Part shown: positions 1 to 64,000 of the stretch, in pieces
Layout of the letters: the number at the start of each line of letters is the position of its first letter
How positions within the stretch are numbered: the first letter of the stretch is position 1
Assembly (NCBI GenBank): GCA_965202805.1
Contig: OZ241869.1
Location: forward strand, 608,001-672,000
Reading direction: 5' to 3'
From: Longimicrobiales bacterium
GTDB lineage: Bacteria; Gemmatimonadota; Gemmatimonadetes; Longimicrobiales; Gaopeijiaceae
DNA length: 64,000 nucleotides
The notes under the pieces: model-generated
The model's input: only the letters and a program-made list of their open reading frames with translations
Told to the model about the DNA's origin: nothing
The model's database searches: none
Made by a program: the position numbers and the translations under genes

Positions 1-884
1 TGCCCTGGCTCAAGCGCGACGAGATCCTCGACTACGAGGAGATCGCGCGCGTCGTGCGGGTGATGGCGAAGATGGGGCTCAGGCGGCTGCGCATCACCGG
101 GGGCGAGCCGCTGGTGCGGCGCGACCTCTCATCCCTCATCCGCATGCTCTCCGCCATTGACGGCATCGAGAACATCGCCCTCTCCACGAACGCGGTGCTG
201 CTCGAGGACCAGGCGGAGGACCTGAAGGCGGCGGGGGTCGACCGGGTCAACATCTCGCTCGATTCGCTGCGCTCGGACCGGGCCGACACCATCGCCCGGC
301 GGCCGGGCACCCTCGACAAGGTGCTGCGCGGGCTGGACGCGGCTGAGGCGGTCGGCTTCCACCCCATCAAGCTCAACGTCGTGCTGATGCGCGACTCGAA
401 CGACGACGAGATCGCGGACTTCGCGGCCATCACGCGCGAGCGACCCTGGCACATCCGCTTCATCGAGATCATGCCCACCGGCTCGAACACCGACCTGTCC
501 GCGGACAGCTTCATCTCGTGCAACGAGGCGCTCGACCGGGTGCGGCAACTCGGCGACCTGAAGCCCGTGGAGGGCCCGCTGGGCAACGGCCCGGCGACCT
601 ACTACCGCTTCGACGGCGCGCCCGGCACCATCGGCGTCATCACCCCGATGAGCCACAACTTCTGCGACCGCTGCAACCGCATGCGGCTCACCGCGGACGG
701 GCAGCTCAGGCCGTGCCTGTTCGGCTCGATCCAGACCGACCTGCGGAGCGCGCTCAGGCGCGGGGAGAACATCCGCCCGCTCGTCGAGGAGACGCTGCGC
801 ATCAAGCCCGAGCGCCACTGGCTGGTGCAGGGGAGCACCGAGGGCTCCGGCGGCCTGATCGCGCTGAGCCAGACCGGCGGTTAA
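1..884 (+). CDS. moaA: GTP 3',8-cyclase MoaA (5'-truncated by window edge)
   Basis: RITGGEPL motif, C-terminal FCDRCNRMRLTADGQLRPCL cluster motif and terminal GG; frame open from position 3. Confidence 0.95.
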   Translation, partial: PWLKRDEILDYEEIARVVRVMAKMGLRRLRITGGEPLVRRDLSSLIRMLSAIDGIENIALSTNAVLLEDQAEDLKAAGVDRVNISLDSLRSDRADTIARRPGTLDKVLRGLDAAEAVGFHPIKLNVVLMRDSNDDEIADFAAITRERPWHIRFIEIMPTGSNTDLSADSFISCNEALDRVRQLGDLKPVEGPLGNGPATYYRFDGAPGTIGVITPMSHNFCDRCNRMRLTADGQLRPCLFGSIQTDLRSALRRGENIRPLVEETLRIKPERHWLVQGSTEGSGGLIALSQTGG

Positions 885-896
885 TCCGAGAATCCC

Positions 897-1826
897 ATGA
901 GCGCACGAAAGATCACCGTGGTTGGCGCGGGCCATGTGGGCGAGAACTGCGCCCAGCGGCTGGCGGAGAAGGAGCTGGCGGAGGAAGTCGTCCTCATCGA
1001 CATCATCGACGGCATCCCCCAGGGGAAGGCGCTGGACCAGTGGGAGAGCGCGCCCATCGAGGGGTTCGACACCCGCGTGGTCGGGGCCAACGACTACGAG
1101 CTCGCGGCCGGGTCCGACATCTTCATCGTCACCGCGGGCATCGCGCGCAAGCCGGGGATGTCGCGCGACGACCTGCTCAACACCAACGCCCGCATCGTGG
1201 CTTCGGTGTCGTCGGAGATCGCCCGGGTCGCGCCCGACTCGATCGTCATGATGGTGTCGAACCCGCTCGACGTGATGGCGTACGTGGCGCTCGACACCAC
1301 GGGATTCCCGCGCGAGCGCGTGATCGGGATGGCCGGGGTCCTGGACACGGCCCGCTACCGCTCCTTCGTGGCGCTTGAGCTGGACGTGAGCGTGGCCGAC
1401 ATCCAGGCGCTGGTGCTGGGCGGACACGGCGACACCATGGTGCCGCTGGTGAACTACACCTCGGTGAGCGGGATCCCGCTGACGGAGCTGCTGCCGCGCG
1501 AGCGCATCGACGCGCTCATCGAGCGGACGCGCAACGGGGGCGCCGAGATCGTCGGCTACCTGAAGACCGGGAGCGCCTACTACGCGCCGTCCGCGGCCGC
1601 CGTGCAGATGGCCGAGGCGATCGTTAAGAACAAGCGGCGCATCCTGCCGTGCGCGGCGTACCTGGAGGGCGAGTACGGCCACGAGGGCATCTTCCTCGGG
1701 GTGCCGTGCAAGCTGGGTGCGGGCGGGCTCGTGGAGGTGGTCGAGCTGCGGCTGTCCGACGAGGAGCAGGCCATGCTCGACGGCAGCGCCCAGCACGTGC
1801 GTTCGACGATGGCGGCGCTGAGCTAA
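897..1826 (+). CDS. mdh: Malate dehydrogenase (LDH-like)
   Basis: GAGHVG Rossmann motif, [33 protein letters not shown]. Confidence 0.95.
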
Positions 1827-1834
1827 AGCCCCAT

Positions 1835-2617
1835 CTACGGGCGCGAGAACACCGCCATGTCGAGGTCTGCGGGATTGATCTCCACGTCGCTCATGCGCAG
1901 GATCTTCCACACCCGGCCCTGCCTGACGTGGACGCGGGCGCCCACGTAGGGGTAGCCCTCGTCGGTGCGCAGGTCCGTCCACCGGTTGTGGTCGACGCCG
2001 CCGGTCCCGCCGGTCTGGTAGGTCACCTCGACCGGCCAGCTGCGCCCGTCCTCGAAGTAGTAGTGCCAGACGTCGCTGCCGACCCCCTCGCCGAAGGTGA
2101 CCACGACGTCGTGGCGGTCCTGGGCGTCGCGCCCCCGGTAGGCGAGGTGCACGCCCGGGTCGCGGAGCTTGAAGGGGAGCGCCATCCAGTAGTTGACGTC
2201 GCCGGAGATGTAGCGCACCTCGTCGCGGTCGCGGTCGCCGGGTTCGAGCGGTTCGCCGTTGCGCACGGCCCAGTCGGCGACCCCGTCCCAGCCCTGCTGG
2301 ATGTAGTCGTTGCCCTCCCAGCGGTCGATGCGCGCCAGCTCGCCCATGTCGGTGCGCGCGATGGTCACGTAGCGCGGGCGGGCGCGGCGCATGCGGCCGG
2401 TCCCGGGGTCGTAGAGCTCGGTGGTGAAGGTGTAGCGGGCGCTGTGAAAGCCGGCGTAGGCCTCCATGCCGCCGACCGATTCGATCCAGGCGTCGACCAG
2501 CGCCATCGCCTCCCGGTCGGCGGAGTCGGGGCCGGAGCCGGCCTGGGCGGAGAGTTCGGCGCCGCCGGCGAGGGCCAGCGCCGTGAGCAGCATCGGCAGG
2601 TTTGAAGTCACGCGCAT
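1835..2617 (-). CDS. Hypothetical exported protein
   Basis: 260-aa ORF with signal-peptide-like N-terminus ([15 protein letters not shown]) and host-like codon usage. Confidence 0.7.
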
Positions 2618-2872
2618 CCCGGGCCTCCCTCGAAATCTCTCAACGGTTGTTCACGATTCGGCAAACGACATCGGCGCCAAAATAATGCACGAGCAGCGGG
2701 CGATCCAATGCGCCCCGTCGGACTGCTCCGCGGAGCGCCCCGTCGGACCGCCGCGCGGTGGTTTGGCATCCGCGAGCCGCCTCCCTATGTTGCCTCCGCC
2801 ATCGTCCGCCGCGGGCCGCGCCCCGGCGCCCGGCGGGCCTCCTCCTTGAACCCCATCCCCCCTCGACCCCGC

Positions 2873-3427
2873 ATGCCCATCCGAAGCGACCACTGGATTC
2901 AGAAGATGTCGGAGGAGCACGGGATGATCGAGCCGTTCGAGGCCGGACAGGTGCGCGACGGGTGCATCTCCTACGGCCTTTCGTCCTACGGCTACGACAT
3001 CCGCGTCGCCCCCGACTTCAAGGTGTTCACCAACGTCCACAACGTGATCGTCGATCCCAAGGAGTTCGACGACCGCTCGTTCGTGGACATCCCCGAGGAA
3101 GCGTGCATCATCCCGCCCAACTCCTTCGCCCTGGGGCGCACCGTCGAGTACTTCCGCATCCCGCGCGACACGCTGGTGGTGTGCGTGGGCAAGTCGACGT
3201 ACGCGCGCTGCGGGATCATCGTCAACGTGACGCCGCTCGAGCCCACCTGGTGCGGCCATCTCACGCTCGAGATCTCGAACACGACGCCCCTGCCCGCGAA
3301 GATCTACGCCAACGAGGGCATCGCCCAGCTGCTCTTCCTGCAGGGAGACCGGGAGCCGCGCGTGGCGTACGCGGACCGGAAGGGCAAGTACCAGGACCAG
3401 AAAGGAGTTACGCTGCCGAAGCTGTAG
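2873..3427 (+). CDS. dcd: dCTP deaminase
   Basis: [36 protein letters not shown] motifs; ATG at 2873. Confidence 0.95.
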
Positions 3428-3487
3428 GCTGCTCAGACGGGCTTGCGCCAGCCCGGCGTCCCGTCGACCCGGCCGGGAACAGGCGAC

Positions 3488-5485
3488 TCAACGCCTCGTG
3501 GAAGCGGAGCACACGGCTCCTCCCTCGTGTTGAGGGATGCCCGCCAGCCATTCCTGAAATGCCCGGTCCGCAGGAGAGCAGAGGCCGGTTTCGTTCCAGA
3601 TGAAGTGGGTGAGGCGAAAACGGACGTATTCCCTGGGAATCGCACCGATAAGTCCGCGGTTGGCGCCGACGTCGAGCTGAAACAGCTGCGGGATTTCCGC
3701 CAGTGCGGACGGGAGGGTGCCGCTGAGCTGATTGTGGTGCAACTCAAGGACGTTCAGTGCCGACATCCGACCGAGCTCCCGCGGGATCAGGCCCGCCAGC
3801 GAGTTGCAGCACAGGCGCATGCGATACACTGCCTTGAGCCTTCCGAGTTCGGGCGGGATCGAGCCCGAGAGCTGATTCTCGTGGAGCTGGAAGATGCGCA
3901 GTTCAGCGATGTTTCCGAGTTGCCGGGGGATGGAGCCCGACAGCTGATTCCGGGCGAGCGAGAGGACATTGAGCCCGGAGATGTCGCCCAGTTCAGCGGG
4001 AATCGGACCCGTCAGGGAATTCTCGTCGAGGGTCAGAACCACGAGATTCCGCAACTCGCCGATTTCGCGCGGGATCGGGCCCTCGAGTTCGTTGTGCGTG
4101 AAATCGATGAACTCGAGCTCGTCCAGAAGCGCGAGTTCGCCCGGAAGCGATCCCTTCAGACCGTTGTCCCGCATGACCAGCGAAATGACCCGTCCCTCCC
4201 TGTTGGTCCCGACGCCATGCCAGTGCCGCAGCGACGCATCGGTCAGCCAGTTTTCGCTGTCGCGCCAGTCCGCCCCGCCGGTGGCGTAGTAGAGGGCGGC
4301 GAGGGCGCTCCGATCCGGGAAGACGACGAGGAGCTCCGCGGTTGCCTGTTGCGCGCTCCCGGCCAGATGGACCGTGATTTCGACCGAACCGGGCTCTCGC
4401 GCGACGACCCGTCCGCCCGAACTCACCTCCGCCACGGAGGGGTCGCTCGACAACCACATGAACTCGGCCGCCGCAATCAGGTTGTCGTTGGCGTCGAAAG
4501 CCTCCGCTGCCAGCTGCAGCGTGTCACGCCGCGCGAACAGCGTTGCCGACGAGGGCGTTACATGGACCGAGACCGCTTCCTGCTCGACGATGAAGGCCGC
4601 CGTCGCAGAAACGGACCCCGACGACGCGCTGACGCCGGCACTGCCGTTTCCGACAGCCGACACCAGGCCCGTGGACGTGACGGTGATCACGGATTCGTCG
4701 CTCGAAGCCCACGTCACGCCGGCCCCGTCGACCGGGTTGCCGAGTTCGTCGAGCACGTCGGCGGCCATCTGGAGCCGATCGCCAAGGGCCCGGAAGGGTT
4801 CCGGATCCGGAGTCAGCCGTATCTCGGCGATCTCCTGTTGCACGGAAAAGTCGGCTGCCGCCTCCTCCGAACCGGCAGTTGCCGTTACCGTTGCGTCCCC
4901 ATTGCCCGTCGCGGTGACCAGTCCCTCGTCGCTCACCGTCACGACCGCTTCGTCGCTGGACGACCACGTGACGCGCGCGGCCTGCACCCGATGGCCGTTG
5001 GCGTCGAGGGCTTCCGCCGACATCTGCAGCGTCTGTCCGATCGCGCTGAAGACCCGGGGATCCGGTGTCAGCCTGACCTCGACGATCTGCTGTTCAACGG
5101 TGATCGCCGCACTCCCGGAGGCGCCGCCGCCCCGTACCGTGGCCGTGATGTTGGCCGCTCCGTCTTCCACCGCCGTGACGAGACCGCTCGCGTCAACGGT
5201 TGCGACGCCCCCGTCGCTGCTCGCCCAGTTGACGGCCACTCCGGTCATGAGCGTGCCGGTCTGGTCGCGCACGGTCGCAGTGAATTGGACCGTCTGCCCG
5301 AGCGAAGCCAGAACGGCGGACGGAGGGGTGATCGCCAGCGTCGTGGGGACCGGAGCCGGCGCGACCACATCGGGTTCGCCCTCTCCACAGGCCAGAATCA
5401 GGATGGGCACGAGGAGGAGGCGCAGAGGCAGGCGGGGAGCGCGATGATGAGCGACTAACGCGGATCCCGCGGCAGATGGAGGCAT
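3488..5485 (-). CDS. Lipoprotein with about four bacterial Ig-like (Big_2) repeats and plant-type leucine-rich repeats
   Basis: LILAC lipobox-like motif; repeated VTWxSSDxxVxTVxxxGLVTAxGxG; ALAALYYATGGADW...WHGV cap followed by LxGxIPxELGxLxxLxxLxLxxN repeats; exact start uncertain. Confidence 0.85.
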   Translation of the reverse strand: MPPSAAGSALVAHHRAPRLPLRLLLVPILILACGEGEPDVVAPAPVPTTLAITPPSAVLASLGQTVQFTATVRDQTGTLMTGVAVNWASSDGGVATVDASGLVTAVEDGAANITATVRGGGASGSAAITVEQQIVEVRLTPDPRVFSAIGQTLQMSAEALDANGHRVQAARVTWSSSDEAVVTVSDEGLVTATGNGDATVTATAGSEEAAADFSVQQEIAEIRLTPDPEPFRALGDRLQMAADVLDELGNPVDGAGVTWASSDESVITVTSTGLVSAVGNGSAGVSASSGSVSATAAFIVEQEAVSVHVTPSSATLFARRDTLQLAAEAFDANDNLIAAAEFMWLSSDPSVAEVSSGGRVVAREPGSVEITVHLAGSAQQATAELLVVFPDRSALAALYYATGGADWRDSENWLTDASLRHWHGVGTNREGRVISLVMRDNGLKGSLPGELALLDELEFIDFTHNELEGPIPREIGELRNLVVLTLDENSLTGPIPAELGDISGLNVLSLARNQLSGSIPRQLGNIAELRIFQLHENQLSGSIPPELGRLKAVYRMRLCCNSLAGLIPRELGRMSALNVLELHHNQLSGTLPSALAEIPQLFQLDVGANRGLIGAIPREYVRFRLTHFIWNETGLCSPADRAFQEWLAGIPQHEGGAVCSASTRR

Positions 5486-5524
5486 CGCAAGCCCCTTCGC
5501 ACGAACGCGGATTGTGGCGGTCCG

Positions 5525-6040
5525 CTAGGACCCCGGGTTCACCTCCACCAGCTCGACCTCGAAGATCAGCACCGAGCCCGCGGGGATGAGGGGACTCGGG
5601 GACTGGGCGCCGTAGGCCAGTTGCGGGGGGATGACGAGCTGACGCACGCCTCCGACCCTCATGCCCGGGAGCCCTTCCTCCCACCCGGCGATGACCTGGC
5701 CCGCGCCAACCATCACGGGGAACGGGTCGCGCCCGGGGTTGCGGGAGGAGTCGAAGAGCGTGCCGTCGTTCACCCAGCCGCTGTAGTGAACGACCATGAC
5801 GTCGCCCGCGACGGTGGGGTCGCCCTCCCCTACCTGGAGGTCCCTGATGTAGAGCCCCGAGGGCTGCAGCTCCATCGCGGAGAGGTCGACGCCCAGGGAC
5901 GAGGCGTAGATGATGTCGGCCGGGTTCTGAAGAACCACCTCCGCGGGGCCGCTCTCGTCGCCGCCGCAGACCGCCAGGGTCAGGGCGAGGGGAAGGAGGA
6001 TGAGCGTGCGGACGGGGCGGCGGGCTGAGGAGATGAGCAT
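5525..6040 (-). CDS. FKBP-type peptidyl-prolyl cis-trans isomerase (exported)
   Basis: VHYSG...DGTLFDSS, VIAGWEEG, LVIPPQLAYG, IPAGSVLIFEVELV. Confidence 0.93.
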   Translation of the reverse strand: MLISSARRPVRTLILLPLALTLAVCGGDESGPAEVVLQNPADIIYASSLGVDLSAMELQPSGLYIRDLQVGEGDPTVAGDVMVVHYSGWVNDGTLFDSSRNPGRDPFPVMVGAGQVIAGWEEGLPGMRVGGVRQLVIPPQLAYGAQSPSPLIPAGSVLIFEVELVEVNPGS

Positions 6041-6142
6041 GGGTTCCCGGGTGTTCGGTCGAGTGGCGTTCGATGTGCACACCAAGCTAGCCGCGCCGGT
6101 TGAGGATGCACAGGGTGGGGGGTGGCCCTGGCGTGAGGGGTG

Positions 6143-6394
6143 TCAAGCTGCTCCGGCCACCTCTCTTGCCCGCGCGATGACTTCCTCAGCCGCCTCGCAT
6201 TCGAGGACTGCCTCGGCGACGGCGGAGATGCGGTCGGGGTCGGAGAGAGGGTCGAGAACCGGGACGAGCCGGTCCGCGGTAGCCGGACCAAACCTCCGAG
6301 AGACGAGTCGGCGTACCAACTCTCGTTCCCCTTCGATCCGGCCTCGCTCCACGTCCTCCTCACGCCACTTCCGCACCCGATCGATCAATGTCAT
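6143..6394 (-). CDS. Stand-alone Rpn-family C-terminal peptide (RpnS/DUF4351-like)
   Basis: MTLIDRVRKWREEDVERGRIEGERELVRRLVSRRFG resembles the Rpn/YhgA C-terminus; AGGAGG upstream of the ATG. Confidence 0.65.
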   Translation of the reverse strand: MTLIDRVRKWREEDVERGRIEGERELVRRLVSRRFGPATADRLVPVLDPLSDPDRISAVAEAVLECEAAEEVIARAREVAGAA

Positions 6395-6692
6395 CTCTGC
6401 TTGCTCCTCCTGCCGGGCCAGGCATCCCGGACCCTTCGGATCATCCTCATTGGGGACGAAGGTCGCTGACCGCGCGACGGATCAGAGCGGGTTCGATTGA
6501 GGCCAAGCCTCAAGCCTTAATCGGATCCGGAGCCTCGATGGCCCAGTGCTTTGACTCGTACCGTTCGACTAGGGTCACCAGGATCTCCAGCTTGTCGGAC
6601 TCCGGCGTCCCGGGGGTGGCCCCCATGAGGCGGTCGATCTCACCCAGCGCCTCGTCGTAGTCGGCTTCGCTTCTGATCGGTGTGATCGCCAT
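6395..6692 (-). pseudogene. Truncated HigA-like antitoxin
   Basis: MAITPIRSEADYDEALGEIDRLMGATPGTPESDKLEILVTLVERYE...APDPI then a stop at 6510; degenerate HTH-like tail (RGQRPSSPMRMIRRVRDA) in another frame. Confidence 0.7.
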
Positions 6693-6748
6693 GTCGGGTT
6701 CCTCCATGTCGGTTGGTTGGATCGCCACCCTGAGTTATGTGACGGGTG

Positions 6749-7140
6749 TCACGCTGCTCCGGCCACCTCTCTTGCCCGCGCGATGAGCTCCTCAGCCGTC
6801 TCGTATTCGATGACCGCGTCTGCGACGGCCGCAATGCGGTCGGGGCCAGTCCGCCAGCGAAGCCAGGAGTTCCTTCAGCTGCTCCGTCGACCGCGCCTGT
6901 TCGAGCCGCGCGATCATCGACAGGACGTTGTCGGGCGGCAGCCCCGAAGCATCGAGCATGCGCAACTCAATGAGAAGATACCGATGACGCGGAACATATC
7001 CAACCAGCCTCCTGGGAGCGGAGGGGAACAGGTCGCGGATGTCCGTGGCCGCATTCCAGCGCCGTTCGCCATTGTAGACGACGATGGGGAGGACGAACGG
7101 GAACTCGCCACGCGGTCCGAGGGCGCTCCGGGCACCCCTG
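6749..7140 (-). pseudogene. Rpn-family (recombination-promoting nuclease/putative transposase) remnant
   Basis: PFVLPIVVYNGERRWNAATDIRDL...RYLLIE motif; N-terminal nuclease half missing; out-of-frame jump after LADW to the C-terminal tail. Confidence 0.8.
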
Positions 7141-7187
7141 GCCAACCTCCAAGACCTTCTCGACCGACTCGGCATTCGGGCGGGCGA

Positions 7188-7224
7188 GTTACGCATTTTA
7201 CGTATTTTGTGTAATCTGCGTAAC
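7188..7224. promoter_or_regulatory. AT-rich palindromic operator-like site
   Basis: GTTACGCA-ttTTACGTAttt-TGTGTAAtc-TGCGTAAC: perfect 8-bp outer inverted repeat plus imperfect inner half-sites. Confidence 0.5.
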
Positions 7225-7308
7225 CTAGGGGGCTGGAGCCCCTCCACCACCAGGGAACGCCAGCACCCGCCCTTGGTTGCTCGGCGTGGGCTCCCCCGAT
7301 CTCCGATT

Positions 7309-8235
7309 TCAGTTCCGGAAGACCTGCGCCCGGTGCCAGTCGACGTATGTGCGACGAGGCACGTGCAGCCTGCTTCGCGGAGGCCGAATGAGCTGCCCCG
7401 AGTAATCGGAGAGGAGGCTCTCGCTCGGGATGTTCCCCCGGACCTGGCCGGAAACCAGCACGCGATAGCCCGTGCCCTTGGCCTCCAGTCCAACCGCGCC
7501 CCGATCGAGCGCCCGGTGATGAAGCAGGCAGAGGGCCAAGCCGTTGAACACATCGTCCGGTCCCCTGTGGGAGTGCCACTGGATGTGCGCGGCCTCGAGT
7601 CCCAGCAGTTCATCGTTGATCCGGAGATCGAAGTCGCAGATCGCGCAGCGCTCGTCGTACGCCTGAAGCACTTCCTTGCGGAATATCAGGCGTCGCGGTC
7701 TGCGATAGACCACCATTCGCTGCTTCCTGCCGGGCTCGCGCCCGAGCGGTAATCCCGGCACCAACCACGCGTAGGAAAGGCCGACGGCTTCGAGAACCTC
7801 GTCGTGCAGAGAGATCGGGAAGTGCTTCGCGAGGAGGAGTCGGGCGGCTTCGAGAGCCAGCTCCGGGTCGGACTCCAGCAACTCGGAGACCTCGCTTGTG
7901 AATCCCCCTTCGACATCATACTTCCTCAGATCCGTCAAACGGAGATAACCCGTGCCCCACGAAGGCAGCTCGGTTACTCGGGGGATCTCCCAGATGCCAT
8001 CGTGCACGAGATACCGAAACGGATACTGAACGAGCCCACGCCTCGGCGGGCCGAATCGGCGCCATAGTTCTCCAAAGCGCGTTTCCGCCTCGCGGAATGG
8101 AATCAGGCGTGCCTCGCCCCGGAAGGAGCGTCCAAGCATCAGAAGAAGCAGGAGCGGCTTGTGGGGTGCCCGCTGGCTGCCCTTCTTCCAGATGGTGATG
8201 TCGTTCACCAGCCGCAGGAATCGCTCGGGAGTCAT
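7309..8235 (-). CDS. HNH restriction endonuclease, probable SBD-HNH (phosphorothioate-dependent) type
   Basis: N-terminal RAPHKPLLLL...YPFRYL..DGIWE motif; C-terminal CAIC...LEAAHI...NGLALCLLHHRALDRG HNH_2 domain. Confidence 0.8.
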   Translation of the reverse strand: MTPERFLRLVNDITIWKKGSQRAPHKPLLLLLMLGRSFRGEARLIPFREAETRFGELWRRFGPPRRGLVQYPFRYLVHDGIWEIPRVTELPSWGTGYLRLTDLRKYDVEGGFTSEVSELLESDPELALEAARLLLAKHFPISLHDEVLEAVGLSYAWLVPGLPLGREPGRKQRMVVYRRPRRLIFRKEVLQAYDERCAICDFDLRINDELLGLEAAHIQWHSHRGPDDVFNGLALCLLHHRALDRGAVGLEAKGTGYRVLVSGQVRGNIPSESLLSDYSGQLIRPPRSRLHVPRRTYVDWHRAQVFRN

Positions 8236-8559
8236 CTCGGACTACAGGGAAGGCCTGGTGGACTCGGGGGTGGTCACGCCGGACTCCCTGGCCAGATGCT
8301 CCTGGGTCCAGCCGCGGAGCTTCCTGGTCTCGCGAGGCCGTTGCGCGAAGATCGGGGGGAGGCCGTTGATGAGCCTATGCTTGTGTGGTTCATGAGCCTG
8401 CGTTGACGATAAGCCGTATGCGTTGAGCGACTTGCGTACCCAAGATGGGGTGATAAGATGGGTCTGTCGATTGGCACGGCAAGCAAGTGCCGCGACACGA
8501 GACCGAGAACGCTTGGGCGATGGTGAGCCCCGACCCAGTATCCGAGGATGTGACGCGAT

Positions 8560-10806
8560 ATGCCGAGAGTGCCCGCAGACGCCCCTGTCTACCGCGCCGC
8601 CGCTCGCTGGAGAGATCGGTGTCTTCGAGACGATGGATCCGTTCTATCGGAGAAGTCGCTTTGGACTGCGGAGAATGTGGGATACCTAGTCACCCATTTT
8701 GCGGAGAATCCGGACGAGGGGGAAGGGACGTTCTTCGAGAAGCTGGAATACCAGCTGGCTTTGGCGCCCGGTAGCGCGAAGCAGCTCGCGGCGGAGATGT
8801 TCTGGGTGATGTACCTGTTTCCCGTCCCGAAATCGATGCAGCCCGGGACGAAGCGCCAACAGATTCGCCAGGTCTGGGAATGGTCGGATGAGCCGCTCCC
8901 CGACGCCCCGTTTGAACTCGAGGAGGCTCTCAATGACGGCCTCGGTCACCCTGGCACGGCTTTCAATACGCAGCGATGGAGGGAGTTGCTTTTTTTCGTC
9001 CGACTGATGGAGGCGTGGAAGCGCTCGTCCGTCCCGCAACGGGAGGCTCGACTTGGAGACCCCTGGAATCTCGCGGAATGGCTTAAGGAGCAGGACAAGA
9101 CGAGAACCCGACAACTACGCCACATTGTGTTGTGCCTTCTCTTTCCCGACCACTTCGAGCCTTTTGCCACGGGGTATCAGAAGCGGATCATCGCGCAGGC
9201 GTTCGCCAAGAGATTCGGTGAGGACCTGTCCGCAGTAGACTACAAGGACAGAATTACCGTTGATCGGCAGATACTGGTCATCCGGGAAAAGCTCCAAAAG
9301 GACGAGGGCGCCGCTCCGGACTTCGACTTCCACGACGAACCGTACTTGAAGGTCTGGCGGCCGGACGACGAAGAAGTCGATGATGACGGTTATCCAACTC
9401 TGGAGGAAGCCGAGCGATGGTATCAGGAGAGGTTCGGCGAGGCCCGGGTGTGGGCGCTGGCGCCGGGTGCGGGCGCGCAGTTCTGGAATGAGTTCCAGAA
9501 AGAGGGGATCATTGCGATCGGATGGGATGAGCTCGGAGATCTCCGAGAACTCAGCACCAGGGAACACATTCACGAGCAGATCCGGGAAGCCTACGGCACG
9601 GCCAATCCGACGATGGGCTCCCTGGCCTGCTATCAGTTCGCCCGCGAGATGCAACCTGGAGACCATGTGGTGATCAAGCAGGGGCGTACGCTGCTGCTGG
9701 GTCACGGGGTCATCGAATCCGACTACGAGTTCGATGAGCGCCGTTCCGAATTCCGAAACACACGTCGCGTCAGATGGGAGAAGACCGGTCGGTGGCCGTT
9801 CACGAAGAAGCGTGCCATTACCACCAAGACCCTCACCGATTTCAGTAGCTACAAGCGGTGGCTGCTGTTTGCTTTCCGGCTCATGGAAGGGACAGATCCT
9901 CCGCTACCTCCCCCGCCCAACGGAGACCCGTCGCGGTACACTCGCCGGGATGCTCTGGAGGATCTCTTCCTTTCCAGGGCGGAGTTCGACCACATCATCG
10001 AAGCCCTCGAACGCAAGAAGAACATCGTCCTCGAAGGGCCTCCCGGTGTCGGGAAGACGTTCATAGCCAAGCGCCTGGCATACCGCGTAATCCGGTACCA
10101 GGTCCCCGAGAGAGTGCGGATGATCCAGTTCCACCAGAGCTACGCGTACGAAGACTTCATCCAGGGATATCGGCCGCGCGACGACGGGGGATTCGAGCTG
10201 CGCAACGGGGTGTTCTTCTCGTTCTGCCGCGAGGCGGCCGCCAACCCCGACGATCGCTACGTCTTCATCATCGATGAGGTGAACCGCGGGAACCTCAGCA
10301 AGATCTTCGGTGAGCTGATGATGCTCATCGAGGCCGACAAGCGGGGTAGGGAATACGCCGTCCCACTGACCTATTCGCCCGATGCCAAGCCCTTCCATGT
10401 TCCATCGAACCTCTATCTGATCGGCATGATGAACACGGCCGACCGGTCCTTGGCGATGGTGGACTACGCGCTTCGCCGGCGTTTCGCGTTCATTCGCCTT
10501 CCGCCCGCCTTCGGAACCGACCAGTTCAGCAATTTCCTGAACGCCGTGGGTGTGCCCGAGGAGATCGTCGAGAAGATCGTGGTCCGTCTCTCGGCTCTCA
10601 ACGAGAGGATAAGAGCCGATCGAAAGAACCTGGGCCCCGGCTTCGAGATCGGGCACAGCTTCTTCTGCCCGGGCGACGATGACGGGGCGCTCGACGAGTC
10701 CTGGTACGAATCGATCATCCGCAGGGAGATCAAACCCCTGCTGCGGGAATACTGGTTCGACCGTCCCGATCAGGTGGACCAGGAGGTCCGGGCGCTGCTG
10801 GCGTGA
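8560..10806 (+). CDS. mcrB: McrB-family AAA+ GTPase of a modification-dependent restriction system
   Basis: GPPGVGKT, QFHQSYAYEDF, IDEVNRGNLSKIFGE, MNTADRS; long N-terminus with an EVE/PUA-like segment. Confidence 0.93.
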   Translation: MPRVPADAPVYRAAARWRDRCLRDDGSVLSEKSLWTAENVGYLVTHFAENPDEGEGTFFEKLEYQLALAPGSAKQLAAEMFWVMYLFPVPKSMQPGTKRQQIRQVWEWSDEPLPDAPFELEEALNDGLGHPGTAFNTQRWRELLFFVRLMEAWKRSSVPQREARLGDPWNLAEWLKEQDKTRTRQLRHIVLCLLFPDHFEPFATGYQKRIIAQAFAKRFGEDLSAVDYKDRITVDRQILVIREKLQKDEGAAPDFDFHDEPYLKVWRPDDEEVDDDGYPTLEEAERWYQERFGEARVWALAPGAGAQFWNEFQKEGIIAIGWDELGDLRELSTREHIHEQIREAYGTANPTMGSLACYQFAREMQPGDHVVIKQGRTLLLGHGVIESDYEFDERRSEFRNTRRVRWEKTGRWPFTKKRAITTKTLTDFSSYKRWLLFAFRLMEGTDPPLPPPPNGDPSRYTRRDALEDLFLSRAEFDHIIEALERKKNIVLEGPPGVGKTFIAKRLAYRVIRYQVPERVRMIQFHQSYAYEDFIQGYRPRDDGGFELRNGVFFSFCREAAANPDDRYVFIIDEVNRGNLSKIFGELMMLIEADKRGREYAVPLTYSPDAKPFHVPSNLYLIGMMNTADRSLAMVDYALRRRFAFIRLPPAFGTDQFSNFLNAVGVPEEIVEKIVVRLSALNERIRADRKNLGPGFEIGHSFFCPGDDDGALDESWYESIIRREIKPLLREYWFDRPDQVDQEVRALLA

Positions 10807-11873
10807 AGATTCCGGTCAGGAACATCTATTATCTCCTCTGCTACGCCTGGGGCTACGTAAGGGAGGGGGAGACGGTCGATGTCGGATCCGAGCAGTTCGG
10901 CGGGCTGGTCGACTTGTTCGCCAAGGTGCTGAACGAAGGCGTCGCGCGGGTCGTTTCCCGCGGTCTCGACCGGGACTACCTCGCCGTCCAAGAGGACATC
11001 CGGGGCCTAAAGGGCAAGCTCGATCTCGCGACCACGGTAAAGCGGAACCTGTTGCTGAACGGCAAGACACACTGCGCCTTCGATGAATTGAGCTACGACG
11101 TGCCGCAGAATCGGATTCTCAAGGCGACCCTGCGCCAACTGACCTTTGTCACCGGTCTCGATCCGCGCGAGCGCCGCCGGGCCGAACGCCTTTACCGGAA
11201 GCTGGACGCGGTCTCCGATGTCCGTGTGACCGCGAGTCTCTTCCGCACCGTCCAGATCCACCGCAACAACCGGTTCTACAGCTTTCTCCTGCACCTCTGC
11301 CGCATCATCCACGAGAATCTCCTGGTGAACGAAGAGGAGGGTACGGCGCAGTTCCGCGATTTCCGCGAGGACGAGCACCAGATGGGACTGCTCTTCGAAC
11401 AGTTCGTGAAGACGTTCTGCGAACGGGAGACGGACTACAGGGTGAGTGCGCCCAGGATCGACTGGTTCGGGGCGGAGAGAAGCGAGACGGACCTCCGGCA
11501 TCTTCCGGGCATGCAGACCGACATCGTGCTGCGGTCGCCCGAACACACGATCATCGTCGACACCAAGTTCTACAAGAATCCGCTGGATACGCGGTTCGAT
11601 GGAAGGCGGGTCCATTCGGGCAACCTCTACCAGGTTTTCACGTATGTGACGAACTGGGCCGCGGCGGCCCCTGCGGACGAGCCTGAACCGGAAGGATGGC
11701 TGCTGTACGCGGCGGTCGATGGCGATTTCGACTACCGGTTTGAGCTGATGGGGCGGCGGATCCGGGTGTGCTCGATAGATTTGGCGCAGGAGTGGAGGGG
11801 GATTGAGAGGGACTTGAGAGGGTTGGTGCGCGTGGCGACGGAGCGCTATAGTGGCTCCGCGATGCCCACCTGA
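10803..11873 (+). CDS. mcrC: McrC-family restriction nuclease subunit
   Basis: IPVRNIYYLLCYAW start, MQTDIVL...IIVDTKFY, NLYQ..Y; 4-bp overlap with mcrB. Confidence 0.93.
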   Translation: MKIPVRNIYYLLCYAWGYVREGETVDVGSEQFGGLVDLFAKVLNEGVARVVSRGLDRDYLAVQEDIRGLKGKLDLATTVKRNLLLNGKTHCAFDELSYDVPQNRILKATLRQLTFVTGLDPRERRRAERLYRKLDAVSDVRVTASLFRTVQIHRNNRFYSFLLHLCRIIHENLLVNEEEGTAQFRDFREDEHQMGLLFEQFVKTFCERETDYRVSAPRIDWFGAERSETDLRHLPGMQTDIVLRSPEHTIIVDTKFYKNPLDTRFDGRRVHSGNLYQVFTYVTNWAAAAPADEPEPEGWLLYAAVDGDFDYRFELMGRRIRVCSIDLAQEWRGIERDLRGLVRVATERYSGSAMPT

Positions 11874-11907
11874 TTCCAATGCAGCAAGAAACGCTCCCCG
11901 CACGGAC

Positions 11908-14115
11908 ATGACGACCACTACGGCCACCACCCCGAACCTCAACTGGATCGCCAACTACATCTGGGGCATCGCGGACGATGTCCTCCGCGATGTCTACGTG
12001 CGCGGCAAGTACCGCGACGTCATCCTCCCCATGACCGTCCTTCGCCGCCTCGACGCGGTGCTCGAACCCACCAAGGGGGCCGTCCTCGCCATGAAGGACT
12101 CGCTCGACGACATCGGGGTCGTCGACCAGAAAGCCGCGCTCCGCGAAGCGGCCAGGCAGGCCTTCTACAACACGTCGAAGTTCACCCTGAAGGATCTCCG
12201 GGCCCGGGCCAGCCGGCAGCAACTCAAGGCCGACTTCGAGGACTACCTCGACGGCTTCTCGCCAAGCGTTCAGGACATCCTCGAGAACTTCGAGTTCCGC
12301 AACCAGGTCCCGCGCCTCTCTAGGGCCGACGCCTTGGGCTCGCTGATCGAGAAACTCACCTCGCGCGACATTAACTTGAGCCCAGAGCCGGTCATGAACA
12401 CCGACGGCACGGTCCGGCATCCCGGGCTCGACAACCACGGCATGGGCACGATCTTCGAGGAGTTGATCCGGCGTTTCAACGAGGAGAACAACGAGGAGGC
12501 GGGCGAGCACTTCACGCCGCGCGATGCGGTGAAGCTCATGGCCAACTTGGTGTTCTTGCCCGTAGCGGACCAGATCGAGTCCGGCACTTACCTGCTCTAT
12601 GATGGCGCTTGCGGCACCGGTGGCATGCTTACCGTGGCCGAGGACGTGGTGCAGCAGATCGCGAAGGAGCGGGGCAAGCAGGTGTCCACCCACCTCTTCG
12701 GCCAGGAGATCAATGCCGAGACATACGCCATCTGCAAGGCCGACCTCCTGCTGAAGGGCGAGGGGGAGGCCGCCGACAACATCGTGGGCGGCCCGGAGCA
12801 CTCCACCCTCTCCAACGACGCCTTCCCGACGCGCGAGTTCGACTTCATGCTCTCCAACCCACCGTACGGCAAGAGCTGGAAGACTGACCTGCAGCGCATG
12901 GGCGGCAAGAAGGAGATGCGCGATCACCGGTTCGTGATCGAGCACGCGGACGATCCCGAGTACTCCTTGGTCACCCGCTCCAGCGACGGCCAGATGCTCT
13001 TCCTGGCCAACAAGCTCTCCAAGATGAAGGAGGGGACCAGGCTCGGGAGCCGCATCGCCGAGGTCCACAACGGCAGCTCGCTTTTCACCGGCTCCGCGGG
13101 ACAGGGCGAAAGTAACATCCGCCGCTGGATCATCGAGAACGACTGGCTGGAAGCGATCGTCGCCCTGCCGCTCAACATGTTCTACAACACCGGCATCGCG
13201 ACCTACGTCTGGGTGCTCACGAACCGGAAGCCCGCGCACCGCAGGGGTAAGGTGCAACTGATCGACGCCACGAAGTGGTTCCGTCCGCTGAGGAAGAACC
13301 TGGGGAAGAAGAATTGCGAACTCGGGCCGGAGGACATCGAGAGGATCTGCCGGACGTTCCTCGAATTCGAGGAGACCGAGGAGAGCAGGATCTTCGACAA
13401 CGAGGCGCTCGGGTACTGGAAGGTGACGGTGGAGCGGCCGTTACGGTTGAAGGTGGATCTGTCGGAAGAGCGGCGGGATGTGTTCTTCGACGCGTGTATC
13501 GACGCGGGAGATGTGAAGCTGGGGGATGCGGTGCACACGGTGGGGGAAAGGATGGGTCCCGGGCCGCATTTGGACTACAATCGGTTCCTAGAGATGGTGA
13601 AGGCGGAGATGCCGCGGCCTGGGGGCACGATGACGGCAAAGCGGAAAAGGCTCCTGCTGGATGCGTTGGCGGAGCAGGATGAAGGGGCTGCGCCGGTGGT
13701 CAAGAAGGTTCATCGAAGGGGGACGGCGGTGGACTCCATCCGGGGCCTGTACGAGCTCGGCGATGGCGCCCAGAAGCGGGCCGTCGAGTACGAACCGGAC
13801 TCGGGACTGCGGGACACGGAGCAGATTCCGTTGCAGGAAGAGCGCGGGATTGAGGGGTTCCTGCGGCGTGAAGTGTTGCCGTATTCCGGGGATGCGTGGT
13901 ACGTACCGAAGAGCGTGAAGGTCGGCTACGAGATCAGCTTCAACCGGTACTTCTACAAGCCCGAGCCGATGCGGACGTTGGAGGAGATTCGGGCGGATAT
14001 TTTGGCGGTGCAAAAGGAGGCTGAAGGACTGTTGGGCGGGATCGTCGGGGCTGGAACAGTGCCCGTACATCCATCCAGCCGATCGCCTTCCGGAGGTGAA
14101 TCCAGATGGCCCTAG
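11908..14115 (+). CDS. hsdM: Type I restriction-modification methyltransferase subunit M
   Basis: IWGIADDVLR, AGEHFTPRD, YDGACGTGGML, NPPYG motifs. Confidence 0.95.
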   Translation: MTTTTATTPNLNWIANYIWGIADDVLRDVYVRGKYRDVILPMTVLRRLDAVLEPTKGAVLAMKDSLDDIGVVDQKAALREAARQAFYNTSKFTLKDLRARASRQQLKADFEDYLDGFSPSVQDILENFEFRNQVPRLSRADALGSLIEKLTSRDINLSPEPVMNTDGTVRHPGLDNHGMGTIFEELIRRFNEENNEEAGEHFTPRDAVKLMANLVFLPVADQIESGTYLLYDGACGTGGMLTVAEDVVQQIAKERGKQVSTHLFGQEINAETYAICKADLLLKGEGEAADNIVGGPEHSTLSNDAFPTREFDFMLSNPPYGKSWKTDLQRMGGKKEMRDHRFVIEHADDPEYSLVTRSSDGQMLFLANKLSKMKEGTRLGSRIAEVHNGSSLFTGSAGQGESNIRRWIIENDWLEAIVALPLNMFYNTGIATYVWVLTNRKPAHRRGKVQLIDATKWFRPLRKNLGKKNCELGPEDIERICRTFLEFEETEESRIFDNEALGYWKVTVERPLRLKVDLSEERRDVFFDACIDAGDVKLGDAVHTVGERMGPGPHLDYNRFLEMVKAEMPRPGGTMTAKRKRLLLDALAEQDEGAAPVVKKVHRRGTAVDSIRGLYELGDGAQKRAVEYEPDSGLRDTEQIPLQEERGIEGFLRREVLPYSGDAWYVPKSVKVGYEISFNRYFYKPEPMRTLEEIRADILAVQKEAEGLLGGIVGAGTVPVHPSSRSPSGGESRWP

Positions 14116-16697
14116 AAGAGAGGATCGTCGCTTGGAGCAAGGAACGTCCAGCTTGGCAGCGCGATGTCATGCGTAGGACTGCTATCGGCGAACTCCTTTC
14201 CGACAGGGACTACGATCGGTTGGTCGACGACATAGCTGGCCCGACAGCCAGTCCCGAAGTCACCTTCGGATTGGAGCATTTTCCAAGATCGGCATCGGAG
14301 GACCCTTCGGTTCAGGTCCTGTCCATACTAAACACCGCTCATGTAAATGCCCTCTCCTCCGAGCGCCCCCTCACCTTTGCGCCGAATGGCCTGACCATCG
14401 TTTATGGCGACAACGGGAGCGGAAAATCTGGCTATGCACGACTCCTCAAGCGTATCACACGTGCACGGCACCAAGAAGAGGTGTTATCAGACGTTTTTCG
14501 CGACACAGCGAAAGAAAGGCCCACCGCTAGCCTCTCGGTGCGGGTTGGTGACCACGACAAGGTGGTGTCCTGGCCCGAGCCACAGCAACAGGAACTGCAG
14601 CGGGTGCTTTTTTACGACGGAGCATGTCGGGACGCATACGTGGCTGACGAGTCGGATTTTCCATATCGGCCTTCTGCACTCCTAGTCATGGACGGTCTCA
14701 TCCGTGCCTGTGTCGCCGTACGCAGCCGGATCGATTCAAGGCTGTCCAAGAACCTTCGATCAAGGATCCAGCTACCTATCGCTCAAGCCGAGCTGAGGAA
14801 CTCCGAAGCTGGTCAGTTCCTCGAACGACTGTCTGGTAGCACTTCGGTCGACAGACTGGACGGGTTGATCTCTCAGCTTGACGGCATGCCAGAGACCATC
14901 GATGAACTGAAAGCTAGAGAGGACCTCCTCGGAAGTGCTGACAGGAGCTCCGAACGCCGGAGCTTAACGCACCAAGCCGAAAGATTGCGTGCTCTCCACA
15001 GGCATATCAAAGGGTTACAATCGTCAATTTATGGTGATTCGATCGCCTCGTTACAAAATAGTCTCGACGAGTTGAATGCCCTCCAACAGGCGGCAAACGC
15101 TACCGCAGGAAAATTCAAATCGGAACCTCTGCGTGGCGTAGGGAGCATGGCTTGGAAGGCACTTTGGAACTCCGCGAGACGCTTTTCGCGAGAATACGCC
15201 TACCCCAATCGCCCGTTTCCCATGGTCGAAGACGAGAGCCGATGCGTTTTGTGTCAGCAAACACTCGACTCAGCGGGCCGCGATCGGTTGTCTTCATTTG
15301 AGACCTTTGTCAAAGAAGACACGCAAAAGCACCTGGATAGAAGTCGGCGGCAGCACGATGCGCAGGTGAATAGACTGAAGGAGCTAGACATTTCACCAAA
15401 GTACATTGTCCAATACTTGCGCGACCTCCACCCGACCCATCCCGATCTCGTCGCGCGGTGCCAAGCACTGATCAACGCCTACAGCAACGTGGTAGATCGG
15501 ACGGTCGTCGCGCTTGCTGGAGCGGGAGAATTTCCGCGTGTTGATATTGATTCGAGTGCCGTTCTGGATGAAATCGCCGGCGCCACGCGGAGAACCAGAG
15601 AGCTTTCCGCTAGTCTTGACGACCCAATTCTTGTGCAACAACAACTTGCACAGGTTGCTGCACGACGAGGTAAGATCGAGTTGCTGCTGGAGATCAAGAA
15701 GTCGCGTGAAGCTATTCTCCGTGAGATCCGACGTTTGAGGGAAAGAGAAGCTCTAGAGGCCGCTAAGTCTGCTGCGGCGACGGGACCTATTACGAAGAAG
15801 GTGAAGGAACTCTCGGAAGCGAGCATCACCGACGTCATCCGCGATGCGTTCACGCGGGAAACGCAACGTCTCCGACTGGAACGTGTGACCATGTCCCGAA
15901 CGCGCGGGAAGAGAGGGGCGCTGCTGCATCGGCCCAGGCTAGTGGGAGCGCGACAAGATGTGAAGCTGCCGCGTGTCTTCAGCGAAGGCGAGCGAACAGC
16001 GCTGGGCCTAGCGGCCTTCTTTACTGAGGCCCGTTTGGATACCTCGAGGTCTGGCTTGATTCTAGACGATCCTGTAACCTCGCTTGACCATGTTCGTCGT
16101 GAGCTCGTGGCCTCGAGAATGGCGGAATTCGCCGAGGATCGGCAAGTCATCGTGTTCACACACGATGTGGCTTTCGTTGGGGACCTAAAGCGAGAGGCGA
16201 AGGGGCGCAGCGTCTCAGTTGCGGAACGGTCCGTGGTTCGAAGTCGCGCAGAGGAGAGAAAGCCCGGTGCTTGCACCACTGACCACCCCTGGAAGGCGAA
16301 AGAAGTAGGAGCACGCCTCGACGAACTGCGCCGTGATCTGGCGCGGATACGTAGAGAAAGCCAAGAATTGGATGAGAGGTCCTACGAGGATGCTGTGGGC
16401 GTCTGGGCTGGGAAGCTATCGGAGACGTGGGAGAGCGTCTTTCGGCAGGAGATCGTCGGAGCGATTCTGGCGGAGGGCGGGCTCGAAGTCCGCCCGATGA
16501 TGGTGAAAGCCATAGCTCGGTTTTCCGATACAGACCATAAAGAATTTCAAGCCAGCTACAGCCGTGTGTCGAAGTGGGCGAAGCGTCACGATAAGAGCGC
16601 AATGGTCAACTATGTCCCGCCCGAGGTTAACGAGCTGGAGCGGGAACTCGAGGGTGTGACGACCTGGTTCAAACGGGTGAGGGGTTACAAGAAGTGA
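14106..16697 (+). CDS. Rad50/SMC-like ABC ATPase with zinc hook (RloC-like candidate)
   Basis: Walker A GDNGSGKS, coiled coil with central CVLC, signature FSEGE, Walker B/D-loop LDDPVTSLD, H-loop FTHD, extra ~130-aa helical C-terminal domain. Confidence 0.75.
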   Translation: MALEERIVAWSKERPAWQRDVMRRTAIGELLSDRDYDRLVDDIAGPTASPEVTFGLEHFPRSASEDPSVQVLSILNTAHVNALSSERPLTFAPNGLTIVYGDNGSGKSGYARLLKRITRARHQEEVLSDVFRDTAKERPTASLSVRVGDHDKVVSWPEPQQQELQRVLFYDGACRDAYVADESDFPYRPSALLVMDGLIRACVAVRSRIDSRLSKNLRSRIQLPIAQAELRNSEAGQFLERLSGSTSVDRLDGLISQLDGMPETIDELKAREDLLGSADRSSERRSLTHQAERLRALHRHIKGLQSSIYGDSIASLQNSLDELNALQQAANATAGKFKSEPLRGVGSMAWKALWNSARRFSREYAYPNRPFPMVEDESRCVLCQQTLDSAGRDRLSSFETFVKEDTQKHLDRSRRQHDAQVNRLKELDISPKYIVQYLRDLHPTHPDLVARCQALINAYSNVVDRTVVALAGAGEFPRVDIDSSAVLDEIAGATRRTRELSASLDDPILVQQQLAQVAARRGKIELLLEIKKSREAILREIRRLREREALEAAKSAAATGPITKKVKELSEASITDVIRDAFTRETQRLRLERVTMSRTRGKRGALLHRPRLVGARQDVKLPRVFSEGERTALGLAAFFTEARLDTSRSGLILDDPVTSLDHVRRELVASRMAEFAEDRQVIVFTHDVAFVGDLKREAKGRSVSVAERSVVRSRAEERKPGACTTDHPWKAKEVGARLDELRRDLARIRRESQELDERSYEDAVGVWAGKLSETWESVFRQEIVGAILAEGGLEVRPMMVKAIARFSDTDHKEFQASYSRVSKWAKRHDKSAMVNYVPPEVNELERELEGVTTWFKRVRGYKK

Positions 16698-18049
16698 CCG
16701 AGGGTCTTGGACGATGCCACCACTCAAGGACGGGATGTGGTGTGCCTTGGGCAGGCGAGGTGCCTCGTCGCTGGCAAACGGTTCGGGCCAAGTGGCTGTT
16801 CACCAAGATGGATCGACCTGTTAGGCCGGGTGACGAGGTCGTGACCTGCTTTCGCGATGGCACCGTGACTCTTCGCAAGAACCGGCGAGAAACGGGCTAC
16901 ACGGAGTCTTTGAAGGAGATCGGCTATCAGGGAGTCCGCAGTGGTGACTTGGTCATCCATACAATGGATGCCTTTGCCGGTGCCTGTGGCGTTTCCGATT
17001 CCGACGGGAAGAGTACGCCCGTGTATTCGGTGTGTGTCCCTAGGGATGGGGCGACGAACTCTCATTACTACGCATATTGCGTTCGCGAGATGGCTAGGAA
17101 CCAATGGGTCTTGGCTCTTTCACGAGGCGTACGAGAGCGATCGACGGACTTCCGCTTCGCTGCCTTCGGGGACCAACTGGTTCCCGCGCCGTCCAGTTCG
17201 GAACAATCGGCCATCGTCCGCTTCCTAGGCCACGCGGAGCGGCGCATTCTACGCTATATACGCGCCAAGGAAAGGCTGATCGAGCTGCTAGAAGACCAGA
17301 AGCAGGCCATCATTCACCAGTCCGTCACTGGCCAGATCGATGTCCGAACCGGCCAGCCCTATCCGGCTTACAAGGAATCCGGGGTGGAGTGGTTGAGGGA
17401 GGTGCCGGAGCATTGGGAGCTATCTCGGGTCAAGGGCGAATTTGAATGCCTCAACCGGCATCGAGTACCGCTGAGCAGCGTCGAGCGGGGCAAGATGGTC
17501 TCGCGCCGGTATGACTACTACGGGGCGTCAGGCATCATCGATAAGGTCGATGACTATCTATTTGATGATGAGCTGCTATTGATAGCGGAGGATGGCGCGA
17601 ATCTGGTGTTGCGGAACTTGCCGTTAGCGATCATTGCTACGGGAAGGTTCTGGGTGAACAACCATGCTCACATTCTCAAACCAAGACGCGGGAATATTCA
17701 ATTCCTCGCATGGGTAATGGAGAGCCTGAGTTACTTGCCGTGGATCTCAGGAGCGACACAACCTAAACTCACTCAGGATCGCCTCATGGGGATCGCCATT
17801 GCGGTTCCTCCGCGTGGCGAGCAGGATGAGATGATCGTATTGTTGAAGGATCGGACCATCGAGCTGACCTCTGCTGTCACTCGGGTGAATCAAGAAATCG
17901 ACCTCCTCCGCGAATACCGCACCCGCCTCATCGCCGACGTCGTCACCGGCAAGCTTGACGTCCGCGAGGCCGCGGCCTCCCTCCCAGACACCGACCCTCT
18001 TACAACAGACGGCCTGAGCGACAACTCCGAGACACAAGCCACAACCTAG
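16694..18049 (+). CDS. hsdS: Type I RM specificity subunit S
   Basis: Two TRDs with conserved spacers (GVPWAGEVP..W; EQSAIVRFL; YKESGVEWLREVPEHW; LLREYRTRLIADVVTGKLDVR). Confidence 0.93.
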   Translation: MTEGLGRCHHSRTGCGVPWAGEVPRRWQTVRAKWLFTKMDRPVRPGDEVVTCFRDGTVTLRKNRRETGYTESLKEIGYQGVRSGDLVIHTMDAFAGACGVSDSDGKSTPVYSVCVPRDGATNSHYYAYCVREMARNQWVLALSRGVRERSTDFRFAAFGDQLVPAPSSSEQSAIVRFLGHAERRILRYIRAKERLIELLEDQKQAIIHQSVTGQIDVRTGQPYPAYKESGVEWLREVPEHWELSRVKGEFECLNRHRVPLSSVERGKMVSRRYDYYGASGIIDKVDDYLFDDELLLIAEDGANLVLRNLPLAIIATGRFWVNNHAHILKPRRGNIQFLAWVMESLSYLPWISGATQPKLTQDRLMGIAIAVPPRGEQDEMIVLLKDRTIELTSAVTRVNQEIDLLREYRTRLIADVVTGKLDVREAAASLPDTDPLTTDGLSDNSETQATT

Positions 18050-18086
18050 GGCGATATTCCAACCCCCGCCTACCCCCACCCCATCC

Positions 18087-21000
18087 ATGACCACCGACAT
18101 CACCGACCTCACCGAACGCGGCCTCGAGCGCCTCATCTGCAAGGCCCTCACGGGCGACCCCTGCGATCCCCATGCAGGCGGCACCGTCGGCGAACCGCCG
18201 CCCGGCTACGGCGGCGTCGGTTGGTCCCCCGGCAACCATCACGACTACAACCGCGAGTACTGCGTAGACCTCATCCAACTCCGCGCCTTCCTCCACGCCA
18301 CGCAGCCCGACACCGCCCCCGCTCTCCGCCTCGACGAGGATGGCCATACCCGCCGCAAATTCCTCACCCGCCTCCAGGGCGAGATCGCCAAACGCGGTAC
18401 CATCGATGTCCTCCGGAACGGCATCAGGCACGGCCCCCACGAACTCGACCTCTTCTATGGCACGCCTTCCGCTCAGAACGAGACTGCTCAGCGGCGCTTC
18501 CGGCAGAACCAGTTCAGCGTCACCCGCCAACTCCGGTACAGCCGGGACGACGCTCAGCGATCGCTCGACATCGGGCTCTTCATCAACGGGCTACCCGTCT
18601 TCACCTTCGAGCTCAAGAACAGCCTGACGAAGCAGACCTTCAACGACGCAATCCTCCAGTACAAACGGGACCGCAACCCGCGCGAGCCCCTCTTCCAGTT
18701 CGGGCGCTGCGTGGCGCACTTCGCGGTCGACGAGAACGAGGTGCACTTCTGCACCCACCTCCGCGGGAAGGCGTCGTGGTTCCTGCCCTTCAACCGGGGC
18801 TGGCAGCATGGGGCCGGCAATCCGCCCAACCCGAACGGCCTCCGGTCGGAGTATCTTTGGCGGGAAGTCCTCACCCGGGAGAGCGTGTCCAACATCCTGG
18901 AGAACTATGCGCAGGTGTTGGCGTCGAAGAACGCGAAGACTGGCAAGAAGAAGAGGGTCCAGATTTGGCCGCGGTATCAGCAGCTGGACGTAGTGCGCCG
19001 GCTCCTGGAGGACGCCCGTAGTCACGGGGCGGGGAAGCGGTATCTGATCCAGCACTCAGCCGGGAGCGGGAAGAGCTTCTCGATCGCGTGGCTGGCCCAT
19101 CAACTGATCCCGCTTGAAAGGGACAGTGACCCCGTCTTCGACTCGATCATCGTCGTCACCGACCGCCGCATCCTGGACAAGCAGATCCGCGACACGATCC
19201 GGCAGTACGCTCAGGTGGGGTCGACGGTCGGGCACGCCGAGCGGTCGGGCGACCTGCGGCGGTTCATCACGCAGGGCAAGAAGATCATCATCTCGACAAT
19301 CCAGAAGTTCCCCTTCATCCTCGACGAGATCGGCAACGAGCAGCGGGGACGGACCTTCGCGATCATCATCGACGAGGCGCATTCGAGCCAGGGCGGGAAA
19401 GCCAGCGCAGCAGTGGCGAGCGCGCTGGGCGAGGCGGGCGAAGTGGCGGAGGACGAGACCTACGAGGACCAGATCAACCGCCTGATGGAGTCGCGCAGGC
19501 TACTGCCCAACGCCAGCTACTACGCCTTCACGGCCACCCCGAAGAACAAGACGCTGGAGATATTCGGCGATCCGGATCCGCAGAGCGACGGCACGGTCCG
19601 CCATCTTCCGTTCCACAACTACAGCATGAAGCAAGCGATCCAGGAGGGGTTCATCCTAGACGTGCTCAAGCACTACACGCCGGTCAAGAGCTACTACAAA
19701 CTCGCCAAGACGGTGGAGGGCGACCCCGAGTTCGACGTCTTGAAGGCACGCAAGAAGCTCCGACGCTACGTCGAGGGGCACGGGCACGCGATCCGGCTCA
19801 AGGCCGAGATCATGGTCGATCACTTCCACGACCAGGTCATCGCCCAGCGCAAGATCGACGGCATGGCGCGGGCGATGGTGGTCACCAACGGGATCAGGCG
19901 CGCGATCCAGTACTACCATGCCATCCGCGACTACCTGAAGGAGCGCAAGAGCCCCTACCAGGCGATCGTCGCATTTTCGGGGGAGAAGGATTACCGCGGG
20001 GAGATGGTGACCGAGGGCAGCGTGAACGGCTTTCGGTCGGCCGAGATCGCCGAGAAATTCCAGCAGGATCCTTACCGCTTCCTCGTTTGTTCCGACAAGT
20101 TCCAGACCGGCTACGACGAACCCCTCCTCCACACCTTGTACGTCGACAAGCCCCTGTCAGGAGTCAAGGCGGTCCAGGCCCTGTCGCGGCTCAACCGGGC
20201 GCACCCCAAGAAGCACGATGTCTTCGTGCTGGATTTCTTGAACGACACGGACACCATCACCGAAGCGTTCTCGAGCTACTACCGCACCACGATCCTGGCC
20301 GACGAAACCGATCCCAACAAGCTTCACGATCTCCAAGCCGACCTGGACGGTGCGCAGGTGTACTCGCCCGATCAGGTCAGTGAGTTCGTCAAGCGGTACC
20401 TGGCCGGCGTGGATCGCGACCAGCTCGATCCCATCCTCGACCGGTGCGTGGAGGTCTACATCAAGGAGCTTGACGAAGACAAACAAGTCGCGTTCAAGAG
20501 CGGAGCCAAGGCATTCGTGCGCACCTACGCGTTCCTCTCCTCGATCCTCCCCTACAACAACCAGGGCTGGGAGGAGCGCTCGATCTTTCTGAACTTCCTG
20601 ATCCCGAAGCTGCCATCGCCGATAGAGGATGATCTGTCGAAGGGCATCCTTGCGACGATCGACATGGACAGCTATCGGGTCGAGAAGCGCGCGATGCAGA
20701 AGATCATCCTGGCGGACGAGGACATGGAGATCGGTCCCGTACCGACCGGCCAGCCTGGAGGCATGCGCGAGGTCGAGATTGACCCTCTTTCGGTGATCAT
20801 CGCGGAGTTCAACGACCGCTTCGGGGGCATCGACTGGCAGGATGCCGACAGGGTCCACCAGATGATCACGGAGACAATCCCCGCCATGGTGGCGGAGGAC
20901 ACCGCGTTCAAGAACGCGCGGAAGAACTCGGACCGCGAGAACGCCCGGATCGAGCATGACAGGGCGCTCGGCCGGGTGATGATGGGCATCATGAAGGACG

Positions 21001-21095
21001 ACACGGAGCTCTTCCGCCAGTTCATGGATAACCCGGACTTCAAGCGGTGGCTGGGGGGTGTGGTGTTTGAGGTGGCGTATGAGGGGCGGGGGTGA
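18087..21095 (+). CDS. hsdR: Type I RM restriction subunit R
   Basis: DIGLFINGLPVFTFELKN nuclease motif, HSAGSGKS, DEAHSSQ, FTATP, KFQTGYDEP, QALSRLNR. Confidence 0.95.
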   Translation: MTTDITDLTERGLERLICKALTGDPCDPHAGGTVGEPPPGYGGVGWSPGNHHDYNREYCVDLIQLRAFLHATQPDTAPALRLDEDGHTRRKFLTRLQGEIAKRGTIDVLRNGIRHGPHELDLFYGTPSAQNETAQRRFRQNQFSVTRQLRYSRDDAQRSLDIGLFINGLPVFTFELKNSLTKQTFNDAILQYKRDRNPREPLFQFGRCVAHFAVDENEVHFCTHLRGKASWFLPFNRGWQHGAGNPPNPNGLRSEYLWREVLTRESVSNILENYAQVLASKNAKTGKKKRVQIWPRYQQLDVVRRLLEDARSHGAGKRYLIQHSAGSGKSFSIAWLAHQLIPLERDSDPVFDSIIVVTDRRILDKQIRDTIRQYAQVGSTVGHAERSGDLRRFITQGKKIIISTIQKFPFILDEIGNEQRGRTFAIIIDEAHSSQGGKASAAVASALGEAGEVAEDETYEDQINRLMESRRLLPNASYYAFTATPKNKTLEIFGDPDPQSDGTVRHLPFHNYSMKQAIQEGFILDVLKHYTPVKSYYKLAKTVEGDPEFDVLKARKKLRRYVEGHGHAIRLKAEIMVDHFHDQVIAQRKIDGMARAMVVTNGIRRAIQYYHAIRDYLKERKSPYQAIVAFSGEKDYRGEMVTEGSVNGFRSAEIAEKFQQDPYRFLVCSDKFQTGYDEPLLHTLYVDKPLSGVKAVQALSRLNRAHPKKHDVFVLDFLNDTDTITEAFSSYYRTTILADETDPNKLHDLQADLDGAQVYSPDQVSEFVKRYLAGVDRDQLDPILDRCVEVYIKELDEDKQVAFKSGAKAFVRTYAFLSSILPYNNQGWEERSIFLNFLIPKLPSPIEDDLSKGILATIDMDSYRVEKRAMQKIILADEDMEIGPVPTGQPGGMREVEIDPLSVIIAEFNDRFGGIDWQDADRVHQMITETIPAMVAEDTAFKNARKNSDRENARIEHDRALGRVMMGIMKDDTELFRQFMDNPDFKRWLGGVVFEVAYEGRG

Positions 21096-21123
21096 ATGAG
21101 TTCCAGGACTAATCGCCAGAGAC

Positions 21124-21900
21124 ATGCATGTTCACCCAGAGCAACGATTCCATGAGCGAGAAAGCTCTATGAGCAAGAAGGCGATTGATGCGAGCGGCGC
21201 AGATGCGTCGAGTCAGCAGGTGAGGGTATCCCAGAAATGGGGGTTCGGCATGGCTCCACCAAGGCCGGAGTTGCAACAACGTCGGCTGGGTTGGGTGTCG
21301 CATGTTCTGGACTTGCTGAAGTATGAGAGCCCTCACGAGAAATCACCTATCGCGGTTTCCGAGGTGAAGGGGCTCTTCAACCGCGTTGTCCGGCAGGATC
21401 AATGGGATTGGTTTATGGTGTTCCAGCAGTTAGGATGTCCCGGCCGTGTAAAGTCAAGGAAGGTTGCATCCACGCTAGCGGAACTAAGGAAGACCATTAC
21501 AGAGAAAGGCACACGGCGGGATTTACTAGATACACTGAGAGATCTGGGCGTCATCCGCCATCTGACCGTTTTTCTGTCAGGGGATACAAGCGATCAATAC
21601 TCAGAGCAGATATACATCTTGTCGACACGAGAGCAACCCCGTATTCTCAAAATCGGATTCACGACAAGATCTGTCTTGGACAGGGTCAATGAAATCAACT
21701 CAGCTACTGGAGTGGTAATTCCCTATGGGGTCCGAGCAGTATGGTCTGTCAAGGATGCTCGCGATATCGAAGCAAAGATCCACAGATCTTTGGCGGATTA
21801 TCGAGTTCGCTCCGACCGCGAGTTCTTCTGCATGGACTATAAGACAGCATTCAAGCGAATCAACAGTTTGCTGAAGCGAGAACGAATCGGCCAAACATAA
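21124..21900 (+). CDS. GIY-YIG nuclease (T5orf172-like C-terminal domain)
   Basis: IYILST...LKIGFTTRSVLDRVNEIN.ATGV...IEAKIHRSL..YRV...REFF; lower GC; start may be the later ATG at 21169. Confidence 0.8.
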   Translation: MHVHPEQRFHERESSMSKKAIDASGADASSQQVRVSQKWGFGMAPPRPELQQRRLGWVSHVLDLLKYESPHEKSPIAVSEVKGLFNRVVRQDQWDWFMVFQQLGCPGRVKSRKVASTLAELRKTITEKGTRRDLLDTLRDLGVIRHLTVFLSGDTSDQYSEQIYILSTREQPRILKIGFTTRSVLDRVNEINSATGVVIPYGVRAVWSVKDARDIEAKIHRSLADYRVRSDREFFCMDYKTAFKRINSLLKRERIGQT

Positions 21901-22357
21901 TCTGAGCGGTCCTATTAAGACGGCGTCGTTGTCATCAACAGTGTAAGCCCGGTTCCCATCTGACACCTTTCGCTCAGAATGTAACGGGAAGAGTGATCCC
22001 ATCACCCTCACTCTTACCCCTATCTCCTCCAGAAACTGTGACGGCCTCTTCCTCCATCTGAAAACACCCGCTCCCCAGTCAACGTGGGTCTCCCGCGCCT
22101 AAGGTGATTGCCACGAAACGGCTCTGTCGCCCTCCTGCACTTCCTTGCTCCACTACCTCTGGAGCTCTCGATACGGTTGTGAGTGGCGGTGCCACGCCCT
22201 TGGCAAACATCCAGGACTTCTATCGCGAGGGCCGAACGGCACAATCAACCCAGAGGTCAGATGTCGAACTTTTCTGGGGTCACTTCGTGCTTTGGTGCGC
22301 CAGCGCAAGAAGTCAAGAGGTATCGTCCCCAATCCTGATCGGCGTGATGGCATCGCG

Positions 22358-22687
22358 TTAACCGCGATGCTGCTTTAGCTGGTCTAGATAGTCCTCCCAT
22401 TCCTCAAACAGTGAAGTTGAGGGCGCAGCATCACCTTCGTCCATCTGCTCCATCCGCTCCATGGAAACCAGCATCTTGTCCAGATGCACCCAGAACATGT
22501 GGTCATCCTTGATGTGCTCGCCCCGCTGCTTCTGAAGCTCCTTGAGCAAGCGAAGAAAATCAGCTTTCTTGCCGTTGGACACGGCGAGAGCGGCGACAAG
22601 ATTCGTGTTAGCCCAAACTGCTTCAGCTATGAGGTTAATGACGCCCTGGGTTATCGTGATAGGCCGGTCTGCGTCCTTGTCAGTCAT
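22358..22687 (-). CDS. Hypothetical protein
   Basis: 109-aa ORF preceded by AGGGAGG; no recognisable motif. Confidence 0.55.
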   Translation of the reverse strand: MTDKDADRPITITQGVINLIAEAVWANTNLVAALAVSNGKKADFLRLLKELQKQRGEHIKDDHMFWVHLDKMLVSMERMEQMDEGDAAPSTSLFEEWEDYLDQLKQHRG

Positions 22688-22814
22688 CGTTCCTCCCTGT
22701 TGTCACGGTTCCTATGGCTCCGAAGCATAGCAGCCCACTTCTCGGGTCGCCAGATGCCAACGAGAGCGAGATCGCGCAAGAAAACGCCCTGCCGGGAGAC
22801 ACGCTCTCGACAGG

Positions 22815-23882
22815 TGTACAAGTAGGGTGTTCACCTGACACCCGACCTCACGGAGGTCAGGTCCTACGCTGCGTTCTGCACCTCCTTGCCGGCCGAAGGG
22901 TTGCGGGTGCACTTCCGGGCGATCCCGGCCTTGAAGACCGCGAAGACCGCGTAGGGCGTCCGTCCCTTCGTGCCGCGGCCCTGGTGCCAGGTGCCGTCGG
23001 TTGTAGGTCTCAAGATACACGTCCAGGTCCTTCTGCAGCTCTTCGACGGTCTCGTGCCAAGTCATCTGCCCCTTGATCCGGAGATGTTCTTCGAGAAGGG
23101 TGCGGTGGAACCGTTCGATAAAGCCATTCGACTGGGGCCTCCCGACCTTGGTGGCTCGGTGCTCGATGTCCTCCAGCTGCAGGAAGAGCTCGTAGTGGTG
23201 CTTGTCTGGCCGGCCGCAGTACTCGCGCCCTTTGTCGCTCAGGATGGTCCGGACTTGGACGCCGTGCTCCTCGAAGAAGGGCAGCACGTGGTTGTTCAGG
23301 ATCTGGACCGCCGTGACCGGCATCTTGCTCGTGTAGAGCCGGGCCCAGACGTGGCGACTGAAGCAGTCGAGCATGGTCTGGATGTAGACCTTGCCGACGC
23401 CGTTGAGCGTGCCTGCGAAGAAGGTGTCCACGGCCACGAGCTTCCCGGTGGCATGTACTTCGATGTGGCACCCGCGGAACTCGGGGTCGAATCGCTCCAG
23501 CGCATGGATCTGCTCATCGGTGAGCTTGATCTTGCGCTTGCGGACCGTCTCCTCCAGCCGGAGCAGTCGCTCGTGGCGGGTCTTGAGGTCGTTTCGGATC
23601 CACACCCCCTCGGCGCCGTGCACTTGGAAGTTGCGGCGGATCTCGTAGAAGTGCTGCCGGCTGTAGCCCACGATCCGGCACGCCTTCGAGACGTTGCCGA
23701 GTTCCTGGCCAGTTGTAGCAGGGACAGCTTCCTGCGCGCTTCTCTGCCTGGACGGTGGTCATTCTGGTTCTCCTCCGTGGTTGTTGAGTTGACTGGATCT
23801 CTTCTCAGTCAACCTCGGTGAGGCCGGTCTGGCCACCGTCCCCTTCGGGGGGCATCTGTCAGGTGATTACCGTACTTGTACA
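22815..23882 (-). mobile_element. IS481-family insertion sequence with inactivated transposase
   Basis: Terminal IRs tgtacaagtagggtgttcacctgaca (22815-22840) and tgtcaggtgattaccgtacttgtaca (23857-23882), 23/26 match; VAVDTFF..G..GVGKVY, PQSNGFIERFHRT; frameshifts and an internal deletion. Confidence 0.9.
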
Positions 23883-24111
23883 GTCTTCAGCTTCATCGAA
23901 GGCTTCTACAACACCCGCCGTCTCCACTCGGCCCTCGGCTACCAGGCGCCCGCGAACTTCGAGGAACTCAACCGTGCCGCGTGAAGCGAACCCGGGCCTG
24001 AGCGACCGACGGCCCGCGCCCTCTCTCACTCCCTTGGGAGGGGATAACAGAATTCATTTCAGACACCATCAACCACAGAAACCAACTGTCCGTGAAAGCG
24101 GGGCAGGTCCA
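23883..24111 (+). mobile_element. IS3-family 3' remnant with right end
   Basis: VFSFIEGFYNTRRLHSALGYQAPANFE...* directly after the IS481 IR; ends ...actgtccgtgaaagcggggcaggtcca. Confidence 0.8.
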
Positions 24112-24577
24112 GGGGACCTCCCATCGTTTCCCTCCACCTCAACTGTTTTGCCCAACTCGAACAGGGCGACAGTTAACACCCCTTTTGATTTTCTGTTCCA
24201 CATCTCCGGTCAGTAGATCCTTGACACACACTCCACCTATTCACCATATAGGGTGACCTTCTTGCTTTCTAGCAGGATGCCTTCAATCGAATCCGTAGCG
24301 TACTCCGACATGATTGCTCGGGCCGCTGCCTGTGCGAGAGCCTCTACCTGCTCCTGCGGCTCACCTCGATCACGAGCGTCCTGTGCAGCCTCGCAGCACT
24401 CGTCCATGCATCACACATGCGGTACAGTAACTTCCAGCGGTCCTTCCCTGGGAATCGATGCCCACACGCGCCTGACAGCACCAAACCACTAGCAACACGG
24501 ATCGTCTCATCCTCCATCCTGTACCACGTCATGCCTGGAAATCCTACCGGCCTATTCCCCGTCAAACCACACCACGA

Positions 24578-25030
24578 TCAGGAAGTCTCTGATGGTGGCT
24601 TGATAAAACCTGAGTCGTTCGCTATCTCCATAGCCATTTCCTTCTGACGATCACGATCTGAAGTCTTGTAATCGACATCAGTATGATGTGGATTGTAATA
24701 GGGATCCTTGGGGTCTTGGATCGGTGTAAACTTCACGCTACAACCCTCTTTTCGAAAAGTACAGACTTTTGCTGTGGCCCACCCAAAGAAACCTCCCTTA
24801 CGTTTGGATGCGAATCTGGTAGAATCAAGTATTGTTGATCGCCTAAGCCTATCAGTTGACTTGACTTGCGCTCTTTTGGCTGGGTAGAACTCAGAGGCAT
24901 TGGCCTTATTTTTGTCCGCATATCTACCTGCTCGCGACTTATTGTTGACACTAGATCCCAATAATTCCAATCCTCGCAGGCATTCCTCTGAGGACGATAC
25001 TGCTCCAACAGATTTCTTAGATGGGTCCAT
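24578..25030 (-). CDS. Hypothetical protein of the low-GC cassette (possible toxin-like fold)
   Basis: 150-aa ORF; R...STDR...GWA...NPHHTDV pattern; roughly 40% GC. Confidence 0.55.
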   Translation of the reverse strand: MDPSKKSVGAVSSSEECLRGLELLGSSVNNKSRAGRYADKNKANASEFYPAKRAQVKSTDRLRRSTILDSTRFASKRKGGFFGWATAKVCTFRKEGCSVKFTPIQDPKDPYYNPHHTDVDYKTSDRDRQKEMAMEIANDSGFIKPPSETS

Positions 25031-25446
25031 GATTTTTTAGTCGGATATCTTTGGAAGTGTGGATGTCTTGCTATTTCATCTATCACACCTTGTAGAAAAC
25101 AGTCACTAAACATAACCGAAATGCTCTTAAAACTCGCCTTCCGAGACCGTATATCGCCTGTTGCAAAGAAACATATAATTCTCCCTCCTGACTCACAGTT
25201 AACTGCGAGCGTTTCATTAGGATTTCTTGGAGCTACCTCAACACTCACTGAACCATCTTGCATAGGGTAAACTTCGTATCGAAAGGGTAGCTTTTTATAC
25301 ATATACCCAAGAACAGTGCGTGATCGTTCTATAACCCCCTCTGAGGGGGTTATGTAGTCTTCATCGGATGCTGCTTCATCATACACATTACCAAGATCAT
25401 GGAGTGCATCCTTAAGCCACTGACCATTACTCGGATCATTTCTCAT
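24733..25446 (-). CDS. Hypothetical protein of the low-GC cassette
   Basis: ATG overlaps the upstream stop (ATGA); EVYPMQDGSVSVE motif; last ~100 codons overlap the next ORF and may be a spurious extension. Confidence 0.55.
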   Translation of the reverse strand: MRNDPSNGQWLKDALHDLGNVYDEAASDEDYITPSEGVIERSRTVLGYMYKKLPFRYEVYPMQDGSVSVEVAPRNPNETLAVNCESGGRIICFFATGDIRSRKASFKSISVMFSDCFLQGVIDEIARHPHFQRYPTKKSWTHLRNLLEQYRPQRNACEDWNYWDLVSTISREQVDMRTKIRPMPLSSTQPKERKSSQLIGLGDQQYLILPDSHPNVREVSLGGPQQKSVLFEKRVVA

Positions 25447-25955
25447 AGTATTGATCTCCGTAGTGACAAAGATTGAAACACCACATCAATATCAGAGATG
25501 GCACCGTTAACACGCATTATGTGTTCATAAAGCTCCTTACGAGAAAAACTCGTATCCCGTATGAGTATAGACATAACCGCCAACTCATCAATCACAAGAT
25601 CCTGACTGTCCTCCACTATTGGAGGGAGTATGTTGTAGTTAACACGGTGACGTACCATTCTCTCCCTGATATCAAGTAACAGCGCCAGTTTATCAGGAAT
25701 CACAAGGCTATCGAAATGTTGTTTCTTTGAGTTATCTACTTGGTACCTCCTATATACAGTCAGATAGTCACCAGGGGGACCAATATATGTCACTATATAT
25801 CCATGGAACGCTTCTGAAATACCCACTGCAAATACTAAATTCGGAGCATCATCATCAGACTCAAGAGATTCTATGGCAATCTCATCAGGTTCCTCATAAA
25901 AACTCTTAATCCACCCTATGACAGTTTCCTCCATCATATCCCTGTTTATGCTCAT
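25443..25955 (-). CDS. Hypothetical acidic protein of the low-GC cassette (possible chaperone-like fold)
   Basis: 170-aa acidic ORF with GGAG upstream; coupled to the next gene. Confidence 0.6.
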   Translation of the reverse strand: MSINRDMMEETVIGWIKSFYEEPDEIAIESLESDDDAPNLVFAVGISEAFHGYIVTYIGPPGDYLTVYRRYQVDNSKKQHFDSLVIPDKLALLLDIRERMVRHRVNYNILPPIVEDSQDLVIDELAVMSILIRDTSFSRKELYEHIMRVNGAISDIDVVFQSLSLRRSIL

Positions 25956-26111
25956 ACTGTATACACTCCGATAAGTATCACCTGTGTACCTCCTACACGC
26001 TACCAAACCGAATCGATGCTGTCAAGAATCCGCCTCAACGGCGGGCGCGGAGGCTGCCGTAGCGCCTTCGGCTTCTCCGGTCGCTGCCCGCGCTCATCCG
26101 TCAGCGACCAA

Positions 26112-26341
26112 CGTTGACATACCAGCTACGGATTCCTACCCATAACACAGGCACGGCTGGGCAGGGTAAGGCAGGGCACGGCGAAGCTCGGCAGGGTAAG
26201 GAAGGTAGAGTAATCACACGAAGCCTTCCTTGCTCTGTCCCTCTCCCATGACCTGCTACCGTTCCCGTGCCATGAGTAGGGATCCCATCAGCTTACAACG
26301 TCAACGCATCTCTGTTTCTGGAGCAGCTGGGGAAGCAGAGA
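26112..26341 (+). ncRNA. Candidate structured RNA: ~195-nt rod-like hairpin plus a second short hairpin
   Basis: Nested pairings cgttgac/gtcaacg, ggattcctacccat/atgagtagggatcc, ggcacgg/ccgtgcc, ggcagggtaaggaagg/ccttccttgctctgtc, with G-U wobbles on the plus strand; no ORF. Confidence 0.45.
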
Positions 26342-26376
26342 CATAATTCCCTAAGACGGAACAAACGCAGTGGCGG

Positions 26377-26763
26377 ATGGAGTTGGTTGATCCTGGCACG
26401 GGCGTCGTGTCCGGTAACTACCTGATAACCGATCCGGATATGGGATCGCTGTCGTTGCCCGGTCCCGTGTCCGGTCGGTACGATTTCCTGGCCGTTTCGC
26501 TCGACTACTCGTTCCTGATCGAGGGCTTTTCTGCGTCGTGCGCGATTCGCGCTACCATGGCGGCGTTCGGTCAGAGCATCGCGGCTACGGTGACCTGCAG
26601 CGGCTTCGGCGAGTCAGCCGGCGACGCGGTGGACTTACCAGCGTACCACCTAACTCTTCATCGGCAGGCACAGGGGACGGAACCTGGAGTTGTGACCCCC
26701 CGTCGGGGCCCTCTAGTACCGGACACCGGACTCCCTCCTACGCGGTGTCCCCGCCAATGGTGA
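26377..26763 (+). CDS. Hypothetical protein or gene fragment
   Basis: 128-aa beta-rich ORF with host-like codons; 3' end overlaps the convergent gene. Confidence 0.35.
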   Translation: MELVDPGTGVVSGNYLITDPDMGSLSLPGPVSGRYDFLAVSLDYSFLIEGFSASCAIRATMAAFGQSIAATVTCSGFGESAGDAVDLPAYHLTLHRQAQGTEPGVVTPRRGPLVPDTGLPPTRCPRQW

Positions 26764-28030
26764 GCCGCGCTGGCAACAGCGGCGGCCCTTCCCACCGCGC
26801 CAAACCTGTCATCCAATGCTGGCCGAGTCCGCACACGTAACCGATGGAGGCATCCGAGATGATCCTGCGAGCATGCTGGTGGCAGTGTGCCCAGCCGGAC
26901 TCAGGCTGCCTTCCGAACCACCCGAGGGCGGCCAAGTCCCTGAGTTCCTCAACTTCAAGGTTGCCGACCATGCGCCGTAGGCGCTCGTACGATTCCAACC
27001 CGTAGGATCTGACGCTCCCGCTTGTGAAGTGAAGGCCCGAGTCTCGGTTTCCCGGTAGCGATGCTATCAAGCGCTCCCATTCCACCTCGAAGTCCGAATG
27101 GGCCTTCGTCAGTTCCTCGACCTTCTCACGGGTGACCAAGGGGGCCGGATCCCTTTCTGACTCCCGCTTCAGGTGCCACTTGATCTGTTCGGCTCTCTGA
27201 CGGCGGAGGTCCGCCAAGTCGGCTCTGGCTGGACCCGATTGCCGTAGGTCGAGAGGCCACAGCGGAAACGGCCAATGGTGACAGATCGACCTCGCGTCTT
27301 CCGGATCAACTTCCCGGTTCCGTCGTGCCTCACTCACGCGAACCAATGAGTCGTAGTTCCGCCCCGATAGCTCCTGATGGGTTGTCTGCGGCTCCGGCTC
27401 AAAGCCGCGCCAGAGATCTGCCACGACGGCCAGCCCTTCCGGCGTCGTTATGCCGACGCGGTGTAGCGCGCGAACTACCGCCAGCCACCGTGGTGTCACG
27501 TCATTGTATTCTCGGTACAGGCTATCGGGTAGCGGAGATACCCAGTCGTACTCACCGCCCTCTACGGTGATGTCCTGCACGTAGTCCACGTACATTCGGT
27601 TCTCTCTCCGAGCCTTGGCGTAGTTCGGAAGGATCCAGTCAACGTCGTTGGGACCATCAAGGTAGTACGGCCGCCGTTCGCGGTCTACCAGGCTCGTCAC
27701 CTCCGCAAAATCGACTGGCCTCCAGCGGCAGGAATCGGCGTAGATCTCTTTCGCAAGATGATTGCCGAAGGCCTTGATCGTGCGGGACCTCTCTTCTTTG
27801 TTGTTGCGTGGGCATCGGACCAGGTCAACTAGCATAAGGACTTTCGCTGATTCCTCCTTCGCGAGGGCACGAACGATGGCTGCAGCACGATGCTCGTCGA
27901 TCGCACGGAGACGGACTGCGGTCGACTCCAAGCTCTCGGCATGTTCGACAATGAGCCGAAGGCCCTCGGCAACCTCTTCGAATAACGTGACGTCCGATAG
28001 CTGGAGGAGTCTCTCGATTGGCCGTTTCAT
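26738..28030 (-). CDS. AbiV-family abortive infection protein with a C-terminal DUF3775-like extension
   Basis: ALAKEESAKVLML...FGNHLAK...RENRMYVD matches the AbiV pattern; C-terminal ELRDLAALGWFGR helical domain. Confidence 0.7.
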   Translation of the reverse strand: MKRPIERLLQLSDVTLFEEVAEGLRLIVEHAESLESTAVRLRAIDEHRAAAIVRALAKEESAKVLMLVDLVRCPRNNKEERSRTIKAFGNHLAKEIYADSCRWRPVDFAEVTSLVDRERRPYYLDGPNDVDWILPNYAKARRENRMYVDYVQDITVEGGEYDWVSPLPDSLYREYNDVTPRWLAVVRALHRVGITTPEGLAVVADLWRGFEPEPQTTHQELSGRNYDSLVRVSEARRNREVDPEDARSICHHWPFPLWPLDLRQSGPARADLADLRRQRAEQIKWHLKRESERDPAPLVTREKVEELTKAHSDFEVEWERLIASLPGNRDSGLHFTSGSVRSYGLESYERLRRMVGNLEVEELRDLAALGWFGRQPESGWAHCHQHARRIISDASIGYVCGLGQHWMTGLARWEGPPLLPARLTIGGDTA

Positions 28031-28053
28031 GTCTGCTCCGAAAGGATCCTCTT

Positions 28054-28093
28054 CATATGGATTACCATATCGCCGATATGGGAATATGGCAAC
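28054..28093 (-). promoter_or_regulatory. vapB-type promoter/operator, copy A (upstream of the AbiV-like gene)
   Basis: Minus strand TTGCCA-17 bp-TATGGT-aatccat-ATG with CCATAT/ATATGG palindromes. Confidence 0.8.
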
Positions 28094-28147
28094 ATCATTC
28101 CCGTTCGCCACTCCGGTGGCGCCACGGTGAGAGCGGCTCGCGATGAA

Positions 28148-29611
28148 TCACGCGACGGAGCCCTTGGTTTGCCGAAGGCGGGCTTGAGAGAGTTGCTGCC
28201 TAAACCGGTCGACCACCTGGACACTGGTCTCTCCGGCCTGCGCCGCGATCCAGAGTTCCTGGAGGTTCTCTTGAGCCAGAAGCAAAACGTCGTCACGCTC
28301 GGCCTTTTCAATCTCGGCCTCGGATAGCGCCTCACGCGTGCTAGCCGTCGCCAGGACCGCGATCACTTCGCTGCCGGGAAGTTGGTTGCGCATATGCTCC
28401 GACCGAGCGATGAGCTTGCCCACCTTGCCGCCTGTGTCGAGCGACCCGACCGTACACTCGATCGCGAGCATCAGGGAAGATCCTGGCGCCTGAGCAAGGT
28501 GATCGATGGTGTTTCCCCGTCTGGTGTGCCCGGAAAGCGGGTGCATGTGGAATCCGAGGAAGAAGAACAGCAGGCCCACAGCGGCCTCGAACTGCTGCGA
28601 CTTGTTCTTCCCACGCGCCCGAAGCTGCTTCCGGAAGCGTTCAAGGCCAGGGTCGAGAGCGTCGTGAGCCTTGATCCGGATACTGGACGCGGTAGATGCC
28701 AACGGCACGGACACGCGGTCTACGCACCGGTCTCCGACGACGATGAATGCTGTGGCAGTGGAATCACCGTTCTCGACCGGGATGTCCAACTCCGAGAGGA
28801 GAGCGCCCCCCTCACGCGTCCATTCGCGCTCCGCGAGCCCGACCGATCCATGGCGAACCGGTTCTCCGATGCTGCTACCTACCGTCCAGATGACGTCCGC
28901 TTTCGTTACAAAGACATCTGCGGCAGCCCGGACGGCGACGGTCACGCGGTCCACCGACGAGGATACCTTCTCTGGATCAAAGCGCACGGCGAGGGGGGCG
29001 ATCAGCTCGATTACGGTAGTGTTGCCCTGGATCTTCAGGCCTTGGGGCCGTGCGCAGAACCTGCGCACCAAGTCGGGCAGGCCATCGTAGGCGTTCGGCC
29101 CGCCACGGATCATTCCGTCCAGCTCGAATGGATCGTGACCGGCTTGTCTCAAGACATCGAAGATTGAGGAACCATAGCCTACTAGCGAGTGACAGCTCCA
29201 CAGGTCGTACTCGGCAGTCCGGTACGCGCCGGCCAACTCATTGAAGCTGTACCTGATGTCGGTCGCAGGCTGATCCGACCGGCCGACGTATCTGACGTAC
29301 CGGGGCCGCAGCTTCATCCTGCCATTGGCGATGCCGCGGACTATGGAAGGGAGGTCCGCAACGGGACGAACGATCTGCCAGGCATGGAATTGACGTCGCT
29401 CGACCGGTAAGAAGCGTGGGACGGATCGAGGCGGACGATGGTCGAGGAAACCCCGGGTAACAAGGTTCATCCAGCGGCGGCCGCTACGGATCGCACAGAC
29501 GCGCAGATCCACGGACCGCCAGAACCCGCCGTCATTCACCAAGTCGATGAAGCGATCTGCGTCCTCCTCCGGAGAGCGCTCACGTCTTTCTTGTGACATA
29601 CGAGTCTCCAT
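28148..29611 (-). CDS. Hypothetical protein with a C-terminal restriction-endonuclease-like domain
   Basis: QFEAAVGLLFFFLGF...IDHLA...LAIECT resembles a PD-(D/E)XK-type core. Confidence 0.6.
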   Translation of the reverse strand: METRMSQERRERSPEEDADRFIDLVNDGGFWRSVDLRVCAIRSGRRWMNLVTRGFLDHRPPRSVPRFLPVERRQFHAWQIVRPVADLPSIVRGIANGRMKLRPRYVRYVGRSDQPATDIRYSFNELAGAYRTAEYDLWSCHSLVGYGSSIFDVLRQAGHDPFELDGMIRGGPNAYDGLPDLVRRFCARPQGLKIQGNTTVIELIAPLAVRFDPEKVSSSVDRVTVAVRAAADVFVTKADVIWTVGSSIGEPVRHGSVGLAEREWTREGGALLSELDIPVENGDSTATAFIVVGDRCVDRVSVPLASTASSIRIKAHDALDPGLERFRKQLRARGKNKSQQFEAAVGLLFFFLGFHMHPLSGHTRRGNTIDHLAQAPGSSLMLAIECTVGSLDTGGKVGKLIARSEHMRNQLPGSEVIAVLATASTREALSEAEIEKAERDDVLLLAQENLQELWIAAQAGETSVQVVDRFRQQLSQARLRQTKGSVA

Positions 29612-29793
29612 GGCCTCGGGCAGGGTTCCATCACTACGGCAAGTATCGTGAAACTAACATGCTCCGGTCTAGGTGGCCGAGTAGCGGCAAGGCCAGATCA
29701 TGGATCAAGCTGCGAGTAAGGGGCAGTCTCGCTGACTAAGCTCGCGGGCATCCGCTTAAGGGTGGAGAAATCGAGCCTGCGGACGGCCCTCAC

Positions 29794-30660
29794 TCACCCA
29801 CGGCCCGGCCTCCTCCCCGTCCCGCGCAGCTTCGCCACTTTGCTGAGAAGATCGAACCAGAACGGAGCGCCCAGCGATACCGCCGCGGCTGTGAAGAACC
29901 ACCCAAGAACATGGGCGATCCAGGTCCAAGCACCCCAATCCGGCAAATCATCATCCCGACCGAACGGATCTTCGCCCTCCCATCCAAGCGGAAACGACTG
30001 GAGAATCGCGTCCGCGACCTGCGCAGAGTCTGCGCTCACCGTGTCGGAGGCCGCGGCAACCGCCTCCTGGGCGATCGCATACCGCAGGGCGTCGTCCCGC
30101 CAGAGGTCCTGCACCACATGCACGGTGCTCGCGTTGGCCGACACGGTCACGACGGCGCCGATCGCGAAGATGATCAGTTGCGTCTGCCGCCTGTACCAAC
30201 CCGACACGCGGTTCATCCCTTCGTCGAACCAGCCGGCGACCTGGCGGCGAAGGTCGTCCACCGTCTCCGCTCCCAGATGGGTCAGCGCCCGGAGAGGCGG
30301 CTTGAGCGCGGAGTCGTCGCCGAGCCGGTCAACCAGCTTGGCCGCCTCGTCGCCCATGGCCACCACGGGATTGCCGTCCTCATCCTGCGCGACCAGGTCC
30401 ACGAGCGCCGAGGCGAAGGTTTCGGCTCCGATGTACGACGGGTTCTTCTTGCCCTTCGCCAGCGTGTTGACCAGCGGATGTCCATAGAGCCGCTGGGCAT
30501 AGTCGTCTCCGATCAGCGTCTCGACCCCCTTCCGAAGGTTCTTCGCCCGGAGCGAGAGCAAGGTTGAAACCCACTCCTTGACGACCGAGGCGACAAGGCT
30601 CAACACGCTGTAGAGCAGCGCGAGGCCAAGAGCGACATCGACTATCGGATGATCCAGCAC
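29794..30660 (-). CDS. Hypothetical multi-pass membrane protein
   Basis: Three hydrophobic segments; PSYI, WFD..M.RVSGWYRR, SLGAPFWFDLL; AGGAGG RBS. Confidence 0.75.
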   Translation of the reverse strand: MLDHPIVDVALGLALLYSVLSLVASVVKEWVSTLLSLRAKNLRKGVETLIGDDYAQRLYGHPLVNTLAKGKKNPSYIGAETFASALVDLVAQDEDGNPVVAMGDEAAKLVDRLGDDSALKPPLRALTHLGAETVDDLRRQVAGWFDEGMNRVSGWYRRQTQLIIFAIGAVVTVSANASTVHVVQDLWRDDALRYAIAQEAVAAASDTVSADSAQVADAILQSFPLGWEGEDPFGRDDDLPDWGAWTWIAHVLGWFFTAAAVSLGAPFWFDLLSKVAKLRGTGRRPGRG

Positions 30661-30679
30661 TGCGCCTCCTTTTCCTCTT

Positions 30680-30777
30680 TTAGTCCCCTTCCGCGCCCGC
30701 GGACCCCGCCGTCCCTCCTCCGACGGCGAAGCTCAGTCCGGCGCGGGTGGTCTCGATCGGGACGAACAGCGGTGCCG
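30680..30777 (-). pseudogene. Orphan 3' tail of a paralogue of the gene at 60693-62528
   Basis: 30704-30777 matches 60705-60778 at 69/74 nt; both encode APLFVPIETTRAGLSFAVGGGTAG. Confidence 0.85.
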
Positions 30778-30815
30778 GGCGTCCCATCTGACAGTGCACG
30801 CAGGCTCCTGAGTGC

Positions 30816-32030
30816 CTACTCCTCCGCCAGATTCTCGACGGGCGATAACCCATCCAGATCGATGGTAAGCACCTCGATTGCGCGTTTGCGGACGCCGATT
30901 CCGTGTTCGATGAGGAGGTCGACAAGCTTGTCCCCGTCAATGAGGGTGATTGGCGCGGCGCCTTGGGCGAACGCTGCTTCTATCGCACCCTTCGCGAAGC
31001 GGGAAGTCGCTACGATCGTCCCTCGCACGGCGTTGAAACGGTAGAGTGAGCCACGCAGGGCGTCCAGGTCCTTGCGTTGCACGGTTCTCTTGTGTCGCTT
31101 CGCCTGGACCACCTCACGGACCGAGGTGACGCCGAGTTCGATCTCGGCAACCACGTCGACACCTCCATCACCGGACTGTCCCACGACATCCACATTCTGG
31201 TAGTTCATGTGGTCGAGCAGGTGCCCGACGAGCTTCTCGAAGGCTTTGGGATCCATCTGTAGCAGGTGATCACGAAGAGCTGTTCGAACAGCGGCCTCGC
31301 GTGCCTTGGCGAGCTTACGGATTTGCTGACGTTCGTCGGACTCAGGCAACGTCACGACGCGCTTCAGGTAGGCGATCCCTCGGTGAGTAGCCGCGTACTT
31401 GCCGCGCTCTCGATCGATCAAGCGTCGATCGAGGAGGTTGTTCAGACGGCGGCGAAGTGTATCACGGATGGTCGAATCTGTACCGAAATTGGAATGTTGC
31501 TCAAGATACTCCGCCCATGCTTCGATCAGTTCCCCGAAACGGGCGGGTCCGTTTTCCGAGACCATCGCGAGGAGCTCTGTAAGTCCCTCTTGCTCGTCCA
31601 GGAAGACCTCTACGCGACCACCTTGATGCTCGATGAAATCACGACCGAGATCCGAGAGAACCAGGGTGCCATCGGATGCTATCTCGACTAGGTTGTATTT
31701 CTGGACCAGGAGCCAGTGCCCATAGGTGTGCCTCGGGTTGACACTCTGGCTGCTCTCGGTCCAGATCGCCCTGGCGAGATCACGTGTATCGCCAGTGAGC
31801 TTTGCCGGAATCCATGTGTCGGGATCCGTCCATGCAACAGGGTTCTGGGGTGTTCCACGAAGCTGCGCCAAGGTGCTGTGGAGTCCCGTAACCTGCGCCT
31901 TGGGACGGCCGGGCCACACCCTTAGCAGGTGTCGCACCTCGTCGTAGATGGGGAATACCGGGATGCGAACTCGCCGAGTGCGCTCAGCTACGCCAGTCTC
32001 GTCTTGGCCGCTCTTCCCGCTCTCGTGCAT
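30816..32030 (-). CDS. mrr: Mrr-family (type IV) restriction endonuclease
   Basis: MDPKAFEKLV..LL, SGDGGVDVVA, VQAKRH, TSRFA..A, ITLIDGDKLVDLL; start uncertain. Confidence 0.88.
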   Translation of the reverse strand: MHESGKSGQDETGVAERTRRVRIPVFPIYDEVRHLLRVWPGRPKAQVTGLHSTLAQLRGTPQNPVAWTDPDTWIPAKLTGDTRDLARAIWTESSQSVNPRHTYGHWLLVQKYNLVEIASDGTLVLSDLGRDFIEHQGGRVEVFLDEQEGLTELLAMVSENGPARFGELIEAWAEYLEQHSNFGTDSTIRDTLRRRLNNLLDRRLIDRERGKYAATHRGIAYLKRVVTLPESDERQQIRKLAKAREAAVRTALRDHLLQMDPKAFEKLVGHLLDHMNYQNVDVVGQSGDGGVDVVAEIELGVTSVREVVQAKRHKRTVQRKDLDALRGSLYRFNAVRGTIVATSRFAKGAIEAAFAQGAAPITLIDGDKLVDLLIEHGIGVRKRAIEVLTIDLDGLSPVENLAEE

Positions 32031-32114
32031 TTTGGGTCTCCATGGTCGATGACGGACCCAAGGTAACTGCGGCACTCCTGACCCGATACGGCAATGGCCA
32101 AGGGTAGCCCCCCC

Positions 32115-32552
32115 TCACCCCCTCACCGGATCCACCACCCTCAGGAACGGAAACCGGTGGAACCCGGTGTCCCGCGTGCAGATCCGGCTCACCCCGTGCT
32201 CGCGCATGAGCACCGCGGTGTGCAGGTCGTACATCTGGTTCCCGCGGATGTCGGGCAGCTCCGCCACGGTCTGCTCGAGGATCGCCGAGTGACGGCGGGT
32301 CGCGACCAGCATCTCGAACCCCGGTGAGTCCACCAGGGCGGCGATGAAGCGCCGGGCCTCCCCCGGCGTCCAGGGCGAGCGGAACACCCGCCGGTGGGTG
32401 CTCACCCGCAGGAACTCGTAGCAGATGTTCCAGGTCAGGAAGGCGGGCGACGGATCGCGCCGGGCTCTCTCGATCCAGCGGCGGCAAGGCTCACGGTACT
32501 CGGAGTCCTCGTCCGCCGCGTAGAGGAGCACGTTGGTGTCGAAAACCAGCAC
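32115..32552 (-). CDS. vapC: VapC PIN-domain toxin, copy 1
   Basis: VFDTNVLLYA, YEFLRVST, YDLHTAVLM, ICTRDTGF. Confidence 0.92.
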   Translation of the reverse strand: MLVFDTNVLLYAADEDSEYREPCRRWIERARRDPSPAFLTWNICYEFLRVSTHRRVFRSPWTPGEARRFIAALVDSPGFEMLVATRRHSAILEQTVAELPDIRGNQMYDLHTAVLMREHGVSRICTRDTGFHRFPFLRVVDPVRG

Positions 32553-32792
32553 TCACTCGTCCTCCATCGCGCGGTAGAGCTCTTCGCGATCGCTGATGTC
32601 CACCAGCTGTCCGCCGCTGCTCCAGGAGGGCAGGGGGGGCAGGTCGCCGGTCTCTCCTCCGGCGGCGTCGGGGTCGGCGAGGACGATCCGCAGCCCCGCT
32701 TCCACCAGCGCCGTCATCGTGGTGTCGCGCCGGGCCGCCTCCTGCCGGAGGCACCGCATGAGGGTGTCGTCGATGTTCAGGGTCGTCTTCAT
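32553..32792 (-). CDS. vapB: VapB/CopG-like RHH antitoxin, copy 1
   Basis: MKTTLNIDDTLMRCLRQEAARRDTTMTALVEAGLR; abuts vapC. Confidence 0.88.
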   Translation of the reverse strand: MKTTLNIDDTLMRCLRQEAARRDTTMTALVEAGLRIVLADPDAAGGETGDLPPLPSWSSGGQLVDISDREELYRAMEDE

Positions 32793-32829
32793 ATGGATTA
32801 CCATATCCCCGATATGGGAATATGGCAAC
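32790..32829 (-). promoter_or_regulatory. vapB promoter/operator, copy B
   Basis: Same 40-bp motif; ATG lies 7 nt after the -10 box with no SD, consistent with a leaderless mRNA. Confidence 0.8.
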
Positions 32830-32989
32830 GGCTCGCCTGTTGAGAAGAGATGGGGACGGCGTATGGAGATGAGGACGGTGGGGGTGGAAGTCCCGCAGAT
32901 CGCTTGGCCGGCCCCGCGCATTGGTCGCTGCTCGGACGAGTAGGAATTCTGTCACCCTTTTCGCGGGCTGGTCGGCAGCTGTTGCACCC

Positions 32990-33336
32990 CCGCCCCCCGC
33001 GCCCGCCGCACATAGCTGCCGACCGTGCTTGTGGGAGATCCAGAGAATGGCCTCGATCCGCGGGTGGCTTGGGCCGAGTCCGTACTTCAGCCGGAGAACA
33101 TCTCGAATCTTGCGCATGGACAACTTCTTCCGGGCCACCGTCTTCCTTCTCGCTCAAGGATCGCTCGCGAGGTTGGGAAGAACATCCCGGGCTGGCCACA
33201 ATCGACGGCGCATCTAGCTGGACGAAACACGTCGGAATGGGTGGACAGCATCCATCGAAACGAGTGGAGGAAATGAATAGGGAACCAGTGGACCGCATCC
33301 GTCGGAATGAGTGGTCGAAATGCGTCGGAGTCAGCA
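32990..33336 (-). mobile_element. IS21-family left-end remnant with truncated istA
   Basis: MARKKLSMRKIRDVLRLKYGLG from 33138; TG-initiated end with repeated (t)tccgacg...cca boxes at ~33230-33336. Confidence 0.75.
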
Positions 33337-33357
33337 GCAGGCTCCGGTGCTGAAGGT

Positions 33358-36102
33358 TCATTCCTCCGCCCGCACGCGCCGCCCTAGCTCGTTCACGAAG
33401 TCCAGGCTCTTCCTCGGAATCAGAACGTTGCGGGCCAATCGGAGTTTTTCCTCCAGGAGGTCGTGGAGGTGTTCCTCGACAGACTTCGAGCCTCGTCCCT
33501 CAACGACAGGGTAGTGTACCGTTACCGGACGATCTTGCCCGATCCGGTGCACTCTGTCAGTCGCCTGATTCTCCTTGGCTGGATTCCAGAGGCGCGTGTA
33601 GTGGATGACATGGGTAGCGCCAGTAATGTTCAGGCCGACACCGGCCGCCTCGGGTGACAGGATCAGCAGGTCGAACCTGCTACCACGGTTGAACGCTTCA
33701 ACGATTTCATGCCGATTGAGGCCCGCAACTTCCCCATTCAGGACACTGGGATGGAAGCCAAAGCGACTGGTGACCACCGCTTGGATGATTCGCTGCATGA
33801 TCTTGAAGCGGGTGTAGACGACCGCTTTCTCGCCAAGGGTGCGTACCTCATCGAGGATGTCCATGGTGCGTCTAAGTTTCGGAGCATCTCTCAGGAGTCG
33901 GTCAACGTCCGGTAGATCGGGGCCCTGGTCTACGATTGCCGGGTGCGAGCAGACTGCGATTAGCCGTTGCAGCCCCGCCAGCGCCATGATGGTCCCGTCC
34001 TTGACACCGCCTTGGATTTGGGAATAGAGGGCCGCCTGGCGTTCGCTCATGGGCACACGGTAGGTGCGGGCGTTCTTGGGTGGGAGCGCCAGTACTGCCT
34101 CCTTGGTGCGACGCACATAGTGGGGGTTTAGCCGCGCTCTCAGCCGTGCGACGTGGCCGCTTTCATCGCCGTCCTGATCTAAGGCGTCGACAAGGGGGCG
34201 CTCGAATTCGTCCCGGAACTCTGCACCGCTGCCCAGGCGGCCGGGCTGTGCGAAGTCCATGATGCACCACAATTCGGAGAGTCCATTCTCTACCGGCGTT
34301 CCAGTGCATGCGATCCGAAAGGAGGCCTTCATGCCCTTGATCGCGCTTGTGACGTTCGCAGTAGGGTTCTTCACGTTCTGGGCTTCGTCGCAGGCTACGA
34401 ACATCCAGTCCACTTTACCGAGCATGAGTTGGTCCCGCCGCAGCGTGGCGTAGGTGGTGATCACGAGTTCATGCTGGGCGAGACGAACCGGGTCTCGTTC
34501 CCTGAGAGGACCTCGATGCTCGTAAGCAGGCTCGATTCCCGGCGCAAACCGTTTCAACTCCTTCTTCCAATTCACGATTACGGACAAGGGTACAACCAGC
34601 AAGGCAGGCTTCAGCCTGCCGCAATCATGCAAGTGTGACATGAAGGCGATCAGCTGCACCGTTTTTCCGAGTCCCATGTCATCGGCCAGAAGGCCACCCC
34701 AACCGTTCTCATGCAGGTATCTCATCCACCTGTATCCGACTTCCTGATGCGGGTACAGTGTGGCGCGTAGTGCCTGCGGCGCGTCATAGCTGGGAAGCTT
34801 GGGCAACGGGGTTGATTCGTCGTCGGACTCGTCGTATTCCAACACCTCCGTGTTGGAGATAACGTCAAGAACGAGCTGAACCTCGCGCTCCTCGATCCTG
34901 CGCTTGCCGTCGCCATCCGTATCGGGATGGTCATCGCAGAACTCCAAGAAGCGTTTGGCTCGTTCGGGGTCAACCTCCATCCAGCCGTTTCGGTATCTCA
35001 CATAGCGCTCTCCGCTCGCAATAGACTGCTCCGCGAGTTCACGGAACTCTTCCGGGGACATCTCTTCAGCCAGTTGTTCATCCGACGTGCCGAGTTCCTC
35101 TTCGCCGGCTTGCTCGGTGATCTCAACCGAAGGACTTGCGTCGAACCAGCCGCGACGCTTTGCTCGCGTCACCGAGATATAGGGTTGGGAGCGGTAGCGT
35201 ACCGGAATCAGGCCACGCACCCTGTCACTGAAGTGGGCGAGCTCGACATCGACGGCGTCAGGCAGGAATGCCTCGGGATTGTCAAAGAACCTGGGGACAT
35301 CGGGTCCGCTCAGAATCGCGTTTCCTTGAAGGTGCCTGACAGCTTCGCGTTGGTCTTGCCTCAGCACCAGGCGTCGACGCCCGCCCGCGGCCAGGAACTG
35401 CGTGTAGACAGATTTGGCTGGACCGTCGGAGAAGCTTGGGAAGTCGCTCTCGTCAACTCCCCGCGCAGTCGGAGACAGCTTGATCTCCTCCGGCGATGTC
35501 ACTTCCACACCGACGCTGATACCGTCGGGGACGATGTGCTCTTCCCTCTTGAGAAAGTCATCGAGAGCGACTCGCTTTGACTGCCTTGCTAGCCGCTTGG
35601 CCTCTGCGATACGGAGGGTTCGATCAGAGACAGCTTTGGGGAGTTGTTCGTCCAGTAGGAGAACCAACTCTCCGATCGGTCGAGGCGGCAATGCCGGGCC
35701 TTGCGGTGTTTCAAACAGGAGCCCTGTGCGCTGGTCTGCAGGCAAGAGGTGATAGCCGGTCGCATCCGAGACATGGAGTTCAACCCAGAGTCGGAAATCC
35801 CGCTTGGTTGGCCAGAGATAGGTCTGTAGTTTGCCGAAGAATCGGTCGTCTGGCTGAGGAATCCCCAAGAGATCTCGGTCTTCCTTGTCAAGTTCGTAGA
35901 CATAAGGCCAGGGCAGGACAACCGTGGACGCAGCCTGCTTGACCAGATTACAGCCCCAGAGTTCCTCAAGCAGCCGGATCACTGGCACACCCCCTGCTGC
36001 GGAACCAGGGGCAAGGGGAAAGGTCGGTATGGGTACGCCGTCGTGATCAAGGAACTCGATTCCTGCTTGGACAGGCTTCCAACGTAACCCTTGGCCCTTC
36101 AT
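33358..36102 (-). CDS. zorD: ZorD-like SNF2 helicase/ATPase
   Basis: LADDMGLGKT, DEAQNVKN, TGTPVEN, WNPAKENQATDRVHRIGQ; ATGA overlap with zorC; no C-terminal nuclease visible. Confidence 0.8.
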   Translation of the reverse strand: MKGQGLRWKPVQAGIEFLDHDGVPIPTFPLAPGSAAGGVPVIRLLEELWGCNLVKQAASTVVLPWPYVYELDKEDRDLLGIPQPDDRFFGKLQTYLWPTKRDFRLWVELHVSDATGYHLLPADQRTGLLFETPQGPALPPRPIGELVLLLDEQLPKAVSDRTLRIAEAKRLARQSKRVALDDFLKREEHIVPDGISVGVEVTSPEEIKLSPTARGVDESDFPSFSDGPAKSVYTQFLAAGGRRRLVLRQDQREAVRHLQGNAILSGPDVPRFFDNPEAFLPDAVDVELAHFSDRVRGLIPVRYRSQPYISVTRAKRRGWFDASPSVEITEQAGEEELGTSDEQLAEEMSPEEFRELAEQSIASGERYVRYRNGWMEVDPERAKRFLEFCDDHPDTDGDGKRRIEEREVQLVLDVISNTEVLEYDESDDESTPLPKLPSYDAPQALRATLYPHQEVGYRWMRYLHENGWGGLLADDMGLGKTVQLIAFMSHLHDCGRLKPALLVVPLSVIVNWKKELKRFAPGIEPAYEHRGPLRERDPVRLAQHELVITTYATLRRDQLMLGKVDWMFVACDEAQNVKNPTANVTSAIKGMKASFRIACTGTPVENGLSELWCIMDFAQPGRLGSGAEFRDEFERPLVDALDQDGDESGHVARLRARLNPHYVRRTKEAVLALPPKNARTYRVPMSERQAALYSQIQGGVKDGTIMALAGLQRLIAVCSHPAIVDQGPDLPDVDRLLRDAPKLRRTMDILDEVRTLGEKAVVYTRFKIMQRIIQAVVTSRFGFHPSVLNGEVAGLNRHEIVEAFNRGSRFDLLILSPEAAGVGLNITGATHVIHYTRLWNPAKENQATDRVHRIGQDRPVTVHYPVVEGRGSKSVEEHLHDLLEEKLRLARNVLIPRKSLDFVNELGRRVRAEE

Positions 36103-37322
36103 GAGTACCCTGTCTTCCATGCCTTCAAGATGCGCCGAGCCTTGGGTTGCCATTTGGCATGATGAATGATCCGATTGTCTGAATGTTGCGGGATCGGCTG
36201 CGGCAGAATCTTCTTAATCTGCGACGGAGTCCCGAACGTTGTCCGTTGTCGAATGCGTTCCAGGATCGGATCGCCGTCAGGATAGATGTACGCGGCATTG
36301 CCGACCCTGAAGAACTCGAGGACCGAATAGCCCGGAAAGTCGATCAACGACCACTCCGAATCGCCGGCGAACCCGTGGGAAACGTCGAGCATTTCCCGTC
36401 GCATTGCCATCCAGAATCTGTGGCGTGCCGAGTCTCCCCTGAATGCGCGGTCGAGCGCCCGTGAAATAAAATACTCTCGAAAGTCTCCTTTTCGCCTATT
36501 GGACACTCGCTTCCAGTAGTTCGGCCGGGAATCACGAGCCCCAGGGAGTCCGTAGCTTCTTCGAATACTGTCCAGCGCGTTTCTGCTCTCATCCCAATAA
36601 GAGGGATCAACACGTTCGATATAATTCACGCAAGCTTCCTTCCGGCCCTCTCCGGACATCTCGCTCCATCCGTCGAGAACATCTTCTTCCGACATCCGAA
36701 GCAGTTGCCCACTTGAGCCCATCTGAAGAGTTCGGTGAAAGATCCGCTTGATCAATGGGGTGTCGGGGTTAAAGGGAGAAGCGGGGAGCATTGCCAAGTT
36801 CTCCCATCCGATGTCCTGACTCGCCGTCCAGCGGACGATGGCGTCAAGCGGCATCTCGTTCTGCAGCCAATTGGCGCCCTCCTCCGCGTAGCGTTCTCCC
36901 ATGGCAGGCTCCAATCCGAAGCGCTCGCTCATGGCCAGGAGCAGGGTCAGGACCTGCGGTGTTAGAGGGTGTTGTTGCCACGCCTTCCATAGAGCTGGGA
37001 CAAACGTTCGCTTGGGTCGTACCTCGGCCATTAGGCAGATCTCACGGCGAAGATCCCTCCACGTCCCGATAGACCGAACCACGCCTCGCAGTTCGCGTGG
37101 GGTGAGTGCGGCGGCCAGTCTGCGAAGTTCGCGTTCGGCGTCTCGGTGTTGCGCCGCTGCCGCGACTCGATCCCTGAGCGAGGTTGTTTCCGAGCCGCTC
37201 AGTTCTCGGGGCTCCGCTCGAGTTCCGGGATGACGCTGTTGGATGTTGCGTCGTACCGCCGGGAGCTTGGTGGGGCTGAAAGCCCACACATCTTGTAACG
37301 ACCTCACTGTGTCTGCTCGCAT
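36099..37322 (-). CDS. zorC: ZorC-like EH-signature protein
   Basis: RHRFW...VLEFFRVGNAAYIY...IIHHAKWQ; position between zorB and the helicase. Confidence 0.8.
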   Translation of the reverse strand: MRADTVRSLQDVWAFSPTKLPAVRRNIQQRHPGTRAEPRELSGSETTSLRDRVAAAAQHRDAERELRRLAAALTPRELRGVVRSIGTWRDLRREICLMAEVRPKRTFVPALWKAWQQHPLTPQVLTLLLAMSERFGLEPAMGERYAEEGANWLQNEMPLDAIVRWTASQDIGWENLAMLPASPFNPDTPLIKRIFHRTLQMGSSGQLLRMSEEDVLDGWSEMSGEGRKEACVNYIERVDPSYWDESRNALDSIRRSYGLPGARDSRPNYWKRVSNRRKGDFREYFISRALDRAFRGDSARHRFWMAMRREMLDVSHGFAGDSEWSLIDFPGYSVLEFFRVGNAAYIYPDGDPILERIRQRTTFGTPSQIKKILPQPIPQHSDNRIIHHAKWQPKARRILKAWKTGYS

Positions 37323-38059
37323 TGCGGATCGATTAGGATTGCGCCAAGCTCGAGCACTCGTTGAGCAAGTGTCTCGTCGTCCATCTGGAACCGAATCTCG
37401 ATCCTTCGAGAACCCACTCTATCGACCCTGCCGTCGGGGAGTAGCTTCAGATCGGCGAAAGAACGCCCGTTCGCAGTGACGAACTCCTTGAGGTCATCCT
37501 CATATGTTCCGGCTTCTTCCAACAGCACCTGCATGACGGCCATTGAACGGGCGTGCGACAACCCTAGGTTCAACTCGTAAGTTCCGTCGTCGTTCGTATG
37601 CCCCTCAACGACGATCCTATTCAGTTGCTCCCGGAAATCTTGATCCTCTAGCAACAGGGGGAAGTAGTCCCTCGCGAACGAGGCCAACTCTCTCCGCCCG
37701 TCCTGTGACACTTCCGCGCTCGCCTGCTCGAAGAGCAGACTACCGGCAAAGTGGACTGTGCCCGCGGAGTCCACGGTCACTCGCATGCTGTCGTTCACGG
37801 AGTCACCGTCAAAACGCTCCCGAAGGGTGCCAACGACCCGTTGGCGGGTATCCAGTAGTTCCTTGATCGTGTCAGCCGTAGCTTCGTATACGACCAGTTG
37901 ACACTCCCGAGTACCTTGCTGAAAAAGGGCTGCCATGAGCATGAGGGCGAACACCATGAGCAATCCGGCCATGAGATCGCTGTAGCTCAGCCAATAGTCC
38001 AGCTCTGTGCCCGAAGACCCCGTGGTCGTTCGCCGTCCGAACAACGGCCGCGCCATCAT
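37304..38059 (-). CDS. zorB: ZorB (MotB/OmpA-like)
   Basis: YWLSYSDLMAGLLMVF transmembrane segment with conserved Asp; VEGHT, NLGLSHARS, SRRIEIRF. Confidence 0.88.
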   Translation of the reverse strand: MMARPLFGRRTTTGSSGTELDYWLSYSDLMAGLLMVFALMLMAALFQQGTRECQLVVYEATADTIKELLDTRQRVVGTLRERFDGDSVNDSMRVTVDSAGTVHFAGSLLFEQASAEVSQDGRRELASFARDYFPLLLEDQDFREQLNRIVVEGHTNDDGTYELNLGLSHARSMAVMQVLLEEAGTYEDDLKEFVTANGRSFADLKLLPDGRVDRVGSRRIEIRFQMDDETLAQRVLELGAILIDPQCEQTQ

Positions 38060-40437
38060 CGACTCCGCCGGCGAGGGAGCCGGAAGAGCCAACGTATGAT
38101 ACCTCGTTTGGCGGTGCGCGGTTCGGCGGGTGCACTACTCGTATCCGGGGGTACCTTCCGATCCTCCACTGTTGTCTCGGGCATCTCTCCTACAGCTCGT
38201 CCTCCCTGGGCCCCGTCGCCAGCAGGCTCCCGCGGTGATTCCTCTTGCTCCCTAGTAGGTAGCGTTAGGCCGTCGTTCGATCTCACGCCCGGAGCCTGGT
38301 CATCGTCGCGCGTCTCGGCAACCGCTCGACGGCCACGGCGCCGAGACGGCTCGGCGTTCGTAGGCGTTCTGCCAGAGTCCCCATCCATGCGCTCCGGGGG
38401 CGGAGTAATGCCACCAACCTCCCGTCTCTGTTCGCCGCTGTCAGACCATCGCTGGGATGCCGCGCGCATCGTCTGGGCCAATTCGTCGATCGAGGCACGG
38501 ACATTCTTCATGGCTTCATTCATTGGGGCCACCTTCGCCGAGACGCTGTCTAGGCGTTCGGTGGCTCTTCCCGCCGACCTAATCGTCTCGTCAGCGCTGC
38601 GCTTGAGACCAGCACTCGCATTCTGGATTGACTCGACGAAGCCACCCATGCCATTGCTGATCTCCTGTGCCCTGGCAGGAAGTGACTCGCTCGCTTGTAG
38701 GAACTCCGTCCGCCCGGTATCCAGTCGTGCGGCGATTTCCCTAGCTGTCTTCTCGAACTCCTCGAGGCCTTGAGTAAGCGATTCTTGCTGTTGCCTGCCG
38801 GCCTCTTCCAAGCGGGTTGTGACATCGACCAGGCGAGTCGCGATCCCGGGAAACTCCTCAGTAGTCTCTCGCAGTTCGGCAAGAGTCCCGCCGAGGTGCT
38901 CGGCGACCCGACCCATTTCCGAGTCGAATGAGTGAAAGACCTCGGCAATCTTCTCGGCCGCCAAGCTCCGGAATTCAAGGATCTTGTCACCCAAATCCGA
39001 TGTCAGCGCCCGGAGATCCGTCCTCAAACCATCGAGCGCGTCCCGCTGTGCCGTCCAAGATGCGAAGAGTGCCTCAGCTGCCTCCTTTTGGGCCTCCATC
39101 TGCTGCCTGGATTCCCCAACGACACCCTCGGCCTCTTCCATGGTCTGCCGAGCCGCAACCCCAGCCCGCTCGATGGCTTGCTCCGATTCGGTCAACGCGG
39201 ACAAACCCCGGTCGAACGTGGCGGCAACGTTGGCCCCCCTGTCCAACACGTCCAACTGAGTCTTGGATACTTCTTCCAACAGGAGCATGAACGCTTCAAT
39301 CTCCCCCAGTGTTGCCAACTGATGAGCGCGAGCGCTCTTTATGGCTTCCCCAAAGCGGTGCAACTCTTCGCCAACATGAGAGACCAATGTATCGCGGAAT
39401 TCCGCAGCCATCCGCTCTAGAGCGTTTGTCTGACGCTCGCCCAGCTCGAGATTCAAGCTCTCGATCGGCTTCGTGATATGCTGCTCAATCAACGGCTCCA
39501 GTGCGCCCGCCATGTCTTGCCCCAAGGTCTGTATGCCACCCTTCACGCCATCCATTGCGGTGGCTATGTGCCCTAGAGTCTCTTGCGGCTGCTCGACAGG
39601 AAACAGGCGATTTGCGACGTCAACGAAATCTGCCAGGCTGGAAGCCAGTTTGCCCTTGGCCAGCCGGAACTCGAAGATCCACCAAATGGAGCCGGAAATG
39701 CCCACTATAGACGTGGAGAACGCGGTCGACATTCCTCCCATGAGAGTGTCGATGCCCAATCTCAGGTCTTCCGCCGACGGCGCACCACCAGTGCCTCCCT
39801 CAGGAATACCAGCTAGCCCGATCGCGATCCCGACGAAGGTTCCCAAAAGGCCAACGGCAGTGAAGACGCCGGGGAGAGCATCTGGAATCGTTCCCCCTGT
39901 TCTGCTCAGAACCGACTCCCGGGTGAAAAAATCCGCAGAGGACGCGATTCCAACGGCCTGCCCTCGTTGCTCGCGACGGGTCGCGATCCAAGCCGTGGTG
40001 AACCGCTCCCACCGTTGGGAGAAACGCGGTTCTCGAGCAAACGCTCTTGGGAGTCGAGAACGATTCTTGCGCTCCGTCTTAGGTATGTCCTCCTGTTGGC
40101 TCTTGTATCGGGCCGCTTCGTTCGTTGCCGTTTGTTGCGTCACCGTGCGCTGGGATCCATCAGCACGCGTAGCCGTCTTTCCTTGAGTGTCGCGAACTCG
40201 TTGCTTCAGTTCATCCGCAGCGACGCCGAGCGTTTTCGCCGCCCGGGTGCGTGGAATCCTGTACCGGAGCATGGCCCAGGAAAACCCACTGAGGAGAAGA
40301 AGAAGGCATGTCCACGCTACGAGCGAATCCGAGTTGGAGACGGTCATGCTGGGCCCCAACCACGTCATGACCACAAGGCTCAAGATGCCGATGGAGATGA
40401 AGCCTAGGGAACTAAGTAGATTCCTGAGATAGAACAT
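38056..40437 (-). CDS. zorA: ZorA (MotA-like with long helical tail)
   Basis: LPGVFTAVGLLGTFVGIAIGL, GMSTAFSTSIVGI, followed by a long heptad-rich tail. Confidence 0.85.
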   Translation of the reverse strand: MFYLRNLLSSLGFISIGILSLVVMTWLGPSMTVSNSDSLVAWTCLLLLLSGFSWAMLRYRIPRTRAAKTLGVAADELKQRVRDTQGKTATRADGSQRTVTQQTATNEAARYKSQQEDIPKTERKNRSRLPRAFAREPRFSQRWERFTTAWIATRREQRGQAVGIASSADFFTRESVLSRTGGTIPDALPGVFTAVGLLGTFVGIAIGLAGIPEGGTGGAPSAEDLRLGIDTLMGGMSTAFSTSIVGISGSIWWIFEFRLAKGKLASSLADFVDVANRLFPVEQPQETLGHIATAMDGVKGGIQTLGQDMAGALEPLIEQHITKPIESLNLELGERQTNALERMAAEFRDTLVSHVGEELHRFGEAIKSARAHQLATLGEIEAFMLLLEEVSKTQLDVLDRGANVAATFDRGLSALTESEQAIERAGVAARQTMEEAEGVVGESRQQMEAQKEAAEALFASWTAQRDALDGLRTDLRALTSDLGDKILEFRSLAAEKIAEVFHSFDSEMGRVAEHLGGTLAELRETTEEFPGIATRLVDVTTRLEEAGRQQQESLTQGLEEFEKTAREIAARLDTGRTEFLQASESLPARAQEISNGMGGFVESIQNASAGLKRSADETIRSAGRATERLDSVSAKVAPMNEAMKNVRASIDELAQTMRAASQRWSDSGEQRREVGGITPPPERMDGDSGRTPTNAEPSRRRGRRAVAETRDDDQAPGVRSNDGLTLPTREQEESPREPAGDGAQGGRAVGEMPETTVEDRKVPPDTSSAPAEPRTAKRGIIRWLFRLPRRRSR

Positions 40438-40594
40438 CGGCTGGCTTGGCGAAGACGTTGCTCGGGGCCCGAACTATGGACGGTTCGCGGAGGCGTAGCA
40501 AGGGAGCCCGATGGTGTCGGTCAGAGCGGCTAGTGCTAGTGCTGGCGGATCTTGTCCATCAAGGCCCGATACTGGAAACGTTCACGTTCCCCCC

Positions 40595-41032
40595 TCACCC
40601 CCTCACCGGATCCATCACCCTCAGGAACGGAAACCGGTGGAACCCGGTGTCCCGCGTGCAGATCCGGCTCACCCCGTGCTCGCGCATGAGCACCGCGGTG
40701 TGCAGGTCGTACATCTGGTTCCCGCGGATGTCGGGCAGCTCCGCCACGGTCTGCTCGAGGATCGCCGCGTGACGGCGCGTCGCGACCAGCATCTCGAATC
40801 CCGGTGAGTCCACCAGCGCGGCGATGAAGCGCCGGGCCTCCCCCGGCGTCCAGGGCGAGCGGAACACCCGCCGGTGGGTGCTCACCCGCAGGAACTCGTA
40901 GCAGGTGTTCCAGGTCAGGAAGGCGGGCGACGGATCGCGCCGGGCTCTCTCGATCCAGCGGCGGCAAGGCTCACGGTACTCGGAGTCCTCGTCCGCCGCG
41001 TAGAGGAGCACGTTGGTGTCGAAAACCAGCAC
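40595..41032 (-). CDS. vapC: VapC PIN-domain toxin, copy 2
   Basis: Differs from copy 1 by 3 amino acids. Confidence 0.92.
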   Translation of the reverse strand: MLVFDTNVLLYAADEDSEYREPCRRWIERARRDPSPAFLTWNTCYEFLRVSTHRRVFRSPWTPGEARRFIAALVDSPGFEMLVATRRHAAILEQTVAELPDIRGNQMYDLHTAVLMREHGVSRICTRDTGFHRFPFLRVMDPVRG

Positions 41033-41272
41033 TCACTCGTCCTCCATCGCGCGGTAGAGCTCCTCGCGATCGCTGATGTCCACCAGCTGCCCGCCGCTGC
41101 TCCAGGAGGGCAGGGGGGGCAGGTCGCCGGTCTCTCCCCCGGCGGCGTCGGGGTCGGCGAGGACGATCCGCAGCCCCGCTTCCACCAGCGCCGTCATCGT
41201 GGTGTCGCGCCGGGCCGCCTCCTGCCGCAGGCGCCGCATGAGGGTGTCATCGAGGTTCAGGGTCGTCTTCAT
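41033..41272 (-). CDS. vapB: VapB/CopG-like RHH antitoxin, copy 2
   Basis: MKTTLNLDDTLMRRLRQEAARR...; differs from copy 1 by 2 amino acids. Confidence 0.88.
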   Translation of the reverse strand: MKTTLNLDDTLMRRLRQEAARRDTTMTALVEAGLRIVLADPDAAGGETGDLPPLPSWSSGGQLVDISDREELYRAMEDE

Positions 41273-41309
41273 ATGGATTACCATATCGTCGATATGGGAA
41301 TATGGCAAC
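41270..41309 (-). promoter_or_regulatory. vapB promoter/operator, copy C (heads vapBC-zorABCD)
   Basis: Same 40-bp motif. Confidence 0.8.
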
Positions 41310-41616
41310 GTGGCTCCCGTTTGGCACTCTCGTGACGTCGCCCCAGGGGCTGGGGAGGGAGGTGACAGCGCGGCCTACGCCCGAAAACGCTAGATTGGAA
41401 CCGCACTGCAACCCGGTGACCGCGTTGTGTCGGGGGACGCGGGACGCTGGATGCAGTATCGCTACAAGGTGGATGGCACCATAACCGGGCCGCGGTATCA
41501 CGTGTTCCGTGAAGCGGCGTTGCGTCAGGCCGCGAGGCTTGCCAACCATGAGGGCGTCCGGTTGTTCGTTTGGGAGAAACCAGACAACGGCACTTGTGGC
41601 AGAAAGGGGTGATTCC

Positions 41617-44124
41617 ATGAACGCAACGGTATTTCTCCGTTCATTCTTCCGTCCCACTTCACTCGTCGCCGCGGCGGTCCTTTCTATTCCCGCTACAACC
41701 GGCTCGACCTCGGCCCAGGAACCGCCGGACACGGTCTTCGAGGTCGAAGAGATCCAGGTGGTGGTGGGTTCGCGGGCGGGTGTCGCGGATCCCGCAACGC
41801 TTCCCGTCCCAGTGGACATCTACGGCGCCGAGGAGATCGCGCGCCTGGGGGAGATCGACCTGGCCGAAGTGCTTGGAAACATCGCACCGTCGTTCAACTC
41901 CACTCGCTTGTCCGCCGGTGATGGCGCGGCGCTTCACGTAGCCACGCTACGCGGTATGAACGGCGACCAGGTGCTCGTCCTGGTCAACGGCAAGCGGCGG
42001 CACGGGGTAGCGTTTGCGAAGGTGCTGGCGACGGCTGGACAGGGGACGACCGGTACGGACCTTCGCGCGATTCCCGTGCAGGCGATCAAGCGCATCGAGG
42101 TGCTGCGAGAGGGGGCGGCTTCGCAGTACGGCTCGGACGCCATCGCCGGTGTCATCAACATCGTGCTCAAGGACGACGCGAGCGGTATCAGCGCCTCGAC
42201 CCTCCTCGGTCGCACGTCACGCGGGGATGGCATGAGACTGATCACTTCGGCCAACGCCGGGGTTCCGCTCGGAGACGGCTTCCTCAACGTCACGATGGAG
42301 GTCGCCAGGCAGGAGGTGACCAACCGGGCGGGTGCGGCACCGACCTGCTTCGGATCCGATCCGTCCTACGGCCCCTGCGCGGACGGAGGGAAGGTGATCC
42401 AACTGCAAAGGAACGGCGAACCCGATTACCAGGGTGCGGGCTTCATGGCCAACGCGGCAGTGCCCTTCGGAGAGACAGCCGAGTTCTATGCCTTCGGAGG
42501 CTACTCGGGGCGCGAAGCGGTGTCCGACGGACTGTATCGCAAGGCTGACTGGGTGCCGCGTTCCGTCAGCCACGTCTACCCGGACGGTTTCTTCCCGATC
42601 GAGGAATCGGACCTTGCGGACAAGTCGGCTGTGGTGGGCATGCGTGGCGACATGGGCGACTGGTCCGGCGATCTCAGTCTCGGGTTCGGACACGGCCGGT
42701 TCGCCTTCGGTGCCGCGAATTCGATCAACCCGTCCTACGCAGCCGAGTTTCTGGCGAAGAACCCGGGGGCCGACGGTGCCTCCATCGCTGCCAACGCCGG
42801 ACCCCGCAACACCTTCAGCGGAGGTCTGAATGTGCGCCAGTGGACGCTGAACGCCGACGCCACGCGGGAAGTGGAAGTGGGTTCGACCCCGGCGTTCCTG
42901 GGAATCGGAGGCGCTTTCCGGCGGGATTCGTACTGGATGGAAGCCGGCGACCGCGCTTCCTGGGCGTGTGGGCCGAGCGATACGCCCGGCAGCTTTCCGG
43001 CCGCCCATCAACAGAACGACGGGACCGTCTACGCCAGCTGCGGGATACAGGGCTATCCGGGCTACAGCCCGACCTCCGCTTCGCTGAGCGAACAGGATCG
43101 CAACAGCTTCGGTGTGTACGCGGACATGGAGTTGCGCGCGTCGGGGGGCCGGACCCTGAGCGGCGCCCTTCGGTTCGAGCACTATACCGACGCCGGAAGC
43201 TCGCTTACCGGCAAGGTGGCAGGCCGGATCGGGTTGGGCGAATCGGGCGCTGCGCTACGCGGAGCCGTCTCCACCGGTTTCCGTGCACCGCGCCTTCCCC
43301 AGCGGGGTTTCAACACCATTGGCTTCGTGGGCGGCAGCGAGGGTCTGGTGAGCGCCGGCTTTCTGCCCGAAGGCGATCCCATAGCGTGCGCCGACTTCGG
43401 GGCGTGCTCGCTGAGGCATGAGACATCGCTGAGCTTCACCGGCGGGTTCGTCTATTCCAACGACGCTGGCTTGCTGGTGACGGCAGACTACTACCGGGTC
43501 GCCGTGGCCGACGCGATCGCCCTGACCCAGAGCCTCAATCCGAGTCACGGGCTTGGTCCCGGCGCCCGGTTCCAGGGCCGCCCGGTGGAGGCCGTGGCGT
43601 TCTGGACCAACGCGATCGACACGCGCACGCAGGGATTCGACCTGGTCGCGAGCTGGCGCTTCCGTGGCATGAACTGGGGGGCGGCGGATCTGTCGGCAGG
43701 CTTTCACCGCAACAGCACCGGGATCACCGCGAACCGGAACGAGAACTTCATCGGTGCCACACAGCAGACCATCATCGAGGAGGCGCAGCCCGGACGGCGA
43801 ATCGGGGTCAGCGCGGATATACGTTCCGCGCGAGGTCTCGGTGCGAGATTCGGCCTGAACCATATCGGTTCGGTCACCACCCCGTTCATCTTCGAGCAGA
43901 ACGTCACGATCGACGCGGCGGCGATCGCCGACTTGGAAGTTACCTTTCAGGTGGCCGATCGCATCCAAGTCGGCGTCGGGGTCAGCAACCTGCTGGACCG
44001 GCTGCCGAACCGGCTCCCAGACGACTCCGTGGCCCAGCTTTGGGCGATGGAGTACCCGTCCGAGTCTCCCTACGGAGTCGCAGGACGGATCTGGTACACG
44101 CGGTTCAACGTCGTCGGAAACTGA
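41617..44124 (+). CDS. TonB-dependent receptor
   Basis: Signal peptide; plug motifs LRGM..DQVLVLVNGKR and IEVLREGAASQYGSDAIAGVINIVLK; beta-barrel C-terminus. Confidence 0.92.
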   Translation: MNATVFLRSFFRPTSLVAAAVLSIPATTGSTSAQEPPDTVFEVEEIQVVVGSRAGVADPATLPVPVDIYGAEEIARLGEIDLAEVLGNIAPSFNSTRLSAGDGAALHVATLRGMNGDQVLVLVNGKRRHGVAFAKVLATAGQGTTGTDLRAIPVQAIKRIEVLREGAASQYGSDAIAGVINIVLKDDASGISASTLLGRTSRGDGMRLITSANAGVPLGDGFLNVTMEVARQEVTNRAGAAPTCFGSDPSYGPCADGGKVIQLQRNGEPDYQGAGFMANAAVPFGETAEFYAFGGYSGREAVSDGLYRKADWVPRSVSHVYPDGFFPIEESDLADKSAVVGMRGDMGDWSGDLSLGFGHGRFAFGAANSINPSYAAEFLAKNPGADGASIAANAGPRNTFSGGLNVRQWTLNADATREVEVGSTPAFLGIGGAFRRDSYWMEAGDRASWACGPSDTPGSFPAAHQQNDGTVYASCGIQGYPGYSPTSASLSEQDRNSFGVYADMELRASGGRTLSGALRFEHYTDAGSSLTGKVAGRIGLGESGAALRGAVSTGFRAPRLPQRGFNTIGFVGGSEGLVSAGFLPEGDPIACADFGACSLRHETSLSFTGGFVYSNDAGLLVTADYYRVAVADAIALTQSLNPSHGLGPGARFQGRPVEAVAFWTNAIDTRTQGFDLVASWRFRGMNWGAADLSAGFHRNSTGITANRNENFIGATQQTIIEEAQPGRRIGVSADIRSARGLGARFGLNHIGSVTTPFIFEQNVTIDAAAIADLEVTFQVADRIQVGVGVSNLLDRLPNRLPDDSVAQLWAMEYPSESPYGVAGRIWYTRFNVVGN

Positions 44125-44337
44125 ACGCGTCCCCACTATCACCGGCGTGAGGCGCGGGCCGGGGGCGGATCCTCTGGACTTGGGCCCGACGGCCAGAAAT
44201 AATCGCCGAAATCTCGCCCGGACGGTCTGATTCCTCGCCAATAAATCGGATTGGATCCGTTATTTTGGGCGGGATTGCGTTCCCCGCATCCGCCAGTGGA
44301 TACGCCATGCGAAAATCCTGGGGCTACAGGAAATTTG

Positions 44338-47300
44338 ATGAGCGCAGACGGGCATTCCAGGTCTTCTGAAAAAACTCAAACCGGGGCACCTGAGGGCTTC
44401 CTGCCTGGAGAACCCATAGCCATCGTCGGCATGGCCTGCCGGTTCCCGGGAAGCGAAAGGCTTTCCGATTTCTGGCAGCAACTGATCACCGGCGAAAACC
44501 TGGTAGTCGAGGGTCCACCCGGTTCCGTCGTCGGGCGCGCAGGCAGGCTCTTTCCGGACTCCGACGCCAAAAACGATGCCGTCCGCTTCGGCGCGTTCGT
44601 CGAAGATATAGATCTGTTCGACGCGGAATTCTTCCGCATGTCCCCTATCGAGGCCCAGATGCTCGATCCCCAGCAGCGCATGATGCTGGAGACGAGTTGG
44701 AAGGCTCTCGAAGACGCAGCGATTGACCCCGAGAGTCTTAAAGGCAGCCGCACCGGGGTCTATGCCGGCATCAGCAACAACGACTACCGGAACATGGTGA
44801 TTAACGCCCCGGAAACCGTTGAACCTGCGGGCGGTCTCTACGCCGTCACCGGCACCGCTCTCAACACCGCCATCGGCAGGGTTTCCTTTGCCTTTGGTCT
44901 GGAGGGGCCGTCCATGGCGATAGACACGGCCTGCTCATCGTCTCTGGTCGCCATCCATCAGGCTGTGGGGGGCCTACAACGCCGCGAGACGGATCTGGCA
45001 CTTGCCGGCGGCGTCCATATCTTCCTCGCCGGACGACCTCTGGAGTTGCGCGCGAATGCGGGAATGCTTTCACCAGAGGGACAGTGCAAAACCTTCGACG
45101 CCTCAGCCGACGGCTTCGTCTGCGGGGAGGGCTGCGGCTTGCTGGCTCTCAAGCGCCTCAGCGAGGCGCAAGCTGACGGTGATCGCATCTGGGCCGTCAT
45201 CCGGGGTTCCTCGGTCAATCAGGACGGCGCCAGTCAGGGCCTGACGGTGCCCAGCGGCCACTCTCAGGAACGGGCCATGGAAGAGGCTCTTGCCCGCGCA
45301 GGTGCTTCCCCCTCGGAGATAGACTATCTGGAGGCACACGGCACCGGCACGGTGGTCGGCGACCCGATAGAAGTGACTGCTGCTGCCGCGGTTTATGGAC
45401 ATGGGCGCGGAGCAGAGCATCCCCTTCTGATCGGTTCCGTCAAGACCAACATCGGACATCTGGGGCCCGCCGCGGGCGTTGCAGGCCTGATCAAAACCGT
45501 TCTGTCGATGAAGCACGGGGTGATTCCGCGGCATCTGAACTTCAAGAACCCGAACCCCCGTCTGGATTGGGACAACCTGCCCGTGCGCGTGACCGATGTC
45601 ATGATGGATTGGCCTCGCCATCCCGGCAAGCCTCTACTGGCTGGCGTGAATTCCTTCGGCTGGTCCGGAACGAACGTCCACATGGTGGTGGAAGGCTACG
45701 GAGAGCCGGAGGCTGATGCCGCCTTCGCAAGAATGTCCTCCCCGGTTGGCGCTTCATTGCCCGTCGCCATATCTCCACGCTTCGAGGAGAAACCCGGTGG
45801 GCGGGAAACCCGCTTCCTTCCTGTTTCAGCCAAGTCTCGCCAGGCACTTCGGGACACGGCCTCGCGTTATCTGTCCTGGCTCGATGAGCGCGTCGAAGAG
45901 CTTTCACCCGAATCCACAGCGGCCGACCCGACCCTTTCGGACATGGCCTGGACGGTCGCTATCGGAAGGAGTCATTTCACTCATCGCGCCGGTATCGTGT
46001 TCAGCGACCTCGCCGGATTGCGAGAAAAACTGGAGGCTCTGGCGGAGGGAGAAGGTCCGGAAGACGGTCCGGCGCAGCAGGCGAAGAGGGTGGCCTTTGT
46101 GTTTACGGGACAGGCCAGCCAATGGGTGGGCATGGGCCGGGCACTATACGAGAGGGAACCCGTGTTCCGCTCGGTCCTCGACCGCTGTGACCAACTGCTC
46201 CTGGAAGAGCGGGGCGTCTCGTTGCTGGATGTAATGTTCGGGCGGGGGGGAACCGACGGCCTGCTGGACGAGGCGGCCTGGACCCAACCCGCCATCTATT
46301 CACTGGAATGCGCTCTCGTGGCTCTTTGGGAGAGCGTGGGCGTAAAGCCGAACGCCTTGGTGGGCCACAGCCTGGGAGAGATAGCGGCGGCGCAGGCGGC
46401 TGGAGTCTTTACCCTGGAGGAGGGCCTGCGCTGCGCTGCAGTCCGGGGGGCGCTGATGGGCGCCACGCGCAGCGATGGCGCCATGGCCGCCGTGTTCGCA
46501 CCCGCCTCTCGCGTCGCGTCCATCGTGACCGAGCACAACGCCGCCTCGGACGACCTGGGGTTGAGCATCGCCGCAGACAACGGACTCCAGCAAGTCGTCA
46601 GTGGCCCTGCAAAGGATATCGAGGCGCTGCAGGATATTTTCGAGGCCGAAGGCATCAAGGTGGCGCGATTGAGGCGGAGCCCCGCTTATCACAGCGCCCT
46701 GGTGGAGCCCGCTCTGGATGATCTCGAATCTGCCGTCAGGGGTATCGCGCCCGCTCCTCCACCCCCCTCCGTGCCTCTGGTGAGCAACATTACCGGACAT
46801 CTGCTGGATGAAAACGCACGGATGGATGCCGCATACTGGCGACGGCATGCGCGTGAGCCGGTGGCCTTCCGCCAGTGTGTGGAGACCTTGGCGGAATTGG
46901 GCGTGGACGTCGTCGTGGAGATCGGTCCCCACGCCGTGCTCGGGCCGTTGGTTTCGATGACATGGCCGGAATCGGCACCCGCCGGGGGCCCGGTTGTCCT
47001 TCACAGCCTGCAACGTCCGCCGCGCGACGCCGAAGAGTCTGAGGCAGCCACCAGTGACGGCTTCGTAGAGGCGACCGCCGGAGCGTACGAGGCGGGTCTG
47101 GAGCTCGACTTCGTCGGTTTGTTCGCAGGTGAAACCCGGCGCCGGATATCGCTTCCCGGCTATCCCTTCCAGCGTGCCCGCCACTGGGTACGGACGTCGA
47201 AGCCCCGTCGACAGGCAGCTGGACATCCGCTCCTCGGTGCACGGCATGAGTCGCCCCGAGGCGAGATGACTTACGAAACGGTGGTGTTCCGCACCGATCC

Positions 47301-50300
47301 CGCCTGGATGGTGGATCACCTGGTGTATGAACGCGTGGTCGCTCCCGGGGGACTCTATGGCGCGATGGCCGTTTGTGTGTCACTGGCCAACGGGAACGGT
47401 CCGGCGATCGTGGAAGACATGCAGATGCACAACGCCCTTGTTTTCGAGGAAGAAGACGCCGATGACGGGGCGGACGACGCTGGCCGAAAACTGCAGTTCG
47501 TTCTGGACGGCCCCGGTGACGCCCTGGCGCGTCGTTTCGAAATCTTCAGCAAAGGGGAAACGGAGGAGAGTTGGACCCTCCACGCCGGAGGAAAACTCTT
47601 CTCGGGCGCGCCGAACCTCGAAGAAGGCGACTCCCTGGATCTGGATGAACTAAAGGCCAGACTGGTGCCCCGGGATACGGCGAAGTTCTACCGGATGCGT
47701 TCCGCCGACGACATTTATCTCGGTCCCTCCTATCATACGGTCAAGGCCGTCTGGGCCAGGGAGGGCGAGGCCCTGGGCGAACTCGTCCTCAAGGAATCCG
47801 TGGATGCGAACGGCATGGAAATGCATCCCCTTCTCCTGGATGGCTGTTTCCAGGTCTTTTCGATGTCGCGCTATCTCACTGGAGTCGAGCACGTTGAAGT
47901 CTACATGCCTTTCGGATGGGAACGCCTGTGGGTGTCGGGCCCAATGCCGGAGCGGATAATCTGCCACGCCGTTTTGAGGAATCCCGCATCGGAAAACGTG
48001 GCAAACACGACATCGAACGCGCCGCCCGAAGTCGTGACCGGAGACGTTCGGTTCTATTCGACGGACGGCGCCCCGATTGGCGGCTTACTCGGCTATACTG
48101 TCAAGCGGGCGACTCGAACCGCACTTCTCTCCGCCAAAGAGGGCCTCAAGGATCTGCTCTACGAGGTTGACTGGCGGGAGAAGCCCCTGAGCAGGGGCAT
48201 GCCTCCTACGGATTTTCTGGCTGACCCCGCAGCGGTTGCGAGTCGGTCGCGGTCATTCGCCGACTACCTGGCGGATGAAGGCGTCGAAGCCCCGGAGAGG
48301 AGCGCTTTCCTGAGAGACCTCGAGCGGTTGTCCCGGGCATACGCCCTTGCGGCGCTTGAACGACTGGGGTGGGAGCGCAATGCGGGAGCAACGATCAAGC
48401 CGGAAGGTCTTCGCCGTGAGCTCAAAATCGTTGACGAACACCAACGCCTGTTCGGTCGGCTTCTCCACATGCTGTCCGATGCTGGTGTCCTGGCTCCTGT
48501 TGACGAGGAATTCGTGGTCGAAGCCGGAGCGGGGGAACCGCTCCCGGACGAGTCCTTTGCGAACCCTGGAACCTTCGTCGAGCAACTCGCCGGTCGGCAT
48601 CCTCACGGGGCCAGCGAACTCGGTCTTCTGCGCCGATGCGGTTCGGCTCTTGCAGAAGTATTGCAGGGCCGCGCCGACCCTCTGCCCTTGCTGTTCAGCG
48701 AAGAGGGGCCTGGTGCTGCGGATTTATACCGGAAGGCCCCTGCGTCACGGGCCGCGAATCGAATGCTGGGAGATGCGGTGGCGGCCGCCGTGTCCGCTCT
48801 TCCCGCGGATCGGCGGCTGCGGGTGCTCGAAGTCGGCGCGGGAACCGGGTCGGCGACGGCGGCTATCCTCCCGCTCCTGCCTGACGGGCGGTTCGAGTAT
48901 ACCTTCACGGATATCTCGGCAGGCTTCTTTGCCCAGGCCGAAGAGCATTTCGAGATAACCGGCGCATCCATCGAATACCAACCCCTTGACATCGAAGCCG
49001 ACCCCGTATCCCAGGGCTTCGATTCACACGGCTACGACCTCGTGATTGCCGCGAACGTGCTCCACGCCACACGCGACCTTGGAGAGACGCTCGTTCACTG
49101 CCGGGACCTCCTGGCTCCATCCGGCCAGTTGATAGCCCTGGAAGGACTGCAGCGCCGGGCCTGGCAGGATCTGACATTCGGACTCCTGGACGGGTGGTGG
49201 CGCTTCGATGATGCCTACCGGCCCGACCATGCCCTGGCAGACCCGGTCGTATGGCATCGCGCCCTGAGCGACGCCGGTTTCTCCGATGTCGAGTTTCTCG
49301 GACCCGCGAATGCCGATTCCGGCGAAATTCTGGGTTCGAGCGCAATAATCGCCCGCGGACCGGAGGAAGTCGACCCCGCCCCAGGGGTTTGGGTTATCGC
49401 GTCTGACGAGGACGGAACGGCGGCGAAGCTGGCGGTTGATCTCGCCTTACGAAATCAAATCGTGTTCATCGCCGGTGGAGAGCGAGAGTATCACGAGGTA
49501 CCGGATGAAGGCGCAGGCGTTACTACGGCGACTTTGGACCCGAAGCAGCGAGAATCCTGGCGCTCCCTCCTGGAGGGATTGCCCGGGGATGCGCCGCTTA
49601 AGGGGGTAGTGCACCTCATGGCGCTTGATGGGCACGGTGCGGCGGCGACCACTCAGGAAATGGAGGAGGATGTAACACGGGCCGCGTCCACTGCTTTGGC
49701 CCTTGTGCAGGGCATGAGCGATGTCGGCGCGACTCCAGCCGACGGCGTCTGGTTCATTACCCGGGGCGCGCAAGTCCTGGATCAGGATTACCTTTCCCGA
49801 GTATCCGGGGAACTTGCCGGCGCGACCTTGTGGGGCCTCGGAAAGGTCTTGGCTCTGGAAGCAGCCCACTTGCAGCCGAGATTGATCGACCTGGATCCTG
49901 CTCCGGGGGAGACGGCAACATCCAGCCTCATCGATGAACTCCTGTCTCCCGACCCTGAGACCCACATCGCCTATCGGGGAGGCTCCCGCCATGCCGCCCG
50001 CCTGATTCGCTGCGGCGCTGACGACACAAGGTTCGCCTTACCGGAAGACGCGGAGTGGTGCATCGGCTCTGACGACCCGGAAGCCGGATTGGCGGCGCTC
50101 CGGGCGAAGCCTCGGCCCGGAAGCGCTCTCGAACCCGGCGAGGTCCGAGTCGCCGTGGAAGCGGTGGGGCTCAACTTCGCCGACATGCTCAAGAGCATGG
50201 GAGCAGTTCCGTACGACCGGGAAATAGGCCGCGAGATGTACGGACGAGTGCTGGAAACAGCCCAGGATGTCGAAGGCCTTTCGGTCGGCGACCAGGTCGT

Positions 50301-53300
50301 CGGGATCGGGTTCGGCTCATTCTCACCCGAGATCGTCACCCGGGCGGTCATGACGGTTCCCGTTCCCGCCGGGTTCTCCCCGCCCGCCCTCGCCACCGTA
50401 CCCATCTGCTTCGTTACTGCCGAACTTGCTTTCGAGCTTGCAGGGCTCAAGAGCGGCGAGCGGGTGCTCATCCACGCCGGGGCCGGGGGAGTCGGCCTTG
50501 CCGCCATCCAGTTGGCCCACGCCGCTGGTGCGGAGGTGTTCGCAACCGCCAGCCTGCCCAAACAGAAGTTTCTCCGTTCTATGGGGGTGGAGCATGTGTA
50601 CGACAGCCGCACGACGGCGTTTGGGCAGGAGGTCCTCGAGGCCACGGGCGGCGAGGGTGTTCACGTGCTGCTGAACAGCCTCACCGGAGAGGGATTCATT
50701 GAGGCGAGCCTGTCTTGTCTCGGCACGGGCGGCCGCTTTGTGGAGATTTCGAAGCGGAGTATCCGGGGCGAGGAAGAAATGGCGACGTCACGTCCGGACG
50801 TCGCATATTCCATCCTGGATCTGGATGCCCTGAACTCGGATGACCCGGCACGTACCGGTGCTTCCCTTTCCCGGGTCATGGCGCGCCTCTCGGCAGGCGA
50901 ATTGACTCCTCTGCCCCATACCGTCTGGCCCCTTTCCGAGATCCGATCAGCGATGGAGGCAATGCGTGACGCCCGGCACATCGGCAAAAACGTATTCAGG
51001 ATGCCGTCCCTCGTCAGAAGCAATCTCCGAGAAGACCGCACGTACCTGGTAACCGGGGGCATGGGCGGGATCGGTTGCGCGGTCGCCCGCTGGCTGGCCG
51101 AAAACGGCGCGGGCACAATCGTCCTGAACGGCCGCCGGGACCCCGACCTCGCCACCGAAGAGGTGATCCGGGAGTTGCGGGAAAGCGGCGTTGACGTCCG
51201 GGTGGAAGTGGCCGACGTTACGGACCTCGCAGCCGTTGACGACATGCTCGCCCGAATCGATGAAGACTTGCCAACATTGGGCGGCGTCATACATAGCGTG
51301 GGCGTCCTCTCCGACGGCGTCATCGAGAACCAGACCTGGGAGCGGTTCGAGCAGGTCATGTGGCCCAAAGTGCTTGGAGCGTGGCATCTCCACCAGGCCA
51401 CCAGAACCAAAGACCTGGACATGTTTATCCTGTTTTCCAGTGTAACCGGCGTTGTGGGAAACTCGGGCCAGTCGAATCACGCCGCCGCCAACGCCTTCCT
51501 GGATCAACTCGCCGCCCACCGGCGCACCCTGGGCCTCCCCGGCCAGGCCATCGCCTGGGGCGCGTGGTCGGGTATCGGGGAAGCGGAGGAGCAAAGGAAG
51601 CGGATTGAGCGTCAACTGACATATGCCGGCGCGGGATGGCTTACGCCCCAGCAAGGCATGGAAGCCTTTGACTGGCTGGTCAGACAGGACGTTACCGCGC
51701 CCACCGTCACCATGGTGAACTGGTCCGTAGTCGCAAGAGGACTTGAAACTCATCCTCCATTCTTCGAAGACATCCTGGTCGCGACGAAGCCTGAAGACCG
51801 TGAGTCCGAAGACTCCGCCCCTTCCGCCAGCCTGTTGTCCCGGCTTCGGGATACTCCGGCTGCAGAGCAACAAAATCTCCTGGAGTCCTTCATACAGCAG
51901 GAGTTGCAGGCGGTGCTCCGGCTGTCTTCACCCCCATCAACGACGGTCAGCTTCTTCGATATGGGAATGGACTCCCTGATGGCCGTGGAGTTGCGGAACC
52001 GGCTGAACCGCGCTTTCGACGACGAGTATACGGCTTCGAATACAGTAGTGTTCGACTTTCCGGACATCACTGCTCTCGCGCGTCATCTGGCAGCCGAAAT
52101 CGGCGGGATCGGCGCCACGGCCGCGACCTTGAAGCCGCCGACCCTGAAACGGCAAAAACCCAGGCGCCGCGAGCATGATGGCGATGACATAGCAATCGTG
52201 GGCATGGCGTGCCGTTTCCCCGGCGCACCCGATCTGGCGGCTTTCTGGCGCCAGCTCGAAGCTGGAGAATCCGCAGTCATGGACGGGCGTCGGGACGCGG
52301 GTCCATGGAACGGGGCTCTCGGAGACCCCGGTGCCGAAGCACCCGTGCACCGCATCGGCGGTTTCGTTGACGGCCTGGATCTGTTCGACGCGGGGTTCTT
52401 CGACATTCTCCCCATTGAGGCGCGGACCATGGATCCGCAGCAGCGATTGCTGCTGGAAACCAGTTGGCAGGCGCTTGAGGATGCGGGCATGGACCCCGCC
52501 CGTCTCAAGGGCAGCCGCAGCGGCGTTTACTTTGGAATCGCCAACAGCGAGTACGGGCAACTGCTGAAAGACGACGTGCATGACGACTATTTCGGTAATT
52601 CAATGGGCGTGGCGGTGGGCCGGGTTTCGTTCATATACGGTATGGAGGGGCCGGCGATGCCGGTGGAACTCGCCTGCGCGTCTTCGCTGGTTTCGATACA
52701 TCATGCCGTCGTGAGTTTGCAGCGCGGCGAGACGGATATGGCCCTCGCGGGCGGCGTGAACGTCATACTCTCGGCGGAAAGCACCACCAGGATGGCGGAT
52801 TTCGGAATGTTGTCGCGCTCAGGCAGATGCTGGTCGTTCGATGCGGCCGCGGACGGTTACGTGCGCGGCGAGGGTTGCGGGGTGATCGTCTTGAAGCGGC
52901 TGACAGACGCGGAAGAGAATGGCGACAGAATCTGGGGGGTCATTCGCGGGTCGGCGACGAATCAAAACGGTGCGAGCGGGGATTTGGTGATGCCAAGCGG
53001 ACCAGCGCAGCGGCGGGTCATTGAAGAGGCGTTGACGCAGTCGAATCTGAAACCCTCGCAAGTCGATTATCTCGAAGCGCATGCGAACGGATCGGAAATG
53101 GGCGATGCGATAGAGGTTCAGGCGGCGGCGGCGGTATATGGAAACGGGCGCGAGCCGTGTCGTCCGCTACTTCTCGGCACCGTCAAGACGAACATCGGCC
53201 ATCTGGAATCGGCGGCGGGGGTCGCCGGCCTGATCAAGGTAATGCTCTCGATAAAGCACGGGATGATTCCCAAACACCTTAATTTCGAGAACCCGAATCC

Positions 53301-54738
53301 GAACATGGCCTGGGACGAGTTGCCGGTACGGGTGACGTCGAAGGCGGCGGACTGGCCCCTTGCTCCGGATAGCCCGCCCCGGGCGGGCATAAGCGCATTC
53401 TCCATGACGGGGACAAACGCACACCTCATTGTTGAGGGATATGGCGCGCGCGTCGAGGACTCTGCTCGAAATGCCGAGTGGTCTTGTCCTTCAGGTTCCG
53501 CGCAACCTGTCGCCGTCTCGTTGTCGGAGGAGATTCCCGAGTCACCGACGGCGGAGGGGTTGCGCCCCCGCCGGACGCGTATGTTGCCACTCTCGGGTAA
53601 ATCGGACGAAGCGCTTCGTGAACTGGCGGGACGATATCTTTCCTGGTTGGATGAGAACGCCGGGGAGCTTTCCGCCGAAGATGATGCGCAATCCCTCTTG
53701 TCGGACATGGCGTGGACGGCGGCTGAGGGGCGGAGCCATTTCGCGCACCGCGCAGGCGTCGTATTCGAGGATGCCGCGTCGCTGCGGGAAGGGTTGAGGG
53801 CGCTCGCGGAGTCGGAAGAGGGAGCAAAGCCACAGGCGCCGGTGAGGGTGGCATTCGCCTACGCCGGAGAGGAGGGCCACCGGGTCGGCATGGGCGAGGA
53901 ACTCTACGAGTGCGAGCCGGTGGCGCGGGCGGTTCTGGATCGCTGTGACGAGGTGCTCCGGGTGCAGCGCGGCGCTTCGCTGCTGGACGTGATGTTCGGC
54001 CGTATCGGAGAGTTGAGCAACCCGACGTGGTCGCAGCCAGCGGTCTTTGCGCTCGAGTGCGCGCTCACGTCGCTTTGGGCGAGTATCGGGATTCGGCCGA
54101 ACCTGGTGTTCGGCGCAGGCTCGGGAGAGATAGCGGCGGCGCATGCGGCGGGCGTGTTCACTCTGGAGGAAGGTTTGTGCTTTGCAGCCAGACGCGGCGC
54201 GCTCATGGAGGCAATCTCCGATGCCGATGGAGCCGGGAAGGCGCTGGACGATCTGGAAACAGCGCTCGAGGGCGTCGTGACGGCGTTACCCTCGCTCACG
54301 ATAGTGAACCAGCGGACGGGCCTGGTCCTCGGGGCGGGTGAGACCATGGACGCGGCCTACTGGCGTCGTCAGGCGAGCGAGCCGGCGGTGCCGGGCGAAT
54401 GCGTGAGGACGCTAGCGGAATTGGGGGTGGAGGCCATTGTGGAGATCGGGCCGGATGCAGTGATCGGCCCGCAGGCGCTCTCGGTCTGGCCGGAACCGGC
54501 AGGCGACGCGGGGGCGAGCGCAGACGGTGCCGGGCCGCCTGTCGTGTTGACAAGCCTGAAACATCCCACGGGGGATGCGCCGCAGAGTGGACGCGCGTTC
54601 ATCGAGGCGGTGGCGCGGGCGTATGAGGCGGGGTTCACGCTCGACTTCGCCGGGCTGTTCGCCGGAGAGGACAGGCGCCGGATTTCACTGCCGGGCTATC
54701 CATTCCAACACCGGCACTTCTGGTTTGAGGCACTTTAA
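44338..54738 (+). CDS. supA: Type I PKS, SupA-like (KS-AT-DH-MT-ER-KR-ACP-KS-AT0)
   Basis: DTACSSS/HGTGT/NIGH, GHSLGE, HPLL..DH, EVGAGTG, HAGAGGVG, TGGMGGIG, GMDSL, second KS ELACASS, degenerate second AT; supA assignment from domain order. Confidence 0.85.
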   Translation: MSADGHSRSSEKTQTGAPEGFLPGEPIAIVGMACRFPGSERLSDFWQQLITGENLVVEGPPGSVVGRAGRLFPDSDAKNDAVRFGAFVEDIDLFDAEFFRMSPIEAQMLDPQQRMMLETSWKALEDAAIDPESLKGSRTGVYAGISNNDYRNMVINAPETVEPAGGLYAVTGTALNTAIGRVSFAFGLEGPSMAIDTACSSSLVAIHQAVGGLQRRETDLALAGGVHIFLAGRPLELRANAGMLSPEGQCKTFDASADGFVCGEGCGLLALKRLSEAQADGDRIWAVIRGSSVNQDGASQGLTVPSGHSQERAMEEALARAGASPSEIDYLEAHGTGTVVGDPIEVTAAAAVYGHGRGAEHPLLIGSVKTNIGHLGPAAGVAGLIKTVLSMKHGVIPRHLNFKNPNPRLDWDNLPVRVTDVMMDWPRHPGKPLLAGVNSFGWSGTNVHMVVEGYGEPEADAAFARMSSPVGASLPVAISPRFEEKPGGRETRFLPVSAKSRQALRDTASRYLSWLDERVEELSPESTAADPTLSDMAWTVAIGRSHFTHRAGIVFSDLAGLREKLEALAEGEGPEDGPAQQAKRVAFVFTGQASQWVGMGRALYEREPVFRSVLDRCDQLLLEERGVSLLDVMFGRGGTDGLLDEAAWTQPAIYSLECALVALWESVGVKPNALVGHSLGEIAAAQAAGVFTLEEGLRCAAVRGALMGATRSDGAMAAVFAPASRVASIVTEHNAASDDLGLSIAADNGLQQVVSGPAKDIEALQDIFEAEGIKVARLRRSPAYHSALVEPALDDLESAVRGIAPAPPPPSVPLVSNITGHLLDENARMDAAYWRRHAREPVAFRQCVETLAELGVDVVVEIGPHAVLGPLVSMTWPESAPAGGPVVLHSLQRPPRDAEESEAATSDGFVEATAGAYEAGLELDFVGLFAGETRRRISLPGYPFQRARHWVRTSKPRRQAAGHPLLGARHESPRGEMTYETVVFRTDPAWMVDHLVYERVVAPGGLYGAMAVCVSLANGNGPAIVEDMQMHNALVFEEEDADDGADDAGRKLQFVLDGPGDALARRFEIFSKGETEESWTLHAGGKLFSGAPNLEEGDSLDLDELKARLVPRDTAKFYRMRSADDIYLGPSYHTVKAVWAREGEALGELVLKESVDANGMEMHPLLLDGCFQVFSMSRYLTGVEHVEVYMPFGWERLWVSGPMPERIICHAVLRNPASENVANTTSNAPPEVVTGDVRFYSTDGAPIGGLLGYTVKRATRTALLSAKEGLKDLLYEVDWREKPLSRGMPPTDFLADPAAVASRSRSFADYLADEGVEAPERSAFLRDLERLSRAYALAALERLGWERNAGATIKPEGLRRELKIVDEHQRLFGRLLHMLSDAGVLAPVDEEFVVEAGAGEPLPDESFANPGTFVEQLAGRHPHGASELGLLRRCGSALAEVLQGRADPLPLLFSEEGPGAADLYRKAPASRAANRMLGDAVAAAVSALPADRRLRVLEVGAGTGSATAAILPLLPDGRFEYTFTDISAGFFAQAEEHFEITGASIEYQPLDIEADPVSQGFDSHGYDLVIAANVLHATRDLGETLVHCRDLLAPSGQLIALEGLQRRAWQDLTFGLLDGWWRFDDAYRPDHALADPVVWHRALSDAGFSDVEFLGPANADSGEILGSSAIIARGPEEVDPAPGVWVIASDEDGTAAKLAVDLALRNQIVFIAGGEREYHEVPDEGAGVTTATLDPKQRESWRSLLEGLPGDAPLKGVVHLMALDGHGAAATTQEMEEDVTRAASTALALVQGMSDVGATPADGVWFITRGAQVLDQDYLSRVSGELAGATLWGLGKVLALEAAHLQPRLIDLDPAPGETATSSLIDELLSPDPETHIAYRGGSRHAARLIRCGADDTRFALPEDAEWCIGSDDPEAGLAALRAKPRPGSALEPGEVRVAVEAVGLNFADMLKSMGAVPYDREIGREMYGRVLETAQDVEGLSVGDQVVGIGFGSFSPEIVTRAVMTVPVPAGFSPPALATVPICFVTAELAFELAGLKSGERVLIHAGAGGVGLAAIQLAHAAGAEVFATASLPKQKFLRSMGVEHVYDSRTTAFGQEVLEATGGEGVHVLLNSLTGEGFIEASLSCLGTGGRFVEISKRSIRGEEEMATSRPDVAYSILDLDALNSDDPARTGASLSRVMARLSAGELTPLPHTVWPLSEIRSAMEAMRDARHIGKNVFRMPSLVRSNLREDRTYLVTGGMGGIGCAVARWLAENGAGTIVLNGRRDPDLATEEVIRELRESGVDVRVEVADVTDLAAVDDMLARIDEDLPTLGGVIHSVGVLSDGVIENQTWERFEQVMWPKVLGAWHLHQATRTKDLDMFILFSSVTGVVGNSGQSNHAAANAFLDQLAAHRRTLGLPGQAIAWGAWSGIGEAEEQRKRIERQLTYAGAGWLTPQQGMEAFDWLVRQDVTAPTVTMVNWSVVARGLETHPPFFEDILVATKPEDRESEDSAPSASLLSRLRDTPAAEQQNLLESFIQQELQAVLRLSSPPSTTVSFFDMGMDSLMAVELRNRLNRAFDDEYTASNTVVFDFPDITALARHLAAEIGGIGATAATLKPPTLKRQKPRRREHDGDDIAIVGMACRFPGAPDLAAFWRQLEAGESAVMDGRRDAGPWNGALGDPGAEAPVHRIGGFVDGLDLFDAGFFDILPIEARTMDPQQRLLLETSWQALEDAGMDPARLKGSRSGVYFGIANSEYGQLLKDDVHDDYFGNSMGVAVGRVSFIYGMEGPAMPVELACASSLVSIHHAVVSLQRGETDMALAGGVNVILSAESTTRMADFGMLSRSGRCWSFDAAADGYVRGEGCGVIVLKRLTDAEENGDRIWGVIRGSATNQNGASGDLVMPSGPAQRRVIEEALTQSNLKPSQVDYLEAHANGSEMGDAIEVQAAAAVYGNGREPCRPLLLGTVKTNIGHLESAAGVAGLIKVMLSIKHGMIPKHLNFENPNPNMAWDELPVRVTSKAADWPLAPDSPPRAGISAFSMTGTNAHLIVEGYGARVEDSARNAEWSCPSGSAQPVAVSLSEEIPESPTAEGLRPRRTRMLPLSGKSDEALRELAGRYLSWLDENAGELSAEDDAQSLLSDMAWTAAEGRSHFAHRAGVVFEDAASLREGLRALAESEEGAKPQAPVRVAFAYAGEEGHRVGMGEELYECEPVARAVLDRCDEVLRVQRGASLLDVMFGRIGELSNPTWSQPAVFALECALTSLWASIGIRPNLVFGAGSGEIAAAHAAGVFTLEEGLCFAARRGALMEAISDADGAGKALDDLETALEGVVTALPSLTIVNQRTGLVLGAGETMDAAYWRRQASEPAVPGECVRTLAELGVEAIVEIGPDAVIGPQALSVWPEPAGDAGASADGAGPPVVLTSLKHPTGDAPQSGRAFIEAVARAYEAGFTLDFAGLFAGEDRRRISLPGYPFQHRHFWFEAL

Positions 54739-54742
54739 ACCA

Positions 54743-54771
54743 TTGACACTCACGCCTGTTGCTCTTAGGAT
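54743..54771 (+). promoter_or_regulatory. Sigma70-like promoter upstream of the ACP gene
   Basis: TTGACA-17 bp-TAGGAT. Confidence 0.55.
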
Positions 54772-54832
54772 CAAGCCACATTTCAATTGTTACTGGTAGC
54801 TTTCTGGTACCTTTTCAAAGGGAGACGCTGCG

Positions 54833-55054
54833 ATGGCAAGTGTTGAAGAACGTGTAGGAGTTCTCGTGGAGAAACATTTGAACATCTCGGATCGGGCGAT
54901 GCTGGATGCGGACTTCAGCGAACTCGGCGTGACATCGATGGCTGGCGTGAAGTTTTTCCAGACCGTCAACCAGGAATTCGGGGTCGATATTCCTCCCGAA
55001 GATGCCAGTGGTTTCCGCAGTTTCAGGGACTTGATCAACCATCTCGGTAGTTGA
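54833..55054 (+). CDS. Stand-alone acyl carrier protein (SupB-like)
   Basis: DADFSELGVTSM, QEFGVDIP; 73 aa; GGGAG RBS; directly after the PKS. Confidence 0.85.
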   Translation: MASVEERVGVLVEKHLNISDRAMLDADFSELGVTSMAGVKFFQTVNQEFGVDIPPEDASGFRSFRDLINHLGS

Positions 55055-55103
55055 AACCGGCACCGCTGGGTTCTGGCCGCCCTACCGGCGATCCGCATCT
55101 CAC

Positions 55104-57563
55104 TCACCAACTGTGTTCCACAGCCACGGACAGTTCCCGCGGCCGCCCGAAAACCAACTCGATGTAAGCTGCGGAAGTCGCGAACGCGGAGTTGCCGGTT
55201 ACCAGGTAACGCTCGTTCGTCAGATTCCGGGTCGCAGCCACGATCGCCCATCGGCCATCGCCGGTTCCGACGGCCACGGACGCGTTCAGCAGGTGGTAGT
55301 CGTCCTGAAAGAGCTGGGGCGTGTTGATCGCGTCATGGTGCTGCGCTCCAGTGAACAGCCAACTCACGCGGGGCGTCACGACCACGCCGCGCGGAGCGCC
55401 GATCTCCTTCGCGACAGTCACCGAGTGGCTCCGATTCGGTGTCTTGGCGAGCCGGTAGCCGGGAAGCACGGGGGTCGCGTTGTTCAACACGCTCGGACTG
55501 AGGCTTTCGTAGCCGGCCCGCATCGCACCCAGGCTGGCCCGAACGTCCCAGCCGCCGCCCGGCACCCACGCGGCCTCCAGTTCGGCGCCCCGGATGTCGG
55601 CGGACCCTCCGTTGAAGGTGATCGGGTTGAACGATTCGCGCACGATGATCTGGAGATCCTCGTAGTCGGCGTGGAAGAGCGCGAGGTTGATCCGCGCCCG
55701 GCCGCCGGCCAGGAGCGACTTGAGGCCGACCTCCCAGCTATGGACCGTTTCCGGCATAAACATGCCGGGGGCTGCGGCCGCGGAGTTGGGTTCGTTGCCA
55801 AGATAGCGTACGTCGTATCCTCCGCTCTTGAACCCCTCGGAGAAGCCCGCATAGCCCATTACAGCGGATGTGAAGTGGTACCCAAGCTTGGCGGTGACGG
55901 TCAGCGCGCGGAAGTCCTCTTGGAAGTGCCTCTGCGGGAGCATGCGGTCACCTGGGCGCATGGGACCGGTGGGCGAGACATACACGCCCGCCAGCAGCGG
56001 CCAGGTGGGACCGAAGATGCTGCCGGCGCCCTGCGAGGCGTCGCCCCGGGCATAGTTGTCGGGGCGGAGCCCCTTCCGGTCCATCGTGTAGCGGCCGCCG
56101 ACCGTCAGCGACAATCGGTCGGTCAGGTCACCCGTAACCTGTGCGAAGCCGGCAACGGAGGAGTTGTCGTAGTCGCCCCCGCTGCTGAGGGCCCCGGGCG
56201 GCACGATGACATCGGTCCGCTGATACCCGGATTCCCGGAAGAGGTAGAGGCCGGTCTGCCAGTGCACCCTCCCTCCGCCGGCGATCCCGCCAAGCTGGAG
56301 TTCCTCGCTGAGTTGCGCGTGGTCGAGCAGCTCCTGGGTGGACAGGATGTTCGCGGGAGTGTTGTCGGCGTCGCGGGACGCCGACAACCGCATCCCCCGA
56401 TAGCCCGTGAGCGATTTCAGGGTGCCCCACTCGCCCAATGTCCAGGTCAGTTCGGCGCTTCCGCCCCATGAATCGAGATCGGCGAAAGCGGGAAAGCTCC
56501 CCTCGGCGAGGTATTCCCCGGCGAAGCTGTCCGGCCCGAAGCAGCCTTCGGCCCCGCCGGCGCCGTTTCCCGGAGGAGGGAACGAAGGCGGTCCGTCCCC
56601 GGGAAAATCGGGATTGATCCGCACGGCGGTACATTCGTCGAGCAGCGCATTGCCGAAGGTCCCGAACGCCATCAGGTCGTTGACTCCACCCGAAACCGTC
56701 GGTGCGCCGTTCTCCCTCTGCCGGGTGTAGTCCGCCGTCGCGAACAGCTCCGCGCCGTCCCGAGGCCGCCACACCAGCGAGACCCGCGTGGCCTGAGCGT
56801 TGTCGTCGCCCATGTCGAGGCCGTCGTGAATGCGCGTCACATAGCCGTCCCGGTGTCGGTGGGACACTGTGGCGCCCGCTGACAGCCGGTCCGCCAATCG
56901 ACCGCTCAGGGCTGCGGTCACGTTGGTCATGCGGTCGTTGCCGAAGGTCGCGCGGACGCTTCTTCGCGGTATCTCTCCGGGCCGTCTGGAGTGCAGCGAC
57001 ACGGCGCCTCCCATCGCGTTGCGCCCGAACAGCGTACCCTGCGGCCCGCGCAGCACTTCCACGCGCTCGACGTCGAGGAGTTCCATGACCGCTCCGACCG
57101 AACGCGCCATGTAGATCCCGTCCACGTAGACCGCGACCCCGGGGTCCGTCACGGGAAGGTAGTCCGTCTGCCCCATGCCACGGATGAAGATCTGCGCCGC
57201 CGACTTGGTGCCCGCGAACGCACCGGACGAATTGAACGTGAGGTTGGGGGTGATGTACGTGAGTTGGTCGGTCGCGCCGATGTGCCGATCCTCAAGGTCC
57301 CTGCCCGAGAACGCCGAAATGGCGACCGGGACATCCTGCACGGGCTCGGCCCGGTTCCGGGCGGTAACGACGATCTCTTCGAGCGCGACCACGGTGTCAG
57401 GGCGCGGCAGAGTGTCTTGTGGGAGTGTGGTCGCGCGTAGGGTGCTCCACGCGGCAGCAAGGCCGGAAACACCCGAAGCGGAGAGAGCCGGGGCGGTCAA
57501 GAAGGACGCCGCCGCGATCAACAGCGCCGCCGCAGGAGATCTGCCCGAGATGCGTGAATTCAT
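55104..57563 (-). CDS. TonB-dependent receptor
   Basis: EEIVVTARNRAEPVQDVPVAISA, VEVLRGPQGTLFGRNAMGGAV, terminal Trp. Confidence 0.93.
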   Translation of the reverse strand: MNSRISGRSPAAALLIAAASFLTAPALSASGVSGLAAAWSTLRATTLPQDTLPRPDTVVALEEIVVTARNRAEPVQDVPVAISAFSGRDLEDRHIGATDQLTYITPNLTFNSSGAFAGTKSAAQIFIRGMGQTDYLPVTDPGVAVYVDGIYMARSVGAVMELLDVERVEVLRGPQGTLFGRNAMGGAVSLHSRRPGEIPRRSVRATFGNDRMTNVTAALSGRLADRLSAGATVSHRHRDGYVTRIHDGLDMGDDNAQATRVSLVWRPRDGAELFATADYTRQRENGAPTVSGGVNDLMAFGTFGNALLDECTAVRINPDFPGDGPPSFPPPGNGAGGAEGCFGPDSFAGEYLAEGSFPAFADLDSWGGSAELTWTLGEWGTLKSLTGYRGMRLSASRDADNTPANILSTQELLDHAQLSEELQLGGIAGGGRVHWQTGLYLFRESGYQRTDVIVPPGALSSGGDYDNSSVAGFAQVTGDLTDRLSLTVGGRYTMDRKGLRPDNYARGDASQGAGSIFGPTWPLLAGVYVSPTGPMRPGDRMLPQRHFQEDFRALTVTAKLGYHFTSAVMGYAGFSEGFKSGGYDVRYLGNEPNSAAAAPGMFMPETVHSWEVGLKSLLAGGRARINLALFHADYEDLQIIVRESFNPITFNGGSADIRGAELEAAWVPGGGWDVRASLGAMRAGYESLSPSVLNNATPVLPGYRLAKTPNRSHSVTVAKEIGAPRGVVVTPRVSWLFTGAQHHDAINTPQLFQDDYHLLNASVAVGTGDGRWAIVAATRNLTNERYLVTGNSAFATSAAYIELVFGRPRELSVAVEHSW

Positions 57564-57697
57564 CGCTATTGCTCACTAGGAGTCTGCGCCGCAGGAATCT
57601 CGCACTACTACCTATGGTAGGTTAATACGCCCATGCTACTACTTGTCGTGTGTTCGGGGGCTTTGGATCGTTCTGTGGCGCAAGCTGCCAGTCTCTT

Positions 57698-58972
57698 TCA
57701 ACGAAAGATAGCTGAACCCGGGAGAGATGAGACCCGAGCCCGGGGCCGGTGAGTTGAAGGTCCTCCCACCAACTCGTACACCACGACGTTCTCCACGTCC
57801 ATTTCGTCCCTGAGCACGCCAAGAACCAGCCCTCCGGTCACATCGAGGATTCGGAACCTGGGCGGAGTCCCGACCTGTCCCAGCCACTCCCCGACCGGGG
57901 AAATGACGGTGTACGGCGAGCCCTCTTCCGGGTAGGCCGGCCGGTAGGAGGGCAGCCACACGTTTCCGTCGGCGTCGGCGAAGGGGGAACCGAAGAGCGG
58001 CACCGGCTGGCCGATCATGGCGCGATACCGGGACATGTCTGCCTGAACGATCTCATCGAGCCGGGCCTCGGATACTCCGTAGTTCAACCAGCCGATCATG
58101 CGCTCATATGCCTCGACGGGCTCCAGGAGTTCCTCGGTCAGCAGGGTGGGCTCGGGCCGCCAGCGCACGATCTGCCTTACCGTGCCGTCGGGGAGACGCC
58201 AGGTGATCTCGGGCCTGTCGGACCTCGTTTGGACGAACCGCCCGGTGGCGACCGTGACGTTGCCAACGGCCCGGATGATCGGGTTCATCAGCCCCGACCG
58301 CTCTCGCGGCCAGTGGTCGTACGACGCGACCGTGTCCAAGGCTCCGGTTTCAGTCGCGAACCGGTACATGTGTCCGGCGAGCCACTCCTCCTCTATGTCG
58401 AACCAGGAACGGTGGGGTGTTCGGTGCATCAGCAGCAGCTCGCCGGACGAGCCGATTCCTGCCACACCGAGGTAGCCTAGCCGAGGGAGGCGCGCGATGC
58501 GCGCGACCGAATCGCCGACGAAGAAAGTGAGGCGAGACAGACGACGATCAGGGACGAGGACGCTGTCCTGACCCAGGACGAACATGGAGTAGGGGTAGAT
58601 GACTTCGCCCGGTCCCTCTCCACGGCTGGCGAGGACCTCGTGTGTCGTGCCGTCCGGACTCAAGACGACCACGTCGCTGTTTCCCCGGTCAGCAACGACC
58701 GCGCCTCCATCCGGGAAGAGCCGACCGACGTTGATCCCCTGGAACTCGTAGTCTCCCGGGTTCGCTCCGTGGCGGTACACCGGCTCCTCGGCAAGGACGA
58801 GGTGCGGATCGACCTCGGGCACGCCTGCATACTCGACGATCCGCACGCCGGCGCTGTCCTTGATCTGCATCTGGACATCGGCGGTGCGTTCGTGGTCTCC
58901 GCCGCAGGCCGTCGCAGTGCCGACGACCGACACCGCGAACAGCACGACGCATCCCCAGGGAACGTTCCTCAT
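57698..58972 (-). CDS. Beta-propeller-like lipoprotein
   Basis: ATAC lipobox-like motif, DSAGVRIVE, GEGPGE, RDEMDVENVVVY. Confidence 0.75.
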   Translation of the reverse strand: MRNVPWGCVVLFAVSVVGTATACGGDHERTADVQMQIKDSAGVRIVEYAGVPEVDPHLVLAEEPVYRHGANPGDYEFQGINVGRLFPDGGAVVADRGNSDVVVLSPDGTTHEVLASRGEGPGEVIYPYSMFVLGQDSVLVPDRRLSRLTFFVGDSVARIARLPRLGYLGVAGIGSSGELLLMHRTPHRSWFDIEEEWLAGHMYRFATETGALDTVASYDHWPRERSGLMNPIIRAVGNVTVATGRFVQTRSDRPEITWRLPDGTVRQIVRWRPEPTLLTEELLEPVEAYERMIGWLNYGVSEARLDEIVQADMSRYRAMIGQPVPLFGSPFADADGNVWLPSYRPAYPEEGSPYTVISPVGEWLGQVGTPPRFRILDVTGGLVLGVLRDEMDVENVVVYELVGGPSTHRPRARVSSLPGSAIFR

Positions 58973-59051
58973 GATACGCCTCCCTGTGACGGAGTTGATT
59001 GGGGCTCGACCTTTCCAACACTCGGAGAATAGGCAATCCGGATGGCCTCTC

Positions 59052-59525
59052 ATAGCCCTGGCAAGGCGTACTCATGTCTTCCGGCTGTCGTTGGCCTGCC
59101 TGGCCGTATTGCCCTGGCAGGTTCAGGCGCAGGAGGCACCGGGCCGTCAGGAGGAACCGGGCCTCTTCGTGCTCGAAGCCGGGATCGTCGGCGGCAACAG
59201 CGTTGCGTGTCCCGGACACTACGTCGGCATCAGCGGGCGGGTCGCGGGGCCGGTGTCGCTGTACGGGATGGTGGAGAACTACCGTTGCGTCGACTTCGCC
59301 GGGTCGGCCAACCGGATCGGCGCGTCAGTCCGGCTCGGACGTTCCAGTTGGCTCGTTCGCCCGGCGTTGCGCGCGGGCATCGAGTACGACGGAGGGAACG
59401 TCTTGCCAACCGCCGGTGCGAGTCTGACGTTCGGACGTCGCTACGGGGCACGCTTCATCTTCCACGTCGGAGACGAATCCAGCGGCATCGTGCTCTTCCA
59501 GATGGGCGGCTACGTCTCGTTCTGA
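59052..59525 (+). CDS. Small exported beta-barrel-like hypothetical protein
   Basis: Signal-like LSLACLAVLPWQVQA, alternating beta-strand pattern, terminal YVSF; start codon unclear. Confidence 0.55.
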   Translation: MALARRTHVFRLSLACLAVLPWQVQAQEAPGRQEEPGLFVLEAGIVGGNSVACPGHYVGISGRVAGPVSLYGMVENYRCVDFAGSANRIGASVRLGRSSWLVRPALRAGIEYDGGNVLPTAGASLTFGRRYGARFIFHVGDESSGIVLFQMGGYVSF

Positions 59526-59709
59526 GCCATCCACGACCGGCCCGGAGGCGATTGCTTGGGGATCGCCAATTTTTCGGCTGATCGCTGCGGGACCAGTCGG
59601 TATGCTCCCGGTGAGGTGCCGCATCAATCTCGACGGAATCCTGGGCGTTTCCATGGCGGCATCGGCCTGGCCCCTGCGAGCAGAGAGTCAACCATGACGG
59701 TACGTCAGG

Positions 59710-60342
59710 CTAAGCTCGTCTTCGGGGAAATCGGTTGGAACCAGAATCGGATAGCCCTCCCCAGGCCCGCAGCACCTGACCGGACATGGTTCCCTCAACG
59801 GCTTCGACGTAAAAACGTGCGCATTGTTCGGCGGTGACCAGACCCAATCCCTGTCGTCCAGGTTCAACAACAGGCGCGGGGCTCACGACATTCACCCGAA
59901 TCCCTCGTGGCATCAAGCGTGCAACATTTTGCACATAGGTATCGACCGCCGCATTCAGTGGACCGATCGCAATGCTGGCCGGGTTCGGATAGTGGCTGAG
60001 GAAGCCGCTCGTCAATGTAAACGAGCCATTGTCTCGAATGCTGGCCTGCCCGAGTCTCACTAGCCGAATCTGACCGAGGAACTTACGGTCGAACCCGTAC
60101 CGATAGTCGGCACTGTCCAGCTGTTCGAATTTCTTGAAAACGCCATCGCCGCCCACGACGGCAACGAGGGCATCGAACGGACCAACCGCTCCAAACATTT
60201 CCCTCACCGAATCCGCATTCGTGTAGTCACACTGAATGTCACCGCTCGTTGTACCAATGCGAACAACTTCGTGGTTGTTGGAGACTGCGATGTCTATCTT
60301 GCGTCCAATGGTGCCGGACGCGCCAACTATGATTACCTTCAT
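59710..60342 (-). CDS. Short-chain dehydrogenase/reductase
   Basis: VGASGTIG, GSFTLTSG, GIRVNVVSP. Confidence 0.88.
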   Translation of the reverse strand: MKVIIVGASGTIGRKIDIAVSNNHEVVRIGTTSGDIQCDYTNADSVREMFGAVGPFDALVAVVGGDGVFKKFEQLDSADYRYGFDRKFLGQIRLVRLGQASIRDNGSFTLTSGFLSHYPNPASIAIGPLNAAVDTYVQNVARLMPRGIRVNVVSPAPVVEPGRQGLGLVTAEQCARFYVEAVEGTMSGQVLRAWGGLSDSGSNRFPRRRA

Positions 60343-60533
60343 TAGTTTTCTATCCTCGCCGGGGTCGCCGTGGAAAACATCTCATCAACCTGCCATACTC
60401 TGGGCACATGTCCTCCAGGTCTCCTGGTTATCTAACGAATTATAGGACTAGTCGGTTCGATGCCCCAAGTCAAGTTCACAAGCACGGATTCTGGCTCCGA
60501 CGCGCTCCGTCGTCAGATTTGAGCGGGACCGTT

Positions 60534-60659
60534 TCAATCACGATCGGCGTTCGGTGGGGGGTGGCCGTTGATGATGACGTCGCAGCAGTCTCCTCGACAT
60601 CCACTGACCGCCGCGATGGCGAACAACGCCAATGGCGTGACCGGTGTGCGAGATCCCAT
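60534..60659 (-). pseudogene. Short lipoprotein-like ORF, probably a truncated gene
   Basis: MGSRTPVTPLALFAIAAVSGC... 41 aa, GAGGAG upstream. Confidence 0.35.
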
Positions 60660-60692
60660 CCTCTTCTCCTCGCGCAATCCTGCCCCTCGCCG

Positions 60693-62528
60693 TCACCCTC
60701 CGGCCCCCGCCGTTCCTCCTCCCACGGCGAAGCTGAGTCCGGCCCGGGTGGTTTCGATCGGGACGAACAGCGGTGCCGCGCTGCCCCTCTGGTATCCCAC
60801 AAGATAGGTCACCCCGCCCATATCGACTTCCACGGCCAGGTCCCAGAGCGTGTGGAAGTCGCCGCTGGCGCCGTCCGGACGGTTCCACAGGCCGGCGTGG
60901 CGGATGTTCAGCAGCATGTTGTCGGAGACCGGAAGCCGCCACCAGGTCTCGTAGCCGACTCGCCGGAACGTTGCCTCCGGAGTCGAAGGGGGCAGGGTGC
61001 GGGCGCCCGAGTCCGTGGGCTCGCCGGGGCGGACGAGTCCCCGGCCGTAGGCCGCGATCACGTTGAGGCGGGGCGACGCCGCGGGACGGTAGGCGCCCGA
61101 CTGAAGGGTCGGATTGAAGGGCAGCACGTAGGCGAGCCGGGCTTCAGCGGACATGTCGACGGCGTGGAGCCCCTGGTCCGACTGGCCCTTGGCGCTGACG
61201 GTGAGGGGCAGCCAGTCGCCGGGCAGGAGGTTGAACGCCGCGCCGGCCTCCAGGGTCAGACGGTTGAAGCTGGTTTCGGCCCGGGTGGCGACATCGCCCG
61301 ACCACCGGGCCTGCGTGAGCCAGCGGCCGTGGGCCTGCTGCCGGTAGACGCCTCCTTCGAACGACAGGCTCAGGTCCTGGAACCCGCCGCCCGCGGACTC
61401 GTCGCGTGTGAAGGGGTTGGCGTTGAATCGCAGGAACGGCCGCTGTTCCAGGTACTGGCGCTCGACGTCGGAGGGGGCCGGGAGGGGCACGACGAGTTCG
61501 GGCGATTCCCCCGTCACGGGGTTCCCGGCCGGGTCCCGCTTCGCGATCAGCGGCCCGTCGATGTCCTCGCACGCGCATCCGGTGAGGGTAAAGGCCCCGC
61601 GGGGGAGCGTGAGGCGCAGGAACTCGCCGGCCCAGTCCATGTCCAGGGGCGGCAGTTCGATCTCGACCCGGTCGCCCCAGCAGTCGGCCGCCGCGTCGCC
61701 GCATCCTCCGATCCCGATGGACGCCGGGGGATCCAGGGGATGGCAGACGGTGCCGCGCTCGACGACCCGGCAGCGCTCGACCCGCGCGTCCGCGGTCCCG
61801 GTGCCCCCGATCCCCGCGCCCCGACTTACCGCGAACACGAATTCCTCCGTCGACCTGTCGTCGGGGAGAATCACGTCGGCCACGAGATCGGAGACCTCCG
61901 GCGCGCGCGCGTAGAAGTAGAGGTCGACGATCAGGTCCTCCCGGAAACCGGCGCCTCCGGCGAGCTCGGTCTTGGCTCCGACTCCGGGCGCGGGTTCGGA
62001 GTAGAAGACGTCCTGGCCGCTGGCTTGCCGGGGACCCGCCGCCGCCAGCGCCAGGGCCAGGAGCAGCCCGGAGATGCGGCCGGCGTGATGCCGGCACCAG
62101 CGCCGCCACGTCCAGTCCTCGGTGCACAGCCGCTGCAGGTACACCCGGACGCGCTCGTATCCCTTATCCCCGAGGGCGGCGACGCAGCGCGCCCGAAAGG
62201 TCATCAGGGTGTCGTTGTAAGGGGGCGAGATCGGGCAGCTGTCCGCGGACGCCTCGACGAGCTCCACGCATGGACGATCGAGGAAGAGGTCGCTGTCGGG
62301 GTCGGAGACGTGGGCGTAGAGCCCGACGCGTTGGCAGGCGAGCAGAGCGCATTCGCGCACGTCGGATTGGCGGCTCATGGGGTACGGTCGCCCGTCATCC
62401 CCATCTCCCGCAGGAACTGGGACGCATCCTTCAAGTAGCCGTAGTACGTCATCGATCTCGTCAGGGTCAGCGTCTTGCGTGCCGTCGGTTAGCCGCCTGC
62501 CGTCTCTTCGCGCATGCCAAGCTAACAT
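60693..62528 (-). CDS. Hypothetical exported/outer-membrane protein with an unusual N-terminal extension
   Basis: Internal signal-like LLLALALAAAG...ASGQ, beta-rich C-terminal half; true start uncertain (possibly MSRQSD). Confidence 0.6.
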   Translation of the reverse strand: MLAWHARRDGRRLTDGTQDADPDEIDDVLRLLEGCVPVPAGDGDDGRPYPMSRQSDVRECALLACQRVGLYAHVSDPDSDLFLDRPCVELVEASADSCPISPPYNDTLMTFRARCVAALGDKGYERVRVYLQRLCTEDWTWRRWCRHHAGRISGLLLALALAAAGPRQASGQDVFYSEPAPGVGAKTELAGGAGFREDLIVDLYFYARAPEVSDLVADVILPDDRSTEEFVFAVSRGAGIGGTGTADARVERCRVVERGTVCHPLDPPASIGIGGCGDAAADCWGDRVEIELPPLDMDWAGEFLRLTLPRGAFTLTGCACEDIDGPLIAKRDPAGNPVTGESPELVVPLPAPSDVERQYLEQRPFLRFNANPFTRDESAGGGFQDLSLSFEGGVYRQQAHGRWLTQARWSGDVATRAETSFNRLTLEAGAAFNLLPGDWLPLTVSAKGQSDQGLHAVDMSAEARLAYVLPFNPTLQSGAYRPAASPRLNVIAAYGRGLVRPGEPTDSGARTLPPSTPEATFRRVGYETWWRLPVSDNMLLNIRHAGLWNRPDGASGDFHTLWDLAVEVDMGGVTYLVGYQRGSAAPLFVPIETTRAGLSFAVGGGTAGAGG

Positions 62529-62613
62529 GCGTACCCGCGGTCGCCGTCAGCGTCCTGTCATCGAAGTACCCTCGGAGCGGATCCAGTCGTAAAGGTATCG
62601 CATCGCCGCACGT

Positions 62614-62653
62614 CATATGGATTACCATATCGTCGATATGGCAATATGGTAAC
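62614..62653 (-). promoter_or_regulatory. vapB-type promoter/operator, copy D
   Basis: catatggattaccatatcgtcgatatggcaatatggtaac, 38/40 identical to copy C. Confidence 0.8.
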
Positions 62654-62748
62654 CACTCCCGCACCCTTCCTCCCTTGTGCCTCCCGCCACCCCATCGGCA
62701 ACCTCCACCCGACTCCCCGACCCTCATCCCCGACCCCGGGAGACCCCC

Positions 62749-63432
62749 ATGCGACAACCCTCTCCATTCCCGGAACGAATCGAACGTGCGGTGATCGCGG
62801 TCATCTGCCTGGATCTGGTGTTCCAGACCGCGGAGACGGTGGATGCCCTGGCCGGTGCGGCGACGTTCTTCCATTGGGCCGGTGTGGGCGTCTGGTTGCT
62901 CTACACGGTCGAGTGGTGCGTTCGCATCCGGCGGGCGGAGAACTGGAAGAAGTATGCGTTCAGCTTCATGGGGATCGTGGACTTCCTGGCCGTCCTGCCG
63001 TTTTGGGCGTTCACGGGATTCGATCTGAAGGCGCTTCGTGCCTTTCGCCTGTTTCGCCTCTTCGTCTCGACGGCCAAGCTCGCCACCCGCACCAGCGCCG
63101 TGGTCAAGCTCGCGAGGGCGTTCCGGTTCGCCATGGACGAGGCCGGTGCGCTGTTCGCGGGCACGTGCATCCTGGTGATTACGGCCGGGTTGGGCATGTA
63201 CCACCTCGAGCACGACGTGCAGCCCGGGGTCTTCAGCTCGGTGTACGATGGCCTGTGGTGGGCGGTGGTCACCCTGACGACGGTCGGCTACGGCGACATC
63301 CAGCCCGTGACCGGCGGCGGCAGGATCCTGGCCACGGTGGCGATGTTCGCCGGCATCGGGGTCATCGGATCGGCGTGCGGGATCATGGCGGACGCGCTGC
63401 GGGAGGCGGGGGACGGGAAGCGGGCGGCGTAG
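62749..63432 (+). CDS. Voltage-gated potassium channel-like ion transporter
   Basis: S4-like LRAFRLFRLF; pore WWAVVTLTTVGYGD. Confidence 0.92.
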   Translation: MRQPSPFPERIERAVIAVICLDLVFQTAETVDALAGAATFFHWAGVGVWLLYTVEWCVRIRRAENWKKYAFSFMGIVDFLAVLPFWAFTGFDLKALRAFRLFRLFVSTAKLATRTSAVVKLARAFRFAMDEAGALFAGTCILVITAGLGMYHLEHDVQPGVFSSVYDGLWWAVVTLTTVGYGDIQPVTGGGRILATVAMFAGIGVIGSACGIMADALREAGDGKRAA

Positions 63433-63575
63433 GGGACGGGCTGCGCATGCCGGTTGTCGACTTGGAGCGAGCCTCTGGCCCAGAAGCCAAATGGGCACCT
63501 ACCTTGCGAAATATGGAGAAGTGCTACCCGCAACCGCGACCTGAAGATGTCAGGTGGCAGCCCTCGAGGTAGAAC

Positions 63576-64000
63576 ATGGATTCCCGCGAAGACTACAACT
63601 GGCCGCCGCTGCACCGCGCTGCGGTGGAGGGAGACACTGAAACCCTGTCGACGCTTCTGGAGACAGGTTCCAACGCGGATGCGCGCGCGAAAGACGGCGT
63701 GACTCCGTTGCACCTTGCTGCCAGCGCGGAAATCGTTGAGATCCTGCTGAACGCGGGGGCGGATGTGAACGCGCGGGCATCGAACGGTCGGACGCCGCTT
63801 CATTACGCAATGCTGAAAGGAAATAGTGAGGTTCTGGACGCCTTGCTGGAAGCGGGTGCGGACCTGGATCCGCGAGACGAGAACGGCGCGACACCCCTTC
63901 ACGCTGCGGCGTACGAAGGAAAGGACGACCTTATCGCGCAGTTGCTGGAAGCGGGCGCGGATGCGGACGCGCGTGCGAACGAGCAGGAACAAGTGCTCCT
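63576..64000 (+). CDS. Ankyrin-repeat protein (3'-truncated by window edge; not in the ORF track)
   Basis: PPLHRAAVEG, DGVTPLHLA, LLNAGADVNAR..NGRTPLHYA, NGATPLHAAA. Confidence 0.92.
   Translation, partial: MDSREDYNWPPLHRAAVEGDTETLSTLLETGSNADARAKDGVTPLHLAASAEIVEILLNAGADVNARASNGRTPLHYAMLKGNSEVLDALLEAGADLDPRDENGATPLHAAAYEGKDDLIAQLLEAGADADARANEQEQVL

Follow-up and report, generated by a model that had tools for sequence, protein, structure and literature searches.

A promoter with its vapBC genes as a probable recurring head before a variable defence-gene slot in a Longimicrobiales bacterium

From sequence comparison across a window of 64,000 nucleotides (the whole stretch of DNA analysed) and related genomes, we propose with moderate confidence that a promoter followed by vapB and vapC forms a recurring head before a variable defence-gene slot, which is likely transcribed by read-through and likely autorepressed by an RHH antitoxin. 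In the proposed mechanism, the antitoxin would repress the vapBC promoter, transcription from this promoter would probably read through vapC into the defence cargo, and the module would act as a shared anchor in cargo exchange without a dedicated recombinase. The exchange itself would rely on ordinary recombination, both homologous and illegitimate, within an island of high turnover. Loss of VapB in this strain would raise the transcription of mrr, Zorya and AbiV together, and such joint control would be a local consequence of duplication, not a conserved regulon.

An initial annotation had described four near-identical copies of a 40-base motif in the same orientation, at 28054 (A), 32790 (B), 41270 (C) and 62614 (D). 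All four were confirmed, on the minus strand and with 0-4 pairwise mismatches in 40 bases. The half-sites that it had placed over a promoter ending in ATG were also recovered: the minus strand of each copy reads GTT(G/A)CCATAT..CCATAT.....ATATGG....CCATATG, comprising four half-sites, TT(G/A)CCA-17-TATGGT and an ATG 6 bases further on, with the repeats overlapping the promoter, as the half-sites span the -35 and -10 boxes. In a whole-genome scan, the next best match (copy E, G000 2,433,095-134) had 6 mismatches and lay 1.8 Mb from the window copies, and every match beyond copies A-E had at least 14 mismatches. The sequence is conserved as a promoter, with fixed boxes and free spacers, and the promoter shape is kept 5' of distant vapB homologues found by protein search. 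The earlier reading of a TA promoter/operator is supported by the RHH-like antitoxin and by the position of the motif, which lies 5' of vapB across the order; we identify it as the leaderless promoter/operator, or promoter-and-start region, of a single vapBC clade. A hairpin was also considered and rejected given its weak folding energies (-0.2 to -6.6 kcal/mol). Exact-pattern scans, with patterns too strict for distant copies, gave 1 match among the records of a genome collection and 0 in metagenome contigs.

Two of the four copies are not independent 40-mers, since B and C are both one end of a 722-bp direct repeat (97.9% identity) that comprises promoter, vapB and vapC and lies around Zorya. 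The corresponding features, all on the minus strand, are as follows.

32109..32830, minus strand: module B, with promoter/operator (32790-32829), vapB (32553-32792) and vapC (32115-32552; PIN match)
30816..32075, minus strand: Mrr-family nuclease gene, cargo of B, 39 bases past the vapC stop (Mrr_cat, E 4.6e-29; PDC-S02, E 2.5e-136)
40589..41310, minus strand: module C, with promoter/operator (41270-41309), vapB (41033-41272) and vapC (40595-41032)
33358..40437, minus strand: type I Zorya operon with zorA, zorB, a putative zorC and zorD; it is the cargo of C and lies 157 bases past the vapC stop
32985..33337, minus strand: left-end/istA remnant between zorD and copy B, which we take to be of the IS21-like family, with matches to G000 3,610,592-864 and to the IS that lies upstream of the second copy in G018
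41310..41337, minus strand: 28-base remnant of an A-type upstream flank before C (the A/C similarity reaches 28121/41337; a contig of run X3 joins 41334 to 28121)

The vapC gene sits 3' of a small antitoxin gene and exceeds the PF01850 cut-off in both copies; copy C scores 99.6 bits with TIGR00028 against a cut-off of 73.6. The window VapB alone scores below cut-off for the RHH family, and used alone as a query it gave no significant solved relative. Among its homologues there are matches to FitA-like RHH (14/21) and to RHH_1 (7/21), the vapB profile matches a CopG RHH chain (E 1e-5), and the predicted VapB structure has helices at residues 9-21 and 26-39. We assign to the antitoxin an N-terminal, RHH-like DNA-binding domain. 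Across the family, 22 of the 27 motif matches head full-length vapB and vapC genes, four are orphans and one is cut by a contig end.

The list of downstream genes given initially stood for the AbiV-like gene behind A, for vapB, vapC and mrr behind B, and for vapBC with ZorA, ZorB and ZorD behind C (PADLOC E 3.4e-23, 5.3e-54 and 7.2e-252, respectively), but not for two names: 'ZorC', called so from position only, has no meaningful family match in Pfam, PADLOC or NCBIfam, and the 487-aa 'REase-like' gene upstream of A has no match in the same three sources and falls in unnamed Atlas clusters. Cargo varies behind a constant flank: in three strains, the same upstream flank is followed by AbiV, by vapBC-Druantia or by vapBC-Zorya. 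In G018, A's flank (92% over 1653 bases) is followed by intact vapBC, DruH3 and DruE3; in run X3, one contig joins A's flank to C's, a contig spans zorABCD, and depth over the AbiV gene is below 1.

Co-oriented defence genes (PADLOC hits with E<=1e-25 at the first or second gene) lie behind 11 of the 22 intact copies, in seven cargo types, compared to 3 of 59 other PIN-toxin loci (Fisher p 1.3e-5). Several hits in this count correspond to candidate systems (PDC-S01, PDC-S02) or to partial ATPase matches (PD-T4-4A), and Ppl scores under its NCBIfam cut-off. Collapsed to cargo types, the enrichment is 7/15 (p 3e-4). The search for the motif in related genomes with their downstream genes, which the initial annotation had proposed, thus revealed the defence enrichment whose lack it had named as counter-evidence. 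Kin share cargo, with Ppl+Schlafen present in both main genera, so that a single ancestral linkage within a defence island may account for much of the enrichment. Defence genes are also found upstream of the module (Shango in G001, HmaA in G093), and outgroup copies have a defence neighbour in 1 of 5 cases.

These neighbourhoods bear on an alternative that we consider unlikely, namely that the copies are nothing but island debris, left by duplication and decay of a TA module in a defence island, with a promoter that stops at vapC and defence neighbours explained by location only. Many other fragments are indeed repeated in the island (IS ends, 3' pieces of vapC, a 48-base element and the 3' end of the exported gene), TA decay through deletion has been described (PMC7167474), and in 6/22 intact copies the next gene is on the opposite strand. 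However, a co-oriented first gene follows 16/22 intact copies versus 21/59 other PIN loci, the gap from the vapC stop to most such cargo is very short (about 3-70 bases), a G-rich tail past vapC lies at ribosome-binding distance from several cargo starts, and the AbiV-like gene behind A lacks its native upstream DNA beyond 11 bases. No terminator-like site was found in the vapC-mrr or vapC-zorA gaps; the zorA gap (157 bases) and the druH gap (287 bases) leave room for promoters of their own.

Could the 40-mer itself be a site-specific recombination site, att- or integron-like, at which a recombinase swaps cassettes? We regard this as very improbable. Homology edges do hug the motif, as the B/C repeat ends 1 base upstream of it, the D insertion lies within about 5 bases and five orphans break shortly after the ATG. 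However, these breaks lie close together but do not coincide at a single base, the vapC fragments of relatives begin at scattered positions, the empty site of G005 and G008 has no motif copy, and the conservation described above is that of a promoter. Moreover, the nearest tyrosine recombinase is more than 200 kb off, the genome has no serine resolvase match and the window no tRNA. The recurrent cargo junction suggested initially is thus retained for the promoter+vapBC module, with its varying cargo and defence enrichment, but not for a 40-bp recombination site. Among the joints listed from contigs of 8 runs, which drop rare variants, none deletes the B-C segment. A 30790-41269 joint in run X1 was set aside as most likely the D locus mapped onto its paralogues.

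The remaining window copies, A and D, appear from their sequence to be remains after vapBC deletion. The features around A are:

28054..28093, minus strand: copy A, orphan vapB promoter/operator with -35 and -10 intact; the same locus in G018 heads intact vapBC
28027..28056, minus strand: 9-codon leader in which the start of vapB (14 bases) runs into upstream DNA native to the AbiV-like gene; the leader's stop overlaps the AbiV ATG (ATGA)
26738..28030, minus strand: AbiV-like (HEPN) gene, cargo of A (TIGR04498, 29.3 bits against a cut-off of 27)
28148..29611, minus strand: unclassified 487-aa gene ('REase-like'), upstream flank of A, 92% to G018

The AbiV-like gene also matches Pfam HEPN_AbiV (PF18728) at E 1.7e-5, below cut-off. 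Only the last 11 bases before its ATG are shared upstream with the G011 orthologue, and copy A is fused to its ribosome-binding site. A probably represents a functional promoter capture, since its boxes are intact and its 9-codon leader is coupled to the AbiV-like gene. As its operator equals that of B/C at 39/40 bases, VapBC would repress A in trans, as a by-product.

The features associated with D are:

62614..62653, minus strand: copy D, orphan promoter/operator with the -35 changed to TTACCA and vapB lost after 4 bases
62389..62612, minus strand: unrelated DNA (224 bases) separating D from the conserved region upstream of the exported gene (the G002 match begins at 62389)
60693..62378, minus strand: exported protein gene, without family match (Pfam, PADLOC, NCBIfam) or defence annotation
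29794..30660, minus strand: membrane-protein gene, partner of the exported gene (60693-62378)
30700..30790, no strand assigned: 91-bp copy of the exported gene's 3' end (89% identity), bracketing a 30-kb block with 60701-60791

The exported-protein gene does lie downstream of D, as first noted, but it starts 238 bases past the motif's ATG, behind 224 bases that differ from the upstream of its G002 orthologue. Its product is likely an outer-membrane barrel, its barrel-like Atlas neighbours being a lead only. The membrane gene listed after mrr is present but belongs with this exported gene, the two being contiguous in G002. The D site is empty in G005 and G008, and the junction lies no more than about 5 bases from the 5' edge of the motif. 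Copy D is likely a silenced remnant; the suggestion that A and D are both silent and decaying thus applies to D but not to A.

Together with E, G002b and G018b, there are five orphans, all of which break within 14 bases of the ATG (+3 to +14), a clustering that does not fit random deletion. Positions of the -35 and -10 that are invariant in the 22 intact copies are changed in D, E and G002b. Only A heads a defence gene (1/5): behind D lie junk and a barrel-like gene, behind G002b a gene fragment in antisense, behind G018b a broken vapBC, and behind E what is presumably a lipoprotein-sorting/ABC-type operon.

A selected multi-site regulon, in which orphan operators would be retained to let VapBC repress several separate operons, for defence and other functions, and release them together when antitoxin falls, is quite unlikely. 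The intact, translationally coupled fusion at A would fit it, as would the sparing of the four half-sites, which contain none of the 15 differences that separate the five orphans from their nearest intact copies (p about 0.005 for E, with 4 differences in its 34-base core), the intact vapBC retained in every orphan's genome, the finding of the D junction again in run X10 of another study, and the lack of orphan copies at other TA loci (0/19 other PIN loci of this genome). On the other hand, many spacer differences may predate vapBC loss, the E site is eroded in relatives and no orphan is conserved across species, an operator-only pattern detected no additional orphan when run on 18 other genomes of the genus, and a profile scan found no site before the McrBC or type I RM genes of the island. 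No co-evolution of E with each genome's own vapB promoter was seen by eye. Since A alone of the two window orphans has the look of a functional captured promoter, the data do not establish a multi-site defence regulon, and the multi-system VapB regulon put forward initially is weakened to a fit at A, with D degraded, no operator before the McrBC/type I RM genes and relatives' orphans heading junk. A wider version is rather unlikely: that the vapBC clade is a portable defence switch in which VapBC would repress the swapped-in system, orphan operators would reach other loci, and the seams would be marked by the bound repressor itself, given the breaks at either edge of its footprint, with phage-induced antitoxin loss releasing VapC, Zorya, Mrr and AbiV at once.

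To our knowledge, known regulators of defence induction are dedicated repressors. If the proposed head before a variable slot is true, an intact TA pair acting as promoter and repressor of interchangeable defence cargo would make induction depend on turnover of the antitoxin, and unannotated genes directly 3' of this vapC clade would be defence candidates. If read-through fails, the module would be an ordinary TA, duplicated in an island.

No description of this arrangement was found in literature on TA-controlled defence operons or vapBC with Zorya or Ppl, a search of titles and abstract openings in a library with few subscription papers. Gene order, PIN toxin (TIGR00028), RHH-like antitoxin and repeats over the promoter are shared with autoregulated vapBC type II TA operons, such as the operator-autoregulated enteric vapBC (PMC3378870), from which the present module differs in its variable co-oriented defence cargo and orphan promoter copies. 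Integrons and att-site cassette arrays likewise have a same-orientation repeat between variable defence genes, whereas here there is no integrase near and no fixed crossover, the repeat is a promoter and the empty allele lacks the site. Distant repression by MqsA is disputed. The claim concerns repression outside the TA operon via promoter palindromes (PMC4894380), by a protein of another fold with stress and biofilm genes as targets. One RHH repressor acts on several repeated promoter-operators of separate units in Reg576 of p576, and the CUP elements with ArdK/ArdR of pKM101 are comparable (PMC6294495). Those are conserved sites (over 400 bp for CUP) at plasmid anti-defence genes, whereas here the promoter is that of a chromosomal TA, its orphans are not conserved between species, and conserved promoter-operators before several related units, as in such multi-site regulons, were not found. 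Besides CapK/CapS and RptR, regulators encoded at the head of defence operons include CapH/CapP and BrxR/CapW. In CapK/CapS and RptR, a repressor binds promoter repeats of an adjacent, variable immune operon (PMC13373217, PMC12255303). These are dedicated regulators shown by experiment, whereas the candidate repressor here is the antitoxin of an intact TA pair and its control is predicted; what is shared with CapS and RptR is a module encoded at the head of diverse defence operons (11/22 versus 3/59; seven cargo types; kin not independent).

All four 40-bp motifs claimed in the initial annotation were recovered in the window, in one orientation and with 1–4 pairwise mismatches, and a fifth match with 6 mismatches (copy E) was found in the 4.02-Mb genome itself (G000), where all others had at least 14:

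28054, minus strand: copy A, before an AbiV-like gene
32790, minus strand: copy B, before vapB, vapC and mrr
41270, minus strand: copy C, before vapB, vapC and Zorya
62614, minus strand: copy D, upstream of an exported-protein gene
G000:C1:2433096-2433134 (locus L007): copy E, with four intact half-sites and altered -35 and -10

Read on the minus strand, the motif consists of a -35 box (TTGCCA), 17 bases, a -10 box (TATGGT), 6 bases and an ATG, with four CCATAT/ATATGG half-sites overlying the boxes. At B and C this ATG starts a 79-aa antitoxin of an RHH-like family, followed by a PIN toxin. The exact motif pattern had one match in the genome collection; a degenerate pattern gave 27 matches in 22 of 301 family genomes (reversed pattern, 0), 22 of them before full-length vapB and vapC, one cut by a contig end and four orphans (A, D, G002b and G018b). 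Of 151 genomes from the order, a protein search detected VapB homologues in 38, and in most of the 30 loci read the same box spacing lay immediately 5' of the ATG. Because most matches precede intact vapBC and the spacing is kept before vapB homologues, the motif is, judging by sequence, the ordinary leaderless promoter/operator of one vapBC clade, which upholds the original TA reading; its action as an operator is putative, by analogy with established TA biology. In G000, a related operator precedes another, decayed vapBC (C1:2302793-2303460) with the antitoxin reduced to its C-terminal part, and the DNA-binding part is similarly gone in G018b and G053. An extra degenerate copy without ATG (L154:10337-10381, genome G400) lies 4.4 kb behind an intact vapBC, among a cluster of other TA genes.

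The window also contains McrBC, a type I RM system, Mrr, Zorya and a large PKS, and several of the runs carrying this DNA are sponge metagenomes. Defence enrichment behind the motif in other genomes, one of the points on which the initial annotation had staked its proposal, was found: by a rule requiring a co-oriented first downstream gene and a PADLOC hit of E≤1e-25 in that gene or the next, 11 of 22 intact copies carried defence cargo vs 3 of 59 other PIN loci (Fisher p 1.3e-5; 3e-4 when collapsed to 7/15 distinct contexts), in a set where kin are non-independent and 17 copies form one supported clade. The 59 control loci (19/19 in G000, 12/14 in G009, 18/47 in G041, 10/37 in G056, none from G010 or G134) were picked by highest score, without restriction to islands, and the 110 proteins scanned downstream of them (80 aa or longer) came from simple custom gene calling; two of the three positives were SspA/DndA-type matches, probably housekeeping. 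The first downstream gene was on the same strand at 16/22 intact copies vs 21/59 controls. Cargo comprised Mrr/PDC-S02, Zorya I, Druantia III, Ppl (four cases), a PD-T4-4A-like ATPase (two), Schlafen-like with HmaC, and PDC-S01; Ppl plus Schlafen cargo is present in both main genera, and defence genes also occur among upstream neighbours of intact copies. Since most cargo begins about 3–70 bases after vapC and the two window gaps (vapC–mrr and vapC–zorA) showed no terminator-like site, read-through from vapBC into cargo would be favoured. The vapC–Ppl/TrlF-like ATPase link recurs in two genera (G009, G105, G376 and G041), followed, except in G009, by a Schlafen/AlbA_2-like gene, and vapC 3' fragments in G007 and G015 belong to the same link; this is possibly the ancestral cargo. 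Elsewhere in the window, a PDC-S06 ATPase gene (14106-16697) is inserted between hsdM and hsdS, which are adjacent in G018.

Modules B and C form a 722-bp direct repeat (97.9% identity), from 1 base 5' of the motif to 6 bases past the vapC stop, enclosing zorABCD and an IS remnant. The 1.6 kb upstream of copy A is 92% identical to that of G018, where the flank leads through the motif to intact vapBC, DruH3 and DruE3. At copy A, vapB is retained for 14 bases and then joins the final 11 bases of the native AbiV-like upstream region (reference, the G011 orthologue). The resulting frame has 9 codons and a stop that overlaps the AbiV start; this is a probable promoter capture. In metagenome run X3, from another study, a single contig links the A flank to the C flank, another spans zorABCD, and AbiV depth is below 1; as the window's own C flank is also present on a contig, X3 may be a strain mixture. 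Across the window, G018 and X3, one upstream flank thus leads to three different cargoes. Positions 28148-29611 encode a 487-aa protein of an unnamed family, a defence candidate with a 70% paralogue (G000 2,675,706-2,677,169) near a methyltransferase-like gene, and a 48-base element (41355-41401) has two further copies in islands of G002 and one in an island of G001.

Copy D adjoins an ion-channel gene; in G005 and G008 the same intergenic region lacks the motif, and the sequences part within about 5 bases of the motif's 5' edge. At D, vapB is lost after 4 bases, the -35 is TTACCA, and 224 unrelated bases precede the barrel-like exported gene (60693-62378). This junction recurs in metagenome run X10. 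The exported gene and a membrane gene (29794-30660), both unannotated, are separated in the window by 30 kb bracketed by a 91-bp repeat; since they are neighbours in G002, the block is likely an insertion. Within it, between C and D, is a 3495-aa type I PKS (44251-54738) similar to SupA-type enzymes of sponge symbionts. G005 and G008 each carry a fragment consisting of the exported gene's 3' end.

Of the suggestion that the motif is a recurrent cargo-swap junction, the variable, defence-enriched cargo behind one flank stood; a dedicated site did not, given scattered vapC breaks and no recombinase nearby. Start positions of vapC fragments differ among G001, G002, G005, G007, G008 and G015, the closest tyrosine recombinase lies at 880 kb (the window spans 608–672 kb), and there was no resolvase match in G000 and no tRNA within the window. 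Membership in an integron was rejected on the distant recombinase, the scattered breaks and the motif's absence from the empty D site. Breakpoints of the five orphans all fall between +3 and +14 (chance about 1e-5, assuming three independent events distributed uniformly across 678 bases), and no orphan promoter was found at the other 19 PIN loci of G000. Two guesses at the cause are that promoter capture was selected, or that a bound repressor protected the DNA beneath it.

The alternative of VapB co-regulating several defence systems fared worse. A promoter profile (20 intact promoters from other genomes; the reversed control scored 19.2 once) found in G000 only A–E and two overlapping weak matches in a coding linker, none before McrBC or RM genes, and an operator-only pattern gave no new orphans in 18 other genomes of the genus. 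A defence gene follows only one of five orphans (copy A), McrBC and the RM genes have no operator before them, and relatives show erosion of the E site; the data therefore do not support a conserved defence regulon. At D, E and G002b, six changes fall on -35/-10 bases invariant in 22/22 intact copies, an invariance partly inherent to the search pattern, and none on half-sites; this (p about 0.005 for E alone) would fit either orphan promoter silencing or operator retention. Repressor binding in trans at A is likely, as a predicted by-product of sequence identity. The ATG of copy E starts a lipoprotein-sorting/ABC-transporter-like operon; a palindrome in G001 shows paired changes at this position, where other relatives retain only traces. 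Three in-frame tandem 21-base units like the motif 3' half (G000:C1:520254-520335, L230) lie within the hypervariable linker (21–216 bases in 10 genomes) of a CoxD-like AAA ATPase gene; the units are absent from 9/9 relatives read.

The feature is real and mostly ordinary TA anatomy, belonging by sequence to vapBC and not to integrons or conserved multi-site regulons. Among literature titles and abstract openings, vapBC heading swappable defence cargo was not found described. Deletion-driven TA decay is described (PMC7167474), and the motif copies loosely resemble the RHH establishment regulon Reg576 and the CUP elements (PMC6294495). What deserves attention is a vapBC clade that repeatedly stands at the head of a defence slot, together with a single probable case of promoter capture. 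In this head position before variable defence operons the module would act like the regulators CapK/CapS and RptR (PMC13373217, PMC12255303).
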